A stretch of 64,000 nucleotides of DNA from Patescibacteria group bacterium (GTDB lineage: Bacteria; Patescibacteriota; Patescibacteriia; UBA2591; UBA6264). Location: contig JAIPGN010000001.1 of the NCBI GenBank assembly GCA_021735685.1, forward strand, positions 202,678 through 266,677, given 5' to 3'. Below the pieces are notes generated by a model, which was not told where the DNA came from, made no database searches, and was given only the letters and a program-made list of their open reading frames with translations. This document shows positions 1-64,000 of this stretch, one piece after another; within the stretch, counting starts at the first letter, position 1, and the number at the start of each line of letters is the position of its first letter. Made by a program: the position numbers and the translations under genes.

Positions 1-2156
1 CTAAAAACCAATCAAAGTCACAAAATTGGATTGTCGCTATTGTTCTAATTACTTTAGCGATTGTTTTATTTTTAGGATTGTTAGATTCGGCTGGGTTAGT
101 TGGTAATTTTTTAGGACAAAGTTTAACTTTACTCTTTGGTTGGGCTAGCTGGATTTTACCGATTTTCTTCTTGCTTTTTGCTTATCTTTTCTTAAATTAT
201 TTTAAGATTCAAGAAAAAGGACGCAGTTTTAACGTTCGCTTAATTAGTTTAATTTTTTGTTTTTTAATTTGTAGTGCCATTTTTCACCTCTTTGTTTTAA
301 CTGATGCTGACGCCTTAACTAATCACAGAGGAGGAGGTTATGTTGGTTATGCTTTAACTTATTTTTTGGTTAATAGTTTTGGTTTTTGGGCTGCTTCTTT
401 GATTTTTGTTTGTATCTTTTTGGTCACTTTAATTATATCCCTAGAAGGGATTTTTAGTTTTAAGAAAAAAGAAAGCAAAAAAGAAGAGGAAATCGAAGAA
501 GAAGGTTCTGAACAGGAGTTACCTTTAAAAAAGACTAGAAGGTCTCGTTCTTCAAAAATTGGCAAAAAAATAGCCGGTTCTTGGAAAAAGGTTTCTCAAA
601 AAATAGATCAAGCTGATTCAGAGCTAGAGCAAGAATTATCAATTCCAGAAAAAGAATTGTCTTCAGATTCAAAGAAAGATGATCAATCAGGAATCAAGAT
701 TCCTTCTCCGCGTAAATTTTCTAAAGTTGATTTACCTTTAAATCTCTTAGAAGGGGATTCTACCCGAGCTCAAGGCGGAGACACAAAGGCCAATGCCTTG
801 ATTATTGAAAAGACATTGAAAAATTTTTCTATTCCTGTAGAAATGAGGGACGTCAAAGTGGGACCGACTGTCACTCAATATACTTTAAAGCCCGTCCAAG
901 GAGTAAAACTTTCTCAAATTACTAGTTTAGGCAATGATTTAGCTTTAGCTTTGGCAGCTCACCCTATTCGTATTGAGGCTCCGATTCCGGGGCAATCTTT
1001 AGTTGGGATTGAGGTTCCTAATCAGAAAACAGCCATTATTCGATTACGAGAAATTCTAAGTAGTAAGGCTTTTAAACAAAGATCTAATAATTTAACTTTA
1101 GGTTTAGGAAGAGATGTGGCTGGTGATATTCGTTTAGCAGATTTAGGGCGAATGCCTCATTTATTAGTGGCTGGATCTACAGGTTCAGGAAAAACTATCT
1201 TTTTAAATACTATTATTCTTAGCCTCCTTTATCAGAATTCAATTAATGATTTGAAATTTATTTTTGTAGACCCGAAAAGAGTAGAATTAACCCTTTACGA
1301 AGGTCTGCCTCATCTTTTAACTCCGGTAATTACTGATGTTACTAAAACTGTTAATGCCTTAAAATGGGCGGTAGGAGAAATGGATCGTCGTTTTGATGTG
1401 ATGGCTGAGGCTAAAAAAAGAGATATTGGTAGCTATAATAAGGCTCATCCAGATGAAAAAATGCCTTATATTGTGATTGTAATTGATGAGTTAGCGGATC
1501 TAATGGCTGTGGCTGCTCAAGATGTGGAGGCTTGTATTATTCGATTAGCGCAGATGGCACGGGCCACCGGCATTCATTTAGTGATGGCCACTCAAAGGCC
1601 TTCAGTTAATGTTATTACTGGTTTAATTAAGGCTAATATTACAGCTCGAGTTTCTTTTTCTGTGGTTTCTTCGGCAGATTCTCGTACTATTTTAGATTTT
1701 TCTGGAGCAGAAAAATTATTGGGTCGCGGAGATATGCTTTTCACTTATGCTGAACTTTCTAAACCAAAGAGATTACAAGGAGCTTATGTCTCTGACCAAG
1801 AGATTAAAAAAATTGTCAATTATTTAAAAGAAGTCGCTGAGCCAGAATATGAAGAAGGGGTAGTAGAGTCTCAATCTCGTTCTATTGTTGATTCTCATTT
1901 TGGTGGAGACATGGAAGAAGAAGATGAGCTAATGCCTCAAGCTCGAGAAATGATTATTCGGGCAGGAAAAGCTTCTGCTTCTTTTTTGCAAAGAAGATTA
2001 AGAATTGGTTATGCTCGGGCGGCGCGCATTTTAGATTATTTAGAAGAAGAGGGGACTATTGGACCTTCACAAGGATCTAAAGCCAGGGAAGTTTTTAAAA
2101 AACCTTATGAAGAAGACGGAGAAGCAGAAGAGCGAACTTATGATAATGATCTCTAG
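1..2156 (+). CDS. ftsK: DNA translocase FtsK/SpoIIIE (5' partial; the frame is open to the window start, and the first in-frame ATG is at 78)
   Basis: Walker A GSTGSGKT and Walker B VIVIDELADLM are present, with the FtsK alpha/beta/gamma domain order and a C-terminal winged-helix gamma domain. The frame is open upstream of 78 and encodes hydrophobic N-terminal TM segments. Confidence 0.9.
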   Translation, partial: KNQSKSQNWIVAIVLITLAIVLFLGLLDSAGLVGNFLGQSLTLLFGWASWILPIFFLLFAYLFLNYFKIQEKGRSFNVRLISLIFCFLICSAIFHLFVLTDADALTNHRGGGYVGYALTYFLVNSFGFWAASLIFVCIFLVTLIISLEGIFSFKKKESKKEEEIEEEGSEQELPLKKTRRSRSSKIGKKIAGSWKKVSQKIDQADSELEQELSIPEKELSSDSKKDDQSGIKIPSPRKFSKVDLPLNLLEGDSTRAQGGDTKANALIIEKTLKNFSIPVEMRDVKVGPTVTQYTLKPVQGVKLSQITSLGNDLALALAAHPIRIEAPIPGQSLVGIEVPNQKTAIIRLREILSSKAFKQRSNNLTLGLGRDVAGDIRLADLGRMPHLLVAGSTGSGKTIFLNTIILSLLYQNSINDLKFIFVDPKRVELTLYEGLPHLLTPVITDVTKTVNALKWAVGEMDRRFDVMAEAKKRDIGSYNKAHPDEKMPYIVIVIDELADLMAVAAQDVEACIIRLAQMARATGIHLVMATQRPSVNVITGLIKANITARVSFSVVSSADSRTILDFSGAEKLLGRGDMLFTYAELSKPKRLQGAYVSDQEIKKIVNYLKEVAEPEYEEGVVESQSRSIVDSHFGGDMEEEDELMPQAREMIIRAGKASASFLQRRLRIGYARAARILDYLEEEGTIGPSQGSKAREVFKKPYEEDGEAEERTYDNDL

Positions 2157-2235
2157 TTACAGAACCAAACGGATTAATAATTTAATACAAAATTCCAATT
2201 TTCAATTACCTTCAGTGCCCAATTAACCATCCTCT

Positions 2236-2886
2236 ATGTTTTTATCAAAATCAATTGCACAAAATACTATTGGCAGCATCCTAAAAGAAGCTCGCCAGAA
2301 GAATAAATGGACCTTAAAGCAAGCTGAAAGAAAAACTGGCATTGCTCAAAAATATTTAGAATGTTTAGAGGCCGATGATTTTTATAAATTACCGGGGACT
2401 ACTTATACCCGCGGTTTTTTAGAAAGATATGCTGAATTTTTAAAACTTAAGCCAGAGGTTATTATTGAAAGGTGGCGAAAAGAATTTAGCCAAGCTACTA
2501 AACCGAAAGTTCCTGAAAAAATGGGGATTAAAAATAAGCCTCATACTTTTGCTGAAATTAGTGTTTATTTTGTTATTTTTGCGGTTTTGTTATTCCTGGT
2601 TTATCTTGGTCTTACTATTAGAGACACTCTTTTTACCTCTAATTTAGAAGTTTCTAGTCCGGCTGAAAATATCATTACTCAAGATTCTCATTTAACTATT
2701 GAAGGAAGCGCTGACCCAGGAGCTGATATTTTTATCAATGGCCAACTTTTAGAAAATGTTAGCGCGGACGGTACTTTTCAGCAAGAAATTAATTTATTTC
2801 CTGGCCTTAACGTTATTGAAGTGGCAGCCCAAAAGAAACATTCACAAAAAAAAATAGTGTCGCGTCAAGTGATTTTAGAAAAATAA
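2236..2886 (+). CDS. RodZ-like membrane protein with an N-terminal XRE-type HTH
   Basis: The N-terminus has an HTH (TLKQAERKTGIAQKYLECLE) followed by a single TM segment and an extracytoplasmic C-terminal domain, which is RodZ-like architecture. It sits between ftsK and recA. Confidence 0.5.
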   Translation: MFLSKSIAQNTIGSILKEARQKNKWTLKQAERKTGIAQKYLECLEADDFYKLPGTTYTRGFLERYAEFLKLKPEVIIERWRKEFSQATKPKVPEKMGIKNKPHTFAEISVYFVIFAVLLFLVYLGLTIRDTLFTSNLEVSSPAENIITQDSHLTIEGSADPGADIFINGQLLENVSADGTFQQEINLFPGLNVIEVAAQKKHSQKKIVSRQVILEK

Positions 2887-2901
2887 TATAATATAAAAAA
2901 T

Positions 2902-3954
2902 ATGGCTTCAAAAAAAACCAGCAAAAAAGTAGACAGTAAGCCAGAGGTTAAAAAAGAGCTTACTGATCGTCAAAAAGCCACGGAAGTGGCGATTAATCAA
3001 ATTAAAGAAAGGTTTGGCGAAGGTTCTATTATGATGCTTCGCGAGGCCAAAAAAATGGAAGTAGAGGCTATCTCTACTGGTTGTTTATCCTTGGATTTAG
3101 CTTTAGGGATTGGCGGTTTACCCCGCGGCAGAGTTATTGAGATTTTCGGTAAAGAAATGAGCGGAAAAAGCACTTTAGCTCTCCATGTTATTGCTGAGGC
3201 TCAGAAAAAAGGCGGAGTAGCCGCTTTTGTTGATGCTGAGCATGCTTTGGACCCAGAATATGCTAAAAGAATCGGGGTAAAAGTCAATGATTTATTGATT
3301 TCCCAGCCGGATACGGGAGAGCAAGCCTTAGAAATAGTAGAAACTCTAGTGCGTTCTAATGGAATAGATGTAATTGTAATAGATTCTGTAGCGGCCTTAA
3401 CTCCGAAAAAAGAAATTGAGGGCGAAATGGGAGATTCGCACATGGGCTTACAGGCTCGTTTAATGAGTCAGGCCTTGCGCAAGCTAACCGCCATTGTGAG
3501 CAAGAGTAAGGCTTCGGTGATCTTCATTAATCAAGTAAGAATGAAGATTGGTGTATTTTTTGGTAATCCGGAAACCACTACTGGAGGATTAGCCCTTAAA
3601 TTCTACTCTTCAGTAAGGGTGGAGTTAAAACGTTTGGCTCAAATTAAAAAGAAAGATGATGTAATTGGTAATAAGGTTAAGGCTAAGATTGCTAAAAATA
3701 AGGTAGCTCCTCCTTTCAAGACTTGTGAGTTTGAAATTATGTATAATCAAGGAATTTCTTGGGAAGGGGACTTATTGAACTTAGGAGCTAAATATGATTT
3801 AGTTAAAAAATCTGGTAATACCCTTAGTTATGAAGAAACTAAACTTGGCGTAGGTTGGGAAAATTCTAAGCAAGCCTTGCGTGATAATCCCAAATTAGCT
3901 AAAGAACTGAAAAAGAAAATCCTAAAAGCGATCAAAGAAGAACAAAAATCCTAA
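2902..3954 (+). CDS. recA: Recombinase RecA
   Basis: P-loop GKEMSGKST is present and the RecA core ([13 protein letters not shown]...IVIDSVAAL...) shows full-length colinearity. Confidence 0.95.
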
Positions 3955-3960
3955 AAAAAT

Positions 3961-4037
3961 ATGTACGAGGTTCGACCTCGTACATTTGCCCCTAAAACGT
4001 CTCAACCATGCTATGTACGAGGTTCGACCTCGTACAT
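3961..4037 (-). repeat. Paired-palindrome repeat element, family P1 (two 25-bp perfect palindromes ATGTACGAGGT-CGA-ACCTCGTACAT separated by a 27-bp spacer), inverted copy
   Basis: Palindromes occupy 3961-3985 and 4013-4037. The loop reads TTCGA, the reverse complement of the TCGAA loop in the copies at 47115 and 47808. The spacer is the reverse complement of the spacer in those copies. Confidence 0.75.
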
Positions 4038-4060
4038 GGATAGTAGATAAAATAAAAAAA

Positions 4061-4093
4061 TTGCGGAGAAATTATTCTTCGCAATTTTTCTTT
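4061..4093. terminator. Stem-loop plus T-run between convergent recA and the wzz-like gene (candidate intrinsic terminator)
   Basis: TTGCGGAGAA-atta-TTCTTCGCAA hairpin (one mismatch) followed by TTTTTCTTT. It lies in a convergent intergenic region. Confidence 0.45.
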
Positions 4094-4112
4094 ATTCTAT
4101 TGTTTTTTGATA

Positions 4113-5126
4113 CTAATAATTAGTTTTTTTAACTTTCAGTTTTTCGATCGGGTCTTCCTTAAAATATTCTGCCCCAAAAGCATAAAGAATTCCTAAAAAT
4201 ATTCCCAGAATGCCAGCAATGATAACATTTTGCTTTCGGTTTGGAGAAATTCTGGTTTCAGGAGCTGTGGCTGGAACTTCAACTTCTGTGGGTTTGGTTT
4301 GATAAACCCTCTCGTATTTTTTAGATTGAATTTGTTGTTCTAGGTTAACTAGTTTATGTTCCAAATTCAGTAGTTGAGATTCTTTGCTTTCTTTTTGGTT
4401 TTTGACTGTGGCTAAAAGATCAATATAGCTTTCGGCAATGCGGCCTTGGCCATCGCTGTAAGCGGCCGAACGGTTATTAATTTCTCTTTGATAATTTTCA
4501 ATATCGCTTTCTAGGCGAGTAATTTCTTCGTTAGTTTTAGTAATATTTTTTTCTGTTTTTTCTTTTTCGCTTACAATGGTAGCTAACTCGGTTTCGTAAT
4601 TTTTTTCTGCTTCACTAAAGATATTGTTGTGATAGGTAAGGAGAATGTCTGAGACTGCTTGCACCACGGTTACTGCTTGTTCTGGAGTATGAGCCCTTCC
4701 TTGAATTTCAATAAATTTAGAAAACTTGTCTTGGTTTTCGCCATTTTCATTTTCTTTGATGTCAAACATTTGAGCTACTTGATTAGTGGTGGCTCCTTCT
4801 GATAATGCTAAAGGTTCCTTAATTTTGTTTTTAACTTGTTGGAGAACGGTTTCTCGAGAAAAAACAGAGTTGATAGTATTAAGGCTTTGAATGGGATCTC
4901 CTTTAATTTTTCCGACTTCAATTAAGTTGCTAGCCTGAAAAACAGGAGTTATTAGAAGACTGATGATAATACTAAAGATTACAATCCCTCCAAAAATACT
5001 GGCAATTTGCCATTTTCTCTTGCAAAGGACTTTAATATAATCTCGTAAGTCAATTTCATCTTCTTCTGAATAATGATGTTCTTCTAAGATTTTTTCTTCT
5101 TGGCTTTGATATTCGTTGTTTTCCAT
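4113..5126 (-). CDS. Polysaccharide co-polymerase / chain-length determinant (Wzz-like)
   Basis: N-terminal Wzz-type motif (IDLRDYIKVLCKRKWQI followed by a TM), a long coiled-coil periplasmic region and a C-terminal TM (IIAGILGIFLGILYAFGAEYF). Confidence 0.55.
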   Translation of the reverse strand: MENNEYQSQEEKILEEHHYSEEDEIDLRDYIKVLCKRKWQIASIFGGIVIFSIIISLLITPVFQASNLIEVGKIKGDPIQSLNTINSVFSRETVLQQVKNKIKEPLALSEGATTNQVAQMFDIKENENGENQDKFSKFIEIQGRAHTPEQAVTVVQAVSDILLTYHNNIFSEAEKNYETELATIVSEKEKTEKNITKTNEEITRLESDIENYQREINNRSAAYSDGQGRIAESYIDLLATVKNQKESKESQLLNLEHKLVNLEQQIQSKKYERVYQTKPTEVEVPATAPETRISPNRKQNVIIAGILGIFLGILYAFGAEYFKEDPIEKLKVKKTNY

Positions 5127-5149
5127 ATTATTTGTGTTTTAAATTTTAT

Positions 5150-5482
5150 TTAAAAATTGCGACGGGCGGCAAAATTAAATGCATAAAAATATTTTTGCCA
5201 CAATTGGTCGGAAGATTCAAATTGATTATTAAATTGGAAGTAATCTATTAAGGCCTCCCGCAATCGAGTTAATTCTTTTAATCGTTTTTTATTTTTAAAA
5301 TCTTGAATGGTAAGACTTAAGAGCTCTAGCCCACGCACAAAGGCTTTTTCGCTATAATCATTCTTATTTTTATTTTTCCAGTTAATCGTTCTTTCTATTT
5401 CACTGCCAACATTAGCCATTTGTTCTATGAAAGGAATTTTTTCCCAGCGGCCGGAAGCTAAACTTTGGTGTTGTGGCTTCAT
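5150..5482 (-). CDS. Hypothetical helical protein (possibly HEPN or four-helix-bundle-like)
   Basis: Real ORF of 110 aa. Its ATG overlaps (ATGA) the stop of a frameshifted upstream reading frame. No diagnostic motif was recognised. Confidence 0.35.
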   Translation of the reverse strand: MKPQHQSLASGRWEKIPFIEQMANVGSEIERTINWKNKNKNDYSEKAFVRGLELLSLTIQDFKNKKRLKELTRLREALIDYFQFNNQFESSDQLWQKYFYAFNFAARRNF

Positions 5483-5757
5483 TTTTCAATAATATTATTT
5501 ACTATTTCAATAATTGATTTTTGAATTTGAGAATCATTTACTCCTCGGCTTCTATTTCCCTGAGATGGCCGGAAGTTAATCATAGAGTCAAATTCAATCA
5601 TTTTCTGGCCTTGGTCATATGGATAGATATTTATTCCCCAAAGATTGTTTTGCTTTGACCCATTTTCTGCAATTCTTGAATTGATATTTTGTCTTTAATA
5701 ATTTTCATAAATTGATTTTGATTTCTTGATTTAATTTAACAAAAAAAGAGACTTTTG

Positions 5758-6465
5758 TCAATTTACGATTTGCCCATAAATTAAACCAAGATACTCGTGA
5801 ATAGCTAAATCTACGTTTCTTAAATTTTGAGCGCAAGGAAAAAAATCTAGGAGATCATATTTTTCTTTTTGAACTTTAAAATCAGCTGGAACTGGAAAAG
5901 GGGATAGACCTTGTTGGTGAAAAAGGAAAACCGAACGAGGGAGATGATAGGCAGAAGTGATTAAATAAAAGCATTGATCTTTTAGTATTTCTTTCAAATT
6001 TTGTGCACTTTCTCCAGTAGTGCGTGATTTATTTTCTAAAATTATTTTATCAGGATCAAGGCCTTGACTGATTAGATGATTTTTTAATTTCAAGGCTTGG
6101 GTATCTTCGGGGTTTAAAAAGTATTGACCACTAACGATTATTTTTGTTTCTGGCTTAAGGTTAGCTATTCTTGTCGCTTCTGTGGCCCGCAGGCGGTCGC
6201 TTTCCGCTCCGCCCAGTAAAATTACAGCTTGAGTTATTTCTTTGGGCAGAGGCCCTTCTAGGGCCGAGAATTGATTTTCTAGGGGGGCGATAATAGTATC
6301 TGGAAAGGGAGTAATACTAAAGAGATAATAGATAATTAATCCTAAAATTAAAAGTCTAGTTCCTCTTTTTTTCTTTTTTAAAAGCAATAAAAACCCGAGA
6401 AGGGTAATTAAAAGGATAAAAACACTGGGTGTTAAAAATTGTTGAATAACTTTAAACCAAATCAT
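5758..6465 (-). CDS. DUF218 (YdcF/ElyC/SanA family) membrane-anchored protein
   Basis: N-terminal TM, then ILLGGAE...IVSGQ and a TSAYHLPRS motif that matches the DUF218 TSxYHMPR signature. Confidence 0.7.
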   Translation of the reverse strand: MIWFKVIQQFLTPSVFILLITLLGFLLLLKKKKRGTRLLILGLIIYYLFSITPFPDTIIAPLENQFSALEGPLPKEITQAVILLGGAESDRLRATEATRIANLKPETKIIVSGQYFLNPEDTQALKLKNHLISQGLDPDKIILENKSRTTGESAQNLKEILKDQCFYLITSAYHLPRSVFLFHQQGLSPFPVPADFKVQKEKYDLLDFFPCAQNLRNVDLAIHEYLGLIYGQIVN

Positions 6466-7064
6466 AATTTTTTTAAAATTTTATTTTTTATTTTAGAAAA
6501 TTGGTGCTGGTTAAGATTTATTTCCGGCACTTCTTTGGTTGTTTCTAAGATTTTTTTTAGTTCTTTAATAAAGTTTTCTTTTTTTTCTTTTTTTAAAAAA
6601 TTAAGATAAAATTTAAAATTAAAGTTTTGCCTCAGGAGACTAATGATGTCAATTTTATCTTTTTCTCCTTTAATAGAGCCGGATCTATTTTGAAAAGCAT
6701 ACTGTTTTAAAATCATTAATATTTCTATTTTTGGCAAAACAAATCCAGAGTAAAGAATGGTATTCTTTTCTATTTTCTCTATAGGAAGGCCGAGGTCAGA
6801 AAAAAAGGGAAGGTAGATGTCAATATCAGAATGATCAGTTTTGATTTCATATTTTTTCAATCTTTGATTTTTGATTAAATCGTGTTCTTGTTTTAATTTT
6901 TCTAACTCTTGGTAATCGCAAATAAAGTCAATATCTTTTGATTTTAATCCCTGAGTATAAAGAAAAACGGCCCATCCACCAATTAAAATAAAATGATGTT
7001 TTCTTTTTAACTCTTGGAGGAGTTGCCAACTTTTTTTAGTTATTAGGTCGTGATAAAAAGACAT
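6462..7064 (-). CDS. Nucleotidyltransferase-fold protein, AbiEii/DUF1814-like
   Basis: N-terminal ILIGGWAVFLYTQGLKSKDIDF resembles the AbiEii GGTAL...R.S.DID motif. There is a 4-nt ATGA overlap with the downstream DUF218 gene and a 2-nt gap from the upstream HTH gene. Confidence 0.45.
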   Translation of the reverse strand: MSFYHDLITKKSWQLLQELKRKHHFILIGGWAVFLYTQGLKSKDIDFICDYQELEKLKQEHDLIKNQRLKKYEIKTDHSDIDIYLPFFSDLGLPIEKIEKNTILYSGFVLPKIEILMILKQYAFQNRSGSIKGEKDKIDIISLLRQNFNFKFYLNFLKKEKKENFIKELKKILETTKEVPEINLNQHQFSKIKNKILKKL

Positions 7065-7066
7065 TT

Positions 7067-7657
7067 TTAATTATTAATTTTACTCTTTAAGGCTTCTAGA
7101 AAGTCTTGCGCATACCATTCTTCAGCATTCCAAAGATCAGCAAAGGTTTGACCCCAGGTTGTAATTTTGCCGTAAGAGGGGAGAAAATCATCTGCTTTAA
7201 GAACAATAAGATTGGGATAGCCTTTTTTCTTAGGGAATCTTTTCTTTATTTTTTTCACTTCTTTTTCAAAGGCATAAATATAAATTTTATCATAATCAGC
7301 CGGTTGGTCAGAAAAATGTTGGTTGTAGGCAGCGTAAAGACCATAAATTATTTGAGGAGGCATTAGGGCTTCAATTTTTGAAGAAGGTAAATTTTCAACT
7401 CTAGTTTGATAAACAATGTCTTTCTTTAAATTTCGGTAAGTGCTCCAAAGGTAGAGAAGTTTTTCTTTATTTTTAATTCGGAAATTACGGCTAGTCACCT
7501 CAATTATTTTTAATTGACGAGGCGCTTTCAAGGCGTGAAAAATAGTGCTCAAGGAAACAGAAAACTTTTGAGCCAATTCTTTTTGAGTGAATTGTTCAAT
7601 TTTTTTTTCTATACTTTGATAAAGGATTTCTCTCCAAATAATTTCTTTTTTGTTCAT
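7067..7657 (-). CDS. HTH DNA-binding protein, AbiEi-like putative antitoxin/regulator
   Basis: N-terminal winged HTH (FTQKELAQKFSVSLSTIFHALK). It sits immediately upstream of the AbiEii-like gene in the same operon. Confidence 0.4.
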   Translation of the reverse strand: MNKKEIIWREILYQSIEKKIEQFTQKELAQKFSVSLSTIFHALKAPRQLKIIEVTSRNFRIKNKEKLLYLWSTYRNLKKDIVYQTRVENLPSSKIEALMPPQIIYGLYAAYNQHFSDQPADYDKIYIYAFEKEVKKIKKRFPKKKGYPNLIVLKADDFLPSYGKITTWGQTFADLWNAEEWYAQDFLEALKSKINN

Positions 7658-7667
7658 TTCGATTTTA

Positions 7668-7706
7668 TTTAAGAAAAATAAGCCTCATTTCGATAATAAT
7701 CGAAAT
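7668..7706 (-). terminator. Hairpin CTCATTTCGAT-aataat-ATCGAAATGAG followed by a T-run on the minus strand
   Basis: Perfect 11-bp inverted repeat at 7680-7706 with a T-run on the minus strand side (7668-7678), downstream of the NUDIX gene. Confidence 0.4.
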
Positions 7707-7772
7707 GAGTGCTTTTGTCAAGAAAATAATTGTGGATAATTAGGCCTGCCTGCTGATAGGCAGGGTCAATGA

Positions 7773-8207
7773 TTAAAACAATTCTTTTTTATGCTTTATT
7801 ACAAAATCTCTCTGCTCTTTAATCATCTTCTGAGGCATGTCTTTAAATACCTTGTATTTCTTGTTCTTGCTATTTAATGGGTTCTCATCTTTTGATCTCA
7901 CCAAGAAAGCAATGCCCACGGGTTGGTCAAAATATTCAGGAAAATCATATTCAATCACTCCGATCATTTTTTCAACTTCTATATCTTCTTCCATCTCTTC
8001 TTGAGCTAATCTTTTTACTGCTTTTTCCAGGTTTTCTCCTTTTAGCACGGTTCCCCCGGGAATATGCCATTTGCCAATAGCTGGGGGAATCTCTCTTTTA
8101 GTTAAAGCTATTCCTTTATTGGTTGATAAAATTACCTCAACGCAAAGTCGAGGCACTGTGGAATAGATCTTTTTATATTCTTTAAATGGTAGTTTTTTTA
8201 TTTTCAT
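7773..8207 (-). CDS. NUDIX hydrolase
   Basis: Nudix box-like GGTVLKGENLEKAVKRLAQEEMEED; size 144 aa. Confidence 0.6.
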   Translation of the reverse strand: MKIKKLPFKEYKKIYSTVPRLCVEVILSTNKGIALTKREIPPAIGKWHIPGGTVLKGENLEKAVKRLAQEEMEEDIEVEKMIGVIEYDFPEYFDQPVGIAFLVRSKDENPLNSKNKKYKVFKDMPQKMIKEQRDFVIKHKKELF

Positions 8208-10105
8208 TTTATTTCTAACAGTCCCTTTATTTTTTCTTTATTCATCTCTGATAAAGCTTGTTCAAATTCTTTTAAGATTATTTGAATATCGTCTCCATTT
8301 TTTTCTAAATGAGAGATAAATATTTTTTCATGCTTGGTTGGCGATTCTTTTTCAGTAATAATTTCTTCAAACAATTTTTCCCCCGGCCGAATGCCAGCAA
8401 AAACAATGGGAATGTCAATATCCGGCTTATAACCAGCCAAACGAATCATTTCTTTAGCTAAATCTAATATTTTTACTGGTTGACCCATATCCAGCACAAA
8501 AACCTCTCCATCTTGGCCAATGGCTCCAGCCTGCATAATCAAAAGACAAGCTTCAGCAGTAATCATAAAATATCTTTTCATTTCGGGGTCAGTCACTTCT
8601 ACGGGGCCTCCTTTTTCAATTTGTCTTTGGAAAATAGGGACGACACTGCCTTGACTGCCCAAAACATTACCAAATCTAACTGCGCAAAAACGAGTTGGAA
8701 TTTTTTGTGAGCGGGCTTTTTGATTAAGCCAAACGCAAACTTTTTCCGCCATTCTTTTGCTAGCCCCCATAATAGAAGTTGGATTAATAGCTTTATCTGT
8801 CGAGACCATAACAAATTTTTTGACTTTATGTTTCAAGGAAGCCTCTCCTGTATTAAGAGTTCCTAAAATATTGTTGCGCACGGCTTCATCAGGGTCGTCT
8901 TCCATCATCGGCACGTGCTTGTAGGCGGCCGCATGAAAAACTACATCTGGTTGGCATTTTTGAAAAAGGTGGTCAATTTTGTTCTGGTCACAGATATCAG
9001 CTAAAGCAAAGAATAAAGGATTTTCTGGAAAATTAGAATTTTTCCAAGCTTGATTAAGTTTCTTTTTTAGATAAAAAAGAGCGGTTTCTCTTTGATCTAA
9101 AGCAATTAATTGCCGGGGTTTAAATTTTAATATTTGTTCGCAAAGCACCGAGCCAATAGAGCCGGCTGCACCGGTCACTAAAATTCTTTTGTCGGTAACA
9201 TATTCTTTAATGGCTTGAGTATCTATTTGGACTGGCTCACGTCCCAATAAATCTTCAATAGATATCTCCCGTAGATTATTTAAACTGACTTTTTCTTCTA
9301 GAATTTCTTTAGTGCCGGGTAAGATTTTGATTTTCTTAATTTTAGCTTGCCGGGCTAATTCCACAGTCTTTCTAATGGTTGGGATAGGGGCAGAGGGCAT
9401 GGCAATAATTATTTCCGCAATTTCTCTTTGTTCAATGATTTCAGCTAATTGTTCAATAGTTCCTAAAACTTTAATTCCATGAATTAAAATTCCTTTTTTC
9501 ATCGGACTGTCATCAATAAAGCCTTCTAAAGAGTAGGGGGTCTGAGAATTAGCAATTAAATGCCGAGCTAATTTTTCTCCGGCTTCGCCGGCGCCAATAA
9601 TTAAAACTTTGTTTTTTTTGCCTTTTTCTTTTTTCCAGCTGTTTTTTAATCCGTGTAAATATATTCTTTTGGCAAAGCGCAAGCTGGCTGTAAAAAAGAA
9701 AGCCAAGGCTCCAGAAATAAAGACAATAGAACGGGGGAATCCTTTAAAAAGTTCATTTTCTTTTAAAACAAAAAGAATTGCTCCCAAAGAAGCAAATCCT
9801 AAAATTACAGCTCGTCCAACTTTCAAAATTTCGCGAATGCTAATAAAAGACCAAGAAATAGAATAAAGTCTTTCCAAAACAAAAAAGATAATAGTCAGAG
9901 GGACAGCCAAAGCAATGAATCCCTTAATCATTGTAAAGTATTCAGGCTTAATGTTTCCATCAAAACGAAGCAAAAATCCCAAAAAACAAGCTAAAGCAAT
10001 TAAAAGCACATCAAAGAACAGAAAGAAAGCCGTTCTTTTTAAGCTTGTTTTGTGAAATATCTTTTTTCTTGCTCCGTAGAATAATTTTGAATTATTTATT
10101 CTCAT
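8204..10105 (-). CDS. Membrane-anchored NDP-sugar 4,6-dehydratase/epimerase (CapD/PglF/WbpM family)
   Basis: Four N-terminal TM segments, two Rossmann sites (LIIGAGEAGEKLA and LVTGAAGSIGSVL) and a C-terminal polysaccharide-biosynthesis CapD-like domain. Confidence 0.85.
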   Translation of the reverse strand: MRINNSKLFYGARKKIFHKTSLKRTAFFLFFDVLLIALACFLGFLLRFDGNIKPEYFTMIKGFIALAVPLTIIFFVLERLYSISWSFISIREILKVGRAVILGFASLGAILFVLKENELFKGFPRSIVFISGALAFFFTASLRFAKRIYLHGLKNSWKKEKGKKNKVLIIGAGEAGEKLARHLIANSQTPYSLEGFIDDSPMKKGILIHGIKVLGTIEQLAEIIEQREIAEIIIAMPSAPIPTIRKTVELARQAKIKKIKILPGTKEILEEKVSLNNLREISIEDLLGREPVQIDTQAIKEYVTDKRILVTGAAGSIGSVLCEQILKFKPRQLIALDQRETALFYLKKKLNQAWKNSNFPENPLFFALADICDQNKIDHLFQKCQPDVVFHAAAYKHVPMMEDDPDEAVRNNILGTLNTGEASLKHKVKKFVMVSTDKAINPTSIMGASKRMAEKVCVWLNQKARSQKIPTRFCAVRFGNVLGSQGSVVPIFQRQIEKGGPVEVTDPEMKRYFMITAEACLLIMQAGAIGQDGEVFVLDMGQPVKILDLAKEMIRLAGYKPDIDIPIVFAGIRPGEKLFEEIITEKESPTKHEKIFISHLEKNGDDIQIILKEFEQALSEMNKEKIKGLLEIK

Positions 10106-10367
10106 AATAAAAATATTCTTTAAGTCGGCGTTTTAACAATCTTTGACCTTGGCTTGTTTTTAAATATTTTTCTCTACGTATAGCATCGTTTTTATTTAAG
10201 CAAGCTTCATAATGTATCAATTCCCATGGCCGGTATGGCTTGGTGGATTTAACTAATCCTTTATTGTGTTTTTCTAATCGTTCTTTTAAATTCGTAGTAT
10301 AACCAATATAGAGTTGGTTGTTATTTTTGCTTTGGATAACATAATTATAGAAAAACATAATTTTCAA
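10092..10367 (-). CDS. GIY-YIG nuclease domain protein
   Basis: YNYVIQS...LYIGYTTNLKERLEKHN...PWELIHYE is the canonical GIY-YIG motif, in a 91-aa protein. Confidence 0.8.
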   Translation of the reverse strand: MKIMFFYNYVIQSKNNNQLYIGYTTNLKERLEKHNKGLVKSTKPYRPWELIHYEACLNKNDAIRREKYLKTSQGQRLLKRRLKEYFYYENK

Positions 10368-10383
10368 AATTTCTCTACGGGGT

Positions 10384-11535
10384 TTACAAGCATTCTTTAA
10401 GATTTTTGACTATATATTTAATTTGCTTTTGAGTGAGGTTGTTGTAAAAGGGGAGGGCAATGGTTTGTTGGGAGATTTTTTCAGTTATCGGAAAGTCTCC
10501 TTTTTTGTATTGAAATTTTTTTCGATAGAGAGGTTGAAGGTGGATGGGTTGGAAATAATTACTACAGGCAATTCCTTTAGCTCTTAGTTTTTTTAAAATT
10601 TGGTCGCGATTTTTCTTAATTTGAACCACATAAACAAACCAAGAAATTTTAGCTTGAGGATTACGATAGGGGATTTGAATCTCGGGAATGTTCTTTAATT
10701 CTTGATCATACATTTTAGCCACTTTCTCTCTCTTTTTTAATATTTCTTGGAGACGAGAGAGTTGGGTTAATCCCAGGGCAGCGTTAATATCGCTCATGCG
10801 ATAATTGTAGCCTAAATAAAAATGTTCAAGCCATTTGCCATTTTCTACCTTTCTTCCTTGATTCATTAAGGCTCGGCAATGGTCGGCTATTTTTTTATTA
10901 TTAGTTACAATCAAGCCCCCTTCGCCAGTGGTTATTTGTTTATTGGGGTAAAAAGCAAAAGTGGCTGCATCTCCAAAGCTTCCACATTTACGCCAAGGGG
11001 ATTGTTTCCGAACGGGGACTGCTCCCGATTTATACTCTGCTCCGATAGCCTCGCAAGAATCTTCAATTATTTTCAAATTATACTTCTTGGCGATTTTTGA
11101 AATTTTGTCCCAGTCAGCTGGAAAGCCAAAAACATCTACAATGACCATAGCTTTTAGTTTTTTCCTCTTTTCAGCAGGCAGATTGGTGATTGTTTTTTCT
11201 ATTTTACCAGGATCAATATTCAGCGTTAAGGGATCAATATCCACAAAAATTGGTTTAGCTTTTTCGTATAAAATGCAGTTAGCAGAGGCAATGAAAGAAA
11301 AAGGCGTAGTGATTACTCCATCGCCCTCTTTAATTCCTATTGATTTAATTAATAAATGAAGAGCAGAAGTGCCCGAATTAACTGCTATCGCATATTTGGC
11401 CCCAATATATTGGGCAAATTTTTCTTCAAATTCTTTTAGTTTGGGGCCCAAAGCTAAATTGGGCGTTTTTAAAACATCTAAAACCGCTTTTCTCTCTTTT
11501 TCTGTTATATCTGGATTTGATAAGGGAATTTTCAT
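10384..11535 (-). CDS. DegT/DnrJ/EryC1/StrS family PLP-dependent sugar aminotransferase
   Basis: NSGTSALHL and DVFG motifs are present, and SFGDAATFAFYPNKQITTGEGG contains the family's PLP-lysine region. Confidence 0.9.
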   Translation of the reverse strand: MKIPLSNPDITEKERKAVLDVLKTPNLALGPKLKEFEEKFAQYIGAKYAIAVNSGTSALHLLIKSIGIKEGDGVITTPFSFIASANCILYEKAKPIFVDIDPLTLNIDPGKIEKTITNLPAEKRKKLKAMVIVDVFGFPADWDKISKIAKKYNLKIIEDSCEAIGAEYKSGAVPVRKQSPWRKCGSFGDAATFAFYPNKQITTGEGGLIVTNNKKIADHCRALMNQGRKVENGKWLEHFYLGYNYRMSDINAALGLTQLSRLQEILKKREKVAKMYDQELKNIPEIQIPYRNPQAKISWFVYVVQIKKNRDQILKKLRAKGIACSNYFQPIHLQPLYRKKFQYKKGDFPITEKISQQTIALPFYNNLTQKQIKYIVKNLKECL

Positions 11536-11588
11536 GTAAATAATATATTAGTGATAATAATGGAGATGATTGAAATTGTGGATAAGTT

Positions 11589-11617
11589 TTGACAAAAATT
11601 TCAATTATGTTATATTA
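11589..11617 (+). promoter_or_regulatory. Sigma70-like promoter (TTGACA, 17 nt, TGtTATATT extended -10) reading into a structured element
   Basis: -35 TTGACA at 11589-11594; TG at 11609-11610 followed by TATATT. There is no plus-strand ORF downstream. Confidence 0.35.
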
Positions 11618-11620
11618 ATA

Positions 11621-11714
11621 AATGGTGCTTGGAGGGCTTTGGCCCTGTCACGGCTATCCAAGCTGTAGCCAAGCGCCATTATTAAGACGTTGCGTTTTTA
11701 CGCAACGTTTTTTG
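11621..11714 (+). ncRNA. Candidate small RNA: GGTGCTTG-stem structured element (11621-11680) followed by an intrinsic terminator (11687-11714)
   Basis: Outer stem AATGGTGCTTGG/CCAAGCGCCATT encloses two inner hairpins (AGGGC-tttg-GCCCT and GGCTA-n9-TAGCC). Then ACGTTGCG-ttttta-CGCAACGT followed by TTTTTT. It is plus-strand inside an otherwise all-minus gene block. Confidence 0.3.
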
Positions 11715-11715
11715 T

Positions 11716-12207
11716 TTAATTTATGTTTTCTTCCATACTGCTACCATGCAAAATGCGTTTACCGTTTTTTTTGTCGATTTTCCAATAAGGGATAACGCTC
11801 CAGAAATATTTTTCTCCACCAGCCACGTTTTTAATTATAATTTTCAAGCGAATATTGTCTAGAACGGCAATAAATTCATAAAATGTGACATCTTTTAAAA
11901 TTTTTTTCCATTTTCCATTTGTTTTTTGTTGTTCAAATCGTTTAGTTTGCCAGATGCCTTGTAAGGTGTGAGAATTTTTTAGAACCTGTGGAACAAAAGG
12001 CAAAAGTTTTAATCGGGGATATTGATCAATTTGTGGTCTAGCCTGTTGATCTGTCTTGAACTTTAAGTGTCTTAATCCTTTTGCATTGAAAGCGATTTTT
12101 TCTTTAAAATAAGGGCATTTAATGTTATTTATTCTTTTATAAAAATTTTCAGCATCTTTTCTTATTTGGTCAAAATCATCTTTATTTTTAAGGTTAAATT
12201 TCCCCAT
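11716..12207 (-). CDS. Hypothetical protein
   Basis: 163-aa ORF within the glycan locus with no recognisable motif. Confidence 0.4.
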   Translation of the reverse strand: MGKFNLKNKDDFDQIRKDAENFYKRINNIKCPYFKEKIAFNAKGLRHLKFKTDQQARPQIDQYPRLKLLPFVPQVLKNSHTLQGIWQTKRFEQQKTNGKWKKILKDVTFYEFIAVLDNIRLKIIIKNVAGGEKYFWSVIPYWKIDKKNGKRILHGSSMEENIN

Positions 12208-12272
12208 ATTTTCTTTTTTCTTTTTTGATTTTATGTTTTTGAATTGTCATTTTAATTTTTGATATTTACATT

Positions 12273-13211
12273 TTACATTAAATAAACAATGATCCCTACT
12301 CCTACTATTATAGCTTGAACTCCATAGCAAATCAAGACAGTTTTTTTAGTAGATAATCCCTTTAAGTGTAAACGGTCATATAAATGTCCGCGGTCGCCGG
12401 ATAAAGGTGATTTTCCTTGACTCAATCTTCTAATAATAGCCCAGGTAGCGTCAATAATAGGCCAGCCAATAATCAAAATGGGGCCGATAAACTGGCGGAA
12501 GCTATAGACAGGATGACCTGAGAACATAATAGCTAAAAGCGCTAAAGAAAATCCTAAGAAATGACTACCATTGTCTCCCATAAATATAGAAGCTGGATTC
12601 CAGTTATAAAATAAAAAGCCCAGAATTCCGCCTAGAATTCCTAAACCAATGGTTAAGGCGAATAAATTATTGCCTTGAAAAGATAAAAGAATGAAGCCTA
12701 ATAGAGAAATAGCACTTAGTCCGCCAGCTAGACCATCCATACCGTCTTGCATATTTAAAGCATTCATGGCGCCGACAATATAAAAGCCAGCTATTATTGC
12801 TCCAATCCAAGGATTAATAGAAAAACCAAAATTAACCCCAATCTTAATTAAGATGAGGATAATGGCCACTCCAGCTAAAAATTGGCAAAAAAGCTTGAGA
12901 AGGGGATTGCCAAATTTTTTCCATTTTAAGTCATCCCAAAATCCTAGAAAAAGAATAATAATGCTACCAACTAAGAGCCCGAGAGCTTGCAGGCCGGAAA
13001 CTTGATGAAAAACACGAGAAATTCCTAGCCCGGCGCTTAAGCCAATAAAAATACCAATTCCCCCTAGATAAGGAATTGGTTTTTTGTGTATTTTTAAAAC
13101 ATCCCCCTTGGGGTCATCATAAAGGTGGAGTTTGATTGCTAGTTTTTTGAGAAGGGGAATGGCGACAAGAGAAAAAACAAAAGCGATTAAAAAAGATAAT
13201 AATAAATTCAT
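12273..13211 (-). CDS. Polyprenyl-phosphate sugar-1-phosphate transferase (GT4 family; WecA/MraY-like)
   Basis: Multi-TM protein with FWDDL and the NALNMQDGMDGLAGG motif. Confidence 0.85.
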   Translation of the reverse strand: MNLLLSFLIAFVFSLVAIPLLKKLAIKLHLYDDPKGDVLKIHKKPIPYLGGIGIFIGLSAGLGISRVFHQVSGLQALGLLVGSIIILFLGFWDDLKWKKFGNPLLKLFCQFLAGVAIILILIKIGVNFGFSINPWIGAIIAGFYIVGAMNALNMQDGMDGLAGGLSAISLLGFILLSFQGNNLFALTIGLGILGGILGFLFYNWNPASIFMGDNGSHFLGFSLALLAIMFSGHPVYSFRQFIGPILIIGWPIIDATWAIIRRLSQGKSPLSGDRGHLYDRLHLKGLSTKKTVLICYGVQAIIVGVGIIVYLM

Positions 13212-13215
13212 TTTT

Positions 13216-14049
13216 TTATTTTATATTTTTTTGATAATACTTATAATCTTTCTCTAGGTCAATAAATTCAGCATGAATGGGGTATTTCTTTTTAATTTTT
13301 TCTCCTGGCATCTTCATAAAATCATTCCCATATCTTAGTTTCAAGTATTGTTTCACTTTATTGGGAACAGGAAGAAAGGTGTCGGCAAATTTTATAAATT
13401 TAGGTTTTCCTAGATAATTTTTGGGGAAGGAGGTATGTTTAAATTCTGCTTTTCCGAAAAAATGTCCTACATATTTAGTTTTTTTCTTATTTAGGCTCCT
13501 TACAAATTTAATCAATATTTTTTTTATAGGTTTTTTTATAATTTTCTTTGCTATATGTATTGCTATTTTTTTCTTTTTATTGTTTGTTTTGTATCCTCGT
13601 TCTGCTAATGTTTGGGCAGTAAGTATTCTAGCACAAAGATATTGAAGATAGCGATAAATGTAATTACTAGAAACATTGTTTAGGCACATAATATCAACAT
13701 ATATTCCTTTATGCATTTTTCTGTTTTCGACCCCTTTCTCGATAAATGTTGTGTTGTTCATTCGTATTTTAGTAAAAAACATTGGCCACTCTTCGGTATT
13801 TTCTTCTTGTAGGTGAAAATTTTTAGTATCTAAGTTTACTTTACATGCCTTAATAAATTTTTTGTAGTTTTTGTAAGTCATAAAGACATCAAAATCGTCG
13901 TCCCATGGGATAAATCCTTGATGGCGCATGGCTCCAAGAGCTGATCCTCCCATAAGATAATAAGTTATTTCGTTTTCTTTGCAGAATTTATCTAAATATT
14001 TTGCTATTTCGAGTATTTTAGATTGCAGGTCTTTAATATTTTTTGTCAT
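13216..14049 (-). CDS. LicD family phosphotransferase (phosphocholine/phospho-alcohol transferase)
   Basis: YYLMGGSALGAMRHQGFIPWDDDFDVFM is the LicD/fukutin nucleotidyltransferase-fold motif. Confidence 0.75.
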   Translation of the reverse strand: MTKNIKDLQSKILEIAKYLDKFCKENEITYYLMGGSALGAMRHQGFIPWDDDFDVFMTYKNYKKFIKACKVNLDTKNFHLQEENTEEWPMFFTKIRMNNTTFIEKGVENRKMHKGIYVDIMCLNNVSSNYIYRYLQYLCARILTAQTLAERGYKTNNKKKKIAIHIAKKIIKKPIKKILIKFVRSLNKKKTKYVGHFFGKAEFKHTSFPKNYLGKPKFIKFADTFLPVPNKVKQYLKLRYGNDFMKMPGEKIKKKYPIHAEFIDLEKDYKYYQKNIK

Positions 14050-14056
14050 ATAATTT

Positions 14057-14923
14057 TCAAATTTTTTTAGCTAAATAATAGAAGTTGCTTAAAATTTTTT
14101 TTATAAATTTATTTTTAGCAAAAAAGTTGGTTGTTTTTTTAAGGATTTTAAATATTAAGATTTTAATTTTTGTCTTTAAGTAACATTTATTCCATCTATG
14201 TGGGTGCGTGCTTATTATTAAAGATTTATTTTTCTTGATTAAGTCTAAAAAAGTTTTTTTATTTAATTTTATATTTTGGTTTTTTATTTTTTTCTTGTCG
14301 TCATTTTTTATGTCTTTGACTATTTGCCATTTATAGCCAGTATCAGAAATGTATATATAATTATCTTTATCGTAAATATTTATTACAATGTCTTTTATTT
14401 TTTTGAATTTTTTTTGAATTTTTTTATTTTTAAAAAAATCTTTATTTGATGACCAATTTTTTCTTTTCAAGACAGGATTACCATGTGGGCAAATTGTTTT
14501 TATGGCAAAACCTAATTTTTTAAATTTTTTAATATTTTTAGAGAACTCTAATAATGATTTTTCCCAATTCCCTTTGTTTGAGTCAAGAACGTCATAATGA
14601 TAAGCAATTTCATGTCCCAACTTTTTTATTTTTTCAAGAATCTCAATATTTTTTTTATTGCTCAAGAGATAAGCTTGAATATAAAAAGTGGATGGCAGGT
14701 TGTATCTATGCTCAATTTTGGCTATATCTAAAGCTTTTTTTAAATTTGTCTCAACATCATGTTTTAATATAATATGCTTAGGCCCTCTTTCGTCACAAGC
14801 ATCTCTTGCTTTAATAAAAGGAATATTAGCCCTTGTTTTCAATAATGAACATAGTTGATCCCATTTTTTATGAGTAAACATTAAGTTAATTTTAAAAAAA
14901 ATTTTCTTCTGTAATCTTGTCAA
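14057..14923 (-). CDS. Hypothetical Lys-rich protein (possible carbohydrate esterase/deacetylase-like)
   Basis: ILKHDVE...HEIAYHYD is faintly NodB/CE4-like. The call is weak. Confidence 0.3.
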   Translation of the reverse strand: MTRLQKKIFFKINLMFTHKKWDQLCSLLKTRANIPFIKARDACDERGPKHIILKHDVETNLKKALDIAKIEHRYNLPSTFYIQAYLLSNKKNIEILEKIKKLGHEIAYHYDVLDSNKGNWEKSLLEFSKNIKKFKKLGFAIKTICPHGNPVLKRKNWSSNKDFFKNKKIQKKFKKIKDIVINIYDKDNYIYISDTGYKWQIVKDIKNDDKKKIKNQNIKLNKKTFLDLIKKNKSLIISTHPHRWNKCYLKTKIKILIFKILKKTTNFFAKNKFIKKILSNFYYLAKKI

Positions 14924-15335
14924 TTATTCCTCGTAATTTAGTTGAAGAGATGTTTTTTGTATAAGGAAAATACTCGACTTTTGTTCCGTATTTATTTAAG
15001 GTTTTTTCTACTTGATTGAACAATTTGCTTCCTTTCCAGTCGTCACCAACGAACATTACATCGAAACTTATTTTTTTAAAAGCTTGAATTTTATCACGAT
15101 TTTCTTGAGGCACAACCTTATCAACATATTTTATGGATTTAATTATAGCAACACGTTCTTTAAATGGTATTATTGGCTTTTTGTTTTTATAGCTTAAAAC
15201 TAATTCGTCCGTGCTTACTCCGACTATGAGATAATCGCACATTTTCTTTGCCTTTTTTAAAATATTTAAATGCCCTATGTGAAACATGTCAAACACTCCT
15301 GTAGTGTAGCCAATTTTATATATTTTTTTCGTCAT
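14892..15335 (-). CDS. Cytidylyltransferase (TagD / CTP:phosphocholine cytidylyltransferase fold)
   Basis: GYTTGVFDMFHIGHLNILKKAK contains the HxGH motif. Size 147 aa is typical of glycerol-3-P or phosphocholine cytidylyltransferases. Confidence 0.8.
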   Translation of the reverse strand: MTKKIYKIGYTTGVFDMFHIGHLNILKKAKKMCDYLIVGVSTDELVLSYKNKKPIIPFKERVAIIKSIKYVDKVVPQENRDKIQAFKKISFDVMFVGDDWKGSKLFNQVEKTLNKYGTKVEYFPYTKNISSTKLRGIIDKITEENFF

Positions 15336-15403
15336 ATTTATTAATGCATTAAATTAACAAGTTTGTGTGTTTGTTGTTTTAATTTTTAACCTTTGCGATA
15401 AGT

Positions 15404-16264
15404 TTAAGTTTTCCTAAATAGTTTTCGAAAGATATATTTACGTATATTGTTTGGCAAAAGGATTTGCACGGCGAAACGAGATAAAGCATTAAATAGATAC
15501 TGAAAAGGGTTGATTATTTTATTTTTTAGCATATATTTTTGTAATTTGATTTCGCTTTTGAAGTATTTCCACCCCCCACGCCTTTTGTAGGTTTCTTTAT
15601 CTATTCTTACGTAAACTAAATTGTCAGGCAAATTTTTAAAGTTACAACCGATTTCATGCATTCTGACCCAAAGATAGTAGTCTTCTTCACAATACCAATC
15701 TATATATCCACCAGCTTTCAACGTAGATGATTTTCGCATCATTACAGTTACTTGGTTAAAGGGACATCTTTTTTTTAAATATTTTTTTATTCTAGAATCA
15801 TTTAGCGGAACACATCTTATTCCTATAATATTTTTAATTGAATTGATAAATTCATAAATTTGACCTCCAACTACATCAAGATTTTTATTGTTCTGAAAAC
15901 AAGCAAGTTGTTTTTCAAAACGATCGGAAACGGAAATATCATCGCTATCCATTAAGGCGACCAACTCGTGGTCAGCTGCTTTAATACCTATTTGGCGGGC
16001 GATAGCATGTCCTTTATTTTGGGAAAGTCGAATGAATTTGAAGTTTTTGAGAGAATTTTTGAATTTATCTATAACTTTATTAATATCTTCAGGCACTGGG
16101 CCATCGACCACCAAGATAATTTCAGATGGTTTTATTGTTTGATTAACAATACTTTCAATTGCTTTACGGAAATGTTCAGCATCATCTTTTTTGTAAACGG
16201 AAATGCAAACAGAAAATTTTGTAATCTTATTCTTTTTTATTTTAAAGCTTGATGATTTATTCAT
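15404..16264 (-). CDS. Glycosyltransferase family 2
   Basis: FSVCISVYKKDD...EIILVVDGP...DSDD has GT2 DxD-type motifs. Confidence 0.85.
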   Translation of the reverse strand: MNKSSSFKIKKNKITKFSVCISVYKKDDAEHFRKAIESIVNQTIKPSEIILVVDGPVPEDINKVIDKFKNSLKNFKFIRLSQNKGHAIARQIGIKAADHELVALMDSDDISVSDRFEKQLACFQNNKNLDVVGGQIYEFINSIKNIIGIRCVPLNDSRIKKYLKKRCPFNQVTVMMRKSSTLKAGGYIDWYCEEDYYLWVRMHEIGCNFKNLPDNLVYVRIDKETYKRRGGWKYFKSEIKLQKYMLKNKIINPFQYLFNALSRFAVQILLPNNIRKYIFRKLFRKT

Positions 16265-17405
16265 TGTTAGGAGTGAAAATTCTTTTTATAAATTTATCAA
16301 TAGTATATTTTTGAACTTTTTTAAAAGCATTTATTTTTGTTTTTTTATAAATTTTTTTATTTTGTATTAATTGATCTATTTTTTCAAAAAAACTATCATC
16401 GTTGTTAAATTTTGCAAAAATAATTTCTTTTTTGTCTTCGAAAATTACAGGCAAAGAACCGACTGGCGTACTTACTACTGGCAATCCATTGGCCATGGCT
16501 TCAAGAATTACCCTCGGAGAACCTTCAGAAAGACTAGCAAATAAAAAAATATCATGAGCCCGGTATAATTTGTTTAATTTTTTTCTGCTATCAATATGAC
16601 CCAAGAAGTCTACTTGAGAATCTAATTCTTTCTTTGTGACAATTGATTTCAATTCTTTTTCAAATTCTCCTTCTCCGGCTATTGTCAATTTTGCATTGGA
16701 GTATTTTTTGATTATTTTAGAAAAGGCAGAAATAATAATTTCGACACCTTTTGCCGTTCTAAGACCTCCAACATATAATAATTTAGGTGATTTTGTTATT
16801 TCTTTTTTTATATTAAAACAAAAATCTTTTTTAATCAAAGTAGATGATATAAGTGGAGTAATATTCATTTGGTATTTTTTTAATTTATCGGCTATATGAT
16901 AGCCGTTAGAAAAAACTGTTGCCCCTTTACAGGCCCATATATAGGCCCTGAATTCGAATCTGAAGAAGAATAATAAAAGATTTTTTTTAAGACTATTAAA
17001 ATTGGGGTTATTTTTGATAACATCAATAGGGTCACCTACAAAATGAATAATCCTTTTTTTGTTAGCGAAAAATATTTTAGATAGCCATCCGAAAGGATTA
17101 GGGAATCTAACATAATAAATATCGTATTTTTTTGATAAAACGCTAAAAGCTTTTATATAATAGAGAACTTTTTTTATGGCATTTAGGTAATTTTTATTAA
17201 AAGGCAAATCATAAATAACAATACCTTTGATGTTTTTTAGAGAACGATATTCTGTGTTCAATGTTTTTTTGACGGGAGAAAGTAAACAAATTTCTTCGTA
17301 ATATTTTGATATCTCTTTTAAATATACCAACTGTGTATATGGTATATAATATTCTGATTTAATTTTATGCAGAAGCCATCCTTGTATAACAATTTTTTTA
17401 TTCAT
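16257..17405 (-). CDS. Glycosyltransferase family 4 (GT-B)
   Basis: C-terminal EGSPRVILEAMANGLPVVST is the GT4 signature. Confidence 0.85.
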   Translation of the reverse strand: MNKKIVIQGWLLHKIKSEYYIPYTQLVYLKEISKYYEEICLLSPVKKTLNTEYRSLKNIKGIVIYDLPFNKNYLNAIKKVLYYIKAFSVLSKKYDIYYVRFPNPFGWLSKIFFANKKRIIHFVGDPIDVIKNNPNFNSLKKNLLLFFFRFEFRAYIWACKGATVFSNGYHIADKLKKYQMNITPLISSTLIKKDFCFNIKKEITKSPKLLYVGGLRTAKGVEIIISAFSKIIKKYSNAKLTIAGEGEFEKELKSIVTKKELDSQVDFLGHIDSRKKLNKLYRAHDIFLFASLSEGSPRVILEAMANGLPVVSTPVGSLPVIFEDKKEIIFAKFNNDDSFFEKIDQLIQNKKIYKKTKINAFKKVQKYTIDKFIKRIFTPNNE

Positions 17406-18645
17406 TTTTTTTGTTTTCTATATTAGATAATTTAATACTTAACCCTAGCACGAGAGCGGTGGTGGGCATAAATAGAACTTCGTGAGAGGTAAGGCCACGA
17501 ACCAGGATCATAACGACGGACAAGAGAAAAATCGATGCATATTTATCCTCTTCAATCTCTTTTTTTGCGAGGCGATACTTGTTAAGAGAATTAATAATAA
17601 GAGTTATCATCAAAATAATAACTATAAAACCACTTAAACCTAACTCTGATAATAAAGTTAAATAAATACAATGGGTGTCAAGAAGATCAAATCTTTTTTC
17701 TATTTGCGGGTTATTATTTTTATAATTAACATATCGACCTGAGCTTATTCCTAATAATGGTTTTTTTTGAAATATTATTATTGTTTTTTTAATTTGCGTC
17801 GACCTTCCAGATAAACTTCCGTCATTCATGAGTTCATCTTTTACAAAAATACCGCTGATTCGTTCTTTTATTTTATTAATTGTTGAGGGATTTGAATTTA
17901 TGCCATAAGATAGGCACGCAACCAGTAATATAAGCGTAAAGATTATATGTTTTTTATTTTTAGATAATAAAAAAATGCAAACAATGGATGTAGCCATTAT
18001 TAACCACGCAAATCTGCTCACGGTTAATATTTGAGCCGAGGATATAATTATAAAAATAATAACCCAAAATATTTTTTGTTTTTTTCTCTTTGCAAAAATA
18101 AATAAAAAGGCAAGAGCAAAAGGATAAACGCCGACAGTCCAATTGCTTAGAGAATTTTTGGTGGCGAATGAAAATGGATTCACGTAAAATTTTATTGCTC
18201 CGCAAAAGTATTTAACAAGACCATATAGGCAAATAATACTTACGGCTATAGTTGTGGCCTTTATCACAACAATTACATCTTGTCGGTTTTTGAGCGTAGC
18301 AGCTATAAGAAGGGTTGTGCAAAAAAAGCTTGACCATTTTATTAAAGCATTCATATTAAATGTTCCGTTGGCCAAAAAAGAAGAGAGTATGATAGTTAAA
18401 AAAACGCAAAAAATTAATAAGTATTTTTTTAACCCCTTAAAAGATAGTAGATTGAATGGCAGAGATAGGAGAAATATTATAGGCATTAATAAAAATGCCG
18501 GGTGCACCGACGTGTCTAAGATATTTATTCTTAGTTTCTGCCATAAGGAAAATATCAAGAGTAAAGAAAATAAACACCAAAGCTTCCCCATTAGTGTCAA
18601 AGGTTCCTTTTTTTGCTTGCTACTGTTATAAGTTAAATGATTCAT
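17398..18645 (-). CDS. O-antigen ligase/polymerase-like membrane protein (Wzy_C family)
   Basis: About 10 TM segments and LTVSRFAWL (Wzy_C SRgawl motif). Confidence 0.55.
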   Translation of the reverse strand: MNHLTYNSSKQKKEPLTLMGKLWCLFSLLLIFSLWQKLRINILDTSVHPAFLLMPIIFLLSLPFNLLSFKGLKKYLLIFCVFLTIILSSFLANGTFNMNALIKWSSFFCTTLLIAATLKNRQDVIVVIKATTIAVSIICLYGLVKYFCGAIKFYVNPFSFATKNSLSNWTVGVYPFALAFLFIFAKRKKQKIFWVIIFIIISSAQILTVSRFAWLIMATSIVCIFLLSKNKKHIIFTLILLVACLSYGINSNPSTINKIKERISGIFVKDELMNDGSLSGRSTQIKKTIIIFQKKPLLGISSGRYVNYKNNNPQIEKRFDLLDTHCIYLTLLSELGLSGFIVIILMITLIINSLNKYRLAKKEIEEDKYASIFLLSVVMILVRGLTSHEVLFMPTTALVLGLSIKLSNIENKKNE

Positions 18646-19660
18646 TGATAAATTTTAAAAGTGAACGGGCCATTTCTTCTTCGACTGTTAGGCTTTTTTT
18701 AATTTTGATCCAATTATTATTGTTTTTTGTATAGAAAAAGTCGGCATATAAGATAGTGTATATGCCAAAATATAATGCTTGAAATTCTATGAGATAACAT
18801 TTGTCTTTTTTTATTGCGACATCTAAGGACAAGTAAGGAGATTTTATCGTTTCGTTTATTTTGTGACAGAAATTTAGAAGGTTTTCTGGTGGAGTTTCAT
18901 AGGTAAATTTATAGCTACCGCTGGCCCTGAAGTCATTTTTTTTTACTCCTCGTTTTAGTGCATAGTAATGGTTACTATAAATAAGAATTTTCCAATCATT
19001 TTGAAGTCCAGGAACATATTCTTGTATTACGAATTTATTGGTGTTATTTCTGTAAATTCTCTCCTTATCTCTTATTCCCATCAAGTAAGCCAGCACTGCT
19101 CTTGCAGAGAAGAATGTCTTTTTAAATAATGAATCAAAAATAGAGGATATTTGTTTAGATTTTTTCTTTGCTTGTTTGTGGTTTTCAAGAAGGCAAACTT
19201 TTTTACTTCCGGAACCATCAGGGATTTTGAGCACCAAGGGAAATTTAAATTTTAGAATATTTTCCGAAAATTCTTTAAAGGAGCCGAAGGATTTGCCTTG
19301 TAGGTTGCCAAAATTTAGAATTTTTTTATAGATTTCTTGGAAACATTTATTGTGATGGGCTCTGAATAAATAGAAATTAGGGACCAGAACGCCGCCTTGT
19401 TTTTTTATTCCCAGAAGAATATCTTCTATATAATCTTTGTATTTACCTACCTCGCAGCTTGAATAGAGTACTATTTTATTATTGAAGTTGATTTTTTGAA
19501 AATTTATTTCAGAAAATTTAAGTATTTCGATTTCAATTCCGCTTTCCTTTAAGAGGTGAGCGAATTTATCTAGACTAAATTCATGTTTGTCCCATTCGGA
19601 GTAAAAGCGATTATCATAATCTAATAGAATATAAATTTTTTTTGTTACTTTGTTATCCAT
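18626..19660 (-). CDS. ATP-grasp domain protein
   Basis: PLVLKIPDGSGSKKV...FVIQEYVP...LSLDVAIKKDKCYLIEFQ shows ATP-grasp-like segment order. Confidence 0.45.
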   Translation of the reverse strand: MDNKVTKKIYILLDYDNRFYSEWDKHEFSLDKFAHLLKESGIEIEILKFSEINFQKINFNNKIVLYSSCEVGKYKDYIEDILLGIKKQGGVLVPNFYLFRAHHNKCFQEIYKKILNFGNLQGKSFGSFKEFSENILKFKFPLVLKIPDGSGSKKVCLLENHKQAKKKSKQISSIFDSLFKKTFFSARAVLAYLMGIRDKERIYRNNTNKFVIQEYVPGLQNDWKILIYSNHYYALKRGVKKNDFRASGSYKFTYETPPENLLNFCHKINETIKSPYLSLDVAIKKDKCYLIEFQALYFGIYTILYADFFYTKNNNNWIKIKKSLTVEEEMARSLLKFINESFNL

Positions 19661-20784
19661 CTTTTTATTTTTTTTAGTAATTTAATGGTTTTTTTAAAAA
19701 TTTTAGAAGGGAAAATTACGATTTGTGTTTTGAGGTTTTTTCTTTCCCCGAAGAAATATTTAAATGGTCTTTTAATAATAAATTCCCATAGATTGTATAT
19801 GCGCCAAAATAATTTATAATTCGTGGGTGAAAATTTTAATTTGTTAGATCTTTTTTTTATTATTTTCATCCAAATTATTTTTTTTTCTATTTTCGTCTCT
19901 ATATCTTTAATCGCTGTTGGAATAATTCTCACATTTTTTACCATGCTTTTGTTTTGAACGTCTATATCAATTAGGGCAACTCCACCATGCAATTGATCGT
20001 CGGTCCACAGTACCGGATCTTTCGCAATAACATCAGAGAAGGAGAAATTTCCTAAACTATATAATATATAACCATTTTTGTGTTTTTCTATTCCTTGCAA
20101 AGTGTGAGTGTGGTGTCCATAAATTATATTAGCGCCTGAATCTATTAATAAATGTGCTATATCTCGTTGTTGAGGTGTCGGGTAATGACTAAATTCTTTC
20201 CCCCAGTGAATAGACACTATAACCAAATTTTTCCCGTTATTGGACAGTTTTTTGATTCTTTCTGCTGTTTTTTTAGGTTCTGTTAAAAAATTAAGATACA
20301 TGTTGCCGTTTTTCGGTAGCGAAGGATGGGTGCCTGGAGTAGTATACGAGATTACTTTTATTGTTCTGTTTTTTAATCTTAGCTCAACTATTTTTTCCGC
20401 GTCTTTTTTCTTTAAACCAGCTCCTAGAAACAAGAAGCCATTAGAGTGCAGCCAATCTGTTGTTTTTATAAATCCTTCTTGTAGGTAATCAAATATATGA
20501 TTGTTGCCTATATTAACAATCTGCGGACGTAGGTGATTTAATAGTTTGGCGGTTTGTTGATTGGTATGCAGACTGGGTTCTTTTAGAGGGTTTTTATTTT
20601 TTGCTATTATAGGAGATTCTAGGTTTACAAGCAACAGATCAACCTTTTCTTGTCTTAGAAATTTTTTAATCCTGTAAAATGATTTTTGAGTTGGCTGAAA
20701 ATTTTTACTTATGCAATATTTATTATTTAAAGATATATCTCCTATAAGGGCTATCTTAAAAATTTCTTTATTTTTTTTTATCAT
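19645..20784 (-). CDS. CapA/PgsA family metallophosphoesterase
   Basis: IALIGDISL...VNLESP...NIGNNH...GHHTH follows the CapA-type calcineurin-like motif order. Confidence 0.65.
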   Translation of the reverse strand: MIKKNKEIFKIALIGDISLNNKYCISKNFQPTQKSFYRIKKFLRQEKVDLLLVNLESPIIAKNKNPLKEPSLHTNQQTAKLLNHLRPQIVNIGNNHIFDYLQEGFIKTTDWLHSNGFLFLGAGLKKKDAEKIVELRLKNRTIKVISYTTPGTHPSLPKNGNMYLNFLTEPKKTAERIKKLSNNGKNLVIVSIHWGKEFSHYPTPQQRDIAHLLIDSGANIIYGHHTHTLQGIEKHKNGYILYSLGNFSFSDVIAKDPVLWTDDQLHGGVALIDIDVQNKSMVKNVRIIPTAIKDIETKIEKKIIWMKIIKKRSNKLKFSPTNYKLFWRIYNLWEFIIKRPFKYFFGERKNLKTQIVIFPSKIFKKTIKLLKKIKRWITK

Positions 20785-21551
20785 TTGGTTAATTCGGTAA
20801 AATATTTTTTAAAATTTTCACGATTGCTTTCTTCTAAAAGATGGTAGTGTAGCTTGTGTTTTGATCTGGATTGGTTTGAAAAGATTGAGTTTATCATATC
20901 AGCGTATTTTTTGATAGATGATTTTTTTAGCTTAGTTTTGGAATTTTGTTCGTAACTTGAAATAAATAGATCGGCCATTTTTTTTCTTTTTAGATAATGT
21001 CTCCGTTTCGAGAAAATATTAGAATAAGGTGGCGACACAAAGATGGCATTTACAAAACAGAAAATATCCCAATAGATTGGCCCATGATTTATGCCTTGTC
21101 CCACAACTGGCGTTATATCCCAATCTAATATTATTAAATTGTAGCTTAAATCGTATTGAAGATTGTTAAGATTAAAGTCGCCATGTAGAAATGCGCAAGG
21201 GTCTTCTTTATCTGTATCAAAAAAATTCGAGAATTCTATTGCATTTTTGCTTGAAAGTGTCAAATTCTTATGAATAACCCCCAAAGATCTTCCTGCCATT
21301 TTGATGAGTTTTTCCATCTCTCCTTGTTTTGAATTTAAGAGATTTGATAACGGCTTGATATTTTTAATATACGTTGTTATAAGTATTCCTTTTTCTTTGT
21401 CTATTAATATTGTTTTTGGAATTTTGAACATTCCGCATTCACGAGAGAGTTGATAGGCTTTCTCGGTTTTTATGCCCTCAAGCGAGATTTCTTTTGGCAA
21501 ACCGGTTTTTACAATAATCTTATTTTTAATATCTATAGATTTATTTGTCAT
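20781..21551 (-). CDS. Kinase-like phosphotransferase (APH / choline-kinase fold)
   Basis: FLHGDFNLNNLQYD matches the HGDxxxxN catalytic loop and IILDWDI the Mg-binding Dxx motif. Confidence 0.5.
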   Translation of the reverse strand: MTNKSIDIKNKIIVKTGLPKEISLEGIKTEKAYQLSRECGMFKIPKTILIDKEKGILITTYIKNIKPLSNLLNSKQGEMEKLIKMAGRSLGVIHKNLTLSSKNAIEFSNFFDTDKEDPCAFLHGDFNLNNLQYDLSYNLIILDWDITPVVGQGINHGPIYWDIFCFVNAIFVSPPYSNIFSKRRHYLKRKKMADLFISSYEQNSKTKLKKSSIKKYADMINSIFSNQSRSKHKLHYHLLEESNRENFKKYFTELTK

Positions 21552-21563
21552 ACTTTAACGTTT

Positions 21564-22301
21564 TCATTGACTACATATAAAGATTACATTTCTACTGATA
21601 TATAGCAAAAATTTTAAATGAGAAAAGAAATATTCTATTTTCCGTATAGGGTTTATGGGGAGTATGGTTTTTTCTTTTATAATCGGCAATATTCCTATAT
21701 GATGAGTCTCTAATATTTTTAAGTCTGCTAAGGATAACATTTTTTTCACTTCGCCAATATTCATCGTATTTATCGTTTTTTGCCTTTTTAAAATTAAGTA
21801 ATAGAGGCGTATTATTATCGCAGAGGGGCTAAAGCGATTCATGTGAATATTAAAAACAATGAGACCGTTTGGTTTTAAAAGTTTTTTTAATTCAACTATG
21901 GTTTTATTTTTTAATTCTGGTTGCGCGTTGAGAAAAAAACGAAACGCCGTAATAAGGTCAAATTTTTCACAAAAAAGGGAATTTTCTTTGGTGAGATCAA
22001 TATTTAATAATTTAGTTTTTCTCAATTTTTTTTTCGCAACACTTAACATCTCCTGAGAGACATCAGCTCCGTAGGATATGTTTGTGTAAGGTTCAATCAA
22101 TTCGGTGATTCTGCCGGTACCGCAAGCAAAGTCTAAATAATCTATTTTTCTATTATTAAAATATTTACTTATTGTTTTTTTTAGTATTTTTTGCTCCCAT
22201 TTCCAAATCATTGATCTATAATTATATTCGGTAAAACTTTTAGCATATGACTTGCCTTTGCCGGGAGATTTATGAGATTCTCTATAATCAACGTTTTTCA
22301 T
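21564..22301 (-). CDS. Class I SAM-dependent methyltransferase
   Basis: LDFACGTGRITELI is motif I; size 245 aa. Confidence 0.8.
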   Translation of the reverse strand: MKNVDYRESHKSPGKGKSYAKSFTEYNYRSMIWKWEQKILKKTISKYFNNRKIDYLDFACGTGRITELIEPYTNISYGADVSQEMLSVAKKKLRKTKLLNIDLTKENSLFCEKFDLITAFRFFLNAQPELKNKTIVELKKLLKPNGLIVFNIHMNRFSPSAIIIRLYYLILKRQKTINTMNIGEVKKMLSLADLKILETHHIGILPIIKEKTILPINPIRKIEYFFSHLKFLLYISRNVIFICSQ

Positions 22302-22312
22302 AATTTATTTTA

Positions 22313-23758
22313 TTATTTTTTTAAAAGCCTTTCCAGCAAAGCGAGAACAGAAAAATAGATAGCACCTGATATTAAAATAACTACAATAATATGGATATTG
22401 TATTTTGATATAGCCATGATGGTCAGATACATAAAGGCGCTGGCCAGGATGGAATTAATAGCACGAATTGTAATTTTTTTGGTGATCGGTTTAACTATGG
22501 TATGTCTTTTTACAGCCATAAAATAACAAAACAACATTATCAACATAGAAACAAGGGTGGAGGTTGCTGCGCCGTATAAGCTGTATTTTGGGATAAGCAC
22601 AAAGTTTAAAATAATATTTAGTGCCGCCCCTATTAAAGCTATCCAGAATACTTTGATTTGCTGATCTAAGATAATCAATATTTCGTTATATGATCTTATT
22701 ATTAAAAGTAAGCTCCCCATGGGGATTAAAATTTTTAATGCTAAAATGGATGGACTAAAACTTGATCCGTAAATCAAATTTATTATATCGGGAGCTAGGA
22801 CTATTCCTCCCATCGACAGAGGGATAGCCATTAGTATGGCTATGCTGGTTCTATAGTCACATAATCTTTGCAGGTTTTTGAGATTTTTTTTAGATTTGCT
22901 GATCGCTGGATAAAAGCTTTGAGCAACAAGAGCTCCTGGGATTAATGCCATATCAATTAATCTGTAAGAAGCGTTGTACCAGCCTACTTCTGTTACTTGT
23001 TTCCAAATCCCCATCATAACGGAATCTACCTGGGTATATATTTTACTAAATATTGTAAAAAGCCCAACTGGCCATGCCATTATGAAAAAATTTTTCCAAA
23101 TTTGGTGATCAAACTTAATTTTTAATTTTATGACTTTAAAATTAAAAAACAATAAAAAAGATATTAATGCGATAGCGCTGGCGACGAAATAGCCGCGGCT
23201 TAGATTTAGCGCAGAGGGAGATTTTATTATTGTGATAAATCCAAAACCCGTTATTAGTGCGGATTGGAATATTTTTATTAGAGCTTCATATTGCATTTTT
23301 TCTCTTGCGCGTAGAAATGTGCAAGTCAATATGACAATATTGTTGAATGCGGTATAGAGCATCAGAAACCATATCATTGTTCTAGTGCCAGAATCATCGG
23401 TCGCAAAAAGTGAGAATGCAATTGTAAAGATGATGACTGAAAGACTTAATATAAGTTTTAGGCTTATTATTGAAGAAAAATTTTTTTCTTTCCCTTTATC
23501 TTGAGATAGCTCGCGAGTAGTTATTTTTTCTAAACCGAAATCGGAAAAAACTGCAAATAGAGAAACAAAGGCAAGGGCAAAATTGAATCTCCCGTATTCC
23601 GTTGCTCCTAATATGCGAGCTACATAGATAATTAGTAAAAATTTGAACGCTTTGCTAATTATTTCTGAAAAAGCTAACCAAAAGGTGTTTTTAATAATAG
23701 TTTGTTTGGTGTTTTTATTTTTAAGTAGAAATGACCTAAGTATTGATTTTATGTGCAT
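22313..23758 (-). CDS. Wzx-like oligosaccharide flippase (MOP superfamily)
   Basis: About 12-14 TM segments with polysaccharide-biosynthesis-protein layout, adjacent to an epimerase and glycosyltransferases. Confidence 0.7.
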   Translation of the reverse strand: MHIKSILRSFLLKNKNTKQTIIKNTFWLAFSEIISKAFKFLLIIYVARILGATEYGRFNFALAFVSLFAVFSDFGLEKITTRELSQDKGKEKNFSSIISLKLILSLSVIIFTIAFSLFATDDSGTRTMIWFLMLYTAFNNIVILTCTFLRAREKMQYEALIKIFQSALITGFGFITIIKSPSALNLSRGYFVASAIALISFLLFFNFKVIKLKIKFDHQIWKNFFIMAWPVGLFTIFSKIYTQVDSVMMGIWKQVTEVGWYNASYRLIDMALIPGALVAQSFYPAISKSKKNLKNLQRLCDYRTSIAILMAIPLSMGGIVLAPDIINLIYGSSFSPSILALKILIPMGSLLLIIRSYNEILIILDQQIKVFWIALIGAALNIILNFVLIPKYSLYGAATSTLVSMLIMLFCYFMAVKRHTIVKPITKKITIRAINSILASAFMYLTIMAISKYNIHIIVVILISGAIYFSVLALLERLLKK

Positions 23759-23761
23759 TTT

Positions 23762-24709
23762 TTAAGATTTTATGGATTCTTTGATCCATTTTACTGTTTT
23801 GTTAATTCCAATTTTTATGTCAATCAGCGGTTTGTATTTTATAAGTTTTTTTGCTTTTGATATATCAGCCAAAGAATGCTTTACATCACCATCTCTGTGT
23901 TTTTCGTAGACTGCTTCAATATTTTTAGAAAGTAATTGGTTGATATATTTTAATAAGTCATTCAAAGAAATTTTTTCCCCGCAGGCTATATTCATAACTT
24001 CTCCAGAAATATCTGAATGCATTGCCAAAATATTGGCATTAACTACATTGTCAACATAAGTAAAATCTCTTGATTGCTCTCCATCTCCATAAATTGTAGG
24101 TTGTCTATTGTCTAAGATAGATTTAATAAATATGGGTATTACTGCTGAGTATTCTGAATTTGGGTCTTGTTTTGGACCAAAAACATTAAAATATCTTAAG
24201 CAAATGGTTGGTAATTTATATAATTGAGCGAAAAGTTGACAATATCTTTCTCCCGCGAGTTTAGTTAGGGCATATGGAGATATTGGATTAATTGGATCAT
24301 TTTCTTGCTTGGGCAATTTTACAGAATCCCCGTATATAGAAGAAGATGAAGCATATACTAGTTTTTTAACATTCGCATCCCGAGCCGCAATTAGAACGTT
24401 TAATGTACCGTCTATATTTGCCTTATTACTTGCAAAGGGATTATTGATAGAGCGGGGGACAGAAGGAATAGCAGCTTCGTGAAACACAAAATCTATATTT
24501 TTAACAACTCCTTTAGTCGTTTTTGGATTACTAATATCTCCTTCAATTAGTTCGAAATTTTTGTTATTCAAGAATTCTTCGATATTTTCTTTTTTTCCTG
24601 TAGAAAAATTATCGACCACACGAACATAGTTGTTTGACTCTAATAATTTTTTTACAAGGTTGGAGCCAATAAATCCAGCTCCGCCCGTCACAAGGTATTT
24701 ATTTTTCAT
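23762..24709 (-). CDS. NAD-dependent NDP-sugar epimerase/dehydratase (SDR family; WbpP/GalE-like)
   Basis: YLVTGGAGFIGSNL and the YxxxK catalytic motif (YALTK). Confidence 0.9.
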   Translation of the reverse strand: MKNKYLVTGGAGFIGSNLVKKLLESNNYVRVVDNFSTGKKENIEEFLNNKNFELIEGDISNPKTTKGVVKNIDFVFHEAAIPSVPRSINNPFASNKANIDGTLNVLIAARDANVKKLVYASSSSIYGDSVKLPKQENDPINPISPYALTKLAGERYCQLFAQLYKLPTICLRYFNVFGPKQDPNSEYSAVIPIFIKSILDNRQPTIYGDGEQSRDFTYVDNVVNANILAMHSDISGEVMNIACGEKISLNDLLKYINQLLSKNIEAVYEKHRDGDVKHSLADISKAKKLIKYKPLIDIKIGINKTVKWIKESIKS

Positions 24710-24742
24710 AATTAATTTTTAAGGTAATTTTTATAAAATTTT

Positions 24743-24857
24743 ATTGCTTTTGAGTTATCCCCAGTTCAGGGGTTGTTAATTTTTTAGGATGTGATATATT
24801 TATTCATGGAGCGACTGTATTTCTTCGGAATTACTTTCGCTCCATTTTTATTTCTCC
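24743..24857 (+). repeat. Direct repeat DR-left (~110 bp; contains CCCC-agttca-GGGG and GGAGCGA...TCGCTCC hairpins with T-runs)
   Basis: About 98% identical to 25908-26023. It bracket-flanks the MNT plus partner gene pair. Confidence 0.8.
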
Positions 24858-25294
24858 AGTTTGGGGGTCGCACCTCCAAACTTTTTGTTTTTAAATTTTA
24901 ATTTTGGTTGTTTGACTAGCATTTTTTCCGCTTTTTTAAATATTTGCTTGACCCAGAGAATGTATTCTTGGTTTTGTTTTTGAGAGATAGTAGCGCCTCC
25001 CCCATAAAGCTCCCAATTTCTTTTGGATCGCATTTCGTTAGCTAAAATTTCTATTTCTGGATCTTGGAGAAAAATAGAAAGTTTTTTTATTAGTTCTATG
25101 TGATGGCCCCTTTTTGATTTCACCCTTAAGTCCTTGATGGCACAAATAGCGATAGCTAATTTTAGGAGAGCGTCATAAGAAAAACGGAAAGAAACTTCCG
25201 GGACATTGGAAGAAAAGGCTATTCTAAAATCTTTTTTAGCAGATTCATAGTAACGGTTTATTTGTTTTTCTGAAAATTTGAACTTTTCAAACAT
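24848..25294 (-). CDS. Hypothetical helical protein, putative partner (HEPN-like?) of the adjacent MNT nucleotidyltransferase
   Basis: Start abuts the stop of the MNT gene. No canonical Rx4-6H HEPN motif was seen. The C-terminal 9 aa are encoded by a palindromic repeat. Confidence 0.35.
   Translation of the reverse strand: MFEKFKFSEKQINRYYESAKKDFRIAFSSNVPEVSFRFSYDALLKLAIAICAIKDLRVKSKRGHHIELIKKLSIFLQDPEIEILANEMRSKRNWELYGGGATISQKQNQEYILWVKQIFKKAEKMLVKQPKLKFKNKKFGGATPKLEK
24858..24883. repeat. P2-like palindrome AGTTTGGGGG-tcgca-CCTCCAAACT
   Basis: Close relative of the AAGTTTGGAGG-n5-CCTCCAAACTT palindromes at 61387, 61664 and 61979. It lies in-frame at the 3' end of the 24848..25294 ORF, encoding KFGGATPKL. 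Confidence 0.6.
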
Positions 25295-25840
25295 TTAAAT
25301 AATTTTTATTATTTTTTGAGAAAAAACATTTTTAATAAAATCGTCCTTTTTTTCTTTTCTTTTTTTAAATTCTGCTGGCGAGAAATCAACAATATTTATT
25401 TCTCGGCCAATGTCTTTTTCTAGGGGTAGAACTATTCTTTTGGTAGCCAAAGAAGAGTGGTCGCCGATTAGAAGTAAATCAATGTCACTTTCCGCTTGCA
25501 AGTTATTTTTAGCGTAAGAGCCAAAAATATAGGCCTCTTTTAATTTTTTAATTTTTTGCAATTTATTTTTAAGATTTTCAACAACTCCGTAATTAGAATT
25601 ATAAATTCGTTTCAACTCTTCTAGAAGGGGATAGTCTTGGTTAAGAGAATAGTATTTTTGGTTACCGCGTTTTTCAGAAATTAAAATTTTTTCTTTTTCT
25701 AGTTCTTTTAATTTTCGAAAAAGATTCCCGACATCTAGATTTAATTTTTTGGCTAATTCATTAATATATTTTTCTTTTTGCGGGTTAAGAAAAAAATATC
25801 CTAAAATTTTTTTTGTAATGATTGAACGAAGTTTAAGCAT
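25295..25840 (-). CDS. Winged-HTH plus minimal nucleotidyltransferase (MNT) domain protein
   Basis: YIFGSYAKNNLQAESDIDLLLIG matches the GSxAxG...SDIDL MNT motif. An N-terminal wHTH precedes it. Confidence 0.7.
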   Translation of the reverse strand: MLKLRSIITKKILGYFFLNPQKEKYINELAKKLNLDVGNLFRKLKELEKEKILISEKRGNQKYYSLNQDYPLLEELKRIYNSNYGVVENLKNKLQKIKKLKEAYIFGSYAKNNLQAESDIDLLLIGDHSSLATKRIVLPLEKDIGREINIVDFSPAEFKKRKEKKDDFIKNVFSQKIIKII

Positions 25841-25846
25841 AAAAAA

Positions 25847-25880
25847 TTGTTATTGTAATTATTTACAATAATTATTGTAA
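25847..25880. promoter_or_regulatory. Inverted-repeat operator-like sequence upstream of the MNT gene
   Basis: TTATTGTAA-ttatt-TACAATAA plus a further TTGTAA half-site, immediately upstream of the minus-strand start at 25840. Confidence 0.3.
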
Positions 25881-25907
25881 AACTTAACAATAAATTGTCA
25901 ATTATTA

Positions 25908-26023
25908 ATTGCTTTTAAGTTATCCCCAGTTCAGGGGTTGTTAATTTTTTAGGATGTGATATATTTATTCATGGAGCGACTGTATTTCTTCGGAATTACT
26001 TTCGCTCCATTTTTTATTTTTTA
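25908..26023 (+). repeat. Direct repeat DR-right (copy of 24743-24857)
   Basis: Near-identical to DR-left, with a one-base difference at the 5' end (A vs G) and an extra T in the T-run. Confidence 0.8.
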
Positions 26024-26283
26024 ACAATAAGATTTTTTAAGGTGGAGGAGGCCATTTTTTTAGCCTCCTCCGCGTGCCATCGCATCTTAATGTTCGAACT
26101 GAAACTGAATTTTTCCCAAAGAGGTTTGTGTTTTTCTGCTTTTGTTAGATACATTTTGCAGACTAATGCTTTTTTGAGGATAAGTATCCCGAAGCTCGAC
26201 TAACGACGATTCTCTAGCATTTTCATTAATGGTCCACATTTCATTTTGATAATAAACATATATATCGTTTTTGTTCCCCCTTC

Positions 26284-26310
26284 CTCCTGATCATGTCAGG
26301 AGTTTTTTTG
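26284..26310 (+). terminator. Orphan plus-strand intrinsic terminator (CTCCTGA-tcatg-TCAGGAG followed by T7)
   Basis: Perfect 7-bp stem followed by TTTTTTT with no plus-strand ORF upstream. It lies in the ORF-free stretch 26024-26347. Confidence 0.45.
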
Positions 26311-26347
26311 TCTGCGATGACTTTGTGTATAAAGAACAATGTGACTT

Positions 26348-26593
26348 TTACCAGTTTTTGATTTTCTTCTTGGTTTTTTCTTTAAGGTCGCGATAGACAT
26401 GACGAGTTTCTTCTTCTAGGTCTGGAGAAATTAAACGTAAAATTTCCGAGCCTAAGATTTTATAGCGTCCGCCAATCTTATTAGCTCGGATAATTCCTTT
26501 TTTAAGCCAGCGTTTAATTGTGCTTTTACTGATTTTTAAAAATTCTCTGGTTTCGCCGGTGGTGTAAATTTTATGTGGTTCTATTTTATCCAT
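26348..26593 (-). CDS. Excisionase-family (HTH_17/MerR-type) DNA-binding protein
   Basis: YTTGETREFLKISKSTIKRWLKKGIIRANKIGGRYKI matches the excisionase/AlpA HTH_17 signature. Confidence 0.6.
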   Translation of the reverse strand: MDKIEPHKIYTTGETREFLKISKSTIKRWLKKGIIRANKIGGRYKILGSEILRLISPDLEEETRHVYRDLKEKTKKKIKNW

Positions 26594-26600
26594 AGATATT

Positions 26601-27689
26601 TTATTTTATTTCTACACGCGTATAGCGAGAGTGAAGCAGTTTGGCTACGGCCATATAACTAGGTTTGAATTTAATATTATTGCCTACTTTCTTTTTTAAT
26701 CTTTCGTCTTTAGTTAAATTATGGCCTAGGTCATAAACACTCATATCAGAAGTGGTGCCAACTAGAGAGATATTCTTTTCAGCGGGTTGAAGTTCTTGAG
26801 CATCAACATCTAAGAGGCCGAAGTCTAGAATGGCTCGATAGGTTTGAATATTTTCTTTTTTAATTTTTGAGGTGTGGCCAACGCTGGCTTGACTGATTTG
26901 TCCTTGGGGTCGAGAGTCTTTCTTTTTCATTTCAATAATATTGGCTTGATACTTAAAAGCACTAATGTTTAGGTTTTTAAATTTTTTTCCAGTTAAAGGG
27001 TTAGTTCCCACAAAGGCCGATTCTCCGATCCGAAAATGATTAATATTGTTTGGTATTTTTCTTTTCACTAAAGGAAGGGTAATAGAACTTCCTCCAGAAA
27101 TATATTTAATTTTTTTATTAAATTTTGCTTCGAGTAATTGTTTGTATAAAGAAAGTTGAATCATTTTGTCGCGAGTTGGTTGAATGCCATACATGCAACC
27201 AAGGTTAGCTCCAATCCCTATAATCTTAATATGGGAAAGATTAAAGGTTTGTTGGTAAAAATTGATTAAATTTTTACCTAGAACGCCTTCTCTTAATTCT
27301 CCTAATTCTAGCATAATGATAATGCGATGAATTTTATTTTGTTTTTGAGCTTCTTGATTCAAAGCTTTAATCGTGGAAAGAGAGGTATTAAGAGAAATGT
27401 CAGCATATTTAATAACTTTGGGAACATCGCGCAAAGAAGGAGGTTTGATATAGAGAGTGCTTAGTTTAGGATTTATCTCTTTTATTCTTTTTAGATTACT
27501 TAGACGAGAGTCACCCAAAGAATGAAGTTTTTTCACGGCCGGATATTGGAGGAGTTTTTCTAGAATTTCTTGGTGACCGGATAATAGCTTAGTGACCAAA
27601 GTCCATTCTATTTCTTTTGGCTTTAGTATTTGGTCTATCTTCTCAATATTTTCAATTATTTTTTTAGTGTCGACAATTAGTTTACTCAT
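26601..27689 (-). CDS. Alanine-racemase-domain protein (PLP fold-type III; YhfX-like)
   Basis: N-terminal TLVTKLLSGH resembles the Alr PLP-Lys region (VVKANAYGHG-like). The barrel-domain spacing is consistent. The assignment is weak. Confidence 0.45.
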   Translation of the reverse strand: MSKLIVDTKKIIENIEKIDQILKPKEIEWTLVTKLLSGHQEILEKLLQYPAVKKLHSLGDSRLSNLKRIKEINPKLSTLYIKPPSLRDVPKVIKYADISLNTSLSTIKALNQEAQKQNKIHRIIIMLELGELREGVLGKNLINFYQQTFNLSHIKIIGIGANLGCMYGIQPTRDKMIQLSLYKQLLEAKFNKKIKYISGGSSITLPLVKRKIPNNINHFRIGESAFVGTNPLTGKKFKNLNISAFKYQANIIEMKKKDSRPQGQISQASVGHTSKIKKENIQTYRAILDFGLLDVDAQELQPAEKNISLVGTTSDMSVYDLGHNLTKDERLKKKVGNNIKFKPSYMAVAKLLHSRYTRVEIK

Positions 27690-27783
27690 ATTCTTATTTT
27701 AATTCTTTGTTCATTAAGTGTCAATAGGTGTCAAGGGATTTGGGGGCGAAAAAGTAAATAAAGGGATGGTTAATATTTTTCTG

Positions 27784-27812
27784 TTGACGATAGAAGAGAA
27801 TTTATCTAAAAT
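27784..27812 (+). promoter_or_regulatory. Sigma70-like promoter upstream of ileS (TTGACG, 17 nt, TAAAAT)
   Basis: -35 at 27784-27789 and -10 at 27807-27812. Confidence 0.45.
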
Positions 27813-27855
27813 TAAAAAAGACAAACTTTTATTTATCTATTTATCTATTTTTTTT

Positions 27856-30717
27856 ATGGCTGGAAATACAAACGAAAAAGAAAAAGAGATTTTGAAGTTT
27901 TGGCAAGATAATCAAACTTTCAAAAAATCAATTAGAGATGAAAATTCTTCTAATTTTGTTTTTTACGAAGGTCCGCCAACTGCTAATGCTGCTCCGGGGA
28001 TTCATCATGCTGAAGCTCGTGCTTTTAAAGATGTAATTTGTCGTTACAAGAGCATGAAGGGTTTTCGAGTTTTACGAAAAGCAGGTTGGGATACGCACGG
28101 CTTGCCAGTGGAAATTCAAATCGAAAAAGAACTGGGATTAAAGGATAAAAAGGGGATTGAGAACTATGGTTTAGAGAAATTTAACAAAAAGTGCCGAGAT
28201 TCAGTTTGGCGTTACAAAAAAGATTGGGAAGCCTTAACTAAAAGAATGGGTTATTGGTTGGATATGAATAATCCTTATATTACTTATGAGGATAATTATA
28301 TTGAATCAGTTTGGTGGATTTTAAAGCAAATTTGGGACAAGGGTTTACTTTTTCAAGACTATAAGATTGTTCCTTTCTGCCCGCGTTGTGGAACTACTCT
28401 TTCTAGCCATGAATTAGCGCAAGGCTATCGTTTAGTTAAAGAGCCCTCGGTTTATTTGAAACTTTTAGTGGAAGGTCAAGAAAATACTTATCTTTTGGTT
28501 TGGACTACTACGCCTTGGACCTTGCCGGGTAATGTGGCTGTGGCCGTAAATCCGCACTTAAACTATGTTAAGGTTGAACAAGGAGGAGAAAAATATATTT
28601 TAGCTAAAGACACCTTGGTCTGTTTGGGCGAAGGAGAGCACGAGATTAAGGAAGAATTTCTAGGAAAAGATTTAATTGGGTGGAAATATAAAGCTCCCTA
28701 TGCGGTTAAGCCCGAAAAAAAGGAAAGAATTTATGAAATCCTAGAAGGAGATTTTATTACCTCGGAAGAGGGGACGGGTTTAGTTCATATTGCCCCAGCT
28801 TTTGGTGAGGATGATTATCAATTAATTAAATCACAGGAAAGTCAATTTGCTTTTTTAATGACAGTTGATGGAAAAGGAAATATGAAGACCCCGAATTATG
28901 CTTGGGATCAGATGTTTGTCAAAGAAGCTGACCCTTTAATCATTAAAGACTTAAAAGAAAGAAATATCTTGTTCAGGGAAGAGCTTTATGAACATGATTA
29001 TCCTTTTTGTTGGCGTTGTGACACTCCTTTAATTTATTACGCCCAATCTTCTTGGTTTATTAAAATGACTGAGTTGCGGGAAAAACTAATAGCTAATAAT
29101 GAAAAGATAAATTGGATTCCTCAACACCTGAAAAAGGGACGTTTTGGTGAATGGTTACGCGAAGTTAAAGATTGGAATCTTTCTCGGGAAAGATATTGGG
29201 GTACTCCTTTACCTATTTGGCAATGCGAGAATAAAGAATGTAATCATCAGCAAGTAATTGGTTCAATTCAGGAGTTAAAAGATCTTTCTGGTCAAGATTT
29301 AACTGACCTCCATCGTCCCGCCATTGATGAAGTGATTTTTTCTTGTAAGAAATGTGGTTCAAAAATGCACCGAGTGCCAGAAGTAATTGATTGTTGGTTT
29401 GATTCTGGCTCAATGCCTTTTGCTCAACAACATTATCCTTTTGAAAACAAGGAATTAATTGACCAGGGTCAGGCCTTTCCCGCTGATTTTATTTCCGAAG
29501 GAATTGACCAGACTCGTGGTTGGTTTTATACTCTTTTGGCAATTTCTACTTTATTAGAAAAGGAGCCAGCCTATCGTAATGTAATTACAGTTGGCATTAT
29601 TCTAGATGAAAAGGGGCAGAAGATGTCTAAGTCCAAAGGCAATATTGTGATTCCAAAAGAAGTAATAGAAAAAGTAGGAGCTGATTGCTTGCGTCTCTAT
29701 TTCTATACCCTTAATCAAGTAGATCAATCTAAGAAATTTTCTCAACAAGATTTACAAGACTTGCATCGTAAATTTTTCTTTACCTTAAATAATTGTTTAA
29801 GTTTTTGGAAAATGTACGAAGGCGAAGAAAGCAAACAAGATTTGAATTTAGAAAAAGTAAGTCATGTTTTAGATCGTTGGATTATTTCTCGTTTACAGAG
29901 CGTCATTCAAAAAGTTAACGAAAATATGGATAAATATGACGTGGTTTCTGCAGCTCGTCTTTTTTTGGACTTAGTTGATGATTTGTCTAATTGGTATATT
30001 CGTCGCTCACGTTCTCGGTTCCAAAAACCAAACACTCCCCAAGAAAAAGAAGAGGCGAGTCTGGTTTTGCGCTATTTACTTTTAGAGGTTGCCCGTTTGC
30101 TAGCTCCGTTTACTCCTTTTGTGAGTGAGGAAATTTATCAGATTTTAAAAAAAGAAGAAGATGTAAACAGTATACACTTAACTGACTATCCTCAGGTCCA
30201 AGAAAAATATCCTGATCAAGAGCTAGAGAAAAATATGGCTCAAGTTAAAAACGTGGCCAGTTTGGGTTTGGCCGAAAGGGTTAAGGCCGGAATTAAAGTT
30301 AAGCAACCTCTTTCTCTTTTAAAAGTTTCTGACAAAGAAATAAAAGACTCTTCAGAGTTATTGGATTTGATTAAAGAAGAGATTAATGTAAAGGCAGTGC
30401 AAGTTGATTCAGAATTAAAAGAAGGAGTTTGGTTAGATTTAGAGCTAACTCCCGAGTTAAAAGCCGAAGGGCAAGTGCGAGAAGTGGTGCGAGCAATTCA
30501 ACGCATAAAGAAAGAAGCTGAGGTTTGCCCTCAAGACCAAGTGCAAGTAGCTTATCAAACCGAAGATTTGCAAGAGCTTTTAGAGAAATACCAGGATTTA
30601 ATCAAAAAGGAAACTCGAGTAGAGTTTATTGATTTACAGAAAGGAGAATTTTCCCAAGAAAAGAAAATTAAAATTGATGATAAAGAAATCACTCTTTATT
30701 TAAAGGTTGCGAAATAA
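27856..30717 (+). CDS. ileS: Isoleucyl-tRNA synthetase
   Basis: PGIHHAEARAF is the HIGH-type motif, GWDTHGLPVE is an IleRS signature, and KMSKSKGN is the KMSKS motif. Start chosen at ATG 27856 (MAGNTNEKEKEILKFWQDN); the upstream 46 codons of the track ORF are not IleRS-like. Confidence 0.9.
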   Translation: MAGNTNEKEKEILKFWQDNQTFKKSIRDENSSNFVFYEGPPTANAAPGIHHAEARAFKDVICRYKSMKGFRVLRKAGWDTHGLPVEIQIEKELGLKDKKGIENYGLEKFNKKCRDSVWRYKKDWEALTKRMGYWLDMNNPYITYEDNYIESVWWILKQIWDKGLLFQDYKIVPFCPRCGTTLSSHELAQGYRLVKEPSVYLKLLVEGQENTYLLVWTTTPWTLPGNVAVAVNPHLNYVKVEQGGEKYILAKDTLVCLGEGEHEIKEEFLGKDLIGWKYKAPYAVKPEKKERIYEILEGDFITSEEGTGLVHIAPAFGEDDYQLIKSQESQFAFLMTVDGKGNMKTPNYAWDQMFVKEADPLIIKDLKERNILFREELYEHDYPFCWRCDTPLIYYAQSSWFIKMTELREKLIANNEKINWIPQHLKKGRFGEWLREVKDWNLSRERYWGTPLPIWQCENKECNHQQVIGSIQELKDLSGQDLTDLHRPAIDEVIFSCKKCGSKMHRVPEVIDCWFDSGSMPFAQQHYPFENKELIDQGQAFPADFISEGIDQTRGWFYTLLAISTLLEKEPAYRNVITVGIILDEKGQKMSKSKGNIVIPKEVIEKVGADCLRLYFYTLNQVDQSKKFSQQDLQDLHRKFFFTLNNCLSFWKMYEGEESKQDLNLEKVSHVLDRWIISRLQSVIQKVNENMDKYDVVSAARLFLDLVDDLSNWYIRRSRSRFQKPNTPQEKEEASLVLRYLLLEVARLLAPFTPFVSEEIYQILKKEEDVNSIHLTDYPQVQEKYPDQELEKNMAQVKNVASLGLAERVKAGIKVKQPLSLLKVSDKEIKDSSELLDLIKEEINVKAVQVDSELKEGVWLDLELTPELKAEGQVREVVRAIQRIKKEAEVCPQDQVQVAYQTEDLQELLEKYQDLIKKETRVEFIDLQKGEFSQEKKIKIDDKEITLYLKVAK

Positions 30718-30730
30718 CTGAAAACGTTTA

Positions 30731-30751
30731 CTTGGGAGCCGAGCTTCTAAG
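30731..30751. repeat. Hairpin CTTGGGAGC-cga-GCTTCTAAG (P3 family copy 1)
   Basis: Related to CTTAGGAGC-cga-GCTCCTAAG at 30985-31005. G-U pairs would keep the stem intact in RNA. Confidence 0.5.
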
Positions 30752-30809
30752 TAAATAGTTGTCCACAGGGGAGGGGTTGCTAAAAAATAAAATTTTATTA
30801 AAATAAACT

Positions 30810-30886
30810 ATGGTGCTTGTCACGAACTTCGGTTCTTTGGTTTTCGTAAGGTTCGCCTTTCGTTTACCAAGCAAGCACCATTTTTT
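30810..30886 (+). ncRNA. GGTGCTTG-stem structured element with two internal UUCG-tetraloop hairpins and a T-run (complex terminator or small RNA), copy A
   Basis: ATGGTGCTTG...CAAGCACCAT 10-bp closing stem encloses GAAC-TTCG-GTTC and GTAAGG-TTCG-CCTTTCG, then TTTTTT. It is about 75% identical to the copy at 62983-63059, whose closing-stem bases differ. Confidence 0.4.
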
Positions 30887-30984
30887 ATTTCCGAAAATGG
30901 AATTGTAAGTCGAAAAAATGACGAGAAAAAAGATTTAGCTTGTTAAGCTGCTCAAAACATTTCTGGGCGGCTTCTTTATATCTA

Positions 30985-31005
30985 CTTAGGAGCCGAGCTC
31001 CTAAG
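30985..31005. repeat. Hairpin CTTAGGAGC-cga-GCTCCTAAG (P3 family copy 2)
   Basis: Perfect 9-bp palindrome with a CGA loop in the 390-bp ORF-free region 30718-31106. Confidence 0.5.
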
Positions 31006-31106
31006 AGCTGCCTAGGTCCGACCTCGACAGGAAAGTAAATAAAAAAAAGACGCAAAGAGTAAAATCAAAGCATCTTTTTTATTGATTTAAGTATTTGAAT
31101 TTGTTT

Positions 31107-31805
31107 TTAGCTGGAATTACTATTAGCTTCCATTATTTTTTCATCTTTATCCACAGCTTTTTTGACCTTGTGGCGATAAGCATAAAATTGATAGATAGTG
31201 AAAATAGCCATGGAAGAGATAATAATGCCAATAACATTTAAGCTAAAAAGATAAAGCGATTGACGGGTAATTAAATTATTAGAAGTGGAGAGAGCTAGCC
31301 CCAAAGTACTTAAAGGAGGAATGAGGGCTACAGAGATAGCTACACCTGGCATGGATTCATTCATGTGTGGTCGAACCGTGGCTAAAGTTCCGGCTAAGCC
31401 GGAAATAATAGCAATAATGAAATAAGAGACTAGAAAATCTTCCGAGAAAAGGAAAAAGTTTTCTAAAACTTGAGCTTTTTTTATAAAAATAAAACCAACC
31501 AAAGCGCTAACTGCTACGCAGATGGCAAAGGATTTTACAATTGTAGCCAGAGAACGCAAAGTTAACTTAGGGTCCAGAATTACTATCCCTAGACCTAGGC
31601 TTAGTACGGAATAAAGCAGGGGAGCAACCAACATGGCTCCAACTAGAATAGCGGTATTATTCATAATAATCGCAAAGCTGGCGATTAAACTAGACAAGGC
31701 AGTCATGATAAAAAATTCTCGACGAGGTGAACTGTTTTCAATGAGTCTTTCAATGGTTTCGTTTTGTTCGTTATTGGTAATATTATTAAAAAGTTTCTTA
31801 AACAT
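31107..31805 (-). CDS. DUF389 (TIGR00341) family membrane protein
   Basis: ALSSLIASFAIIMNNTAILVGAMLVAPLLYSV matches the DUF389 NSxAVIIGAMLIxPLM signature. Multi-TM protein. Confidence 0.6.
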   Translation of the reverse strand: MFKKLFNNITNNEQNETIERLIENSSPRREFFIMTALSSLIASFAIIMNNTAILVGAMLVAPLLYSVLSLGLGIVILDPKLTLRSLATIVKSFAICVAVSALVGFIFIKKAQVLENFFLFSEDFLVSYFIIAIISGLAGTLATVRPHMNESMPGVAISVALIPPLSTLGLALSTSNNLITRQSLYLFSLNVIGIIISSMAIFTIYQFYAYRHKVKKAVDKDEKIMEANSNSS

Positions 31806-31856
31806 ATTTTCTTTATTTTAATTGTGATTAGCTTTAATTTATGATAATATATAAGT

Positions 31857-33860
31857 ATGATTAAGGCAAGTTGGGAAAAATTTTTAAGAATTATTATTAA
31901 ATTAGGGAGCGGGGCAATTTTATTTTTGCCTCTTTTTGTTTATCAACCAGTGCTTTATCCTTATATCTTTTCCAAGATTATTGTTTTTCAGATAATTGTA
32001 GAAATTCTTTTGGTGACTTGGCTTTTTCTTTTAATTTATGGCCCTCGAAAATATCGGTTAAATTTTCGCCAGCCATTTTTATTATCTCTAAGTATTTTTA
32101 TTTTAGTTTTAATTATTTCTTCTTTGGCGGGGGTAGATTTGTCCAGAAGCTGGTGGAGTATTCAAGAAAGAATGACGGGGATAATTACTTTGCTCCATTT
32201 TTATCTTTGGTTTTTGATTTTAGCCAGTGTTTTTTCGCAAAAAAAAGATTGGCTTTTCTTAATTAAAACTACTTTAATCTCTTCTTTTTTAGTGGGGCTT
32301 TATGGTTTAGGTCAAAAAATAGGATTTTCTTTTCTTTTGAAAGATGGAGCAACTCGGATGAGTGCTACTTTGGGTAATCCTGATTTTTTAGGAGTTTACT
32401 CCTTGCTTCATGTTTTTTTAGCGAGTATTTTATTTATTGAAACCAAAAAAATCTGGAAATTTTTGGGCGTTTTTCTAGCGCTTTTTAATTTAGTAATTTT
32501 ATTTTTAGCTGCTACGCGGGGAGCTATTTTAGCCTTGGGTTTTGTCATTTTTGCTTTACTTTTTTTCTTATTTTTCTGCGGGAAAACCAAAAAGATTTTG
32601 AAAGTTTTTTTATTGATTCTTTTTTTGATCTTAATTGGAGCTGGTTTATTCTTGCGAGCTAGTCAAGAACAAGAATGGTTCAAAAAAGTGCCTCTGCCTA
32701 TTAAAAGAATGACAAGATTAAGCCCCAGCGAAAATACAACGCGGCTAAAAGCTTGGCAAATTGGCTTACAAGCTTTTCAAGATCGTCCTTTTTTGGGTTG
32801 GGGGGTTGATAATTATAATGTAGCTTTTAATCGGCATTATGATCCTTGGTACTTAACCAAGGGCGATAATGCTACTTGGTTTGATAAAACCCATAATCAA
32901 GTTATTGATCTTTTGGCTTGTACGGGAATTTTGGGGACTTTGGCTTATTTAAGTATTTTCTTTTTTCTCTTATGGTTTTTAAGGAAAAAATATTTAGAAT
33001 CTAAGGCTACAGAGATTCGGGCTGGGCCATCGGCCTTTTCTATTATTACCTTAATCCTTCTTTTTGTTGCTTATTTTATTCAAAATTTATTTGTTTTTGA
33101 TACACCGAGTTCCCTGATTCTTTTCTATTTTGCTTTGGCTTTTAGCTATTTTATTTTGCAATCAAGAACAGCAGAGCCGGTTCAAGACAAGAAAAATGCT
33201 TTTCCCTTGCCGCTGCTTATATTTTTAATTCTTCTCATTATTCCTTGGTTAATGTTTAAAGTTAATCTTGAGCCTTGGCAAAAAAGTAAATTGGGGATAA
33301 GAGGAGTTCATTTCAATAGTCTTGATTTTCCGGCCGGTATGAAATGGTATGGTCAGGCTTTAGAGGGTTCGTCTTTTGTTGATGATGAAATCAGATTGCA
33401 ATTAGCTAAGCAAATTTCTGAAAAGCATGCCGAGGTGGATCAAGAAACCACAGATGCGGATTTACAAGTTTTAGCTCAGGCTACAGAATTAACTATTTTA
33501 GAATTTGAAGAAAGTATTCAGGCTCACCCCCAAGATGTTCGCTATTTTTTGTTTTTAGGACAATTATATAATTTGGCCAGCGTTTATCGTCCGGAATATT
33601 TAGAAAAGGCTCAGAAAATTTTAGAAAAAGCCCAAGAATTATCGCCGCGCCGTCAGCAAATTTATTTTGCCTTGGGTCGCACTCATCTAAGCTTGGGTAA
33701 TTATCAGAAAGCTCAGGAGCTTTTTCAAGAAGCTTATTTATTAGAGCCCGGCGCAGGATTGGCTCGTAATAATCTTATGAAAGTTCTTAGGATTTTTAAA
33801 GAAAATAATGTTGATTTGGCAACAGATTTAGAAAATTTTATAATTGAGGAAAATTGGTAG
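31857..33860 (+). CDS. O-antigen-ligase-like (Wzy_C) polytopic membrane protein with C-terminal TPR repeats
   Basis: About 12 TM segments with LAATRGAILAL (Wzy_C motif), and C-terminal TPR-like repeats (LGQLYNLASVY..., LGRTHLSLGNYQKAQELFQEAYLLEP). Confidence 0.6.
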   Translation: MIKASWEKFLRIIIKLGSGAILFLPLFVYQPVLYPYIFSKIIVFQIIVEILLVTWLFLLIYGPRKYRLNFRQPFLLSLSIFILVLIISSLAGVDLSRSWWSIQERMTGIITLLHFYLWFLILASVFSQKKDWLFLIKTTLISSFLVGLYGLGQKIGFSFLLKDGATRMSATLGNPDFLGVYSLLHVFLASILFIETKKIWKFLGVFLALFNLVILFLAATRGAILALGFVIFALLFFLFFCGKTKKILKVFLLILFLILIGAGLFLRASQEQEWFKKVPLPIKRMTRLSPSENTTRLKAWQIGLQAFQDRPFLGWGVDNYNVAFNRHYDPWYLTKGDNATWFDKTHNQVIDLLACTGILGTLAYLSIFFFLLWFLRKKYLESKATEIRAGPSAFSIITLILLFVAYFIQNLFVFDTPSSLILFYFALAFSYFILQSRTAEPVQDKKNAFPLPLLIFLILLIIPWLMFKVNLEPWQKSKLGIRGVHFNSLDFPAGMKWYGQALEGSSFVDDEIRLQLAKQISEKHAEVDQETTDADLQVLAQATELTILEFEESIQAHPQDVRYFLFLGQLYNLASVYRPEYLEKAQKILEKAQELSPRRQQIYFALGRTHLSLGNYQKAQELFQEAYLLEPGAGLARNNLMKVLRIFKENNVDLATDLENFIIEENW

Positions 33861-33872
33861 AAATGTTATAAT
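33844..33872 (+). promoter_or_regulatory. Sigma70-like promoter upstream of eno (TTGAGG, 17 nt, TGtTATAAT)
   Basis: -35 at 33844-33849; extended -10 TG at 33864-33865 and TATAAT at 33867-33872. It overlaps the 3' end of the upstream gene. Confidence 0.45.
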
Positions 33873-33902
33873 TAATTAAGTTTAATTTTAAATAAATTAA
33901 GT

Positions 33903-35192
33903 ATGAGCAAAATAGCCAAAATAAAAGCACGGGAAGTTTTAGATTCCCGCGGTAACCCCACCGTGGAGGCAACTGTTTTTTTGGAAAATAGTATTCAAGG
34001 AAAAGGTATGGTTCCTTCGGGGGCTTCAACCGGTAAACACGAAGCTGTGGAATTAAGAGATCAAAATCAAAGTCGTTATTCGGGAAAGGGAGTATTGAAT
34101 GCTTGTCAAAATGTAGAAAAAATTATTGCTCCAGTTTTAGTTGGTCAAGATGTAGATTTGATTAAAATGGATCAGAAGATGTTATCTTTGGATAGCACTA
34201 AAGATAAATCTAAGCTGGGCGCTAATGCTATTTTGGCGGTTTCTTTAGCCTTGGCTCGTGCTGAAGCTAAAGAAAAAAAATTACCCCTTTATCAATACTT
34301 AAGAGAAATATATCAATTGCCTTTAGTTGAATATCAATTACCAACTCCTTTATTTAATATTATTAACGGAGGTATTCATTCTGATTCTGGTTTAAGCGTG
34401 CAAGAGTTTATGGTGATTCCTCTTTCTCCAAAAACTTTTCGGGAAAAAATGAGAATAGGAGCAGAGGTTTTTGGAGCCTTGAAAGAGATTTTAAGAAAAA
34501 AGGGTTTGACTTTTGCTGTTGGAGATGAAGGAGGTTTTGCCCCAAAATTAAAAAACACAGAAGCAGCTTTTGATTTATTGGTAGCGGTTTCCGAATTCAC
34601 TAAACATACTTTAGGAGAAGAGATATTTTTTGGAGTTGATGTGGCCGCTTCTGTCTTTTTTCAAGAGAAATCGAAAAAACCTTATTTATTTGAAAATAAA
34701 AAGAGAAGCAGTGCGGAAATGGCTAAAATTTATTGGAAGTGGGTCAAGAAATATCCTTTGCTTTTTATTGAAGATCCTTTTGCTGAAGACGACTGGGATC
34801 CTTGGACTTCCTTAACTGCTAAGATTAATAGCTTGGAACAAGGTATTTTATTGGTTGGTGATGATTTATTTACTACCAATATTGAAAGATTGAGAAAAGG
34901 GATTGAAAAATCTTCGGTTAATTCTGTTTTAATTAAACCCAATCAAATTGGCACCTTAAGCGAGACCATAGATTGCATTAATTTAGCTCGGAAGCATAAT
35001 TACAAAGTGGTCATCTCTCATCGTTCCGGAGAAACCAATGATTCTTTTATCGCTGATTTAGCCGTAGCAGTTAATGCTGACTTTATCAAAGCTGGTGCTC
35101 CGAATAGAGGAGAAAGAATAGCTAAGTATAATCGATTAATGGAGATAGAAGGCGAATTATCTAATTTGTCGCAAGCACCAAAAAGAAAATAA
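33903..35192 (+). CDS. eno: Enolase
   Basis: N-terminal IAKIKAREVLDSRGNPTVEA and C-terminal SHRSGETND are enolase signatures. Confidence 0.95.
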   Translation: MSKIAKIKAREVLDSRGNPTVEATVFLENSIQGKGMVPSGASTGKHEAVELRDQNQSRYSGKGVLNACQNVEKIIAPVLVGQDVDLIKMDQKMLSLDSTKDKSKLGANAILAVSLALARAEAKEKKLPLYQYLREIYQLPLVEYQLPTPLFNIINGGIHSDSGLSVQEFMVIPLSPKTFREKMRIGAEVFGALKEILRKKGLTFAVGDEGGFAPKLKNTEAAFDLLVAVSEFTKHTLGEEIFFGVDVAASVFFQEKSKKPYLFENKKRSSAEMAKIYWKWVKKYPLLFIEDPFAEDDWDPWTSLTAKINSLEQGILLVGDDLFTTNIERLRKGIEKSSVNSVLIKPNQIGTLSETIDCINLARKHNYKVVISHRSGETNDSFIADLAVAVNADFIKAGAPNRGERIAKYNRLMEIEGELSNLSQAPKRK

Positions 35193-35231
35193 AAGAATTG
35201 TATTTAATAATTTTTTAACAAGTTAGAAAAA

Positions 35232-36803
35232 ATGAAAAAACAAGATCAACGAGCTATGTTGATTATCTTAGATGGTTGGGGCGTGGGTCTAAAAAGTAAA
35301 GGAAACGCGATTGAGATGGCCCAAAAGCCCTTTTTTGATAGCTTAAGAGCCAAGTATTCTTATACAGAAATTTGTGCTCATGGTTTAAAGGTTGGTCTTC
35401 CTCAAGGGCAACCAGGCAATTCAGAAGCTGGTCATTTGAACTTGGGTGCGGGAAGAGTTATCGAAAGTGATGCTGTGCATATTGATAGTTTGATTAAGGA
35501 CGGAAGATTTTTCAAAAACCCTGCTTTTTTAGAAGGAATTAGCCATTATCAAAAAAATAAATCGCAAGTGCATTTAATGGGTTTAGTTACTGAAGAAAAC
35601 AGCGCTCATTCTTCGCCAGGTCATTGGTTGGCGATGCTTAATTTTTTAAAAGAAAAAAAGGTGCCAAAGGTTTTTTTGCATCTTTTTACTGATGGTCGTG
35701 ATTCTTCGCAACACGCGGCTATTAGGATTTTAGAAAGATTTGAGGCTAAAATTAATGGCAATGGCTCTCCTTTGAAAGTGGAAATTGTTAGCATTGTGGG
35801 GCGTTTTTATGCCATGGATCGAGTTCAAGAATGGAGTAACATTGAGAAAGCGTATCAGCTTCTTACGGAAGGAGAGGGCTTCCAAGCCAGTAGTGCGGCT
35901 GAAGCGATTGTTAGCGCTTATAACCGGAAAGAAACCGATGAGTTTGTTAGTCCGACGGCAATTGTTGATAAAAAAGGAAAACCTCAGGGTTTGATTAAAG
36001 ACAAGGATTTGGTTTTCTTTATGAATTTACGTTCTGATCGAGCCAGAGAGTTAAGTAAAGTTTTTGTTCAGAAAGATTTTGAAAAGAAAAATTCCAAGGC
36101 TTTTTCACGAAAAAAGTTTTTAGAAAATTTGTTTTTTGTAGCTTTAACTGATTTTGGGCCAGATTTAGGTCGAATTCGAACTGCTTTCCCGAGCCCAAAA
36201 GTTGAAGAAACTTTGCCTTTTTGTCTGTCTTCTCGCCAGCAATTATATGTAGCCGAAAGTGAAAAATATGCCCATATTACTTTTTTCTTTAACGGAGGAT
36301 ATGATCATGTGGTTGCTGGAGAAAAAAGAATAATTGTTCCTTCGCCAGCAGTTGAGTCTTATGACCTTCAGCCAGAAATGAGCGCCGAGAAATTAAGTGC
36401 CAAAGTTATTCAAGAAATCAATGCCAATCAACCTGGTTTTGTGGCCCTTAATTTCGCTAATCCAGACATGGTTGGGCATACTGGTAATTTGATTGCCGCG
36501 ACCAAAGCTGTTGAATGCGTTGATCGCAATTTAAAGAAAGTAGTAGCTTGCGCTCAGAAAAATAAATACTCTGTAATTATTACTGCTGATCATGGAAATG
36601 CTGAAGAGATGATTGATTTAAGGACTGGGGAAATACGTACTACCCACACTATTAATCCCGTTCCTTTTATTTTATTTGGTCCAGATCTTAAGTCGGTTCA
36701 ATTAAAGAAAGACGGTTCTTTGTCTGATGTGGCGCCGACAATTTTAGAAATTTTAAATGAATCAAAGCCGCCAATAATGAAAGGGCGAAGCTTAATTAAG
36801 TAA
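35232..36803 (+). CDS. gpmI: 2,3-bisphosphoglycerate-independent phosphoglycerate mutase, copy 1
   Basis: LIILDGWG, GNSEAGHLNLGAGR (catalytic Ser) and the ITADHGN metal site. Confidence 0.9.
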   Translation: MKKQDQRAMLIILDGWGVGLKSKGNAIEMAQKPFFDSLRAKYSYTEICAHGLKVGLPQGQPGNSEAGHLNLGAGRVIESDAVHIDSLIKDGRFFKNPAFLEGISHYQKNKSQVHLMGLVTEENSAHSSPGHWLAMLNFLKEKKVPKVFLHLFTDGRDSSQHAAIRILERFEAKINGNGSPLKVEIVSIVGRFYAMDRVQEWSNIEKAYQLLTEGEGFQASSAAEAIVSAYNRKETDEFVSPTAIVDKKGKPQGLIKDKDLVFFMNLRSDRARELSKVFVQKDFEKKNSKAFSRKKFLENLFFVALTDFGPDLGRIRTAFPSPKVEETLPFCLSSRQQLYVAESEKYAHITFFFNGGYDHVVAGEKRIIVPSPAVESYDLQPEMSAEKLSAKVIQEINANQPGFVALNFANPDMVGHTGNLIAATKAVECVDRNLKKVVACAQKNKYSVIITADHGNAEEMIDLRTGEIRTTHTINPVPFILFGPDLKSVQLKKDGSLSDVAPTILEILNESKPPIMKGRSLIK

Positions 36804-36811
36804 TATTTTTT

Positions 36812-38383
36812 ATGTCTAATCAGATTCAGCCGGTACTTTTAATTATTCTTGATGGCTTTGGAGTTGCCTCTGTTGGGAACGGCAATGCGGTTACTTCTGC
36901 TAATTTGCCGTCTTTGGAGGGATTGGTTAATAATTATCCCACTACCACTCTTCAAGCTTCTGGCGAATCTGTTGGCCTATCTTGGGGCGAGCCAGGCAAT
37001 TCAGAGGTGGGTCATTTGAATATGGGAGGCGGTCGTATTATTTGGCAAAGTTTACCTCGTATCACTCAGGCCATTAGTGATAATAGTTTTTTTAAAAATA
37101 AAGCTTTCTTGAAAGCAGTCGAGCATGCTCAAAAAAATAATTCGGCTTTACATTTAGCTGGTTTAGTCTCTAGCGGGGGAGTGCATTCTTCTTTTGGTCA
37201 CTTGCACGCTCTTTTGGAATTAGCTGCTCAACAGGGTTTAGAAAAAGTTTATTTACATATTTTTCTAGATGGACGTGACTCTCCGCGAGATAGTGGCCAA
37301 GGTTTTGTAGAGGATCTAATTTCCAAGATGAGGAAATTAGGAGTTGGTCAAATTGCAACTTTGTCAGGACGTTTTTACGCTATGGATCGGGATAATAATT
37401 GGGACAGAATTGAAAGGGCTTATTTGGCTATGACTAAGGGTTTAGCGGAAGAAGAATTTGAAGATCCTTTAGTTGCGATTGAATCTTCTTATCAAAAAGG
37501 AATTTATGATGAGGAATTTGTGCCCGTAGTGATTAAAGAAAAAGATCAAGAGCCAATAGCAGTACAAGATAATGATGCTTTAATTTTCTTTAATTTTCGT
37601 CCAGATCGAGCTCGACAAATCACGGAAGCTTTTACCAAAAAAGAATTTGATGGTTTTCCGCGCGAGAAATTGAATAACTTTCTAATGGTTACTTTGACTG
37701 AATACGAGCAAGGATTGCCAGTAGAAATTGCTTTCCCAGTTGAAGACATTAAAAATCCTTTAGCCGAGACGATTAGTTCGGCTGGACATGGTCAATTTCA
37801 TATTGCCGAAACTGAAAAATATGCCCACGTTACTTTTTTCTTTAATGGCCGACGAGAAAAGAATTTCCCGCAAGAGGAAAGAATTCTAATCCCTTCTCCG
37901 CAGGTCAGTTCTTATGATCAAAAGCCAGAAATGTCTGCTCCTCAGGTTACTCATCAAGTTTTATGGGCCTTAGGAGATAAGAAATATAAGTTTATAGTAG
38001 TTAATTTTGCTAATCCAGATATGGTGGGTCATACGGGTAATTTAGGGGCAGTGATTAAATCTTTGGAAACTTTAGATGGTTTGGTGGGCAAAATTGTTGA
38101 TTTGGCCTTGAAGCAAAATTGGGTTAGTATCATTACTGCTGATCACGGCAATTGTGAAAAGATGATTAATTTAAGAAGCGGAGAGATTAATAAAGAGCAC
38201 ACTAATAATCCGGTTCCTTTTTTGGTCATTAAAAAAGGAGTAGAGGATCGGGGATTTTCTGGAGGTTTAAAAAATTTAAGCGCCTTAACTCCTAGTGGAG
38301 TTTTGGCTGATGTTGCTCCGACGATTTTAAAGATTATGAATTTGCCTCAGCCCCCAGAAATGCAAGGAATTTCTTTGGTTTAA
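36812..38383 (+). CDS. gpmI: 2,3-bisphosphoglycerate-independent phosphoglycerate mutase, copy 2 (divergent tandem paralog)
   Basis: LIILDGFG, GNSEVGHLNMGGGR and ITADHGN. Same 523-aa length as copy 1, with roughly 40-45% identity estimated by eye. Confidence 0.9.
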   Translation: MSNQIQPVLLIILDGFGVASVGNGNAVTSANLPSLEGLVNNYPTTTLQASGESVGLSWGEPGNSEVGHLNMGGGRIIWQSLPRITQAISDNSFFKNKAFLKAVEHAQKNNSALHLAGLVSSGGVHSSFGHLHALLELAAQQGLEKVYLHIFLDGRDSPRDSGQGFVEDLISKMRKLGVGQIATLSGRFYAMDRDNNWDRIERAYLAMTKGLAEEEFEDPLVAIESSYQKGIYDEEFVPVVIKEKDQEPIAVQDNDALIFFNFRPDRARQITEAFTKKEFDGFPREKLNNFLMVTLTEYEQGLPVEIAFPVEDIKNPLAETISSAGHGQFHIAETEKYAHVTFFFNGRREKNFPQEERILIPSPQVSSYDQKPEMSAPQVTHQVLWALGDKKYKFIVVNFANPDMVGHTGNLGAVIKSLETLDGLVGKIVDLALKQNWVSIITADHGNCEKMINLRSGEINKEHTNNPVPFLVIKKGVEDRGFSGGLKNLSALTPSGVLADVAPTILKIMNLPQPPEMQGISLV

Positions 38384-38405
38384 TAAATAATAAATAAAAT
38401 GTTTT

Positions 38406-38753
38406 ATGGAAATAAAGTATTTTGTTCAAAACTTTGAATTAAATTCTGAGGATCAGGAATTTATTGACGAAGCACTACAAAAATTAACCCGTTTTTCAAA
38501 AGAAATTAAGGAAGCGCGGATAGATTTAAGTTATAATCCTAACCATTCTAAGGATGAGGTTTTTAGATTAGAAGTTAATTTACGCTTGCCTCGTAAAACT
38601 TTAAGGGGGGTTCACCGAGCAGGTGAATTACATAGCGCAGTGCATGCAGTGGAAGATATTTTGCAAAGGCAATTAAAAAAATACAAGGCTTATGGTTCTA
38701 CTCGTCGACGTTGGACTCAAAAATTATTTGCTCGTTGGCGCAACAAGGCTTAA
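38406..38753 (+). CDS. hpf: Ribosome hibernation promoting factor / RaiA (S30EA family)
   Basis: 115 aa with N-terminal strands and C-terminal ELHSAVHAVEDILQRQLKKYK (ribosome-associated inhibitor A signature). Confidence 0.7.
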   Translation: MEIKYFVQNFELNSEDQEFIDEALQKLTRFSKEIKEARIDLSYNPNHSKDEVFRLEVNLRLPRKTLRGVHRAGELHSAVHAVEDILQRQLKKYKAYGSTRRRWTQKLFARWRNKA

Positions 38754-38767
38754 TTACATTTTATTTT

Positions 38768-41461
38768 ATGAGTTTTCTTTCTAAAATTTTCTCTAAGGAT
38801 CCTAATGAAAAAGAGATTAATCAGCTTCAACCTTTAGTTGAGGCTATTAATGTTGAAGAGGGGAATCTAGAGAAATTGAGTTTAGCAGAATTAAAAAAGA
38901 AAAGCTTAGGTCTTCAAGAGAAAATAAAAAAAGGTCAGAGTAAGGAAGATTTTTTAGTGGAAGCTTTTGCTTTAGTGCGGGCTGTTGCTCAGAAAACATT
39001 AGGGCAAAGGCATTTTGATGTTCAGTTAATGGGAGGAATTGTTTTACATCAAGGGAAGATAGCGGAAATGAAAACCGGAGAAGGTAAAACGCTGGCTTCT
39101 ACGGCTCCTATTTATTTGAATGCTTTAGAGCAAAAAGGAGTACATGTGATTACGGTTAATGATTATTTAGCTCGGCGAGATACGGTTTGGATGGGTCAGA
39201 TTTATCGAGCTTTGGGCTTAAAGGCTGCTTGCTTAGTTCATGACGGAGCCTTTCTCTATGATCCAGAATATATAATTGATGAAGAGGGAAAAGAGCAAGA
39301 ACAAGGTTCCTCTCGAGATCAACTTAGGGATGCTACGGGCAGTTTTAAGGTAGAGCAAACTTACTTGCGGCCGATTAGTCGAAAAGAGGCCTATCAGGCC
39401 GACATCACTTATGGCACTAATAATGAATTTGGTTTTGATTATTTGCGAGATAATTTGGTGCGAGATTTAAAAGATTGTGTTCAAAGGGAATTAAATTATG
39501 CGATTATTGATGAGGTGGATAGTGTTTTAATTGACGAGGCTCGTACCCCTTTAATTATTTCGGCTCCTGATCGGGCCTCTGGTCAACTTTATTATAAATT
39601 AGCCAATTTGGTTAAATCTTTAAAAAGTGAAAAAGATTATGTGGTGGATGAAAAATTAAGAAGTGTGATTTTAACCGAAGAAGGCATGGCTCAAATGGCT
39701 TCTTTTTTAGGAGAGGATCCTTGGGTTAACAATAATACGGAATTAGCTCATCATATTGATGCCGCTTTAAAAGCTTTAGTTCTTTTTCAAAAAGATCGAG
39801 ATTATGTAGTTCAAAAAGAAGAGATCGTGATTATTGATGAATTTACAGGAAGACTGATGCCGGGCCGTCGTTATTCAGAAGGGTTGCATCAAGCTTTGGA
39901 AGCTAAAGAAAATGTCAAAGTCAAGCAAGAGTCTAAAACCTTGGCGACAATTACTTTTCAAAATTATTTTCGCTTCTATCATAAATTAGCTGGAATGACT
40001 GGAACCGCAGAAACCGAAGCTGAAGAATTTCATAAAATTTATGATTTAGAGGTAGTGGTTATTCCTACTAATAAGCCCATTATTCGTCAGGACTTAGCTG
40101 ACCGAATTTATCGTACTAAAGAAGCTAAATTTAAGGCGATTATTGAAGACGTAAAAGAAAGACATCAAAAAGGGCAACCAATTTTAATTGGTACTGGTGG
40201 ATTTACTATTGGTGAAAAAACAGTAGGAGCAATTGAAAAAAATCAAATTATTAAAAAATTACTTGATCGTCAAGGAGTCTCTTGTCAAGTTTTAGATGCT
40301 AAGAATCACGAGAAGGAAGGGCAGGTTATTGCTCAAGCTGGTCGTAAAGGGTCAGTAACAGTAGCCACGAATATGGCCGGTCGAGGAGTGGATATTGTTT
40401 TAGGGGGCAGTCCTTTTGATCAAGAAAAATATCAAGAGATTATTGATTTGGGTGGTTTGCATATTATTGGTAGTGAGCGGCACGAATCCCGGCGTATTGA
40501 TAACCAGTTGCGAGGACGAGCGGGTCGTCAAGGAGATCCGGGATCTAGTCAATTTTTCTTATCTTTAGAAGATGATCTGATGAGAATTTTTGGCGGTAGT
40601 CGTTTGTCTGGTTTAATGCAAACTTTAAAAATTCCTGAAGATGTGCCGATTGAAAGTAAGATAGTTTCTCGTTCTATGGAGTCAGCTCAGAAAAAAATTG
40701 AAGGTTTTAATTTTGATACCCGAAAACATTTATTGGAATACGATGATATTTTAAACAAGCATCGCGAAACCATTTATCGTTTACGCAAGAGGATTCTAGA
40801 AATGGATTATTCAGCCTTACGAGAAAATTTTTTAGCCAAAACCAAAGAAGAGGTTTTCCGTATTATTGAAAGTAAAACCAGGGAAGGAAAAGTAGATCAA
40901 GAAGCGGTTTTGAAAATTATGGAGTCAATATTCCCTTCTTCTCAAGAGGATTTTCAAGAAAAAGTTAAACCTTCTTTTTCGGCAAGCAAGATGGCTGAAA
41001 AAATAATGGAAGTAGTGGAGAAAGATTTTCAACAAATCGAAAAAGAGATTAAAGAAAAAGAGAAGGAGCTAGGGGATAAGAATTTGATGTCAAAAATTTT
41101 GAGATCTATTCACCTTCAGACTATTGATCGCTACTGGGTTTATCATTTGGACATTATTAATAATTTAAAAGGAGGGATTGGTTTACGTGCTTACGGACAA
41201 CATGATCCTTTAGTGGAGTACAAGAGAGAGTCGCGTCAAAAATTTAGAGACTTATTGATTAATATCGATCAACAAATTATTTACTCGGTCTACAAGATTG
41301 GCTTAGTTAAGAATTTTGCTCCTCGTTTTTCTCAACCGACAATAAATTTAGGAAAGAAAAGTGCTGTTTCTTCCCAAAAAAAGAAAGTGGGACGTAATGA
41401 TCCTTGCCCTTGTGGTTCTGGCAAAAAGTATAAAAAATGTTGTTATCCTAAGTACGAATAA
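38768..41461 (+). CDS. secA: Preprotein translocase ATPase SecA
   Basis: N-terminal LSKIFS, DEAD-box motifs (MKTGEGKTL and the DEVDSVLIDEARTPLIIS motor region) and the C-terminal zinc finger CPCGSGKKYKKCC. Start chosen at ATG 38768. Confidence 0.95.
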   Translation: MSFLSKIFSKDPNEKEINQLQPLVEAINVEEGNLEKLSLAELKKKSLGLQEKIKKGQSKEDFLVEAFALVRAVAQKTLGQRHFDVQLMGGIVLHQGKIAEMKTGEGKTLASTAPIYLNALEQKGVHVITVNDYLARRDTVWMGQIYRALGLKAACLVHDGAFLYDPEYIIDEEGKEQEQGSSRDQLRDATGSFKVEQTYLRPISRKEAYQADITYGTNNEFGFDYLRDNLVRDLKDCVQRELNYAIIDEVDSVLIDEARTPLIISAPDRASGQLYYKLANLVKSLKSEKDYVVDEKLRSVILTEEGMAQMASFLGEDPWVNNNTELAHHIDAALKALVLFQKDRDYVVQKEEIVIIDEFTGRLMPGRRYSEGLHQALEAKENVKVKQESKTLATITFQNYFRFYHKLAGMTGTAETEAEEFHKIYDLEVVVIPTNKPIIRQDLADRIYRTKEAKFKAIIEDVKERHQKGQPILIGTGGFTIGEKTVGAIEKNQIIKKLLDRQGVSCQVLDAKNHEKEGQVIAQAGRKGSVTVATNMAGRGVDIVLGGSPFDQEKYQEIIDLGGLHIIGSERHESRRIDNQLRGRAGRQGDPGSSQFFLSLEDDLMRIFGGSRLSGLMQTLKIPEDVPIESKIVSRSMESAQKKIEGFNFDTRKHLLEYDDILNKHRETIYRLRKRILEMDYSALRENFLAKTKEEVFRIIESKTREGKVDQEAVLKIMESIFPSSQEDFQEKVKPSFSASKMAEKIMEVVEKDFQQIEKEIKEKEKELGDKNLMSKILRSIHLQTIDRYWVYHLDIINNLKGGIGLRAYGQHDPLVEYKRESRQKFRDLLINIDQQIIYSVYKIGLVKNFAPRFSQPTINLGKKSAVSSQKKKVGRNDPCPCGSGKKYKKCCYPKYE

Positions 41462-41463
41462 TT

Positions 41464-41487
41464 GAGGGGACAGTCCCCCTCAAGCAA
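41464..41487 (+). repeat. Hairpin TTGAGGGG-acagtc-CCCCTCAA after secA
   Basis: 8-bp GC-rich stem immediately after the secA stop. A second hairpin TCCGCCAA-n10-TTGGCGGA follows at about 41491-41516. Confidence 0.4.
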
Positions 41488-41701
41488 GTCCGCCAAACTC
41501 GCTTCCTTGGCGGAAAGTAAGGGCAAAAAATTAAAATGGCGAAAAAACAGCTTATTTGAAAATTGAATTTTTAAATCCTCTGACACCCTCAGTGTGTAGT
41601 TCTAATTTTTATCGGTTAAAAAATTTAAAAAAGGGCTTTTTTCTGCCAAATTGAAAAAATGGGCTGGAAAGCTTTTTGGAGAGCTGCTTCTGAGAGGAGA
41701 A

Positions 41702-41772
41702 AAGAAGGGGACTGTCCCCAGTTGTTTTATTTTTTTAAGAAGGGGACTGTCCCCAGTTGTTTTATTTTTTTT
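41702..41772 (+). repeat. Tandem duplication (2 x ~36 bp) of a hairpin-plus-T-run unit, AAGAAGGGGACTGTCCCCAGTTGTTTTATTTTTT, upstream of secD
   Basis: GGGGAC-t-GTCCCC stem followed by a T-rich run, repeated twice head to tail. It lies in the 365-nt secA-secD spacer. Confidence 0.6.
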
Positions 41773-41827
41773 ATTTGTTAGAATATTAAAATTATTAGCA
41801 GTTTTAATTCTTATTTTTTTTATTGAT

Positions 41828-43468
41828 ATGAATCGTAATAAAGTTTGGACTAGTTTTATCTTGATTATTGTTTTAGCTTTTTTGGCTTTAATGGTTGATA
41901 TTCCCCAGCTTCCTGAATGGGTGCCGGGTCATCAATGGTTTTCTCGTCAAAAGGTCCATTTAGGTCTTGATTTGCAAGGAGGCACGCAATTAGTTTATCA
42001 AACCGATACTAGCAATATTCCTAAAGAAGAAAAATTGTCTGCAGTTGAAGGGGCTAGAAATGTTGTTGAAAGAAGGATTAATATCTTTGGAGTTACAGAG
42101 CCAATTATTCAAATAGCTAAGGTGGAGAATGAGTGGAACTTGATTGTGGAATTGCCGGGGATTGAAGATGTGTCCGCGGCAGTAGAAATGATTGGGGAAA
42201 CTCCAATCTTGGAATTTAAAGAAAAGGCTCCTCCTCATGAGTTAACTGAAGAGGAAAAACAAGCTTTAGCTGAATATAATCGTCAGGCTCGAGTTAGGGC
42301 GGAAGATATTTTAAGCGAGACTTTAGCAGGAGAAGATAGTTTTGCTGATTTGGCTCAAAAATATTCCGAAGATGCGGGTACTAATTTAGATGGAGGCGAT
42401 TTAGGGTGGTTCCCGCGAGGAATGATGATTCCTGCTTTTGAAGAAGCTGTTTTTGATTCTTCCTTGAATTCAGGAGAAATAATTCCAGAAATCATTGAAA
42501 CTAGCATTGGTTATCATATTATTAGAAAAACAGATGAAAAAGTGACGGAAGATGGAGAGGTTGAAGAGGTGAAGGCTAGTCATATTTTAATCATGACCCA
42601 ATCTGAGGAAATGATTAGTCAGGACGGTCAGTGGCAGTATACTGGGCTTACCGGCAAACAGCTTAAAAGAGCTATGGTGACTTTTGCTCCCCAAACTGGA
42701 GAGCCGGAAGTTTCTCTAGAGTTTAACTCCGAAGGCGCTAAACTTTTTGGAGAAATTACGGGGAGGAACATAGGTCAACCAGTGGCCATCTTTCTAGATA
42801 ATTATCCTTTGAGCATTCCAGTAGTACGAGAAAAAATAAGCACGGGAGAAGCTGTTATTAGCGGAGGTTTTGCCCTTAATGAAGCTAAGGAATTGGCTCG
42901 TCGTTTGTCGGCTGGTGCCTTGCCCGTCCCTATTAAACTGGTGGGGCAGCAAAATATTGGTCCTAGTTTAGGTAAAATTTCAGTACAAAAAAGTATAGTG
43001 GCCGGCATCCTGGGTTTCTTCTTGATTTGTATTTTTATGCTTGGCTTTTATAAATGGCGAGGCGTTTTAGCGGTATCAGCCTTGATTATTTATGCTTTAA
43101 TTGTTTTAGCTATTTATAAATTAATCCCAGTTACTTTAACTTTAGCTGGAGTAGCTGGTTTCATTATTTCTTTAGGTATGGCTGTTGATGCTAATATTCT
43201 TATTTTTGAAAGAATTAAAGACGAAAACCGGTTGGGAAAAAATTTAGCAGTAGCTATTGATGATGGTTTTAGTCATGCTTGGACTGCGATTCGGGATGGC
43301 AATATTACAACTTTAATTGTTTGTTTTATTTTGTATCATTTTGGTTCGGGTTTAGTGAGAGGATTTGGTTTAACTTTGGGAATCGGAGTTCTTTTGAGTA
43401 TGTTCACTGCTATTGTGGCCACTAAAACCTTCCTAAAAATTACTACTAAAGATTTTTTAAAGGATTAA
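41828..43468 (+). CDS. secD: Protein translocase subunit SecD carrying an inserted parvulin-type (PpiC) peptidyl-prolyl isomerase domain
   Basis: SecD motifs are present in order (LGLDLQGGTQL, RINIFGVTEPIIQ, LPGIEDVSAAVEMIGETPILEFKE, then after the insert ALNEAKELARRLSAGALPVP, then 6 TM segments). The insert (~aa 132-260) carries QARVRAEDIL ... DSFADLAQKYSEDAGTNLDGGDLGWFPRGMMIPAFEEAVF ... SIGYHIIRK, a complete parvulin signature. Start chosen at ATG 41828. Confidence 0.85.
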   Translation: MNRNKVWTSFILIIVLAFLALMVDIPQLPEWVPGHQWFSRQKVHLGLDLQGGTQLVYQTDTSNIPKEEKLSAVEGARNVVERRINIFGVTEPIIQIAKVENEWNLIVELPGIEDVSAAVEMIGETPILEFKEKAPPHELTEEEKQALAEYNRQARVRAEDILSETLAGEDSFADLAQKYSEDAGTNLDGGDLGWFPRGMMIPAFEEAVFDSSLNSGEIIPEIIETSIGYHIIRKTDEKVTEDGEVEEVKASHILIMTQSEEMISQDGQWQYTGLTGKQLKRAMVTFAPQTGEPEVSLEFNSEGAKLFGEITGRNIGQPVAIFLDNYPLSIPVVREKISTGEAVISGGFALNEAKELARRLSAGALPVPIKLVGQQNIGPSLGKISVQKSIVAGILGFFLICIFMLGFYKWRGVLAVSALIIYALIVLAIYKLIPVTLTLAGVAGFIISLGMAVDANILIFERIKDENRLGKNLAVAIDDGFSHAWTAIRDGNITTLIVCFILYHFGSGLVRGFGLTLGIGVLLSMFTAIVATKTFLKITTKDFLKD

Positions 43469-43498
43469 TTTTAATTAATAAAGTTTTCTATTAGCCTT

Positions 43499-44374
43499 AT
43501 GTTTGATTTTATTGCACACGGGAAAAAGTTCCTTGCTCTTTCTGGGATTTTAATCTTGGTTTCTGTTTTAGCTTTGTCTTTTTGGGGTTTAAAAATGGGA
43601 ATTGATTTTGAGGGTGGAGCTATTTCTCAAGTTAAATTCTTGGAAGAAAGGCCAAGTAATGTAGAGATTGTCCAGAAATTAGATTCCCTAGAATTGGGTG
43701 ATGTTAGTGTTCGTCTCAGTGGTTCCAGTTCAGCTATTTTAAGATTTCCGGAAATAGACGAAGAGGTTCACCAGCAAATTTTAGAGTTATTGGGCGAAGT
43801 AGAAGAAGAAAGCTATGAAATGGTGGGGCCAGTTATCGGGAGAGAATCATCACGAAAAGCTCGGTCAGCTATTTTTCTTTCTTTGTTAGCTATTATTTTA
43901 TATGTAACCTGGGCTTTCCGAAAATTATCTCGTGTTTTAGGGAAGGGGGAGTCGTGGCGTTACGGAATTGGGGCTACTTTAGCTTTGGCTCATGATGTTT
44001 TAATTCTATTAGGTTTCTTTGCCGTGTTGGGTCATTTTCAAGGAATAGAGGTCAATGTAGCTTTTATTACCGCTTTATTAACTGTTCTTGGCTATTCAGT
44101 TAACGACACTATTGTTATTTATGATCGGATTCGAGAGAATCTTTTGCTGCATCGGGCCAAAAATTTGAGAGAGACTATTAATTTAAGCTTAAATGAAACC
44201 ATTACTCGTTCTTTGAATACTTCTTTAACTACGCTCTCGGTGCTTTTAGCTATTTATATTTTTGGCGGAGAAGCCATCCAAAGTTTTATCCTAGCGATGA
44301 TGATAGGAGTAATTAGTGGAACTTGGTCTTCTTTGGTAATCGCCAGTCAGTTTTTACTTTGGCGTCGTAAATAA
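43499..44374 (+). CDS. secF: Protein translocase subunit SecF
   Basis: N-terminal FDFIAHGKKF...GIDFEGG and a 6-TM SecF core. Confidence 0.9.
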   Translation: MFDFIAHGKKFLALSGILILVSVLALSFWGLKMGIDFEGGAISQVKFLEERPSNVEIVQKLDSLELGDVSVRLSGSSSAILRFPEIDEEVHQQILELLGEVEEESYEMVGPVIGRESSRKARSAIFLSLLAIILYVTWAFRKLSRVLGKGESWRYGIGATLALAHDVLILLGFFAVLGHFQGIEVNVAFITALLTVLGYSVNDTIVIYDRIRENLLLHRAKNLRETINLSLNETITRSLNTSLTTLSVLLAIYIFGGEAIQSFILAMMIGVISGTWSSLVIASQFLLWRRK

Positions 44375-44387
44375 TAATTTATATTTT

Positions 44388-45479
44388 ATGCGAGTTGCTT
44401 TAGTCCATGATTTTTTGACTCAATATGGGGGGGCGGAAAAAGTCTTGGAAGCTTTTTGTGAAATTTGGCCGCAAGCGCCAATTTTTACTTTGTTTTACGA
44501 TCGAAAAAAAATGGGGGGACATTTTAAAAATCAAGATATTAGAGTTTCTCCAATTCAGAATTTACCTTGGGGCAAGAAAAAATATCGTTGGTATTTACCT
44601 TTAATGCCAAGCGCGATCGAAAGATTTAATCTCAGTGATTTTGATTTAATTATTTCCGATTGTTCTGCTTATAGTAAGGGAGTTTTGACTAGGCCGGGCA
44701 CATTGCATATTTCTTATTTACATACTCCGACTCGTTATCTTTGGTCAGATGCCTATAAATATATTGATTCTTTATCTGGTGCTGAAAAAATGGTTAGTAA
44801 ATTTTTGGCCCCAATTTTAACTCGTTTGCGAATTTGGGATCAAATTGCTAGCCAAAGACCGGATCATTTTATTGCTAATTCCGAATTTATTGCTCAAAGA
44901 ATTAAGCATTATTATCGTCGGGAAAGCACAGTTATTTATCCACCAGTAGAATTTTCTCGGTTTAGGATTGCGCGGAAAATAAAAGATTACTATTTGCTTA
45001 TTTCTCGTTTTCGCCCTTACAAGAAAGTGGATTTGGCGATTAGATCTTTCAATGAATTAAGAATGCCGTTAAAAATTATTGGCACAGGAGATGATAAATT
45101 TTTAAAAAAAATTGCTGGGCCTAATATTGAATTTTTGGGATTTGTTTCGGATCAAGAGAAGGCTAAATATTTATCTCAGTGTCGCGCCTTAATTCATCCC
45201 CAAAAAGAAGATTTTGGCATTACTCCTTTAGAGGCCATGGCCTCGGGTCGGCCGGTCATTGCTTATCAAGCTGGCGGAGCCAAGGAGACTGTGATTGAAG
45301 GATTGACGGGAAAGTTTTTTAAAGAGCAAAATGTAGCTGCACTTAAAGATGCAGTTTTAAAGTTTAAGGCAGAAAAATTTGATTCTCGAAAAATTCGTCG
45401 TCATGCTCAAAGTTTTAGTCAAGCTCAATTTAAGAAAAAAATTAAAAAATTTGTAGAAAAACGTTTAAAGAAAAGATAG
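44388..45479 (+). CDS. Glycosyltransferase family 4
   Basis: FGITPLEAMASGRPVIAYQAGG is the GT4 signature. Confidence 0.85.
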   Translation: MRVALVHDFLTQYGGAEKVLEAFCEIWPQAPIFTLFYDRKKMGGHFKNQDIRVSPIQNLPWGKKKYRWYLPLMPSAIERFNLSDFDLIISDCSAYSKGVLTRPGTLHISYLHTPTRYLWSDAYKYIDSLSGAEKMVSKFLAPILTRLRIWDQIASQRPDHFIANSEFIAQRIKHYYRRESTVIYPPVEFSRFRIARKIKDYYLLISRFRPYKKVDLAIRSFNELRMPLKIIGTGDDKFLKKIAGPNIEFLGFVSDQEKAKYLSQCRALIHPQKEDFGITPLEAMASGRPVIAYQAGGAKETVIEGLTGKFFKEQNVAALKDAVLKFKAEKFDSRKIRRHAQSFSQAQFKKKIKKFVEKRLKKR

Positions 45480-45483
45480 TTTT

Positions 45484-47046
45484 ATGATGGCCAGATTTTC
45501 TAAATTAAAAGGAACAATTACTGGCGGAGCAATGATCATTGCTCTTTTTTCTGTTTTTAGCCGAATTTTAGGTCTTCTCCGAGATAGGTTATTGAGCAGT
45601 AGTTTTGGTGCCGGTCGGGTTTTAGATGCTTATTATGCATCTTTTCGTTTACCCGACTTAATTTTTAATACCCTTATTTTAGGGGCGCTTTCTTCGGCTT
45701 TCATCCCCATCTTTTTAAAATATTGGCAAAAAGATAAAGAAGAGGCCTGGCGAATAACTAATTCGGTTTTAAATATTTTATTACTTATTGTTTTGGGTTT
45801 GGCCACTTTAGCTTTTTTTCTAGCACCGACCTTGATTAGATATTTAGTGCCAGGTTTTGATTTAGAAACTCAGACTTTGACTGTTTCTTTAACTCGGATT
45901 ATGCTGATTGGCATTTTGTTTTTTACTTGCAGCAACATTGCCAGCAGTGTCTTGAATTCTTTTCGTCGTTTTTTAGTTTATAGTTTAGCGCCTTTAATGT
46001 ATAATCTGGGCATTATCTTCGGCATTATGGTTTTAGTGCCTCACACTTCTTTAGGTTTAAAGGGTTTAGCTTGGGGAGTTACTCTAGGAGCAGCTGGACA
46101 TTTTTTGATCCAATTGCCAGCTTTACTAAAAACTGGTTATCGCTGGCAACCGATCATTTCTTCTCATCAAGCTATTAAGAAGATAGTTAAATTAATGCTA
46201 CCTCGTTGTTTCGGCCTAGCAGTGAGTCAATTAAATTTCGTGGTTACCACTTTAGTGGCTTCTACTTTGACGGTGGGAGCGGTAGCAATTTACAGCTTGG
46301 CTTTCAATCTTTTTAATGTCCCTATTGGCATTTTTGGCATTTCTTTAGCTATTGCTATTTTTCCGGTTTTAAGTGGAAGCTTTGCCCAAGGGGATCAAAA
46401 AACCTTTGTTTCTCAAATGTCTAAAACCGTGCAAAGAATTATTTATTTAATTGTTCCGATTACTATTCTTTATTTAAGTTTAAGGGCTCAGATTGTTCGT
46501 TTAATTTTAGGGGCCGGGGTGTTTTCTTGGCGGGATACAGTTTTAACCGCTACTACCTTAGGATTTTTCTCTCTTTCTCTTTTAGCGCAAAGTTTAATTC
46601 CTTTATTTTCCCGTGCCTTTTATTCTTTACATGATACTTTGACCCCAGTTAAAATAGCAGTAGTTAGTTTTGGAGTTAATATTGTTGGCTGTTTTCTTTT
46701 GGGTCGTTGGATTGGAGTAGGGGGATTAGCTTTAGCTTTTTCTTTGGCTTCTTTTATAAATCTAATCTTACTGTATTACTTTTTTCATAAAAAAGCATTA
46801 CCCTTGCCAAACAAAAAGATAAGAATAACATTTTTGCGAGCCTTTGGGCTTTCTGCGATAATGTTAGTAATTGTTCAGCTAAGTAAAGGCTTATTTGGTT
46901 CTTTGGTTAATATGCAAACTTTTGTTGGGGTTTTGATTCAGACTGTTGTTTCAGGTTCAATTGGTCTTTTGTTTTACTTTGTGGCTAGCCTATTTTTGCA
47001 TTTTCCAGAAGTAGACATAATTAAACAATTTTTTAAAAGAAAATAA
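45484..47046 (+). CDS. murJ: Lipid II flippase MurJ (MviN)
   Basis: N-terminal FSRILGLLRDRLLSSSFGAG...DAYYASFRLPDL is characteristic of MurJ. 14 TM segments. Confidence 0.85.
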   Translation: MMARFSKLKGTITGGAMIIALFSVFSRILGLLRDRLLSSSFGAGRVLDAYYASFRLPDLIFNTLILGALSSAFIPIFLKYWQKDKEEAWRITNSVLNILLLIVLGLATLAFFLAPTLIRYLVPGFDLETQTLTVSLTRIMLIGILFFTCSNIASSVLNSFRRFLVYSLAPLMYNLGIIFGIMVLVPHTSLGLKGLAWGVTLGAAGHFLIQLPALLKTGYRWQPIISSHQAIKKIVKLMLPRCFGLAVSQLNFVVTTLVASTLTVGAVAIYSLAFNLFNVPIGIFGISLAIAIFPVLSGSFAQGDQKTFVSQMSKTVQRIIYLIVPITILYLSLRAQIVRLILGAGVFSWRDTVLTATTLGFFSLSLLAQSLIPLFSRAFYSLHDTLTPVKIAVVSFGVNIVGCFLLGRWIGVGGLALAFSLASFINLILLYYFFHKKALPLPNKKIRITFLRAFGLSAIMLVIVQLSKGLFGSLVNMQTFVGVLIQTVVSGSIGLLFYFVASLFLHFPEVDIIKQFFKRK

Positions 47047-47052
47047 GCAAAA

Positions 47053-47199
47053 AATTTCCAGAAAAAATTTGTTCAGCTTCTGCCTAGATCAAACCTAGGT
47101 AAATAATTCCCAAAATGTACGAGGTCGAACCTCGTACGTCGCATGGTTAAGCTGTTCTAGGGGCAAATGTACGAGGTCGAACCTCGTACATGTTTTTTT
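47053..47199 (+). repeat. P1 paired-palindrome element, extended copy B (leader AATTTCCAGAAAAAATTTGT..., then two 25-bp palindromes, then T8)
   Basis: Palindromes at 47115-47139 (one mismatch) and 47167-47191, followed by TTTTTTTT. It lies immediately after the murJ stop. Confidence 0.7.
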
Positions 47200-47268
47200 T
47201 GAATATTGACAAGTTGGCTATTTTTTGCTATTCTCGTAATATCTTTAAAAAATGCAAGGAGGTGCGCC

Positions 47269-47673
47269 ATGCTTTTATTTGCAGACGCAATTCTAGTTAT
47301 TTTTTTGCTTGGTTTAAGTAGAAAAATAACTTCACAGATTCAGATAGCGGAGTCTTTCCGCCGTTGTCGTTGCCAAAAAGAAGAGAATGAGGAAGAAGAG
47401 TCAGCGGAAAATCTATTTTTCTTAATTTTCAGTTGGCTTCTCTTTATTTCTTCTGCGATTTTCCTCCTTTTCTTCCCTAAAGATTTTTCATGGAGGGAAA
47501 CCGCTGTTTTGGTAGCTGCGTTCCAGTTTATTTTGAGTCTTTGTGGAATGTTTTTCCTGGGGCACAAGAAAGCGTTCCATGTAATTCTTAGCGAATATGG
47601 CTTTAAAGCTGTGTTCGCAGCCACGATCATTACTGGGGTTTTTGTTGCTTTTTTGTTAGCTATTTTTTCTTAA
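47269..47673 (+). CDS. Small polytopic membrane protein, hypothetical (134 aa, about 4 TM segments)
   Basis: AGGAGG RBS at 47254-47260, 6 nt before ATG 47269. Bracketed by P1 copies B and C. The TTG start at 47206 in the ORF track is rejected. Confidence 0.45.
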   Translation: MLLFADAILVIFLLGLSRKITSQIQIAESFRRCRCQKEENEEEESAENLFFLIFSWLLFISSAIFLLFFPKDFSWRETAVLVAAFQFILSLCGMFFLGHKKAFHVILSEYGFKAVFAATIITGVFVAFLLAIFS

Positions 47674-47691
47674 TAAAAAAGCATCAAGTAA

Positions 47692-47736
47692 GGGGTCTTT
47701 TTGAACGAAATTTCAAGAAGACCCTCCTTTTTTTTA
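47692..47736 (+). terminator. Intrinsic terminator (GGGTCTT ... AAGACCC stem followed by T8)
   Basis: AGGGGTCTTT-loop-AAGACCCTCC followed by TTTTTTTT directly after the small membrane-protein gene. Confidence 0.5.
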
Positions 47737-47754
47737 TTTAGAAATAAGTAAAAG

Positions 47755-47893
47755 AATTTCTAGAAAAAATTTGTCTAGACTTGTCTAAGCTGGGCTTATC
47801 CAAACAAATGTACGAGGTCGAACCTCGTACATCGCATGGTTAAGCTGTTCTAGAGGCAAATGTACGAGGTCGAACCTCGTACATATTTTTTTT
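47755..47893 (+). repeat. P1 paired-palindrome element, extended copy C
   Basis: Leader AATTTCTAGAAAAAATTTGT..., perfect palindromes at 47808-47832 and 47860-47884, then T9. The 78-bp core is about 97% identical to copy B. Confidence 0.7.
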
Positions 47894-47984
47894 GAGACAA
47901 AAGTTTTGGGGGCGAAATTTCCAAATCTTGTCAGCTCCTAAACTTTATCATTGTCCTGTCTCTTCGGCTTTAGTCTGTCTAAAA

Positions 47985-48013
47985 TTGACAGAAGGGTCAA
48001 AATATCATAAAAT
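47985..48013 (+). promoter_or_regulatory. Sigma70-like promoter upstream of lepA (TTGACA, 17 nt, TAAAAT)
   Basis: -35 at 47985-47990 and -10 at 48008-48013, 40 nt upstream of the lepA ATG. Confidence 0.5.
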
Positions 48014-48053
48014 TAGCTTAAGAAATTCAAAAGATTAAAAAAACAATTTTGGA

Positions 48054-49862
48054 ATGAAAAGAGAAAATATTAGAAATTTTTGCATTATTTCTCATGTAGA
48101 TCACGGCAAGTCAACTTTGGCGGATCGTTTTTTAGAAATTACAAATACTGTTGCTAAGGATAAAATCAATCCACAGTACTTAGATCGGATGCCTTTAGAA
48201 CAAGAAAGGGGAATTACAATCAAGTTGCAGCCAGTAACTATGCGTTATCAAGATCAGGGCGAAGGTTATATCCTGAATTTAATTGATACACCTGGCCACG
48301 TTGATTTTTCTTATGAAGTTTCTCGTTCTCTGGCGGCAGTAGAAGGAGCTATTTTGTTAGTTGACGCCGGGCAAGGCATTCAGGCTCAAACTTTAGCTAA
48401 TTTTTATTTAGCTCAAAAACAAGGTTTGAAAATTGTGCCCGTGATTAATAAGGTGGATTTGCCGAATCTAGACCTTGATTCTATTAAAGAAGAGTTGTCA
48501 GATTTAACTGGAGAGCCAGTTTCTGAAATTCTTTGTATTTCTGCTAAAACTGGTCAAGGGGTTGCAGAGCTTTTAAAGAAAGTAATTGATAAAGTGCCAG
48601 CTCCTTTAATTAATAAAGGTCAGGATTCTTCTTTATCTGCTTTAATTTTTGATTCATATTTTGATGAATATAAGGGAGTGGTAGCTTTTGTGCGAGTCTT
48701 TCAGGGTTTAGTGGAGGCGGAAAAGAAAATTAAATTTATGAGCAATCAAGTTGAATCAATTGCTTTGCAGGTTGGTTTATTTCGTCCAGATTTAACTCCT
48801 CAAGAAACTTTGGCTGCTGGAGAAATTGGTTATATTGTGACTGGCTTAAAAGACATTAGTAAGTGTCGAGTAGGTGATACTATTTTTTTGGCCGGGCAAG
48901 AAACGAAGATTTGTCCCGGTTATCAAGAGCCGCAACCCATGGTTTTTGCTGGAATTTATCCTCAGGATGGTAGCAAGCAAGGTAAACTAAGAAAAGCCTT
49001 AGACAAATTAAAACTCAACGATGCCAGTTTAATTTTTGAGCCGGAAGATTCTTCTGCTTTAGGGCCAGGATTTCGAGCTGGTTTTTTAGGATTGCTTCAC
49101 CTAGATATTGTCCGAGAAAGGCTGAAAAGGGAATATGGCATGAATTTAGTGATCACGCCACCAAGCGTTTCTTATCAGGTTTTCTTAGAAGGGAAGGAGA
49201 TGGAAGTAATCAAAAGCCCTAGCGCTTTTCCTGATCCTTCTCAGATAAAAGAGATTAAGGAGCCTTGGGTGAAAATAGATATTGTTTCTCCGCAGAAATA
49301 TTTTGGGCCTTTAATGGAATACATTGAAAGTTTAGGTAAAGCTCAATTTATTTCTTTAGAATATATAAAATCTTCTCAAAAAGAAAAAAGAGGCTTAATT
49401 CATTATGAAGCTCCTTTATCTTTACTCTTGGTTGATTTTTATGATAAAATAAAGGGGTTAAGTCGGGGTTATGCTTCTTATAGTTATCAGTTTTTAGAAT
49501 ATCGTTTGGCGGATGTAGCTAAGTTAGATATTTTGGTAGCTGGTGATCCAGTAGAACAATTAGCTACCATAGTTTATCGCGATCAAGCCTATTTTTCCGG
49601 TCGGCGTATTGTCAAAAAATTAAAGGAAATTCTTCCTCGGCAGATGTTTGAGATTAAGGTTCAAGCTGCGATTGGAGGCAAAATTTTAGCTTCAGAGAAA
49701 ATCTCTGCTTTAAGGAAAAACGTCACCGCTGGTTTATACGGAGGAGACGTTAGTCGAAAGCAAAAATTACTAAAAAAACAAAAGAAAGGTAAAAAGAAAA
49801 TGGAGCAATTGGGGAAAGTCAATATTCCTCCCGAGGCTTATTTGGCGACAATGTCTAAATAA
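48054..49862 (+). CDS. lepA: Elongation factor 4 (LepA)
   Basis: NIRNFCIISHVDHGKSTLADR is the G1 motif, DTPGHVDF is G3, NKVD is G4, plus a LepA-specific C-terminal domain. Confidence 0.95.
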   Translation: MKRENIRNFCIISHVDHGKSTLADRFLEITNTVAKDKINPQYLDRMPLEQERGITIKLQPVTMRYQDQGEGYILNLIDTPGHVDFSYEVSRSLAAVEGAILLVDAGQGIQAQTLANFYLAQKQGLKIVPVINKVDLPNLDLDSIKEELSDLTGEPVSEILCISAKTGQGVAELLKKVIDKVPAPLINKGQDSSLSALIFDSYFDEYKGVVAFVRVFQGLVEAEKKIKFMSNQVESIALQVGLFRPDLTPQETLAAGEIGYIVTGLKDISKCRVGDTIFLAGQETKICPGYQEPQPMVFAGIYPQDGSKQGKLRKALDKLKLNDASLIFEPEDSSALGPGFRAGFLGLLHLDIVRERLKREYGMNLVITPPSVSYQVFLEGKEMEVIKSPSAFPDPSQIKEIKEPWVKIDIVSPQKYFGPLMEYIESLGKAQFISLEYIKSSQKEKRGLIHYEAPLSLLLVDFYDKIKGLSRGYASYSYQFLEYRLADVAKLDILVAGDPVEQLATIVYRDQAYFSGRRIVKKLKEILPRQMFEIKVQAAIGGKILASEKISALRKNVTAGLYGGDVSRKQKLLKKQKKGKKKMEQLGKVNIPPEAYLATMSK

Positions 49863-49872
49863 AATATTTTAT

Positions 49873-50283
49873 ATGCCTAGAGAAAAGGAAAAAGAAGTTT
49901 CTTCTTTCAAAAGAATAATTTCAGCTAAAGGATCTTTTTATTTTTTAATTTTATTATTATTATTGGCTCTTTTTTATTTAGTTAAAGAGATAAGATATCG
50001 ACAACTTTTAGTGGAGGAATTAAATTATGTTAAGGAGCAAGTTCAAGAGGAAGAAACGGAAAAGCAAAATTTAATTGAGGATTTGGAAAAGATTAAAAGT
50101 GATTATTTTAAAGAGAAGGCGGCCCGTTTGAATCTAGGCCTGCAAATGCCAGGAGAAAAGGCGGTGGTTGTTATTCCACCAGAAGATTATCAGGCGGAAG
50201 AAAAGGATATAACTTCTTCTTCTGAAGGCTCCTGGAATCTTAAATCTTGGTGGGATTATTTTTTCAAAAGATCTAATCATTAG
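49873..50283 (+). CDS. Septum formation initiator family protein (FtsB/DivIC-like)
   Basis: Single N-terminal TM, a coiled coil and a KAARLNLGLQMPGEKAVVV C-terminal motif typical of FtsB/DivIC. Confidence 0.6.
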   Translation: MPREKEKEVSSFKRIISAKGSFYFLILLLLLALFYLVKEIRYRQLLVEELNYVKEQVQEEETEKQNLIEDLEKIKSDYFKEKAARLNLGLQMPGEKAVVVIPPEDYQAEEKDITSSSEGSWNLKSWWDYFFKRSNH

Positions 50284-50871
50284 TTGATGGATTTTATTAA
50301 ATTCTTAGATCATTCTTTATTTTTTTGGGTTAATGATTGGGTGGGTCAGTTTATGCTTTTGGATTTTTTTGCTATTTTCTGTGCTGATTTTTTGATTTTC
50401 TTTGTTATTTTATTAAGTATTCTTTTTTATTTTTTGAAACGAAGAGATCGCTTAGTTTCTGTCTTTTTGAAGATTATCATTGGTGTACTTTTTGTTTATC
50501 TGGTTAGTATTTTTCTGGGATATATTCTCGGATTTTTTTATTTACGACAACGTCCTTTTTTAGCTTATCCTTCCATTATTCATTTAACTGATTTTTTAGC
50601 TTCTGCTCATAAATTTTCTTTCCCCTCTGATCATACAGCTGTTTCTTTAGTGATAGCTTTATTAATTTTTAAAGATTGGCCTCAGTGGGGTCGAGTTTTA
50701 ATTGGCAGTGCAATTTTAATTGGACTGTCTCGTGTTTTTGTAGGCGTGCACTATCCTCTAGATATTTTAGGTGGAGTTTTAAATGCTTTTTTAGCTTTTA
50801 CAATGGTGCGTTTAATTTTTAAAAAAAAGAGAAGCTCTGAAAATAAACAGAACTTCTTGGATAAGGTGTAA
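50284..50871 (+). CDS. PAP2 family phosphatase (undecaprenyl-diphosphatase-like)
   Basis: Carries the three PAP2 motifs (YLRQRP, the PSDH box in SFPSDHTAVS, and SRVFVGVHYPLD) across 5-6 TM segments. Confidence 0.8.
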   Translation: MMDFIKFLDHSLFFWVNDWVGQFMLLDFFAIFCADFLIFFVILLSILFYFLKRRDRLVSVFLKIIIGVLFVYLVSIFLGYILGFFYLRQRPFLAYPSIIHLTDFLASAHKFSFPSDHTAVSLVIALLIFKDWPQWGRVLIGSAILIGLSRVFVGVHYPLDILGGVLNAFLAFTMVRLIFKKKRSSENKQNFLDKV

Positions 50872-50878
50872 GAAAGAA

Positions 50879-50950
50879 TAGCAGGAGCGGGGATCGAACC
50901 CGCGACATGTGCCTTATGAAGACACCGCTCTGCCACTGAGCTATCCTGCC
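50879..50950 (-). tRNA. tRNA with CAU anticodon (elongator Met or Ile2/lysidine type)
   Basis: Reverse complement GGCAGGA-TA-GCTC-AGTGGCA-GAGC-G-GTGTC-TTCATAA-GGCAC-ATGTC-GCGGG-TTCGATC-CCCGC-TCCTGCT-A forms a cloverleaf with a G1-U72 wobble, a CAT anticodon and no encoded CCA. Confidence 0.8.
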
Positions 50951-50951
50951 A

Positions 50952-51026
50952 TGGTTGCGGGGACAGGATTCGAACCTGTATCCTCCAGGTTATGGGCCTG
51001 GCGAGCTGCCATTGCTCTACCCCGCG
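50952..51026 (-). tRNA. tRNA-fMet-like (CAU anticodon, C1:A72 mismatch, encoded CCA)
   Basis: Reverse complement CGCGGGG-TA-GAGC-AATGGCA-GCTC-G-CCAGG-CCCATAA-CCTGG-AGGAT-ACAGG-TTCGAAT-CCTGT-CCCCGCA-A-CCA. The unpaired C1/A72 is an initiator hallmark. One nucleotide separates it from the next tRNA. Confidence 0.8.
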
Positions 51027-51040
51027 TCAGGACATTTCCT

Positions 51041-51068
51041 ATTATAGCAAAGAAATATTTTTTGACAA
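51041..51068 (-). promoter_or_regulatory. Sigma70-like promoter for the tandem tRNA genes (minus strand: TTGTCA, 16 nt, TATAAT)
   Basis: On the minus strand, -35 TTGTCA lies at 51063-51068 and -10 TATAAT at 51041-51046. That is about 15 nt upstream of the tRNA-fMet 5' end. Confidence 0.45.
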
Positions 51069-51132
51069 GGTTTGCCTTAGGAAAGGATTTGTTTTCCCCT
51101 TTCTAATTTGTTAAAATATACAAATAGTTGTT

Positions 51133-52359
51133 ATGAAAAATGTTTCCTTTAATTCTCCTTTAGCTGACCGCATGCGTCCCGTTTCTTTTCAGGAATTTTT
51201 GGGGCAAAAAGAAGTAGTTGGCGAAACTGCTCTTTTGAAATCGGTAATTAAATCAAATCAATTACCTTCTTTAATTTTTTGGGGTCCGCCCGGTAGCGGG
51301 AAAACAACTTTAGCTTTTATTATTGCCGACCAATCGCAAGCTCAATTTGAAAAATTAAGTGCGGTCAGTTCTGGGATTAAAGAGCTAAAATCAGTTTTTA
51401 AAAAGGCTGAGGAGAATGCTCAAAATAATCAAAAAACTATTATTTTTGTTGACGAAATTCATCGTTGGCGAAAAAATCAACAAGACGCTCTTTTGCCTTA
51501 TGTAGAAGAGGGGAAGATTATTTTAATCGGAACTACTACCGAAAATCCGAGTTTTGAAATTACTAGCGCTTTGCTTTCTCGTTGTCGAGTTATTGTTTTA
51601 AAGGCTTTGGAAGAAAAACAAATAGAAAAAATTATTCAAAGAGCTTTAACTGACAAAAAAAGGGGGTTGGGAAAATTAAAGATAGAAATCAAACCAAGAG
51701 TGATTAGTTTTATTGCTCAAATGAGCAGTGGAGACGCACGAACTGCTCTTAATATTTTAGAATACGCTGTTTCTTCTCAATCTCAAAAAGAAAAGGGCAA
51801 AATAAAAGTTACAACAAAAGTAATCAAGGAGACTTTACAAAAATCTCATCTTTTTTACGACAAGAACGGAGAAGAACATTATAATATTATTTCTGCTCTA
51901 CATAAATCTCTACGAGGTTCAAATCCAGATGCAGCTCTTTATTGGTTGGCCCGGATGGTGGAGGCTGGTGAAGACCCTTTGTATATTGCTCGTCGTTTGA
52001 TCCGTTTTGCTGCGGAAGACATTGGTTTAGCTAATTCTCAGGCCTTAGAACAAGCTGTAGCTGCTTACCAAGCTTGTCATTTTATTGGTTTACCAGAAGC
52101 TAATGTAGTCTTAGCTCAGGCGGTTGTTTATTTAGCTAAATGTCGTAAATCTAATTTAATTTACTTAGCTTACAAAAAAGCAGCTCAAGATGTTCAAAAA
52201 TATGGTAATTTGCCGGTACCTCTTCATTTGCGTAACGCCGCTAGTGGTCTAATGGAAGACCTTGGTTATGGAAAGGGTTATCAATACAGCCCAGAGCACA
52301 ATTATCAAGAAAAGCAGGAATATTGGCCGGAAAAATTAAAAAATAAAAAATATTTATAA
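51133..52359 (+). CDS. rarA: Replication-associated recombination protein A (RarA/MgsA AAA+ ATPase)
   Basis: LIFWGPPGSGKTTLA is Walker A, IIFVDEIHR is Walker B, plus a C-terminal MgsA helical domain (YDKNGEEHYNIISALHKSLRGSNPDAALYW). Confidence 0.9.
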   Translation: MKNVSFNSPLADRMRPVSFQEFLGQKEVVGETALLKSVIKSNQLPSLIFWGPPGSGKTTLAFIIADQSQAQFEKLSAVSSGIKELKSVFKKAEENAQNNQKTIIFVDEIHRWRKNQQDALLPYVEEGKIILIGTTTENPSFEITSALLSRCRVIVLKALEEKQIEKIIQRALTDKKRGLGKLKIEIKPRVISFIAQMSSGDARTALNILEYAVSSQSQKEKGKIKVTTKVIKETLQKSHLFYDKNGEEHYNIISALHKSLRGSNPDAALYWLARMVEAGEDPLYIARRLIRFAAEDIGLANSQALEQAVAAYQACHFIGLPEANVVLAQAVVYLAKCRKSNLIYLAYKKAAQDVQKYGNLPVPLHLRNAASGLMEDLGYGKGYQYSPEHNYQEKQEYWPEKLKNKKYL

Positions 52360-52365
52360 AAAAAT

Positions 52366-52626
52366 ATGACATCCGTAAATCAAGAAAAAAATAAAAGAGA
52401 TTTGAGTCTGAGTGAATTGTCTAGATATTTGGGAGTTAATAAAAATAGAGTTCTTAAAAAAATTCGTCAAGAAAATATTAATTTGATCGAAAAAGAAGGA
52501 AGCTTGTTTTGCTCTCTTCAAGATTTGGACAAAATTGTAAAGATTTTTATTTCCCCGCAAAAAATTGCTCAGATTACAAAAAAAATGTTAGATGATTATG
52601 GGTCTCTATTTAAGCGTTTAAGTTAA
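52366..52626 (+). CDS. Small HTH protein, putative antitoxin partner of Doc
   Basis: LSLSELSRYLGVNKNRVLKKI is an HTH. Its stop is 4 nt before the Doc gene start. Confidence 0.4.
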   Translation: MTSVNQEKNKRDLSLSELSRYLGVNKNRVLKKIRQENINLIEKEGSLFCSLQDLDKIVKIFISPQKIAQITKKMLDDYGSLFKRLS

Positions 52627-52630
52627 TCTT

Positions 52631-53056
52631 ATGAAAAGAATTTTTTTAAGTGAAATTGAAATACTTTTTAATGATCTCAACCAAGGACTGAAAGAACGTT
52701 ATCATGAAAAAATGCCGAATTTTGAGACTCGCTATCGCAATGTTTTAGAAAGTTCTTTGGTGGTTCCTTTTGAAGAATTTGGAGGAAAGGCTTTTTATGA
52801 AAGTTTGCCGGAGAAACTAGCAATCATCTTTTATTTGTTGATTAAAAATCACGCTTTCCGAGACGGCAACAAGAGAATGGCTTTAGCTACTCTTTTGTTT
52901 TTCTTGGCTAATAATAACAAGTGGTTAAGAGCAGAAGAAGACGAATTGTATGATTTTATTTTATGGGTTACAGAAAGTAAACCGCAGAATAAAAATTACG
53001 TGTTGGCTGATATTGAAAAATTCATTATTGAACATTTAGTAAGTTATCATCATTAG
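52631..53056 (+). CDS. Doc/Fic-family toxin (death-on-curing)
   Basis: KNHAFRDGNKRMALATLLFFL matches the Doc HxFx(D/N)GNKR Fic-like active-site motif; 141 aa. Confidence 0.75.
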   Translation: MKRIFLSEIEILFNDLNQGLKERYHEKMPNFETRYRNVLESSLVVPFEEFGGKAFYESLPEKLAIIFYLLIKNHAFRDGNKRMALATLLFFLANNNKWLRAEEDELYDFILWVTESKPQNKNYVLADIEKFIIEHLVSYHH

Positions 53057-53065
53057 TTTAAAAAT

Positions 53066-53497
53066 ATGGAGAAAGTAAAATTTCAAGAATTATCCCCAGA
53101 ATATCAGCGATTAGTGGAAGCAGCTGAAGAGGCGCGAACGAAATCTTATAGCCCTTATTCTCAAATTAAAGTAGGGGCTGCTATTTTAAGCCAGGATCAA
53201 GAGGTGATTAAAGGAGCGAATATGGAAAACGCTTCTTTTCCTTTAAGTATTTGTGCCGAAGCTGCGGCTTTAGCTCAAGCCAATACTCGAGGAATATCTT
53301 CTTTTCAAGCCCTTGCTCTGATTAGCTCTTTGGAGAAAATAATCACTCCTTGTGGAGCTTGTCGTCAGATTTTAATTGAATTTTGGCAAAGATCTGGAAT
53401 TGATTTTGAAGTAATTATGAGCGGGCAAAAAAAGGAAGAGGTAAGGTTAGCCAAGGTTTCTGAACTCTTGCCTTGGTCTTTTGGCATTGATGAATAA
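53066..53497 (+). CDS. cdd: Cytidine deaminase
   Basis: SICAEAAAL and PCGACRQ are the zinc-binding CDA motifs; 143 aa. Confidence 0.85.
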   Translation: MEKVKFQELSPEYQRLVEAAEEARTKSYSPYSQIKVGAAILSQDQEVIKGANMENASFPLSICAEAAALAQANTRGISSFQALALISSLEKIITPCGACRQILIEFWQRSGIDFEVIMSGQKKEEVRLAKVSELLPWSFGIDE

Positions 53498-54296
53498 AAA
53501 CAAAATGATTGACACTCACGCCCATTTAAATTTTGAAAATTTCTCTTCTGATTATTCAGAAGTTATTAAACGGTCCTTAGAAAATAATGTCCGTTTAATT
53601 ATTAATGTAGGAACAAATTTAGTGACCAGCCAAAAAGCTGTTGATTTAGCTGAAGAGAATGAAAGTTGTCGGGCGACGGTTGGTTGCCATCCTTTAGAGA
53701 TTGAAGAGGGAAATTTCGATCTAGAGCAATATCGAAATTTGATTATTGAAAATCAGAATAAAGTTAAGGCAGTAGGAGAGATCGGATTGGATTATTACTA
53801 TTCACAGAAGGAAAAAGTTCAACAAAAAGAAATTTTGATTAGGCAAATTAGCTTAGCTCAAGAATTTAAGTTGCCTTTAATTTTACATTGCCGAGGAGAC
53901 AAAGAGAAACCTTTTGAAGCTTATCAGGAATTATTAGAAATTTTAAAGAAAGATTCTTTTTCTGGAATAAAAGGAGTAGCGCATTGCTTTGGGGCAAATT
54001 GGAGCTTAGCAAAAAAATTCTTAGATTTAGGTTTTTTAATTAGCTTTACTGGCATAGTTACTTTTAAAAATGCAGGAGATCAGCTCTTAGAAGTAGTTAA
54101 GAAAGTGCCTTTAGATAAATTTTTATTAGAAACCGATTCTCCTTATTTAGCGCCAGCACCTTATCGCGGACAGCGTAATGAACCATCTTATATTCCTTTA
54201 ATTGCCCAAAGAATAGCGGACTTAAAGGAAGTCTCTCTGGAAGAGGTGAGTAAAGTCACTACGCTCAGTGCTCAGAAATTATTTAACCTTTCTTAA
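53481..54296 (+). CDS. TatD family metal-dependent DNase/hydrolase
   Basis: N-terminal IDTHAHL, then GEIGLDYY, LHCR and the D at the end of ETDSPY follow TatD motif order. Confidence 0.9.
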   Translation: MALMNKNKMIDTHAHLNFENFSSDYSEVIKRSLENNVRLIINVGTNLVTSQKAVDLAEENESCRATVGCHPLEIEEGNFDLEQYRNLIIENQNKVKAVGEIGLDYYYSQKEKVQQKEILIRQISLAQEFKLPLILHCRGDKEKPFEAYQELLEILKKDSFSGIKGVAHCFGANWSLAKKFLDLGFLISFTGIVTFKNAGDQLLEVVKKVPLDKFLLETDSPYLAPAPYRGQRNEPSYIPLIAQRIADLKEVSLEEVSKVTTLSAQKLFNLS

Positions 54297-57232
54297 TGAA
54301 AAAAGACATTTTAAAGGAATTGAACCAAGAGCAAAAAGAGGCGGTTACTTTTCAAGATGGCCCTTGCTTAATTATTGCTGGAGCTGGTACGGGCAAGACC
54401 ACAGTAATTACTAAAAGGATAGCTTGGTTAATTGAGCAAAAATTAGCTCAACCGCATGAAATTCTAGCTCTTACTTTTACCGAAAAGGCAGCCCAAGAAA
54501 TGGAAGAAAGGGTTGATCGACTTTTACCTTATGGTTATTTAGATCTTTGGGTTTCCACTTTTCACTCTTTTTGTCAAAAAATTTTAGAAACTCATGCTTT
54601 AGATATAGGTCTGCCGATTGATTTTAAGCTTTTAGATGAAAGTCAGCAGGCTTTTTTGGTTCAGCAAAATTTTGATCGTTTTCAACTTGATTATTATCGC
54701 CCTCTGGGTAATCCCACTAAATTTATTTCTGCTTTACTTAAACATTTTTCGCGAGCTAAAGACGAATTGATTAGTCCGCAAGATTATTTAGATTATACAG
54801 AAAATTTAAAGTTAAATCATGATTCTTCTATGTCTGATCAAGCTGTTAATACAGAAGTGGCCCGCTTAGGAGAGGTGGCCCAAGCTTTTCAGACTTATCA
54901 ACAAATACTTTTGGATAATAATTCTTTGGATTTTGGAGATTTATTGGCCTATACTATTCGGCTTTTTCAAAAAAGGCCTCAAATTTTAGAAAAATATAGA
55001 GAGCAATTTAAATATGTTTTGATAGATGAATTTCAAGACACAAATTGGGCTCAGTATGAATTAATTAAGACGTTATCTCATCCGAAAAATAATGTAATCG
55101 TGGTTTCTGATGATGACCAAGCTATTTATCGTTTTCGAGGCTCTTCCTATAATAATGTTTTGCAGTTCAAAAAAGATTATCCGCAAGCTAAGCAAATTGC
55201 GCTTTTAAAGAATTATCGTTCTTGTCAGAATATTTTAGACCTGGCTTATGATTTTATTCAGGCCAATAATCCAGCTCGTTTAGAGGCTCAACATAAAGGG
55301 ATAGTTAAAAAATTGGAGGCAGTCAAAAAAAATAAAGCTGAGATCAAATATTTTCAGGCCAAAACCAAAGAAGATGAAATTGGTTTGGTGGTTAAGAAAA
55401 TTATTGAATTAAAGAAGAAAGATTCCGATTCTAGCTGGAATGATTTTGCTATTTTAGTCAGAGCCAATTCTCAAGCAGAGGCCTTTTGTCAGGCTCTGCA
55501 ATTTGCTAATATTCCTTATCAATTTTTAGCTCACCGAGGACTTTTTTTCAAGCCAATAATTATTGACCTTTTGTCTTATTTGAAACTATTAGATAATTAT
55601 CGAGAAAGTTCAGCTATTTATCGTTTATTTTTGTCTCCGATCTTCCGAGAAAAGATTAATCACGAAGATTTATCTAATTTTGTTTATTTTGCTAACAAAA
55701 AAAGTTGGTCTTTTTATCAAGCGATGAAAAAAGCTAATTTAATTCCAGGATTGTCAGAAGGAGCCATAAAAGAGATTTTAAGATTTGCTGATTTAATCGA
55801 AAAGCACACCGCCCTATCTAAGGAAGAAAACGTGAGTAGGGTTATTTATGCTTTTTTGGAAGAGAGTGGTTATTTAAAGATTTTGGCTGAAAAGGAGAAT
55901 GGGCGGCAAAGTATTTTTTGGTTAAATCAATTTTTCAAAAAAGTAGAAAGTTTTGAAGAGGCTAATTTTGACAAAACTCTGACCAATTTTAATAAAATGA
56001 TGGAATTGATGATTGATACTGGTGACACTGGTTCCATGTTAGCAGATGATGAGGCTGGGCCTGAGGCAGTAAAAATTACTACGGTTCACAGCGCTAAGGG
56101 TTTAGAATTTAAATGGGTTTTTATTGTTAATTTAGTGGAACGACGTTTTCCTTCTATTGGAAGGTCTGATCCCATAGAATTGCCTCCTGCGTTAATTAAA
56201 GAAATTATTCCGGAAGGAGACGTTCATCTTCAAGAAGAAAGAAGACTTTTCTATGTGGCTTTAACTCGAGCCAAAGATGGTTTGTTTTTAACTGCAGCTG
56301 AAGATTATGGAGGCAAAACCAAGAAAAAAGCATCTCGTTTTTTGTCAGAATTAAAATTAAACAAAAAGGATCAATTAATTGGCCTTACTTCTGGCGCTCA
56401 TTATGTTCGTCGAGAAGAAAAGAAGGAGAAACCATCACCTTCTTTGAGGCTACCATCCAAGTTTAGTTTTTCTCAGTTAAATGCTTTTTCAAAATGTCCT
56501 CAGCAATATAAGTTTGCTTTTGTCCTTAAGCTTCCGCGCGAAGGTAAGGCTGCTTTTAGCTTTGGGAGTACGATCCATAACACCTTGCAAATTTTTGTAC
56601 AAGAGTGGATGAAAAAAAATCAAGCAGTTCAGAAAAATATTTTTAATCCTTCTGATAATTCGTCAACTCAAGGCAAAGGTTTAAGGTGGGAGGATTTATT
56701 AAAGATTTATCAAAAGTGTTGGATTGAGGATTGGTATGAAAACGAAGAACAGAGAAAAGAATATCAAAAAAAAGGTAAAGTTATTCTGAAGTCTTTTTAT
56801 GAAGATTTTAAAAAGAATCCTCCTCAAGTTTTGGGAGTAGAGCAAGGTTTTGTTTTTAAATTGGGGGATTATTGGCTTAAAGGAAAAATTGATCGAGTTG
56901 ATAGAGTAGAAGGAGGGCTAGAGTTAATAGATTATAAAACCGGTCGTCCTAAAGAAAAATTAAATGCTGAAGACAAAGAACAGCTTTTAATTTATCAATT
57001 AGCAGCTCAATCTTTGCAAAACATTTTTCCTGAAAAGGTTAAAACTTTAACTTATTATTATTTAGAAAATGGACAAAAATGTTCTTTTTCAGCTCAACCC
57101 AAGGAATTGGAAAAAATAAAGGAAAAATTGATAGAGAGAATTGAAAAGATTAAACAGAGTGATTTCCCGGCTCAACCCAGTAGATTGTGTAAATATTGCG
57201 ATTTCTATAACATCTGCGAAGATCGAATGTAG
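54296..57232 (+). CDS. UvrD/PcrA-family helicase fused to a C-terminal PD-(D/E)XK (RecB/Cas4-like) nuclease domain with a Cys cluster
   Basis: AGAGTGKTTVIT (Walker A), DEFQDT (motif II) and VHSAKGLEF (motif VI). The C-terminus has LELIDYKTG (nuclease motif III) and CKYCDFYNIC (Fe-S-type cysteines). Confidence 0.85.
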   Translation: MKKDILKELNQEQKEAVTFQDGPCLIIAGAGTGKTTVITKRIAWLIEQKLAQPHEILALTFTEKAAQEMEERVDRLLPYGYLDLWVSTFHSFCQKILETHALDIGLPIDFKLLDESQQAFLVQQNFDRFQLDYYRPLGNPTKFISALLKHFSRAKDELISPQDYLDYTENLKLNHDSSMSDQAVNTEVARLGEVAQAFQTYQQILLDNNSLDFGDLLAYTIRLFQKRPQILEKYREQFKYVLIDEFQDTNWAQYELIKTLSHPKNNVIVVSDDDQAIYRFRGSSYNNVLQFKKDYPQAKQIALLKNYRSCQNILDLAYDFIQANNPARLEAQHKGIVKKLEAVKKNKAEIKYFQAKTKEDEIGLVVKKIIELKKKDSDSSWNDFAILVRANSQAEAFCQALQFANIPYQFLAHRGLFFKPIIIDLLSYLKLLDNYRESSAIYRLFLSPIFREKINHEDLSNFVYFANKKSWSFYQAMKKANLIPGLSEGAIKEILRFADLIEKHTALSKEENVSRVIYAFLEESGYLKILAEKENGRQSIFWLNQFFKKVESFEEANFDKTLTNFNKMMELMIDTGDTGSMLADDEAGPEAVKITTVHSAKGLEFKWVFIVNLVERRFPSIGRSDPIELPPALIKEIIPEGDVHLQEERRLFYVALTRAKDGLFLTAAEDYGGKTKKKASRFLSELKLNKKDQLIGLTSGAHYVRREEKKEKPSPSLRLPSKFSFSQLNAFSKCPQQYKFAFVLKLPREGKAAFSFGSTIHNTLQIFVQEWMKKNQAVQKNIFNPSDNSSTQGKGLRWEDLLKIYQKCWIEDWYENEEQRKEYQKKGKVILKSFYEDFKKNPPQVLGVEQGFVFKLGDYWLKGKIDRVDRVEGGLELIDYKTGRPKEKLNAEDKEQLLIYQLAAQSLQNIFPEKVKTLTYYYLENGQKCSFSAQPKELEKIKEKLIERIEKIKQSDFPAQPSRLCKYCDFYNICEDRM

Positions 57233-57515
57233 TTTTTTTGGATTGACAAAAGGTCAATTTTGTGATATCTTGATGATATAAGAATGAATAAATTATTAGT
57301 TTAATTTAAAAAAATGGAATTTAAAAAATTAAGTCATCAGGAGAAAGAAGAAGAGCAAGAAGCTTTAATTGCTCGAGAAGAAGAGGAGGAGGAAGAAAAT
57401 GAAGAAGCTTTAATTGCTGAAGAAGAGGCCGAAGAAAAAGAGGAGAGAAAAAGAAAAAAAGCTTTATTTTATAAAAAGATTAAAAAAGACAAAGAACAAG
57501 ATTAGCTTTAACTAT

Positions 57516-60500
57516 ATGGAAATGTCTAAAAAAAATAACAAACCTGAGGAAAAAAAGGCAACAGGTGAAACTAAAGAAGGAAGTAGCTATGAAGCTCAGA
57601 TAAAAAAAGCAGAAAATATTGATGCTTTAATGGCAACTTTAGATGATATTCCTAATTTTTTTGAGGAAGAAAATGAGGATAAAGCTAAAGAAGAATTTAA
57701 GGAAAAATTTGAAATTCTTAAAAAAGAAGTTGAGGCTCGTAAAGAAGATGAAGACGTCGTTGAATATGGCGGCTTTAATTTTTTTACTACAGAATATGGA
57801 TTAAGAAGCAAGATAAGAGAGCTGTTATTGGGAGAAAGCTTTAAAGATGAAATAGAAAATAAAGACGCAGAAGAACAAGAAACAGAAAAGGAGAAAGCAA
57901 ATAATGAAAAAGAAGAAGAGAGAAAAAAAAGGGAAAAAGAGGCTCTAGAAAAGAAAGCTGAGGAAAAAGAAATGCTTTATTCTACTAAAATTGATTTAAT
58001 GGAAGATCTTGATGATAATGAAAAGAAAGAATTAAAAGATAAGGTAAGATTTGTTAATAAAGAAAAAGTAGCTGAAGAGTGTCAAGGAGATTTTGAGGAA
58101 TTGTTAAAATTGTCTGCCCAAGAGGAAGGGGAGATAGTTAAAAAGAAAAAAGAAGACAAAGATGAGAAAGTTGAAGAAGGTAAAGAGGAAGAGGAGAGTG
58201 AAGAGCAAATAGAAATTGATCTTGAAGGATTACCAACAGAAGGGGAAGGTAAGTATCAGGAAAAAATAAAAGAAATGAGCGAGAAATTAGATTTACCTGA
58301 GGAAGAAATTGAGCAAATTGTTAACCAACAAAAAGCTAATTTAGTTGAATTAACAGCTCAGAAATCTAAAAAGAAAGAAAAGAAATGGAAGAAAATAGGC
58401 AAAACTTTGGGAATTTATGCGGTTCTTGGCGGCGGCTTAGGTTTATTAACTGGTGGCTTAGGCATTGGTATTGGTCTTGCGGCCGGAAGAATCATTGATA
58501 CTATTTTTAAAGGAAAGAAAACTAAAAAGGATCAAGAAAAGGCCCAACAAGAAGTTAATGCCATTTTATTAAAAACCAAAGAGGCTGAAGGAGAAGCCGA
58601 TAAAGAAGAAGACGAAGGCACGAAAAGTGTTTTGGATTCTTTTTATGATAATATTTTTACTGAATTGTCTTTGGCTAAGCGCAATCAAATCGAGGGCCAG
58701 AATAAAGAAAAGAGTGAGCTTGGAAAAAAAATTTCTAAACTAGAAGAAAGTTATCGCCCAGAAGATAAAGAAAAATTAGCAGAACTTTATCAAACGAGAA
58801 GGGAACAGCAAAAAGAAAAAATCCAAGATTATTTAATGGCAAAGGGCTTAGAAGGAGAAGAATTAGAAAAAAGAGTGAAATTGTCAGCTCAGTTAGTAGA
58901 ATTAGATGATAATCAAAAAATAATGGAACTTGATTTTGCTAAACGCAAGGCCAGTAAAGTCGCTAAGATCTTTAGCAAACTAGATTCAATTTTAAGTCAT
59001 CCTGCTCTTTTGGGTGGAGCCAAGCAGGCAGAGAGCCAAAATAAAGAAAAGATAATTACTGCTAGTATTTTTGCAGTAGCTGGTGTTTTGGCTCGTTCTT
59101 GCCCAATAGTTAGGAATGTTTTAATGGCTTATGCGGGTATGAAATTAGGCTCTGCTGCCGCTGATTTAATGTTTGGAAAAAACAAAGAACTAAGAGAGGT
59201 TTCTGGCGAACAGCTTAGCCTAGAAAGCAGCGTTGAGGACCTTAATCGAGCTAAGGCCCAACTTTTAGACCCTAAATATAAAGAAAAAAATCCTTTAGAA
59301 CATGCTAAATTACAAGAAAAAATATTTGCTATTGATCGTGCCAGAATGGAGAAAGCCTTAGGAAAGACAGAGGCAACAGAGAGGGAAGATGAGGAGGCTG
59401 AAGGTGAAAAAATTGAAACTGATTCAGAGGAAGAGAAGATAGAGGTAAAAGAAGAAGAGGAAATAAAAGAAGCTGTAGAGGAAAAATATGGTTACATTGT
59501 TCAGGCCAACCAAGAATTAGAAGAAGCAATTAAAAAAAGAAGAGCAGCTCAGGGAGCACATAAAGGAATGAAAATATTTTTAGGAATAGCTGGCGGAGTA
59601 GCAGGTTGGTTTTTGGGAGAATATATGAATAAGCAAAATGAGGCTAAGGAAGCAGAGAAGGCCCAAGCAAAGAAATTAGAAGAAACGCAAAAAGATTTTC
59701 CTAAAGAAAATGTTAATAATGAAACTCCTCTTGACAAGCAAATAAAAATGTCAGCTGCCGAATTAGAAGCGCAAGAAAAGGAGCTGGCTCGAATTGAAGC
59801 AGAAAGAAGAATGGCTGAACTTAATAAGCCCGTTGTAGTAGAAAAGGGAGATACGGTTTGGGGAGTGTGCGAAAAGCAATTAGAAGAAAGAGTAGATAAT
59901 TGGGAAGAATTAAGCCAGGCGGAAAAAGATTATTTGATTGATTGGTATAAAGATAAAGTAGTGGCTAATCCCGCAGAGTATGGAATTGATGGTGGTAATG
60001 CCAGTTCTTTAAAAATTGGCTCGGAAATTAAAGTTGCTAATTTATTTAAAGATCAGGGTGAAATGGTTAAAGCTTTAGCTAAAGCACAGGGCTTAAGTAC
60101 GGAACAAGTCCAAAATATTATGAATAATCGAGAATTGATTGGTAATGTTATGAGTCAAAAATTAGAAGAAGTTCCCGGAGATAAATTATTAGAAGCAGTG
60201 CGAGTGATGGGCGGAACTGATCAAGCGGGGGCTGGCTTTGTGGCTGAAGTTGAAAAAAGAGCCACTGAGGTTTTAGGGGAAGCTGTTACTTCTGATCAAA
60301 CTCAAACTATATTAAATAATCCTGAGGTTTTTGGGAAAATAATGGATTCTGGGGTTGAGAGTCTTGAAGAAGTGGAAAATGAAACTTTGGGTCAAGCCTT
60401 TAGGCTGCTTAAGAATACTGATAGCGTGGGCAAAGAATTACTTCAAGAGGCTCAAGAAGTAGAAGGAGCGATAGGAGAAGAGTTAGTAGAAAGAGCTAGT

Positions 60501-61001
60501 GGTAGTTGGGAAAGGATTAAGAATATTATCGGTGGAGACCCCTATGACAATCAATTTCATGCTGGTTATGACATTGACCCTAATAAGCCCTTGATGAGCG
60601 TTTATCAGAATGATTGGATATCTCAAAAAGCTGACGAGGCTTTAAGTAAAGGAGATGAATTAATTAGTCAAGCTGAAAAAATGCAGGAATTGATTGGCAA
60701 GAGTGACTCTTGGTGGCATAAACTTTGGGGTATTGAGGGTAAAATTGAAAAATTAAAAGACACCTTTGATCAAAATACTGACATCTTTAATCAGGTGAAA
60801 GAAACTTACTATAATGGTTGGCAGCAAGGAAAATCTTCGGCTCAAGAATGGTTTAATCTAACCGGAGATAAAAAGATTCTTGGTGATTATTTTGGAGGAG
60901 ATTTTTTCGAAAAAAATAACTCTCTTTTGAGCGAAAAAATATCAAAATTACAAGAATTAATTAACCAACTAGGCAGTCGATATAGCAATGGAGCAGTATA
61001 A
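57516..61001 (+). CDS. Large (~1160 aa) E/K-rich coiled-coil membrane protein with glycine-zipper TM segments and a C-terminal LysM-like domain, hypothetical
   Basis: Start chosen at ATG 57516 (MEMSKK). Low-complexity charged N-terminal ~300 aa; TM GIYAVLGGGLGLLTGGLGIGIGLAAG; two further hydrophobic segments; VVVEKGDTVWGVCEKQ...IGSEIKV is LysM-like; the C-terminal ~350 aa is globular. Confidence 0.55.
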   Translation: MEMSKKNNKPEEKKATGETKEGSSYEAQIKKAENIDALMATLDDIPNFFEEENEDKAKEEFKEKFEILKKEVEARKEDEDVVEYGGFNFFTTEYGLRSKIRELLLGESFKDEIENKDAEEQETEKEKANNEKEEERKKREKEALEKKAEEKEMLYSTKIDLMEDLDDNEKKELKDKVRFVNKEKVAEECQGDFEELLKLSAQEEGEIVKKKKEDKDEKVEEGKEEEESEEQIEIDLEGLPTEGEGKYQEKIKEMSEKLDLPEEEIEQIVNQQKANLVELTAQKSKKKEKKWKKIGKTLGIYAVLGGGLGLLTGGLGIGIGLAAGRIIDTIFKGKKTKKDQEKAQQEVNAILLKTKEAEGEADKEEDEGTKSVLDSFYDNIFTELSLAKRNQIEGQNKEKSELGKKISKLEESYRPEDKEKLAELYQTRREQQKEKIQDYLMAKGLEGEELEKRVKLSAQLVELDDNQKIMELDFAKRKASKVAKIFSKLDSILSHPALLGGAKQAESQNKEKIITASIFAVAGVLARSCPIVRNVLMAYAGMKLGSAAADLMFGKNKELREVSGEQLSLESSVEDLNRAKAQLLDPKYKEKNPLEHAKLQEKIFAIDRARMEKALGKTEATEREDEEAEGEKIETDSEEEKIEVKEEEEIKEAVEEKYGYIVQANQELEEAIKKRRAAQGAHKGMKIFLGIAGGVAGWFLGEYMNKQNEAKEAEKAQAKKLEETQKDFPKENVNNETPLDKQIKMSAAELEAQEKELARIEAERRMAELNKPVVVEKGDTVWGVCEKQLEERVDNWEELSQAEKDYLIDWYKDKVVANPAEYGIDGGNASSLKIGSEIKVANLFKDQGEMVKALAKAQGLSTEQVQNIMNNRELIGNVMSQKLEEVPGDKLLEAVRVMGGTDQAGAGFVAEVEKRATEVLGEAVTSDQTQTILNNPEVFGKIMDSGVESLEEVENETLGQAFRLLKNTDSVGKELLQEAQEVEGAIGEELVERASGSWERIKNIIGGDPYDNQFHAGYDIDPNKPLMSVYQNDWISQKADEALSKGDELISQAEKMQELIGKSDSWWHKLWGIEGKIEKLKDTFDQNTDIFNQVKETYYNGWQQGKSSAQEWFNLTGDKKILGDYFGGDFFEKNNSLLSEKISKLQELINQLGSRYSNGAV

Positions 61002-61042
61002 TTGATTATTTCATAGTTTTAAAAAATATAAGTTAAATTATT

Positions 61043-61363
61043 ATGAATGAAGAAAAAAATCCAACAGAAGCTTTTGCTGATAGCTTGATTCAGCAAGCCA
61101 ATATTACTCTCCCAGAAGAAGAATTGGAAGTTTATCGCAATAAATTAATGCAGCAGATTGAAAAAAGATTAGGTTTAATATCCTTAGATGCCTTAGATGA
61201 TAAAGGTTTAGAGGATTATGAAAAATTATTAGGAGAAAATCCAGACCCGAATGATCCTCAAGTGCGAGATTTTTTTAGCTCTCGAATTGAAAATTACGAA
61301 GAAAAAATTAAAGAAGCTTTAGATAATTTTAAGGCCGAATTTCTTTCTGCTTTAAATAAATAA
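61043..61363 (+). CDS. Hypothetical acidic helical protein (106 aa)
   Basis: ORF with reasonable context downstream of the large protein. No motif recognised. Confidence 0.4.
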   Translation: MNEEKNPTEAFADSLIQQANITLPEEELEVYRNKLMQQIEKRLGLISLDALDDKGLEDYEKLLGENPDPNDPQVRDFFSSRIENYEEKIKEALDNFKAEFLSALNK

Positions 61364-61386
61364 AATCTTAAAGCTATTTCTGAAAA

Positions 61387-61413
61387 AAGTTTGGAGGCTG
61401 AACCTCCAAACTT
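61387..61413. repeat. P2 palindrome AAGTTTGGAGG-ctgaa-CCTCCAAACTT (copy 1, loop in inverted orientation)
   Basis: Perfect 11-bp arms. The CTGAA loop is the reverse complement of the TTCAG loop in copies 2 and 3. It lies 60 nt upstream of the transposase-like ATG. Confidence 0.7.
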
Positions 61414-61474
61414 TTTCGTTCCTTTTTTTAAAATTATTTCAAAATATGTTTATAATGATTATAATAAAAAACAT

Positions 61475-62185
61475 ATGAGCAAAAGAAAGGTTCAATTTAT
61501 TAATGATGAGTATTATCACGTCTATAATCGAGGAGTTGATAAGAGAATAGTTTTTGAGTCTTCAGAAGATTTAGAAAGATTCTTTTTAAGTATGCAAGAG
61601 TTTAACGATATAAATCCTATTGGCAGCATTTATGAGGAAAAATTAATCAAAAATAGAATAGAAAAGTTTGGAGGTTCAGCCTCCAAACTTTCAGCCTCTG
61701 ATTTTTCCCCGAAAGAAAAGGAGAAATTAGTAGAATTCATTTGTTATAATTTATTGCCAAATCATTATCATTTTTTTCTGAAGCAATTAGTAGATAATGG
61801 GATTCAGAAATTTATGCATAGAATATCAACGGGCTATACGGGATTTTTTAACAGGAAAAATAAGCGCAACGGTTCTTTGTTTCAAGGCAGATATAAAGCA
61901 ATTCATGTTAATTCTAATGAGTATTTGTTGCACTTAAGCACATATATTAATCTTAATCACCAGGTACATAATTTAGAAAAGTTTGGAGGTTCAGCCTCCA
62001 AACTTTTTAAATCTAGTTGGAGAGAATATTTAGGGCAGGATCAAAAAGAAATTTGCGCTAAGGATATTATTTTAGATCAATTTGACTCTAGTAATAATTA
62101 TCAAAAATTTAGCGAAGAAGGTTTAGAAAGAATTAAGGAGAGCAAAGAAATTCAAAAATATTTATTAGAGGAATTAAATAATTAA
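61475..62185 (+). CDS. IS200/RAYT-like HuH (Y1) transposase-family protein with two in-frame palindrome-encoded inserts
   Basis: YHVYNRGVDKRIVF (beta1), LLPNHYHFFL (HuH-type HxH motif) and SLFQGRYKAIHVNSNEYLLHLSTYINLNH (Y-containing helix) are colinear with the Y1 transposase/TnpA_REP fold. The sequence EKFGGSASKL occurs twice and is encoded by P2 palindromes. Start chosen at ATG 61475. Confidence 0.55.
   Translation: MSKRKVQFINDEYYHVYNRGVDKRIVFESSEDLERFFLSMQEFNDINPIGSIYEEKLIKNRIEKFGGSASKLSASDFSPKEKEKLVEFICYNLLPNHYHFFLKQLVDNGIQKFMHRISTGYTGFFNRKNKRNGSLFQGRYKAIHVNSNEYLLHLSTYINLNHQVHNLEKFGGSASKLFKSSWREYLGQDQKEICAKDIILDQFDSSNNYQKFSEEGLERIKESKEIQKYLLEELNN
61664..61690. repeat. P2 palindrome AAGTTTGGAGG-ttcag-CCTCCAAACTT (copy 2, inside the transposase-like CDS)
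   Basis: Perfect arms. Translated in-frame as KFGGSASKL. Confidence 0.7.
61979..62005. repeat. P2 palindrome AAGTTTGGAGG-ttcag-CCTCCAAACTT (copy 3, inside the transposase-like CDS)
   Basis: Identical to copy 2 and 315 bp downstream of it. It is translated in the same frame as copy 2. Confidence 0.7.
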
Positions 62186-62208
62186 TTATTGTTAATAAAT
62201 GAATTACT

Positions 62209-62922
62209 ATGACTAGCCTTCAAAACAAGATTATTGATAAAGTTAGAGAAAGTGGAGTTAAAGAAGGGGAGGATTATTTTTCTTTTCACCAACGCAGATT
62301 TGAGCATTTATTTGAATTATTAGATAAGCAAGAAGAAAGCAAAAGAAATTTATTAGAGGTTGGTTTTGGTTTTTTGCATTCTCTAATAGCAGCTCATTAT
62401 TTGGGTTATCAAAATTTATTTGGAATAGACATAGACATTAACGAAAATATTTTAAATAAGGTAAACAAAAAATTTAATTTTATTCTTAAACAATGCGATT
62501 TGGCAAAAGATAAAATTCCTTTTGAGACATCTTTTTTTAATTTTGTTTTATTGACCGAGACTTTAGAGCACTTTAATTTTCATCCTCGGAGAGCAATTAA
62601 TGAGCTTTATCGGGTTTTGAAACCAGGCGGTCGTTTAATTATCACCACCCCCAACCTTTTTCGACTAAACAATCGGATAAAGTTTTGTCTCCGAAAAAGC
62701 ATTTATGATGACATTAAAAAAGAAGAAATCATCCATTATCGGGAATACTCTTCAAAAGAGATTAAATATTTATTAAGGGAAGCTGGCTTTAAAAATATCA
62801 AAATTAATTATATTGATTTTGGGTATCCAGATAGAAATAAGCTTAATAAATTAGTGAATAAAATTTTTGGCTTTTTCTTTCCTGGATTAAGGCCAAATAT
62901 TTTGGCAATTGCGATTAAATAG
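62209..62922 (+). CDS. Class I SAM-dependent methyltransferase (type 11)
   Basis: LLEVGFGFLHSL is motif I and VLKPGGRLIITTPN the post-motif II region. Confidence 0.8.
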   Translation: MTSLQNKIIDKVRESGVKEGEDYFSFHQRRFEHLFELLDKQEESKRNLLEVGFGFLHSLIAAHYLGYQNLFGIDIDINENILNKVNKKFNFILKQCDLAKDKIPFETSFFNFVLLTETLEHFNFHPRRAINELYRVLKPGGRLIITTPNLFRLNNRIKFCLRKSIYDDIKKEEIIHYREYSSKEIKYLLREAGFKNIKINYIDFGYPDRNKLNKLVNKIFGFFFPGLRPNILAIAIK

Positions 62923-62982
62923 GTTTTTGAGTTATCCACAGACAAAGGGTTGTGTAAAAATAATAATCTGTTAAGATAAATA

Positions 62983-63059
62983 ACGGTGCTTATTTTGAAC
63001 TTCGGTTCTTTGGTTGACGAAAGGTTCGCCTTTCAGATGCCAGATAAGCACCATTTTTT
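62983..63059 (+). ncRNA. GGTGCTTG-stem structured element with two internal UUCG-tetraloop hairpins and a T-run, copy B
   Basis: GGTGCTTAT...ATAAGCACC 9-bp closing stem encloses GAAC-TTCG-GTTC and GAAAGG-TTCG-CCTTTC, then TTTTTT. The closing stem differs from copy A while pairing is preserved. Confidence 0.4.
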
Positions 63060-63318
63060 ATTTTCAGATTTTGAGTATAATTAAAACTATTTTTAATTGA
63101 CGTCAAATTAATTTGGCGTTTTTTTAATTTATAATATTGACGAATTAAAAATAAAGTATTAAATTAAAAACAATAATTTTGGTTATGTTATTCTTAAGAA
63201 GAAATATTAAAAGAGAATTATTTTGTCCTTTTTTAATATTTCTTTTTTTATATGATTTGATTGGGAGAAATAAATTTTGGGAGCGAAGTTTTATCCGATT
63301 ATTAAGCTCTCCTCTTGT

Positions 63319-63345
63319 AAGACCGCCTTAGGGCGGTCTTTTTTG
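63319..63345 (+). terminator. Intrinsic terminator (AAGACCGCC-tta-GGGCGGTCTT followed by T-run)
   Basis: 9-bp GC-rich stem followed by TTTTTTG with no plus-strand ORF upstream (ORF-free stretch 63060-63367). Possibly the 3' end of a small RNA. Confidence 0.45.
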
Positions 63346-63367
63346 TTTTAAAGAATTAATTTTTTAT

Positions 63368-64000
63368 TATGAAAAAAGTAATCAAGAAATTTTTAATTAT
63401 CATTCTTTCCATTATTGCTCTAGGAAGTTTTTATTTGTATTTTACGATTTTGGCCTGGCAAGGATTATCAGCTCAGGAAAAATTGGGAGTAATAGAATAT
63501 GCTTATGAAGAATGTCGTGCTCAGGGAGGGCAGAATTGTGAGCAAAAAATAGCTGAGCAAATTGAAGATTATATTGATACACAGAAAATTGAATTCATTG
63601 ATATTATTCAAGATAAACAAATGCCTGGCGAAAATAGGATTTTAGCTCTAAGCATGTTTTTTAATTTTTGTCGCGGCAATGAAATTCTCCCGATTTCGCC
63701 AGAGACTGATTTTTATTACGCCCTAGCTATTGATCAAGGTAATCCTTTTGATTTACGACAACTTGCTTTTTCTTATTTTTTAGAAGGTCAGTTGGGTGAC
63801 GCAGAAACAGAAAATTTACAAGAATTGATAATTGGTGATCAGGAAGCTCACCCTGACTTTCAGGAAATGGTTGTTAAAAATTTGAACGAAGAGGGAATGG
63901 ATAAAAATAAAGAAAAGTTGTTAGAAAATTTAAAGAATCCAGATTCAGAAGTTCGTTTTGAAATAGCTGAATTTTTAGGTCAAGAGGCTGATCAGAAATG
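63368..64000 (+). CDS. Hypothetical secreted/membrane-anchored helical-repeat protein (3' partial, runs off the window)
   Basis: ATG at 63368 with an N-terminal signal/TM segment (KKFLIIILSIIALGSFYLYF). The frame stays open to position 64000. Possible HEAT/PBS-like repeats (DSEVRFEIAEFLG). Confidence 0.4.

What the first reader, a model, noticed from the sequence alone, without database searches (positions are those of the whole stretch)
24743..26593. Nucleotidyltransferase (MNT) plus partner gene pair bracketed by ~110-bp near-identical direct repeats, next to an excisionase-type HTH gene
DR-left (24743-24857) and DR-right (25908-26023) are about 98% identical. Each carries two GC-rich hairpins with T-runs. 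They lie exactly at either side of a two-gene minus-strand unit. That unit is a wHTH plus minimal nucleotidyltransferase protein (GSYAKNNLQAESDIDLL) and a small helical partner that starts at the stop of the MNT gene. A palindromic operator-like TTATTGTAA/TTACAATAA sits at the promoter. Directly downstream is an Xis/AlpA-type HTH_17 gene (26348-26593). The layout looks like a toxin-antitoxin or defence cassette captured between repeated recombination or terminator sites. It sits at the edge of the glycan locus.
Basis: seen in the sequence. Interest (0 to 1): 0.7.

Follow-up and report, generated by a model that had tools for sequence, protein, structure and literature searches.

The report
Defence gene cassette flanked by duplicated target
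A two-gene toxin-antitoxin-like defence cassette sits in this candidate-phyla bacterium between two copies of about 110 bases of local DNA, of which a cassette-free relative has only one copy; the same transposase-free "insertion with long target duplication" footprint recurs around this cassette family in many other genomes.

Summary
Bases 24740-24853 and 25905-26019 are 97-98% identical direct repeats, and they are the only two copies in the window. They bracket a minus-strand operon encoding a wHTH-nucleotidyltransferase and a HEPN-fold partner. This pair matches the PADLOC candidate system PDC-M05 and resembles a type VII toxin-antitoxin module.

The repeats are not recombination sites carried by the cassette, not attC sites, and not a genome-wide terminator unit. 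A close relative (L112) lacks the cassette. At the same place, downstream of the same HTH_17 gene and a small ORF, it carries one copy of the repeat unit, joined to the hairpin that in the window follows the cassette. The repeat is therefore duplicated target DNA.

The pattern recurs. In 16 of 67 species-level genomes the same cassette family is flanked by direct repeats made of local sequence, such as the polA and uvrD 5' ends and the ilvD 3' end. Local controls gave 3 of 113. Fic and other cassettes show it too.

This matches "insertion with long target duplication", described for restriction-modification units, whose mechanism is unknown. The HTH_17 gene is a resident neighbour, not the cassette's excisionase. 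Main caveats are the short-read MAG assembly and the unknown direction of the event (gain or loss).

The parts
25905..26019 (.). DR-right. This is the upstream copy in the direction of transcription of the cassette. It ends 3 nt before the cassette's -35 box.
   Evidence: 97-98% identical to 24740-24853; 89% identical to the single copy L112:5599-5700.
24740..24853 (.). DR-left, the downstream copy. It lies 30 nt before the ATG of the epimerase gene and overlaps the last 6 nt of the partner ORF.
   Evidence: Together with hairpin hp3 it aligns as one block (window 24892-24748) to L112:5556-5700 at 86%.
24858..24882 (+). Hairpin hp3 (AGTTTGGGGGTCGCACCTCCAAACT followed by a T-run on the + strand). 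It is target-derived DNA, not cassette DNA. On the minus strand it encodes part of the partner's C-terminal tail.
   Evidence: terminator-like site; contiguous with the DR unit in cassette-free L112. A second copy in L112 (5785-5815) sits just after the stop of an SNase gene on the opposite strand.
24848..25294 (-). HEPN-fold partner gene (148 aa; homologues are about 135 aa). The last ~13 codons are read-through into target DNA.
   Evidence: PADLOC PDC-M05B 8e-11. AlphaFold2 model pLDDT 86.6, with residues 133-147 below 50. Top Foldseek PDB hits are HEPN proteins 2hsb, 3o10, 1wol, 2q00, 4nqf (probability ~1, TM 0.5-0.66, E 0.03-0.4). 13 of 34 homologues hit Pfam HEPN below threshold. Alignment.
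25295..25840 (-). wHTH + minimal nucleotidyltransferase gene (181 aa) with the motif GSYAKNNLQAESDIDLL.
   Evidence: Pfam Polbeta and NTP_transf_2, plus weak MarR/HTH_24 hits at residues 20-62. NCBIfam MntA_antitoxin 6.5e-8, below its cut-off. PADLOC PDC-M05A 1.6e-44.
25850..25901 (-). Cassette promoter and operator: -35 TTGACA (25901-25896), -10 TACAAT (25879-25874), and two tandem palindromes, TTATTGTAA-N4-TTACAATAA and TTATTGTAA-N4-TAACAATAA. This is the left end of the inserted segment.
   Evidence: (inverted repeat I24). 84-88% nucleotide identity to the same region in L003-L021. Homology with the L003 cassette spans window 25901-24903. In Omnitrophota-type cassettes the palindrome is TTATGGTAA..TTACCATAA instead.
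24893..25904 (-). Inferred inserted segment, about 1.0 kb, running from the promoter to the end of the partner gene.
   Evidence: Bounded by the DR-right end, by the limit of cassette homology, and by the start of homology to the L112 empty site. The right boundary is uncertain by about 10 nt.
26087..26239 (-). Conserved small ORF (50 aa) between HTH_17 and DR-right. It is part of the resident locus.
   Evidence: homologous to a 62-aa ORF in L112 and L115-L118 (called genes). No Pfam hit.
26348..26593 (-). HTH_17 (excisionase/MerR-type HTH) gene, 81 aa. It is a resident neighbour, not part of the cassette.
   Evidence: 179 homologues. Present at the same locus in the cassette-free relative.
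24753..24845 (+). Inner module of the DR unit on the + strand: the DnaA-box-like motif AGTTATCCCCAG, a promoter-like TTGTTA-16-TGnTATATT (24773-24800), and hairpin 2 followed by a T-run (24806-24845). The same module lies at 25918-26010. It is a candidate small-RNA or terminator module.
   Evidence: The promoter hexamers and hairpin 2 are conserved in L112. No Rfam match.

Best explanation
The ~1.0-kb segment 24893-25904 is a compact, self-regulated two-gene module of the PDC-M05 / MNT-HEPN kind.

How the module probably works (all inferred by homology; none of it was tested here):
- The N-terminal wHTH of the nucleotidyltransferase probably binds the two palindromes that overlap its own promoter, giving autorepression.
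- The nucleotidyltransferase domain probably neutralises the HEPN-fold partner, as MntA does for HepT by AMPylation.

How it got there: the module lies in intergenic DNA downstream of the resident HTH_17 and small-ORF genes, at the head of a glycan-synthesis gene cluster. The event was an 'insertion with long target duplication'. About 115 nt of target were copied, possibly ~150 nt with the adjoining hairpin later lost from the upstream copy. The duplicated target is a promoter/hairpin/T-run module. One copy now lies on each side of the insert.

The insert carries no transposase or integrase. It starts 3 nt before its own -35 box. It ends at about the partner gene's original stop codon, so the partner ORF now reads ~13 codons into target DNA.

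The likely route, which is inference only: linear DNA is taken up and joined into a staggered break whose long overhangs are filled in. RecA is encoded in the window at 2902-3954. It could then delete the cassette precisely, or amplify it, by recombination between the two copies. This would give the cassette-free, single-copy state seen in the relative.
For: Shown:
- The repeat pair is real and unique in the window.
- Both genes match PDC-M05A/B.
- The partner has a HEPN fold and a disordered tail.
- The operator is conserved across cassettes.
- Cassette homology to L003 covers exactly the segment between the repeats.
- Relative L112 (HTH_17 90% aa; ileS and racemase 86% nt) has the order IleRS, racemase, HTH_17, small ORF, then a single hp3 + DR unit, with no cassette.
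- Pfam finds no recombinase or transposase domain among the ORFs scanned across most of 2.2-47 kb. recA is present.

Recurrence:
- 16 of 67 GTDB loci of this cassette family have similarity of at least 35 bits between their two flanks. The comparison values are 17 of 4422 cross-locus pairs, and 1 of 56 plus 2 of 57 neighbouring pseudo-cassettes.
- In the tight cases the upstream copy ends 0-26 nt before the -35 box and the downstream copy starts 0-21 nt after the partner stop.
- The repeats are local target sequence: the polA 5' end (L033), the uvrD 5' end (L039, L050), the ilvD 3' end (L103), and a whole HTH_17 gene (L030).
- Many pairs are only 79-90% identical, so they cannot be assembly collapses.
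- Other cassettes show the same footprint: Fic in L051 and in L112 itself (106-nt repeat made of the HTH_17 5' end), a methyltransferase + NUDIX pair in L029, and an 82-aa MNT in L034.

Literature:
- The same footprint was defined for restriction-modification units: no mobility genes, duplications above 30 bp and up to 423 bp, a single copy in the empty-site genome, and mostly in naturally competent species (PMC2853133; PMC3457768).
- One PDC-M05 representative protected E. coli against at least one phage (bioRxiv 10.1101/2024.09.26.614923).
Against: - Hairpin hp3 lies next to the downstream copy only. A simple duplication of the L112-like target predicts hp3 before the upstream copy as well, so a secondary deletion or a different ancestral arrangement has to be assumed.
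- The direction of the event is not resolved. L112 could have lost the cassette by recombination between the repeats rather than never having had it.
- The two copies share a core of about 95 exact bases and come from a short-read MAG. Independent Logan contigs break inside the repeat. An empty site plus a circular cassette is therefore not excluded for this sample.
- No biochemical mechanism for long target duplication is known.
- The canonical HEPN Rx4-6H motif is not intact. Its position reads R92-N93-x3-Y97, with Y97 invariant across the 34 aligned homologues and R92 conserved in at least 90% of them. The toxin's activity is therefore uncertain.
- The rest of the genome (contig of 268,542 bp) could not be searched for further copies of the repeat.
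Confidence: 0.6

Rival explanations
1. Integration of a circular cassette that carried one copy of the repeat. This would be a Campbell-type event, either by RecA homologous recombination with the chromosomal copy or by a trans-acting site-specific recombinase using the unit as an att site. The repeats would then be attL and attR rather than a de novo duplication.
For: Two direct copies with a cassette between them is the expected product. recA is present. Arrays with three copies of one target and two different cassettes (L029, L049) are easily built this way. The Logan graph is compatible with a circle plus an empty site.
Against: No integrase or transposase domain was found among the ORFs scanned across most of 2.2-47 kb. 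The repeat is not associated with the cassette in any other genome. In other genomes the repeats are each made of different local sequence, so a first duplication-generating event is still needed at every site. In the tight cases the cassettes carry no leftover repeat from a former site.
Confidence: 0.15
2. Chance insertion between pre-existing repeats. Under this view the promoter/hairpin module was already tandemly duplicated at this site, and the cassette landed in, or replaced, the spacer between the two units.
For: The unit belongs to a dispersed family of similar modules. L112 has two copies of the hp3 hairpin around its single unit, so local duplication of small elements does happen here. 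The position of hp3, which lies only before the downstream copy, fits a unit-spacer-hp3-unit ancestor better than a simple target duplication does. Furuta et al. list this as a separate class.
Against: The only cassette-free relative available has one unit, not two. The copies are 97-98% identical to each other but 86-89% identical to L112, so the duplication is young. The same bracketing recurs around this cassette family with repeats made of coding 5' or 3' ends, which cannot have been pre-existing tandem repeats.
Confidence: 0.12
3. Assembly artefact. The repeat-cassette-repeat order would be a wrong path through a repeat node in the assembly graph: the chromosome has the empty site, and the cassette sits elsewhere or on a small circle.
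For: The shared core is about 95 exact bases. Logan k=31 contigs end 30 nt inside the repeat on every side. The source is a MAG.
Against: All four junction sequences exist in independent contigs (L001, L002, L106). A 110-nt repeat is shorter than typical reads and than the large k-mers used by MAG assemblers. The same architecture occurs in many other MAGs with diverged copies (79-90%) that cannot be mis-joined.
Confidence: 0.05
4. The two copies are kept because they work for the system. They might insulate it as terminators, or encode a small RNA (on the + strand, antisense to the partner's 3' end) that regulates the cassette or the glycan operon.
For: On the + strand the unit has a conserved promoter-like site and a very stable hairpin followed by a T-run. 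Hairpin 2 is better conserved against L112 than the flanking genes are.
Against: The unit exists without the cassette in L112, and cassettes elsewhere lack it. The flanking repeats in other genomes have unrelated content. There is no Rfam family and no expression data.
Confidence: 0.05

Closest known systems
Insertion with long target duplication of restriction-modification gene complexes (Nobusato et al. 2000, Gene 259:99; Furuta, Abe & Kobayashi 2010, PMC2853133)
   Same: A small selfish or defence gene unit with no mobility genes. It is flanked by direct repeats of tens to hundreds of bp made of local target sequence. The repeat is single-copy in a related genome that lacks the insert. Repeat lengths vary from site to site, and gene ends are sometimes duplicated or fused. 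The window meets their operational criteria.
   Different: The cargo here is an MNT/HEPN toxin-antitoxin-like pair, which should not cut DNA, whereas the RM authors suggested that double-strand breakage by the cargo is involved. The hosts are Patescibacteria and Omnitrophota. The frequency within one cassette family is high (about 24% of loci). The insert ends are remarkably tight, running from the -35 box to the stop codon.
Type VII toxin-antitoxin HepT/MntA (HEPN/MNT; e.g. Shewanella SO_3166/SO_3165, PMC7641770)
   Same: A minimal nucleotidyltransferase gene with the GS...DxD motif is followed by a HEPN-fold gene in one operon. HepT structures 7bxo, 5yep and 7ae6 are among the fold matches. 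There is a weak NCBIfam MntA hit.
   Different: The nucleotidyltransferase has an N-terminal wHTH domain. The partner lacks the canonical Rx4-6H(xY) motif and has RNx3Y instead. The NCBIfam score is below the cut-off (32 vs 60 bits). No Pfam HEPN or HepT hit reaches threshold.
PADLOC candidate defence system PDC-M05
   Same: Both proteins match the two PDC-M05 component models over nearly full length. The published description is an ArsR-like HTH + KNTase-like nucleotidyltransferase with a HEPN protein.
   Different: None in architecture. The mechanism of PDC-M05 itself is uncharacterised. The family is reported as enriched in Archaea, whereas this branch is in Patescibacteria.
Integron gene cassettes and attC arrays (CALINs)
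   Same: Promoter-bearing toxin-antitoxin cassettes separated by similar repeats of about 100 nt. Some related loci show arrays of the form repeat-cassette-repeat-cassette-repeat (L029, L049).
   Different: There are no R''/R' core sites (RYYYAAC / GTTRRRY). The unit folds into two separate hairpins rather than one long imperfect one. No integron integrase was found. The repeats are target sequence that differs at every site, including coding 5' ends.
IS1634/IS1549-type insertion sequences that make long, variable target duplications (from my own knowledge; IS1634 is cited in PMC2266710, and IS1630 in a figure legend of PMC2853133)
   Same: Target duplications of tens to hundreds of bp, of variable length.
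   Different: Those elements encode a DDE transposase and have terminal inverted repeats. This cassette has neither.

Membership tests
Insertion with long target duplication (criteria of Furuta et al. 2010) | The insert contains the complete gene unit and is shorter than 20 kb | tested here: met
   About 1.0 kb holding the promoter and both genes.
Insertion with long target duplication (criteria of Furuta et al. 2010) | Flanking direct repeat longer than 30 bp | tested here: met
   110-115 bp at 97-98% identity.
Insertion with long target duplication (criteria of Furuta et al. 2010) | The repeated sequence aligns with a single copy at the same locus in a related genome that lacks the insert | tested here: met
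   L112-L118 have one unit at L112:5594-5705, downstream of the same HTH_17 and small ORF, and no cassette. Caveat: the flanks beyond the unit differ, because the glycan locus has been replaced.
Insertion with long target duplication (criteria of Furuta et al. 2010) | No other mobile-element genes in or next to the insert, and the repeat is not a multicopy element | tested here: inconclusive
   No recombinase or transposase Pfam domain among the ORFs scanned across most of 2.2-47 kb. Only two copies in 64 kb. The rest of the genome was not available. An IS200-like ORF lies 36 kb away. Paralogues at roughly 65% identity exist.
Type VII TA HepT/MntA | Minimal nucleotidyltransferase with the GS-x(9-11)-DxD catalytic motif | tested here: met
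   GSYAKNNLQAESDIDLL. Pfam NTP_transf_2 2.9e-10.
Type VII TA HepT/MntA | Adjacent HEPN-domain toxin | tested here: met
   Supported at the fold level only. Top Foldseek hits are HEPN proteins (probability ~1, E 0.03-0.4, TM 0.5-0.66). 13 of 34 homologues hit PF05168 below threshold.
Type VII TA HepT/MntA | Rx4-6H RNase motif (RX4HXY in HepT) | tested here: not met
   The position reads R92-N93-W-(D/E)-L-Y97. Y97 is invariant in 34 homologues and R92 is conserved in at least 90% of them. His occurs only at G63-H64-H65.
Type VII TA HepT/MntA | Toxicity of the HEPN protein and its neutralisation by AMPylation | not testable with these tools
   Requires expression and mass-spectrometry experiments.
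PADLOC PDC-M05 | Adjacent genes matching the PDC-M05A and PDC-M05B models | tested here: met
   1.6e-44 (residues 8-181 of 181) and 8e-11 (residues 3-129). Adjacent in 97 of 99 loci.
Integron cassette / attC | R'' RYYYAAC and R' GTTRRRY cores closing one long imperfect hairpin, plus an integron integrase | tested here: not met
   No such cores on reading the sequence. The fold gives two independent hairpins. No integrase in the annotated neighbourhood.
Genome-wide terminator / REP-like unit | Many near-identical copies after unrelated genes | tested here: not met
   Two copies in 64 kb. A two-hairpin pattern taken from the repeat found no match in GTDB species genomes and only one chance GC-rich match in JGI metagenomes. 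Only roughly 65% paralogues at 30757-30890 and 62930-63063. The whole genome was not searchable.
Excisionase-controlled integrative element | The Xis-type HTH gene belongs to the element and is absent from empty sites | tested here: not met
   HTH_17 is present next to ileS or the racemase gene in cassette-free L112-L118, and in L107-L111, whose contigs end inside the repeat so that cassette status there is unknown.

The most novel reading that the evidence does not exclude
Long target duplication could be the signature of a dedicated, transposase-free mobility pathway for small toxin-antitoxin and defence cassettes in Patescibacteria and Omnitrophota. The pathway might even be promoted by the cassette itself: the wHTH-nucleotidyltransferase binds the operator that forms the cassette's left end, and a Pol-beta-type transferase could act on DNA ends. 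Under this reading the flanking repeats then drive RecA-dependent excision, amplification and the building of cassette arrays.
Probability: 0.1. Interest if true: 0.85.

Novelty: new member of a known kind. Interest (0 to 1): 0.5.

Why it matters
The gene pair itself is an ordinary member of a known candidate defence family. The useful part is the repeats. [quoted passage not shown]

The same footprint appears around roughly a quarter of the sampled loci of one MNT/HEPN family, and around Fic and other cassettes, in streamlined candidate-phyla bacteria. This shows that the process does not need a DNA-cutting cargo. It also provides dozens of natural junctions from which the mechanism could be worked out: the insert ends at the -35 box and at the stop codon, and the targets lie at gene ends.

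It also explains how such cassettes can sit inside or next to essential genes (polA, uvrD, ilvD) without destroying them, and how they can be lost precisely.

Tried and rejected
- **Integron attC site.** No core sites, two separate hairpins, no integrase.
- **Known RNA family.** Rfam at gathering threshold on the whole window, and at E<=1 on 24650-26400, gave nothing relevant.
- **Genome-wide repeat.** A two-hairpin pattern found nothing in 185,579 species genomes. In JGI metagenomes it found one match, in a high-GC soil contig, which is a chance hit.
- **Repeat as part of the cassette.** blastn and nhmmer of the repeat against all 118 fetched loci hit only the window's own lineage.
- **HTH_17 as the cassette's excisionase.** Rejected because the gene is resident in cassette-free relatives.
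- **Close homologues of the epimerase (88-90% identity).** Checked for a repeat-bearing empty site, but they lie in other contexts without the repeat.
- **Sequence search of the partner against PDB.** No hit with the single sequence; the family profile gave one chance hit at E=1. Only the fold comparison gave HEPN.
- **L055.** Its 'bracketing' repeats are a REP-like GGGAATGA element also present inside an ORF, so I do not count it as a target duplication.
- **~1-kb contigs.** Many partner homologues sit on contigs of about 1 kb. I do not use this as evidence, because Logan contigs are short anyway.
- **Strains L107-L111.** They could not be used to decide whether an empty-site variant exists, because their contigs end inside the repeat.


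Full report
**1. Observation**

The repeat is real. Positions 24740-24849 and 25905-26014 match at 98% over 110 nt, and blastn extends this to 115 columns at 97.4% (24740-24853 vs 25905-26019). The differences are one substitution, one A/T-run indel and one mismatch at the end. Each 40-nt half occurs exactly twice in the 64-kb window, with none expected by chance. Sensitive searches find no third copy. Each copy holds two hairpins that have T-runs only on the + strand.

Between the copies lie two minus-strand genes. The first encodes 181 aa (25840..25295). The second encodes 148 aa (25294..24848), and its ATG directly follows the first gene's stop codon. The organism is a Patescibacteria MAG (locus tag K9K85_01210, contig of 268,542 bp, sample SRR12088349).

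**2. The gene pair**

The first protein has a weak winged-helix match at residues 20-62 and a minimal nucleotidyltransferase domain with the motif GSYAKNNLQAESDIDLL (Pfam Polbeta 3.5e-11, NTP_transf_2 2.9e-10). The partner has no Pfam hit, but both proteins match the two components of the PADLOC candidate system PDC-M05 (1.6e-44 and 8e-11).

An AlphaFold2 model of the partner, built on 34 homologues, is confident (pLDDT 86.6). The exception is residues 133-147. Its best PDB matches are HEPN-domain proteins, and HepT toxins also appear in the list. Probabilities are near 1, but the E-values are modest (0.03-0.9) and TM-scores are 0.5-0.66. Thirteen of the 34 homologues hit Pfam HEPN below threshold.

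The canonical Rx4-6H motif is not intact. The family has R92-N93-x3-Y97, with Y97 invariant and R92 conserved in at least 90% of the homologues, plus an invariant G63-H64 followed by H65. MNT->partner adjacency holds in 97 of 99 fetched loci.

Published work describes PDC-M05 as a nucleotidyltransferase plus a HEPN protein, toxin-antitoxin-like. One representative protected E. coli against at least one phage.

**3. Promoter and operator**

A TTGACA-16-TACAAT promoter (25901-25874) is overlapped by two tandem palindromes, TTATTGTAA-N4-TTACAATAA and TTATTGTAA-N4-TAACAATAA. This 52-nt stretch is 84-88% identical in cassettes from other genomes whose proteins are only 53-75% identical. Omnitrophota-type cassettes carry TTATGGTAA..TTACCATAA at the same place. 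This fits an operator that co-evolves with the wHTH domain. Autoregulation itself is inferred, not shown.

**4. What the repeat is**

Homology between the window's cassette and the cassette of a relative (L003) runs from 25901 to 24903. This is the segment between the repeats and nothing more.

A closer relative provides the empty site. L112 is a 658,661-bp JGI contig (HTH_17 90% aa; ileS and racemase 86% nt). Its gene order is ileS (opposite strand), racemase, a Fic gene, HTH_17, a 62-aa ORF, and then a single copy of the repeat unit (L112:5594-5705). There is no MNT cassette. That single copy is 89% identical to DR-right.

Together with the hairpin just before it, the L112 copy aligns as one block to window 24892-24748, which is hairpin hp3 plus DR-left (86% over 145 nt). 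This has three consequences:
- hp3 (24858-24882) is target DNA.
- The partner ORF lost its stop at the junction and reads ~13 codons through hp3 into the repeat. This explains the disordered tail and the extra length compared with ~135-aa homologues.
- The repeat is a duplicated piece of the resident intergenic region.

The 333-nt gap between HTH_17 and DR-right is not empty. It holds a small ORF (26087-26239) conserved in the relatives. HTH_17 itself is present at this locus in the cassette-free relative (L112-L118), and in strains L107-L111 whose contigs end before the cassette position, so it is a resident gene.

**5. Nature of the duplicated unit**

On the + strand the unit reads as follows:
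- AGTTATCCCCAG. L112 has the perfect DnaA-box-like TTATCCACA here.
- A promoter-like TTGTTA-16-TGnTATATT.
- A very stable hairpin with a UUCG loop.
- A T-run.

The promoter hexamers and the hairpin are conserved in L112. Two roughly 65%-similar modules with the same layout but a larger RNA lie after ileS (30757-30890) and after a methyltransferase gene (62930-63063). The 12-mer is enriched in the window, with 11 matches against 3 expected. The unit is therefore probably a small-RNA or terminator module of a loose family. No Rfam family matches. This does not explain the 98% pair, because the orthologous site in L112 has one copy.

**6. Recurrence**

I fetched 80 loci of the cassette family from species-level genomes of Patescibacteria, Omnitrophota, Saganbacteria and others, and compared the 250 nt on each side of the cassette.
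- 16 of 67 loci score at least 35 bits on the same strand.
- The controls are 17 of 4422 cross-locus pairs, and 1 of 56 plus 2 of 57 neighbouring pseudo-cassettes.
- In nine of these GTDB loci, plus the window itself, the bracketing is tight: the upstream copy ends 0-26 nt before the -35 box and the downstream copy begins 0-21 nt after the partner stop.

The repeated sequence is local in every case:

| Locus | Duplicated target |
|---|---|
| L033 | Ribosome-binding site and first 14 codons of polA |
| L039, L050 | Start of a uvrD/pcrA gene |
| L042, L049 | Start of a 71-76-aa ORF |
| L103 | Last 68 nt of ilvD |
| L030 | A whole HTH_17 gene (327 nt at 99%) |

Many pairs are only 79-90% identical, so they cannot be assembly collapses. 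L029 and L049 have three copies of one target with two different cassettes between them.

Other cassettes carry the same footprint: Fic in L051, a methyltransferase + NUDIX pair in L029, and an 82-aa MNT in L034. In L112 itself, a Fic cassette is flanked by a 106-nt repeat (95%) made of the first 106 nt of HTH_17.

**7. What is known**

This is the footprint that Nobusato et al. (2000) and Furuta et al. (2010) named 'insertion with long target duplication'. They described it for restriction-modification units with these properties: no mobility genes, repeats above 30 bp and up to 423 bp, a single copy in the empty-site genome, mostly in naturally competent species, and mechanism unknown. They suggested that double-strand breakage by the cargo is involved, and they showed that the repeats permit amplification.

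I found no paper linking this footprint to toxin-antitoxin or MNT/HEPN cassettes. That is an absence within the searched library only.

**8. Mechanism and rivals**

My best reading (0.6) is an insertion with long target duplication of a PDC-M05-type cassette. RecA is encoded at 2902-3954. It could delete or amplify the cassette through recombination between the repeats.

Steps that are shown:
- the duplication itself
- the single-copy state in a relative
- the insert boundaries
- the recurrence of the footprint
- the absence of a nearby recombinase

Steps that are inferred:
- the joining chemistry (fill-in of a staggered break, then end joining)
- DNA uptake
- the direction of the event
- all protein functions

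Rivals:
- Campbell-type or att-type integration of a circle carrying one copy (0.15).
- Chance insertion between pre-existing tandem units (0.12). This rival is helped by the fact that hp3 precedes only the downstream copy.
- Assembly artefact (0.05). Logan contigs do break inside the repeat.
- Repeats retained because they function for the system (0.05).

**9. Verdict**

The repeats, however, are duplicated target DNA rather than capture sites, and the HTH_17 gene is a bystander.

The locus is a new member of two known kinds, PDC-M05 and insertion with long target duplication. The recurrence in streamlined candidate-phyla genomes, with a cargo that should not cut DNA, is the part worth following up.

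Noticed in passing
L112:3099-3204 and 5005-5110 (Fic gene at 3439-4869): In the cassette-free relative, a Fic-domain gene lies between the racemase gene and HTH_17. It is flanked by a 106-nt direct repeat (95%) that is the first 106 nt of HTH_17. This is a second long-target-duplication footprint at the same locus.
   Followed up: partly
window 26601-27689 (racemase-like gene) compared with L107-L111: Strains with an identical HTH_17 protein (samples SRR264698xx) lack the ornithine/alanine-racemase-like gene. In them the ileS-side promoter region is joined directly to HTH_17. The racemase gene is therefore another presence/absence polymorphism here.
   Followed up: partly
window 26087-26239 (minus strand): A small ORF (50 aa; 62 aa in relatives) is conserved between HTH_17 and the repeat. 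It diverges fast between strains while its flanks stay nearly identical. It has no Pfam hit.
   Followed up: partly
window 30757-30890 and 62930-63063 (+ strand): Two 78%-identical modules lie after ileS and after a methyltransferase gene. Each has AGTT(A/G)TCCACAG, a promoter-like site, and a ~90-nt multi-stem RNA closed by GGTGCTT..AAGCACC followed by a T-run (folding z-scores -6.6 and -4.6). They may be an undescribed small-RNA family, and the repeat unit is a shorter paralogue. No Rfam hit.
   Followed up: partly
window, 11 sites including 7730, 11576, 24753, 25918, 30757, 31145, 53088, 62930: The DnaA-box-like 12-mer AGTTATCCACAG (up to 2 mismatches) occurs 11 times against 3.05 expected. 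Several sites appear to be intergenic.
   Followed up: no
window 47041-47202 and 47742-47895 (direct), 3945-4037 (inverted): A 160-nt repeat (82%) brackets a 155-aa ORF of unknown function (47206-47673) between murJ and lepA. A third, inverted copy follows recA, and it contains a terminator-like hairpin. This is either another target duplication or a terminator-type repeat family.
   Followed up: no
window 61391-62185: An ORF with an IS200-like Y1 transposase domain (E 4e-7) is flanked by 32-43-nt inverted repeats (61384-61428, 61649-61691, 61977-62008). It may be a RAYT/REP-type arrangement.
   Followed up: no
L112:5570-5600 and 5785-5815; window 24858-24882: The hairpin AGTTTGGRGG..CCTCCAAAC occurs twice in the relative, once just past the stop of an SNase gene on the opposite strand, and once in the window. 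It looks like a small hairpin that is copied or lost locally.
   Followed up: partly
L029:2826-2916, 5437-5599, 6796-6956; L049:3521-3617, 4315-4442, 5403-5484: In these loci there are three copies of one target (the 5' end of a methyltransferase gene in L029, and of a 71-aa ORF in L049) with two different cassettes between them. These are repeat-separated cassette arrays built at one site.
   Followed up: partly
window 25841-25870 and 24710-24739: Neither the MNT gene nor the epimerase gene has a recognisable Shine-Dalgarno sequence upstream of its ATG. The partner's ATG abuts the MNT stop codon, which suggests translational coupling.
   Followed up: no
window 50878-51026: Two adjacent tRNA-Met (CAT) genes lie on the minus strand.
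   Followed up: no
L003-L011, L030, window: Cassettes of the closest subfamily (partner 70-75% identical) lie near an HTH_17 gene in three lineages, but at different insertion points. In L003 the cassette follows an epimerase gene. In L030 the whole HTH_17 gene is duplicated around it. In the window it follows the small ORF. The neighbourhood of HTH_17 at the head of variable glycan loci looks like a hotspot.
   Followed up: partly

What the first reader, a model, noticed from the sequence alone, without database searches (positions are those of the whole stretch)
30810..63059. Family of complex stem-loop elements with paired UUCG-tetraloop hairpins and compensatory changes in the closing stem
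Copies at 30810-30886 and 62983-63059 share an identical inner core (GAACTTCGGTTCTTTGGTT ... GGTTCGCCTTTC, forming two hairpins capped by UUCG tetraloops). Their outer closing stems differ in sequence but both pair (ATGGTGCTTG/CAAGCACCAT versus GGTGCTTAT/ATAAGCACC). Both end in T6. That is more structure than an intrinsic terminator needs. Conservation of structure with base changes that keep the pairing is the signature of a functional RNA, or of a protein-recognised DNA cruciform.
Basis: seen in the sequence. Interest (0 to 1): 0.6.

Follow-up and report, generated by a model that had tools for sequence, protein, structure and literature searches.

The report
New small structured RNA genes, Patescibacteria
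The two stem-loop elements are real and look like copies of a previously undescribed small-RNA gene family of uncultivated Patescibacteria: each has its own promoter and a three-armed fold, and the RNA is better conserved than the DNA around it, but its function is unknown.

Summary
Both copies, 30810-30886 and 62983-63059 on the + strand, fold into the same three-way junction. P1 closes the 5' and 3' ends. P2 is GAAC-UUCG-GUUC. P3 is a long arm tipped by GG-UUCG-CC. T6 follows.

That stretch holds a 12-nt box, AGTT(A/G)TCCACAG (core = the DnaA-box consensus), then 8 nt, a -35 TTGnnn, a 16-nt spacer, a -10 TAnnnT, and a start at (A)YGG. These therefore look like self-contained small-RNA genes rather than decorated terminators.

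A third, divergent member lies at 11622-11679. Homologues occur in at least four other Patescibacteria assemblies. Copy B is a positional orthologue upstream of a HEAT-repeat gene. Its RNA is 95-100% identical where neighbouring DNA is 65-90% identical and the neighbouring protein 66-82%.

Eight of 24 base pairs show changes on both sides that keep pairing. Indels break any reading frame. Nothing matches in Rfam 15, the tRNA scan, phages or plasmids.

The same box-plus-promoter also drives other hairpin RNAs (24806-24850, 25971-26015) and apparently leaderless toxin-antitoxin operons. No expression data were available. Protein binding is my inference.

The parts
30757..30768 (+). Upstream box of copy A, AGTTGTCCACAG (DnaA-box-like core TTGTCCACA), 8 nt before the -35
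30777..30804 (+). Promoter of copy A: -35 TTGCTA, 16-nt spacer, -10 TAAAAT
   Evidence: called by the scan; aligned with the other copies
30810..30886 (+). Small RNA copy A. P1 is 30810-30820 with 30871-30881. P2 is 30824-30835 (GAAC-UUCG-GUUC). P3 is 30839-30868, with a U-rich 4x4 internal loop and a GG-UUCG-CC tip. T6 is 30881-30886.
62930..62941 (+). Upstream box of copy B, AGTTATCCACAG (exact DnaA-box consensus TTATCCACA)
62950..62977 (+). Promoter of copy B: -35 TTGTGT, 16-nt spacer ending in TGT, -10 TAAGAT (extended -10 type). The simple scan did not call it because the -35 is weak.
62983..63059 (+). Small RNA copy B. P1 is 62983-62993 with 63044-63054. P2 is 62997-63008. P3 is 63012-63041, with a UGAC/AGAU internal loop holding a tandem G-A. 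T6 is 63054-63059. It is a positional orthologue of L098 9616-9692, L102 1029-1105 and L074 3719-3797.
63099..63120 (+). Canonical hairpin + T-run terminator 40 nt after copy B. It may be a back-up terminator and is conserved in L098 and L102.
11577..11585 (-). TTATCCACA box in inverted orientation, 3 nt upstream of the -35 of copy H
11589..11616 (+). Promoter of copy H: TTGACA, 16 nt, TG, TATATT (11 of 12 matches)
11622..11679 (+). Divergent third family member H. It has the same 5' AUGGUGCUUGG / CCAAGCGCCAU closing stem. P2 is GGGC-UUUG-GCCC and P3 is a different hairpin, but the fold is again a three-way junction.
11684..11713 (+). Separate canonical terminator of copy H
24753..24850 (+). 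Related mini-gene F1. It has the same architecture: box AGTTATCCCCAG, -35 TTGTTA, -10 TATATT. The RNA at 24806-24850 is a single 40-nt hairpin with a UUCG loop (AUGGAGCGA...UCGCUCCAU) followed by a T-run.
25918..26016 (+). Related mini-gene F2. It is identical to F1 across box, promoter and RNA (the 110-nt repeat scores 98%). Together the two flank a wHTH-nucleotidyltransferase + 148-aa gene pair.
7675..7741 (-). The same box (ATTATCCACAA) + 8 nt + TTGACA promoter, here in front of a protein operon (wHTH 196 aa + 200 aa). It is part of the same promoter class, not of the RNA family.

Best explanation
Each element is a complete small non-coding RNA gene of a Patescibacteria lineage.

A sigma-70-type promoter is preceded, at a fixed 8-9 nt, by the 12-nt box AGTT(A/G)TCCACAG. 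The promoter has -35 TTGnnn, a 16-nt spacer usually ending in TG, and -10 TAnnnT. Transcription would start at the A, or at the next G, of (A)YGG.

The transcript of about 72 nt folds into a three-way junction. P1 (10-11 bp) joins the 5' and 3' ends. P2 is a 4-bp hairpin with a C(UUCG)G loop. P3 is a 13-position arm with a 4x4 internal loop and a G(UUCG)C tip. U6 follows P1 directly, so the closing helix probably doubles as the intrinsic-terminator hairpin. That would leave an RNA with both ends sealed in a helix.

Almost every base is in a helix or in an inert UUCG loop. P2 and the P3 tip are invariant in every close copy, while other pairs covary. I therefore infer that the RNA works by being bound by a protein, as a scaffold or decoy, and not by antisense pairing.

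Shown here: sequence and structure conservation, covariation, conserved promoter elements, positional orthology, absence of a reading frame. Inferred: transcription, the exact 5' and 3' ends, termination at U6, identity of the factor that binds the box (DnaA is the obvious candidate), and the protein-binding mode of action.
For: Family and structure: there are 7 distinct sequences from at least 5 assemblies: A, B and H in the window, E in L072, C and D in L074, and B' in L098. L102 is identical to B. Across them 96% of cells are paired and 8 of 24 pairs change on both sides. 0 of 500 shuffles reach these values, and slid controls give at most 1.

Promoter: box, -35 and -10 are conserved in register while the spacers vary. 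The scan calls the promoters of A and H. The box motif occurs 6 times in the window against 0.68 expected, four of them in front of hairpin RNAs.

Independence from upstream genes: H and F2 have no co-directional gene upstream.

Orthology and selection: B lies upstream of the same HEAT-repeat gene in L098, L102 and L074, where the neighbouring proteins are 49-82% identical. The RNA is 100% and 94.8% identical where flanking intergenic DNA is 65-91% identical. Most substitutions between B and C fall in stems and keep pairing.

Not coding: C and D carry a 1-nt indel before P2, and C then hits TAG.

No known family: Rfam 15 at gathering and E-value thresholds, and ARAGORN.
Against: There are no expression data, so transcription, the ends of the RNA and termination at U6 are all inferred. 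Only 7 distinct sequences are available, and several are close relatives. Covariation counts are therefore modest and partly rest on an alignment fitted to the model (H in particular). The simple terminator scan does not accept P1+T6, because the 'loop' is 52 nt. Canonical terminators follow B, H and D, so the true 3' end may lie further downstream. The -35 of B is weak. No partner protein or target is identified. The invariance of P2 could also reflect a DNA-level site.
Confidence: 0.68

Rival explanations
1. REP- or MITE-like selfish repeats. On this view the hairpins are DNA-level sites for a Y1 (RAYT/IS200-like) transposase, and the RNA fold is incidental.
For: The elements are multi-copy, and A/E-type copies sit in non-syntenic places. 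A Y1_Tnp-like ORF lies 800 nt upstream of B. F1 and F2 are identical 108-nt units flanking a two-gene cassette. The genome holds other palindromic repeat families.
Against: The hairpins that flank and interrupt the Y1_Tnp-like ORF belong to a different family, AGTTTGGAGG..CCTCCAAACTT. B keeps its position across genomes whose neighbouring proteins are 49-82% identical. The arms covary instead of keeping one transposase-binding sequence. No target-site duplication is visible. The conserved -35/-10 spacing and the G-U bias are strand- and transcription-specific.
Confidence: 0.12
2. Elaborate intrinsic terminators, or RNA-stability elements, that belong to the upstream gene.
For: A and B lie 93 and 61 nt after the stops of ileS and a methyltransferase gene. 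Both end in T6.
Against: H and F2 have no co-directional upstream gene. Every copy carries its own conserved promoter between the upstream gene and the fold. In H the three-way junction is separate from a canonical terminator. Ordinary terminators in this genome are simple hairpins.
Confidence: 0.06
3. A cis-regulatory leader (riboswitch or attenuator). P1 formation would terminate transcription before a downstream gene.
For: A three-way junction closed by P1 directly before a U-run recalls purine-type aptamers. B, C and G all sit upstream of the small-ORF/HEAT/LTD gene group.
Against: The downstream genes of A, H, F1 and F2 are on the opposite strand. The junction strands are short, U-rich and not conserved, and the loops are UUCG, so there is no pocket and no loop-loop contact. 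A second terminator and a separate promoter lie between B and the next gene. No riboswitch model matches.
Confidence: 0.05
4. A leaderless small ORF that encodes a hydrophobic peptide of about 30 aa (a type I toxin-like peptide).
For: A, D and E start with ATG at the predicted start site. Operons with the same promoter appear to be leaderless. The conceptual peptides are hydrophobic.
Against: B starts ACG. C and D are frame-shifted relative to A, B and E, and C stops after 10 codons. Three of the four codon changes between A and E alter the amino acid, while C38-G55 becomes U38-A55 in the internal loop. The T-run terminator lies inside the would-be ORF.
Confidence: 0.03
5. A DNA-level protein site. 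One version is the GAAC-N4-GTTC palindrome of P2 acting as a LexA (Cheo-type) operator. The other is a cruciform.
For: P2 fits GAAC-N4-GTTC exactly and is invariant in all close copies.
Against: The motif occurs nowhere else in the 64 kb, not even near recA. H replaces P2 with GGGC-UUUG-GCCC and keeps the pairing. The P1 arms are 52 nt apart, which is unfavourable for cruciform extrusion.
Confidence: 0.03

Closest known systems
Bacterial small non-coding RNA genes with their own sigma-70 promoter and a Rho-independent terminator (the general class)
   Same: It is a stand-alone intergenic unit: promoter, a structured RNA of about 75 nt, then a U-run. It is conserved more strongly than the surrounding DNA.
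   Different: It has no accessible single-stranded seed region. The terminator stem is the closing helix of a three-way junction rather than a separate 3' hairpin. It matches no Rfam family.
Y RNAs (eukaryotic, and bacterial Rsr-associated YrlA) and other protein-bound RNAs closed by a 5'/3' stem with a U-tail
   Same: The 5' and 3' ends pair in a long stem followed by a U-tail, and the RNA body is mostly helical. This is the basis for the protein-binding inference. The resemblance is recalled from general knowledge and is not a test.
   Different: There is no match to the Rfam models of these families. No Rsr/Ro gene was seen nearby, and there is no tRNA-like domain.
REP elements with RAYT transposases, and Correia-type MITEs that carry promoters
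   Same: These are short, repeated, palindrome-rich intergenic units. A RAYT-like ORF is close to copy B.
   Different: That ORF is associated with another hairpin family. The elements here show covarying arms, a fixed orthologous position and an external promoter.
Three-way-junction RNAs: purine-type riboswitch aptamers, hammerhead ribozymes, 5S rRNA
   Same: The P1-P2-P3 topology and the size class (about 60-120 nt) are the same. In B-type copies one arm has a purine-rich internal loop.
   Different: No conserved junction nucleotides, no hammerhead core (CUGANGA...GAAA), and no Rfam hit. Several diverged paralogues occur per genome.
DnaA boxes (consensus TTATCCACA) acting as promoter-proximal regulatory sites
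   Same: The core of the upstream box equals the DnaA-box consensus (exact for B, H and the operon at 7741; one mismatch for A and F). It sits where class I activators usually bind, about -45 to -56.
   Different: Binding is untested. Here a single box sits at a fixed distance from the -35 in a whole class of promoters for small RNAs, toxin-antitoxin operons and HTH genes. I found no report of this.

Membership tests
Any Rfam 15 family | Score at or above the family's gathering threshold | tested here: not met
   Only two tRNA-Met genes pass in the window. E-value searches around A, B, H and L074 G/C give only chance-level hits. The best is the PyrG leader at 26.5 bits against a threshold of 65.
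tRNA / tmRNA | Cloverleaf or tmRNA model | tested here: not met
   ARAGORN finds only the two tRNA-Met genes at 50878-51026.
Canonical intrinsic terminator | G+C-rich hairpin with a 3-8 nt loop directly followed by a T-run | tested here: not met
   The T6 is present, but the stem encloses 52 nt. The scan calls no terminator at A or B, yet it does call simple ones at 63099-63120, 63319-63340 and 11684-11711.
Canonical intrinsic terminator | Serves a co-directional upstream gene | tested here: not met
   H and F2 have no upstream + strand gene. All copies have their own promoter.
Stand-alone bacterial sRNA gene | Own promoter, conserved in register across copies | tested here: met
   Box, -35 and -10 align in all copies while the spacers diverge. 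A and H are called by the scan.
Stand-alone bacterial sRNA gene | A discrete transcript is detected | not testable with these tools
   No RNA-seq or end-mapping data were available.
Structured functional RNA | Base pairs kept through compensatory changes; RNA conserved above its flanks | tested here: met
   8 of 24 pairs change on both sides, 96% of cells pair, 0 of 500 shuffles reach this, and slid controls give at most 1. RNA identity is 95-100% against 65-91% for the flanks. Caveat: only 7 distinct sequences.
REP/RAYT system | Short simple palindromes that flank the RAYT gene | tested here: not met
   The RAYT-like ORF (about 61476-62185) is flanked and interrupted by a different 27-nt hairpin family.
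MITE | Terminal inverted repeats of fixed sequence, target-site duplication, variable insertion sites | tested here: not met
   The arms covary. No duplication is visible at the unit borders. B stays in one place across four lineages. A/E-type copies are not syntenic, so mobility on long time scales is not excluded.
Riboswitch / leader | Constant co-directional downstream gene and conserved junction or loop nucleotides | tested here: not met
   Downstream genes of A, H, F1 and F2 are on the other strand. Junctions are variable and U-rich.
Protein-coding small ORF | Reading frame kept among homologues | tested here: not met
   1-nt indels in C and D; a stop codon in C; B lacks ATG.
DnaA box | 9-mer TTATCCACA or a one-off variant | tested here: met
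   Exact at 62932, 11585(-) and 7739(-). One mismatch at 30759, 24755 and 25920.
DnaA box | Bound by DnaA; the same motif clustered at oriC of this lineage | tested here: inconclusive
   There is a weak cluster of one-off motifs at 25.9-26.9 kb, and TGTGGAC/GTCCACA repeats at L083 2560-2680. No oriC or dnaA locus was available, and binding cannot be tested here.
LexA (Cheo-type) operator | GAAC-N4-GTTC also present at SOS genes such as recA | tested here: not met
   Only the two RNA copies match in the 64 kb, and none is near recA at 2902-3954.
Hammerhead ribozyme | Conserved core CUGANGA ... GAAA at the junction | tested here: not met
   Read from the sequence: the junction strands are U-rich. 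No Rfam hit.

The most novel reading that the evidence does not exclude
A clade of Patescibacteria would run a regulon of 'mini-genes' from one promoter type, in which a single DnaA-box-like element sits at about -50 and a start at AUGG follows. The regulon would include several families of ultra-stable, end-sealed hairpin or three-way-junction RNAs together with leaderless toxin-antitoxin and HTH operons. If DnaA, or another box-binding factor, drives it, these RNAs would be protein-binding decoys. They would couple replication status to defence and addiction modules in organisms with very few regulators.
Probability: 0.15. Interest if true: 0.8.

Novelty: new member of a known kind. Interest (0 to 1): 0.55.

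Why it matters
Almost nothing is known about regulatory RNAs or promoter logic in the uncultivated Patescibacteria, which have tiny genomes and few transcription factors. This locus offers three things. The first is a candidate new structured RNA family with covariation and positional orthology. The second is an uncommon design in which the helix joining the two RNA ends also appears to serve as the terminator stem. The third is a shared upstream box, identical to the DnaA-box consensus, that links several small-RNA families with toxin-antitoxin operons. All three can be tested with metatranscriptomes or in vitro transcription.

Tried and rejected
- **Genome-collection pattern scan.** It gave 68 hits, 66 of them chance matches in G+C-rich genomes. 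Only L011 and L045 were real.
- **Viral contig scans.** Only chance matches.
- **Phage and plasmid BLAST.** No match.
- **Orthologues of copy A through ileS synteny.** Relatives with 62-66% identical IleRS have no copy there, so A is not syntenic.
- **LexA/Cheo-box reading of P2.** Rejected.
- **Hammerhead, riboswitch, SRP, 5S and tRNA-like readings.** No model match, and no conserved core is visible in the alignment.
- **K-turn in P3.** The 4x4 loop UGAC/AGAU holds a tandem G-A but is symmetric. It is replaced by U-U pairs in A and E, so it is not a defining feature.
- **Coding potential.** Rejected by the indels.
- **Antisense targets.** The 19-nt core has no complementary site in the window at up to 3 mismatches.
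- **oriC near 26 kb.** There is a gene-orientation switch at 27.7 kb and a weak cluster of box-like motifs, but no sign change in GC skew. Left open.
- **Literature searches.** Nothing found on such RNAs or on this promoter box in Patescibacteria.
Full report
**Observation.** The two elements lie at 30810-30886 and 62983-63059 on the + strand, as described. The composite pattern GAACTTCGGTTC-N-GGTTCGCC and the 19-mer core occur only there, against 0 and 0.02 expected in shuffles.

Both fold into the same three-way junction, at -29.1 and -26.9 kcal/mol with z-scores of -5.6 and -4.9.
- P1 is 10-11 bp and joins the two ends.
- P2 is GAAC-UUCG-GUUC.
- P3 is a 13-position arm with a 4x4 internal loop and a GG-UUCG-CC tip.
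- T6 follows.

The similarity continues about 55 nt upstream. The conserved positions are:
- a 12-nt box, AGTT(A/G)TCCACAG;
- 8 nt further, a -35 TTGnnn;
- a 16-nt spacer that usually ends in TG;
- a -10 TAnnnT;
- 4-5 nt later, the first base of P1, (A/G)YGG.

The bases between these elements differ from copy to copy. That is how a promoter under selection looks. The scan tool calls the promoters of A (TTGCTA-16-TAAAAT) and H (TTGACA-16-TATATT with TG, 11 of 12 matches). B has a weak -35 and an extended -10, and the scan does not call it.

**Source organism.** The window's IleRS is 100% identical to a protein of a 'Patescibacteria group bacterium' carried on a 268,542-bp contig. The nearest relatives are 62-66% identical, and further hits are labelled Paceibacterota, Nealsonbacteria and Parcubacteria.

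**More members.**
- A covariance model built from five sequences finds a third, divergent member in the window at 11622-11679, at 28.6 bits and E = 5e-6. It has the same 5' AUGGUGCUUGG closing stem, a P2 of GGGC-UUUG-GCCC and a different P3. It folds again as a three-way junction and is followed by a separate canonical terminator.
- Collection scans gave two copies, C and D, in a low-G+C MAG contig and in six metagenome contigs of the same organism (L011, L045, L069-L076).
- They also gave one copy, E, in L072.

**Orthology.** B sits between a methyltransferase gene and a group formed by a small ORF, a HEAT-repeat gene and a giant LTD-domain gene. That HEAT-repeat protein is a narrow family with 18 hits.
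- Its homologues at 82% identity (L098-L101) and 66% identity (L102, L103) have the same gene order and carry the RNA at the same place. L098 differs from B at 4 positions. L102 is identical over 77 of 77 nt.
- In L074 (49% identity) the same position holds copy C, preceded by a 150-nt relative, G.
- In L104-L107 (45% identity) the position holds only the G-type RNA.

Within the aligned intergenic region the RNA is the best-conserved segment. It is 100% and 94.8% identical, against 87% for the promoter and 65-91% for the rest. This argues for vertical inheritance under purifying selection and against a recently moving repeat.

**Structure support.** Counts were made on 7 distinct sequences.
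- 96.2% of cells form standard pairs.
- 8 of 24 pairs change on both sides: three in P1, two in P2, one at the base of P3 and two in upper P3.
- No shuffle out of 500 reaches these values.
- Partners slid by 1-3 columns give 0-1 such pairs.

On the hand-checked five-sequence alignment, which excludes H, 5 pairs change on both sides. Seven G-U cells stand against two A-C/C-A cells, which favours the + strand as RNA. The caveats are that the sequences are few and related, and that H was aligned by the model.

**Not coding, not a known RNA.** C and D carry a 1-nt insertion before P2, which shifts any frame, and C then meets TAG. B lacks ATG. Rfam 15 at gathering and at E-value thresholds, and ARAGORN, give nothing. 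Phage and plasmid collections give no match. Literature searches returned nothing relevant.

**A wider promoter class.** The same box + promoter + AUGG architecture precedes other units.
- Two copies of a single-hairpin RNA, F1 at 24806-24850 and F2 at 25971-26015. They are identical across box, promoter and RNA, and the 110-nt repeat scores 98%. They flank a wHTH-nucleotidyltransferase pair.
- The 150-nt G RNA.
- In the window and in relatives, protein operons whose ATG lies at the predicted start site, so they appear to be leaderless: AbiEi/AbiEii, Gp49-HTH, an HTH_17 gene, and the wHTH + 200-aa pair at 7741(-).

A blind scan for NYGG...CCAT + T4 structures closed by 9 bp found only units that carry this promoter. 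The core of the box equals the DnaA-box consensus TTATCCACA (established knowledge). It is exact at 62932, 11585(-) and 7739(-), and one-off at 30759, 24755 and 25920. Whether DnaA binds it cannot be tested here.

**Mechanism.** I commit to independent small-RNA genes. The transcript's closing helix plus U6 probably acts as the terminator and seals both ends. The RNA probably acts through a bound protein. The reasons are that there is no accessible seed, the UUCG caps are structural, and P2 and the P3 tip are invariant in sequence while other pairs covary. Transcription, RNA ends, termination and the protein partner are all inferences.

**Rivals.**
- A REP/MITE-like element. The nearby Y1_Tnp-like ORF is tied to a different hairpin family.
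- A terminator of the upstream gene. H and F2 have no such gene.
- A cis-leader. Downstream genes are often on the other strand, and the junctions are not conserved.
- A small ORF. The frame is broken.
- A DNA operator or cruciform. GAAC-N4-GTTC occurs nowhere else, and H covaries at P2.

**Verdict.** The feature is real and is probably a new family within the known kind 'bacterial small RNA gene'. It has an unusual end-sealing design and an intriguing shared promoter box. Interest is moderate, at 0.55. It would be higher if the box-controlled regulon proves real.

Noticed in passing
window 24753-24850 and 25918-26016: There are two identical mini-genes. Each has the box AGTTATCCCCAG, a promoter, a 40-nt UUCG-capped hairpin RNA and a T-run. 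They lie in direct orientation around a wHTH-nucleotidyltransferase gene and a 148-aa gene. This looks like a duplicated or recombined cassette.
   Followed up: partly
window 24858, 61388, 61665, 61980: A REP-like hairpin family, AGTTTGGAGG(N4-5)CCTCCAAACTTT. Two copies lie in frame inside a Y1-transposase-like (RAYT-like) ORF and each encodes KFGGSASKL. One lies in the C-terminus of the 148-aa ORF and encodes KFGGATPKL. This in-frame insertion of palindromes recalls Rickettsia palindromic elements.
   Followed up: partly
window 3959-4048, 47113-47202, 47806-47895: A repeat of two hairpins, ATGTACGAGGTCGAACCTCGTACAT, spaced by about 30 nt, present in three intergenic regions.
   Followed up: no
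window 30731-30751 and 30988-31008; L072 1205-1225: A 21-nt palindrome, CTT(G/A)GGAGCCGAGCT(T/C)CTAAG, flanks copy A on both sides. A related copy lies in L072, about 700 nt downstream of copy E.
   Followed up: no
window 7675-7741 (-); L079 6566(-) and 4643(-); L080 9880(-); L088 3603(-); L089 2278(-): The box + TTGACA promoter also precedes AbiEi/AbiEii, Gp49-HTH, HTH_17 and wHTH operons. In most of them the ATG sits at the predicted transcription start, so the mRNAs appear to be leaderless.
   Followed up: partly
L074 3504-3660; L104 about 9529-9690: A 150-nt RNA, G, has the same promoter and the closing stem AUGGUGUUAG/CUAACACCAU. It contains an internal tandem duplication, and each copy holds a UAAC-UUCG-GUUA hairpin resembling P2. 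It occupies the same locus as B and C upstream of the HEAT-repeat gene.
   Followed up: partly
window 63185-63331: A small ORF of about 48 aa, MLFLRRNIKRELFCPFLIF..., has its own promoter-like site (63137-63165) and terminator (63319-63340). The peptide is conserved in L098, and the region aligns with L102.
   Followed up: partly
window about 24.7-27.7 kb; L083 2440-2680: Gene orientation switches from - to + at 27.7 kb. One-off DnaA-box-like motifs cluster at 25.9-26.9 kb next to an AT-rich stretch (25800-25900). A relative has TGTGGAC/GTCCACA repeats beside an AT-rich stretch in the equivalent neighbourhood. This could be an origin, but GC skew does not change sign.
   Followed up: partly
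L011 / L045 (CAZDOL010000005.1): This MAG contig is labelled 'uncultured Gammaproteobacteria'. It carries the Patescibacteria-type RNA genes and promoter, has 33% G+C, and encodes proteins 49-62% identical to the window's. The label or the binning is probably wrong.
   Followed up: partly
window 50878-51026 (-): Two adjacent tRNA-Met (CAT) genes, probably an initiator and an elongator.
   Followed up: no
window 35232-36803 and 36812-38383: Tandem paralogous genes of 523 aa each with about 76-86% identical DNA segments. The syntenic genes in relatives are phosphoglycerate mutase (iPGM). A relative, L079, has tandem enolase genes instead.
   Followed up: no
L086 end (= window about 63019); L085 start (= window about 61979): Short-read unitig contigs of the same organism break inside copy B and at a REP-like hairpin. 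This is consistent with these sequences being repeated in the genome or community.
   Followed up: no

What the first reader, a model, noticed from the sequence alone, without database searches (positions are those of the whole stretch)
41828..43468. SecD carries a complete parvulin (PpiC) prolyl-isomerase domain inserted in its periplasmic head
Between the conserved SecD P1-head motifs LPGIEDVSAAVEMIGETPILEFKE and ALNEAKELARRLSAGALPVP there is a ~125-aa insert (about nt 42221-42610). The insert has the full parvulin signature in order: QARVRAEDIL (beta1, with His replaced by Asp), DSFADLAQKYSEDAGTNLDGGDLGWFPRGMMIPAFEEAVF, and SIGYHIIRK. A second VKASHILI motif follows. A translocon subunit fused to a foldase would bring PPIase activity directly to the exit of the Sec channel. 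In bacteria that function is normally a separate protein (PrsA, SurA or PpiD). I am not aware of this fusion being characterised.
Basis: partly seen in the sequence, partly recalled or inferred. Interest (0 to 1): 0.8.

Follow-up and report, generated by a model that had tools for sequence, protein, structure and literature searches.

The report
SecD carrying a permuted parvulin foldase
SecD helps pull newly exported proteins out of the secretion channel, and here its outer domain carries a built-in, rearranged copy of a protein-folding enzyme (a parvulin prolyl isomerase); the fusion is real, is conserved across many ultra-small "CPR" bacteria, and I found no paper describing it.

Summary

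QARVRAEDIL is helix alpha1, not beta1. The "second" motif VKASHILI is the domain's only beta1 strand, and it lies after beta4, so the domain is circularly permuted. Moving that strand to the front restores full-length matches to the Pfam profiles and to Pin1.

The residues equivalent to the Pin1 catalytic tetrad (D182, H252, H230, T225) and to its proline pocket are invariant or nearly so in 82 relatives.

The fusion is not unique. All 120 best database homologues, down to 54% identity and all from Patescibacteria, carry it. Some lineages have two units or degenerate units.

No paper describing the fusion or a permuted parvulin was found.

Most likely function: a foldase or holdase riding on the mobile P1 head at the Sec exit. 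This would be a covalent version of the SurA, PrsA and PpiD contacts with the translocon. It is a new variant of known kinds.

The parts
41828..43468 (+). secD CDS (546 aa plus stop), a SecD with a nested parvulin
   Evidence: TIGR01129 scores 375.9 bits against a cutoff of 244.4. Pfam architecture. The protein is 100% identical to NCBI MCF7906896.1, 'SecD [Patescibacteria group bacterium]'. Foldseek finds SecDF structures 5xan, 5yhf and 3aqp at E 1e-22 to 1e-24.
41846..41899 (+). TM1 (about aa 7-24); everything up to TM2 is extracytoplasmic
   Evidence: AF2 helix 2-24. The topology is taken from the solved SecDF it aligns to.
42047..42226 (+). P1 base, N-terminal part (aa 74-133), ending in the strand ILEFKE
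   Evidence: Pfam SecD_1st, E 7.9e-15. It aligns to Tt SecDF up to residue 116, 'LEFR'.
42248..42598 (+). Circularly permuted parvulin (PpiC-type PPIase) domain, aa 141-257. Element order: alpha1, alpha2, loop, beta2, alpha4, beta3, beta4, hairpin, beta1'.
42248..42328 (+). Helix alpha1 of the parvulin (aa 141-167).
   Evidence: DSSP helix 141-167. It aligns to SurA helix 'DEQARVKLEQIAAD'.
42362..42373 (+). YSED loop (aa 179-182). S180 is invariant. D182 is equivalent to Pin1 C113.
   Evidence: S180 is present in 82 of 82 sequences. Position 182 is D in 75 and C in 4 (Kuenenbacteria 'FSDCPS').
42509..42544 (+). Strand beta4, GYHIIRKTDEKV (aa 228-239). H230 is equivalent to Pin1 H157.
   Evidence: DSSP strand 228-239. 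G228 and H230 are invariant.
42560..42595 (+). Displaced strand beta1', VEEVKASHILIM (aa 245-256). H252 is equivalent to Pin1 H59.
   Evidence: DSSP strand 245-256, hairpinned to beta4. H252 is present in 82 of 82 sequences. It aligns to beta1 of SurA P2, 'VTEVHARHILL'. Moving it to the N-terminus extends the Pfam match to profile positions 1-96 of 97 and the Pin1 alignment to residues 50-162.
42644..42928 (+). Conserved P1 head core (aa 273-367)
   Evidence: Pfam SecDF_P1_head, E 8e-28, profile positions 20-114. It aligns to Tt SecDF from residue 160.
42971..43447 (+). TM2-TM6 (aa 382-540), with the proton-relay Asp (D454, equivalent to Tt D340)
   Evidence: Pfam SecD_SecF_C. AF2 helices 382-540. 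D454 is invariant and aligns with 'AAVDGNV' of Tt SecDF.
43499..44374 (+). secF, the partner subunit, encoded as a separate gene
   Evidence: Pfam SecD_SecF_C, E 2.9e-55.
38711..41461 (+). secA ORF upstream (probable start at ATG 38768)
   Evidence: The ORF translation is a typical SecA with the C-terminal CPCGSGKKYKKCC zinc finger. The same secA-secD order is seen in L001, L002 and L006.

Best explanation
This is the SecD subunit of the SecDF translocation motor of a Patescibacteria (CPR) bacterium. A circularly permuted parvulin-type peptidyl-prolyl isomerase domain has become a permanent part of its extracytoplasmic P1 domain, at the junction between the P1 base and the mobile P1 head.

Shown here:
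- the nested architecture;
- an intact parvulin fold whose central strand beta1 is supplied from the C-terminal side, through a beta4-beta1' hairpin;
- conservation of the residues equivalent to the Pin1 tetrad (D/C182, H252, H230, T/S225) and to the proline pocket (L192, M200, F204);
- inheritance of the fusion across a large clade.

Inferred:
- SecDF captures the unfolded chain emerging from SecYEG on its P1 head and pulls it out using the proton-motive force, so the tethered parvulin meets every substrate at the channel exit.
- There it binds the substrate and catalyses Xaa-Pro isomerisation, acting as a foldase or holdase.
- This makes the trans contacts between translocon and parvulin chaperone seen in other bacteria (SurA, PpiD, PrsA, Mpn444) into a covalent link.
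- Both links to SecD emerge where a canonical parvulin has its beta1-alpha1 loop, which borders the substrate cleft. The cleft should therefore face the P1 junction.
For: - SecD identity.
- Parvulin homology: E 1e-20 to 1e-21; SurA E 2e-19, PrsA 3e-13.
- Permutation, sequence evidence: the native Pfam match lacks the beta1 positions. The insert aligns colinearly to SurA P1 alpha1-beta4 plus beta1 of SurA P2. A de-permuted construct raises Rotamase from 76.3 to 80.8 bits and Rotamase_3 from 82.7 to 89.1 bits (77.4 bits without the strand), with profile coverage from position 1 and 14 respectively. It also extends the alignments to Pin1 (residues 50-162), S. aureus PrsA, Pin1At, Ess1 and TbPin1 to full length.
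- Permutation, model evidence: AF2 places the trailing strand as a long hairpin partner of beta4. The other side of beta4 is taken by beta3, so this is the canonical beta1 slot.
- Selection on active-site residues: S180, H230, H252, F204, G190 and G228 are present in 82 of 82 sequences. D182 is in 75 of 82 and is C in 4, the Pin1/Par10 state. Position 225 is T or S in 82 of 82. M200 is in 79 and L192 in 77.
- Old, vertically inherited fusion: all 120 best homologues carry it. The GC content is the same as in the rest of the gene. Insert-bearing SecDs form coherent clades in a tree of the SecD core.
- Functional plausibility: SurA's parvulin domains are predicted to dock on the SecDF P1 head and SurA binds the holo-translocon (PMC9987972). 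The parvulin lipoprotein Mpn444 cross-links to SecD (bioRxiv 10.1101/2024.09.05.611430).
Against: - No activity data exist.
- From memory, not checked here: the two parvulin histidines have been argued to be structural rather than catalytic in Pin1, so their invariance does not prove catalysis.
- Some parvulin domains with a good fold are catalytically inactive and serve in binding (SurA P1, the PpiD parvulin).
- Related SecDs carry clearly degenerate units (L004; L065 with H to Q; the first unit of L018, L031 and L060), which shows the domain can be kept without the catalytic residues.
- The orientation of the parvulin relative to the P1 head is uncertain (pTM 0.50 for the full model).
- Whether these genomes lack a stand-alone PrsA-like protein could not be tested. 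None is encoded in the 64-kb window or in the flanks of the 80 loci.
Confidence: 0.65

Rival explanations
1. The parvulin is a non-catalytic substrate-binding (holdase or chaperone) module. It adds binding surface for unfolded chains to the P1 head, as SurA P1 or the PpiD parvulin do, without isomerising prolines.
Against: In the clade containing the window, the full set of tetrad and proline-pocket residues is invariant or nearly so in 82 sequences that share only about 48% identity across the domain. The only substitution at position 182 is D to C, the alternative found in active parvulins. The Mpn444 preprint states that the Pin1 C113D point mutant keeps full enzymatic activity. Inactive parvulins typically lose these residues.
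Confidence: 0.25
2. The insert is a structural or regulatory elaboration of the P1 hinge. It tunes the F-form/I-form swing of the head or docks another envelope partner, and has no direct action on secreted substrates.
For: It sits at the base-head junction, which varies in length between SecDs (90-160 aa spacing in most). The length of the beta4-beta1' hairpin loop varies from about 8 to 40 aa.
Against: Conservation is concentrated on the substrate cleft residues rather than on a surface patch. A hinge spacer does not need an intact proline pocket.
Confidence: 0.07
3. Artefact: a chimeric assembly or a mis-called ORF joining a parvulin gene to secD.
For: The source is a metagenome-assembled genome.
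Against: There is one uninterrupted reading frame with SecD sequence on both sides. More than 120 clusters from independent NCBI, JGI, ENA and Logan assemblies show the same architecture. GC content is the same as in the rest of the gene.
Confidence: 0.01

Closest known systems
SecDF of Thermus thermophilus and Deinococcus (PDB 3aqp, 5yhf, 5xan)
   Same: TM1-P1-TM2-6 layout, P1 base and head core, the proton-relay Asp (D454 = Tt D340), a SecF partner, and fold similarity (E 1e-22, TMq 0.63 to 3aqp).
   Different: Here SecD and SecF are separate genes. The 43-residue segment 117-159 of Thermus is replaced by 142 residues containing a parvulin domain.
PrsA foldase of Firmicutes (B. subtilis, B. 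anthracis, S. aureus; a lipoprotein with a parvulin nested in an N/C chaperone domain)
   Different: The window protein has no lipobox and no N/C chaperone domain. It scores 55 bits against a cutoff of 361 for NCBIfam PrsA. The PrsA parvulin has the canonical strand order; here it is permuted and the host protein is SecD itself.
SurA (E. coli; tandem parvulins P1-P2) and its proposed docking on the SecDF P1 head
   Same: It is the best sequence match (E 2e-19). The insert is colinear with SurA P1 alpha1-beta4 plus beta1 of P2. AlphaFold and EM work places the SurA parvulin domains on the SecDF P1 head (PMC9987972).
   Different: SurA is a soluble periplasmic protein that acts in trans and hands substrates to BAM. 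NCBIfam SurA scores 54 bits against a cutoff of 394. The CPR protein has one permuted unit covalently built into P1.
PpiD-YfgM (E. coli; membrane-anchored parvulin chaperone at SecYEG)
   Different: PpiD is a separate protein that binds SecYEG, and its parvulin is inactive and lacks the catalytic residues (from memory). Here the residues are conserved and the carrier is SecD.
Mycoplasma pneumoniae Mpn444/Mpn436 (surface lipoproteins with a parvulin PPIase domain)
   Same: An extracellular parvulin with measured PPIase activity, cross-linked to SecD, in a wall-less reduced-genome bacterium.
   Different: The association is non-covalent, the proteins are large trimeric lipoproteins, and the parvulin order is canonical.

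Membership tests
SecD (protein translocase subunit) | Scores above the curated cutoff of the SecD equivalog-domain model TIGR01129 | tested here: met
   375.9 bits against a cutoff of 244.4, covering aa 45-536 and profile positions 1-397.
SecD (protein translocase subunit) | TM1, a large extracytoplasmic P1 domain (base plus head), then five TM helices | tested here: met
   Pfam Sec_GG, SecD_1st, SecDF_P1_head and SecD_SecF_C in order. AF2 helices at 2-24 and 382-540. Foldseek to SecDF at E 1e-22 to 1e-24.
SecD (protein translocase subunit) | Conserved proton-relay Asp in TM4 (T. thermophilus D340) | tested here: met
   D454 in 'GMAVDANIL' aligns with 'GAAVDGNVL' of 3aqp and is invariant in 82 sequences.
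SecD (protein translocase subunit) | Partner SecF encoded next to it, or fused to it | tested here: met
   secF lies at 43499-44374, with SecD_SecF_C at E 2.9e-55.
SecD (protein translocase subunit) | PMF-dependent stimulation of protein export | not testable with these tools
   Needs genetics or biochemistry.
Parvulin (PpiC-type PPIase, PF00639/PF13616) | Sequence match above the Pfam gathering score | tested here: met
   Rotamase 72.5 bits against 21.7. Rotamase_3 77.6 bits against 22.5.
Parvulin (PpiC-type PPIase, PF00639/PF13616) | Parvulin fold (a four-stranded antiparallel sheet packed by helices) | tested here: met
Parvulin (PpiC-type PPIase, PF00639/PF13616) | Canonical order of elements: beta1 first, then alpha1 through beta4 | tested here: not met
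   There is no beta1 before alpha1; the profile match starts at position 9-10 of 97 (31 of 116 for Rotamase_3). Beta1 (VKASHILI) follows beta4. This is a circular permutation, so the domain is homologous to parvulins but is a topological variant.
Parvulin (PpiC-type PPIase, PF00639/PF13616) | Active-site tetrad (Pin1 C113/H59/H157/T152) and proline pocket (L122, M130, F134) | tested here: met
   D182 (D in 75, C in 4), H252 in 82/82, H230 in 82/82, T/S225 in 82/82, L192 in 77, M200 in 79, F204 in 82. The spatial arrangement was not measured because no coordinates were available.
Parvulin (PpiC-type PPIase, PF00639/PF13616) | Peptidyl-prolyl cis-trans isomerase activity | not testable with these tools
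   Needs an enzyme assay.
PrsA foldase (NCBIfam NF002846 and relatives) | Equivalog score, a lipoprotein signal, and N/C chaperone domains flanking the parvulin | tested here: not met
   55.3 bits against a cutoff of 361, and only the parvulin part aligns. The flanks are SecD domains.
SurA (NCBIfam NF008038) | Equivalog score and the SurA N- and C-terminal chaperone core | tested here: not met
   54.3 bits against a cutoff of 394, and only the parvulin part aligns.

The most novel reading that the evidence does not exclude
In these reduced-genome, single-membrane CPR bacteria the permuted parvulin makes SecD a combined proton-driven pulling motor and foldase. The F/I swing of the P1 head would carry the catalytic cleft to and from the SecYEG exit, so translocation and prolyl isomerisation or holdase action are mechanically coupled, and SecD replaces a stand-alone PrsA, SurA or PpiD. 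The fusion would also be natural 'Rosetta-stone' evidence that parvulin chaperones dock on the SecDF P1 head in bacteria generally. The permutation would date from capture of an out-of-register segment (alpha1-beta4 of one unit plus beta1 of the next) from a SurA-like tandem-parvulin gene.
Probability: 0.3. Interest if true: 0.8.

Novelty: new variant of a known kind. Interest (0 to 1): 0.62.

Why it matters
How proteins leaving SecYEG are handed to folding factors is still debated. The known links (PpiD-YfgM at SecYEG, SurA on the holo-translocon, PrsA at the membrane, Mpn444 cross-linked to SecD) are all non-covalent and hard to capture.

A SecD with the parvulin built into its substrate-binding P1 domain, conserved across a large bacterial radiation, does three things:
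- It gives independent evolutionary support for a functional coupling between parvulin chaperones and SecDF.
- It provides a fixed-stoichiometry complex suited to structural and biochemical work.
- It suggests how genome-reduced CPR cells economise on envelope chaperones.

It is also a natural circular permutation of the parvulin fold. I found no report of one, and it is useful for understanding the role of strand beta1 and the dual-histidine motif. Current annotation calls the protein only 'SecD', so the foldase part is invisible to anyone reading the databases.

Tried and rejected
It is rejected: the stretch is helical in both AF2 models and aligns to SurA alpha1.
- Foldseek with the full-length model returned only SecDF and RND pumps, with the parvulins crowded out. 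I therefore modelled the insert alone and searched with that model.
- The AlphaFold database library (afdb50) was not available. I could not ask whether the permuted unit occurs in other protein contexts by structure.
- The search of the 50%-representative library with the insert was dominated by proteins with 2-7 tandem parvulin units, whose summed scores outrank the SecD fusions. Only about 13 of the best 150 are SecDs, so it gave no usable count of fusion clusters.
- The genome-contig scan used peptide patterns from one sequence, so it is a biased sample of SecDs. Several NCBI organism labels on those MAGs ('uncultured Gammaproteobacteria') are evidently unreliable for sequences 66-78% identical to a Patescibacteria protein.
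- I looked for a stand-alone parvulin gene in the window and in the flanks of 80 loci and found none. This cannot show absence from the genomes.
- Six literature searches (SecD+parvulin; SecD/rotamase/Patescibacteria; SecDF+PPIase domain+fusion; parvulin+circular permutation; SecD+PpiC+domain architecture; CPR+SecDF+peptidyl-prolyl) found no description of the fusion or of a permuted parvulin.
- An assembly artefact and recent horizontal insertion were both considered and rejected.
Full report
**1. The observation**

The window has an uninterrupted ORF whose biologically sensible start is the ATG at 41828 (MNRNKVW...). It ends with the stop at 43468 and encodes 546 aa. The longer TTG-initiated frame from 41651 runs through an AT-rich spacer with terminator-like hairpins, and no homologue shares it.

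Pfam gives a clean nested order:
- Sec_GG at aa 41-61
- SecD_1st at 74-133
- Rotamase at 145-235 (E 5.9e-20) and Rotamase_3 at 149-237 (E 1.5e-21)
- SecDF_P1_head at 273-367 (E 8e-28)
- SecD_SecF_C at 374-537

NCBIfam's SecD model TIGR01129 is passed (375.9 bits against 244.4), while the PrsA and SurA models are hit only over the parvulin part and far below their cutoffs. SecF is the next gene (43499-44374) and SecA the previous one. The surrounding genes are ordinary housekeeping: IleRS, enolase, two iPGM paralogues, a glycosyltransferase, MurJ, LepA and an AddA-like helicase-nuclease.

**2. Where the insert sits**

Against the solved T. thermophilus SecDF, residues 31-131 align to Tt 26-116 (ending in the base strand ...LEFR) and residues 274-536 align to Tt 160-422. 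So 142 residues (132-273) replace 43 in Thermus.

SecDs without the insert also match the P1_head profile only from about position 14-19. The parvulin therefore lies N-terminal to the conserved head core, in the junction between base and head.

That junction varies in length. The spacing from the GLDLxGG motif to the head core is 90-160 aa in nearly all SecDs without the insert; two deltaproteobacterial SecDs with an unrelated insertion elsewhere in P1 reach 204-209. It is 222-239 aa with one parvulin unit (224 in the window) and 329-343 aa with two. The segment lies between TM1 (aa about 7-24) and TM2, so by SecD topology the domain is extracytoplasmic.

**3. It is a parvulin, but circularly permuted**

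The AF2 model of the whole protein (82-sequence alignment, pLDDT 82.8) has its most confident stretch in the insert, at 86-93. The insert modelled alone (aa 134-268, 40-sequence alignment) reaches pLDDT 94.4 and pTM 0.86.

The order of elements is not canonical:
- The Pfam matches begin at profile position 9-10 of 97 (Rotamase) and 31 of 116 (Rotamase_3), so they lack beta1.
- The canonical beta1 motif with its histidine, VKASHILI, comes after beta4 (GYHIIRK). In both models it forms a long antiparallel hairpin with beta4 (strands 228-239 and 245-256).
- Beta3 occupies the other edge of beta4, so the trailing strand must fill the central slot between beta4 and beta2. That is where beta1 sits in the parvulin 2-1-4-3 sheet. 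This is a topological inference; the sheet order is from memory.

Three sequence tests agree:
1. The insert aligns without a break to SurA P1 alpha1-beta4 plus the linker and beta1 (VTEVHARHILL) of SurA P2.
2. Moving residues 243-261 in front of residue 138 raises the Rotamase score from 76.3 to 80.8 bits and Rotamase_3 from 82.7 to 89.1 bits (77.4 bits without the strand). Profile coverage extends to 1-96 of 97 and 14-115 of 116.
3. The same construct aligns to the whole PPIase domain of Pin1 (residues 50-162, which includes H59; E improves from 2e-6 to 5e-8). It also aligns end to end with S. aureus PrsA, Pin1At, Ess1 and TbPin1, whereas the native order aligns only from alpha1 onward.

The two links to SecD therefore emerge where a canonical parvulin has its beta1-alpha1 loop. 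In Pin1 that loop is the phosphate-binding substrate loop, so this is a non-phospho-specific parvulin whose cleft borders the junction with SecD (inference).

**4. Conservation**

In 82 family members at 54-78% overall identity, the parvulin segment shares on average 48% identity with the window sequence, against 65-68% for the P1 base, the head core and the TM domain. Conservation within the parvulin is concentrated on functional positions:

| Position | Conservation in 82 sequences | Pin1 equivalent |
|---|---|---|
| S180 | 82/82 | |
| D182 | D in 75, C in 4 (Kuenenbacteria 'FSDCPS') | C113 |
| L192 | 77 | L122 |
| M200 | 79 | M130 |
| F204 | 82 | F134 |
| T225 | T in 68, S in 14 | T152 |
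| H230 | 82 | H157 |
| H252 | 82 | H59 |

A D/C alternation at the C113 position is what active parvulins show. The Mpn444 preprint states that the Pin1 C113D point mutant keeps full enzymatic activity. The beta4-beta1' hairpin loop is the least conserved part, at 22% identity and with lengths from about 8 to 40 aa.

**5. Distribution**

The protein is identical to NCBI MCF7906896.1, 'SecD [Patescibacteria group bacterium]', on a 268-kb contig. All 120 best database homologues, down to 54% identity and drawn from NCBI, JGI, ENA and Logan assemblies, have PF00639 and PF13616 between the SecD domains. Where they carry a name it is only 'SecD' (Patescibacteria, Parcubacteria, Kuenenbacteria).

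In a non-exhaustive, pattern-biased sample of 80 species-representative genomes:
- A single permuted unit occurs in L001-L003 and L005.
- Two units occur in a Magasanikbacteria SecD (L006).
- Two units occur in Peregrinibacteria and Peribacteria SecDF fusions (L018, L031, L060). There the first unit is degenerate, and Pfam reads the second as a full canonical Rotamase (profile positions 1-97).
- Degenerate units occur in L004 and in L065 (His to Gln).
- There is no insert in Saccharibacteria, Microgenomates (Shapiro-, Gottesman-, Curtissbacteria), Giovannoni-, Vogel- and Liptonbacteria, Melainabacteria, Chloroflexi and others.

A neighbour-joining tree of the SecD core groups the insert-bearing proteins into two coherent clades. 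This fits one or two old acquisitions followed by vertical descent, duplication and, in places, decay. The same GC content in the insert and the rest of the gene argues against recent transfer.

**6. Mechanism**

Established knowledge: SecDF uses the proton-motive force to swing its P1 head between the F and I forms, and the head binds unfolded preprotein emerging from SecYEG (structures 3aqp, 5xan and 5yhf; described in PMC9987972).

In E. coli, SurA binds the SecYEG-SecDF-YidC holo-translocon, and AlphaFold places SurA's two parvulin domains on the SecDF P1 head. In M. pneumoniae the active parvulin lipoprotein Mpn444 cross-links to SecD. PpiD-YfgM sits at SecYEG.

The CPR protein makes such a contact covalent. 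My best reading (confidence 0.65) is that the tethered parvulin receives each chain at the exit and acts as a foldase or holdase. The conserved cleft argues for real prolyl isomerase activity.

The main rival (0.25) is a binding-only module like SurA P1 or the PpiD parvulin. The degenerate units in sister lineages support it, as does the argument (from memory) that the parvulin histidines may be structural. A purely structural role at the hinge (0.07) and an artefact (0.01) are unlikely.

The colinearity with SurA P1 plus beta1 of P2, and the many tandem-parvulin proteins that top the 50%-representative search, suggest the permutation arose from an out-of-register piece of a tandem-parvulin gene. 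This is inference only.

**7. Novelty and limits**

Both parent families are well known and the Pfam architecture is visible in precomputed annotations. But six full-text searches found no description of a SecD-parvulin fusion or of a circularly permuted parvulin, and the databases label the protein simply SecD. I rate it a new variant of known kinds, with interest 0.62.

Limits:
- No coordinates were available, so the active-site geometry and the orientation of the domain on P1 (pTM 0.50) are not established.
- No AlphaFold-database search was possible.
- The taxonomic survey is a biased sample.
- Whether these genomes lack a stand-alone PrsA-like protein is untested. None is encoded in the window or in the locus flanks.

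Noticed in passing
window 41466-41481 and 41702-41771: The secA-secD spacer holds a perfect 35-nt tandem duplication (AAGAAGGGGACTGTCCCCAGTTGTTTTATTTTTTT, twice). Each copy is a GC hairpin followed by a T-run, which looks like a terminator. An inverted copy of the hairpin lies right after the secA stop. The 13-mer GGGGACTGTCCCC occurs nowhere else in the 64 kb (0 expected by chance), and there is no Rfam match.
   Followed up: partly
window 35232-36803 and 36812-38383: Two adjacent 523-aa paralogues of cofactor-independent phosphoglycerate mutase (iPGM), 43% identical to each other, directly downstream of enolase and upstream of secA.
   Followed up: partly
window 57414-61001: A 1195-aa ORF with no Pfam match at E<=1e-5, next to an AddA-like UvrD helicase/PD-(D/E)XK nuclease gene (54296-57232).
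   Followed up: no
window 50878-51026 (-): Two tRNA-Met (CAT) genes directly abutting each other.
   Followed up: no
L006:2842-4875; L018:2956-6183; L031; L060: Related SecD and SecDF proteins carry two parvulin units in the same P1 position (alpha1-beta4, beta1, alpha1-beta4, beta1'). In the Peregrinibacteria and Peribacteria SecDF fusions the first unit and the last strand are degenerate, while the middle beta1 plus the second unit read as a full canonical Rotamase. The sequence alone does not show whether these are two successive permuted domains or one canonical domain nested in a split one.
   Followed up: partly
L004:1290-3164; L065:3007-6069: These SecDs have a parvulin-sized insert that has lost the catalytic residues (GKYQIVE for GYHIIKK in L004; both His replaced by Gln in L065). 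The domain is kept even without an active site.
   Followed up: partly
P0122-P0125, P0153, P0169 (50%-representative library hits): The strongest library hits to the insert are proteins of 700-1040 aa with 4-7 tandem parvulin units. This is many more than the two units of SurA.
   Followed up: no
A1 alignment, window aa 238-247 (nt 42539-42568): The beta4-beta1' hairpin loop varies from about 8 to 40 residues between relatives. The long versions are acidic, E/Q/I/V-rich low-complexity stretches (for example KQQEIQIEVEVEGGQGLEIEQEPTIEQEPIKE).
   Followed up: no
L001, L002, L004, L005, L007 and other loci (record titles): Several MAGs whose SecD is 44-78% identical to this Patescibacteria protein and shares its CPR-type architecture are labelled 'uncultured Gammaproteobacteria bacterium' in their NCBI titles. 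This is probably a taxonomic mislabel of the bins.
   Followed up: no
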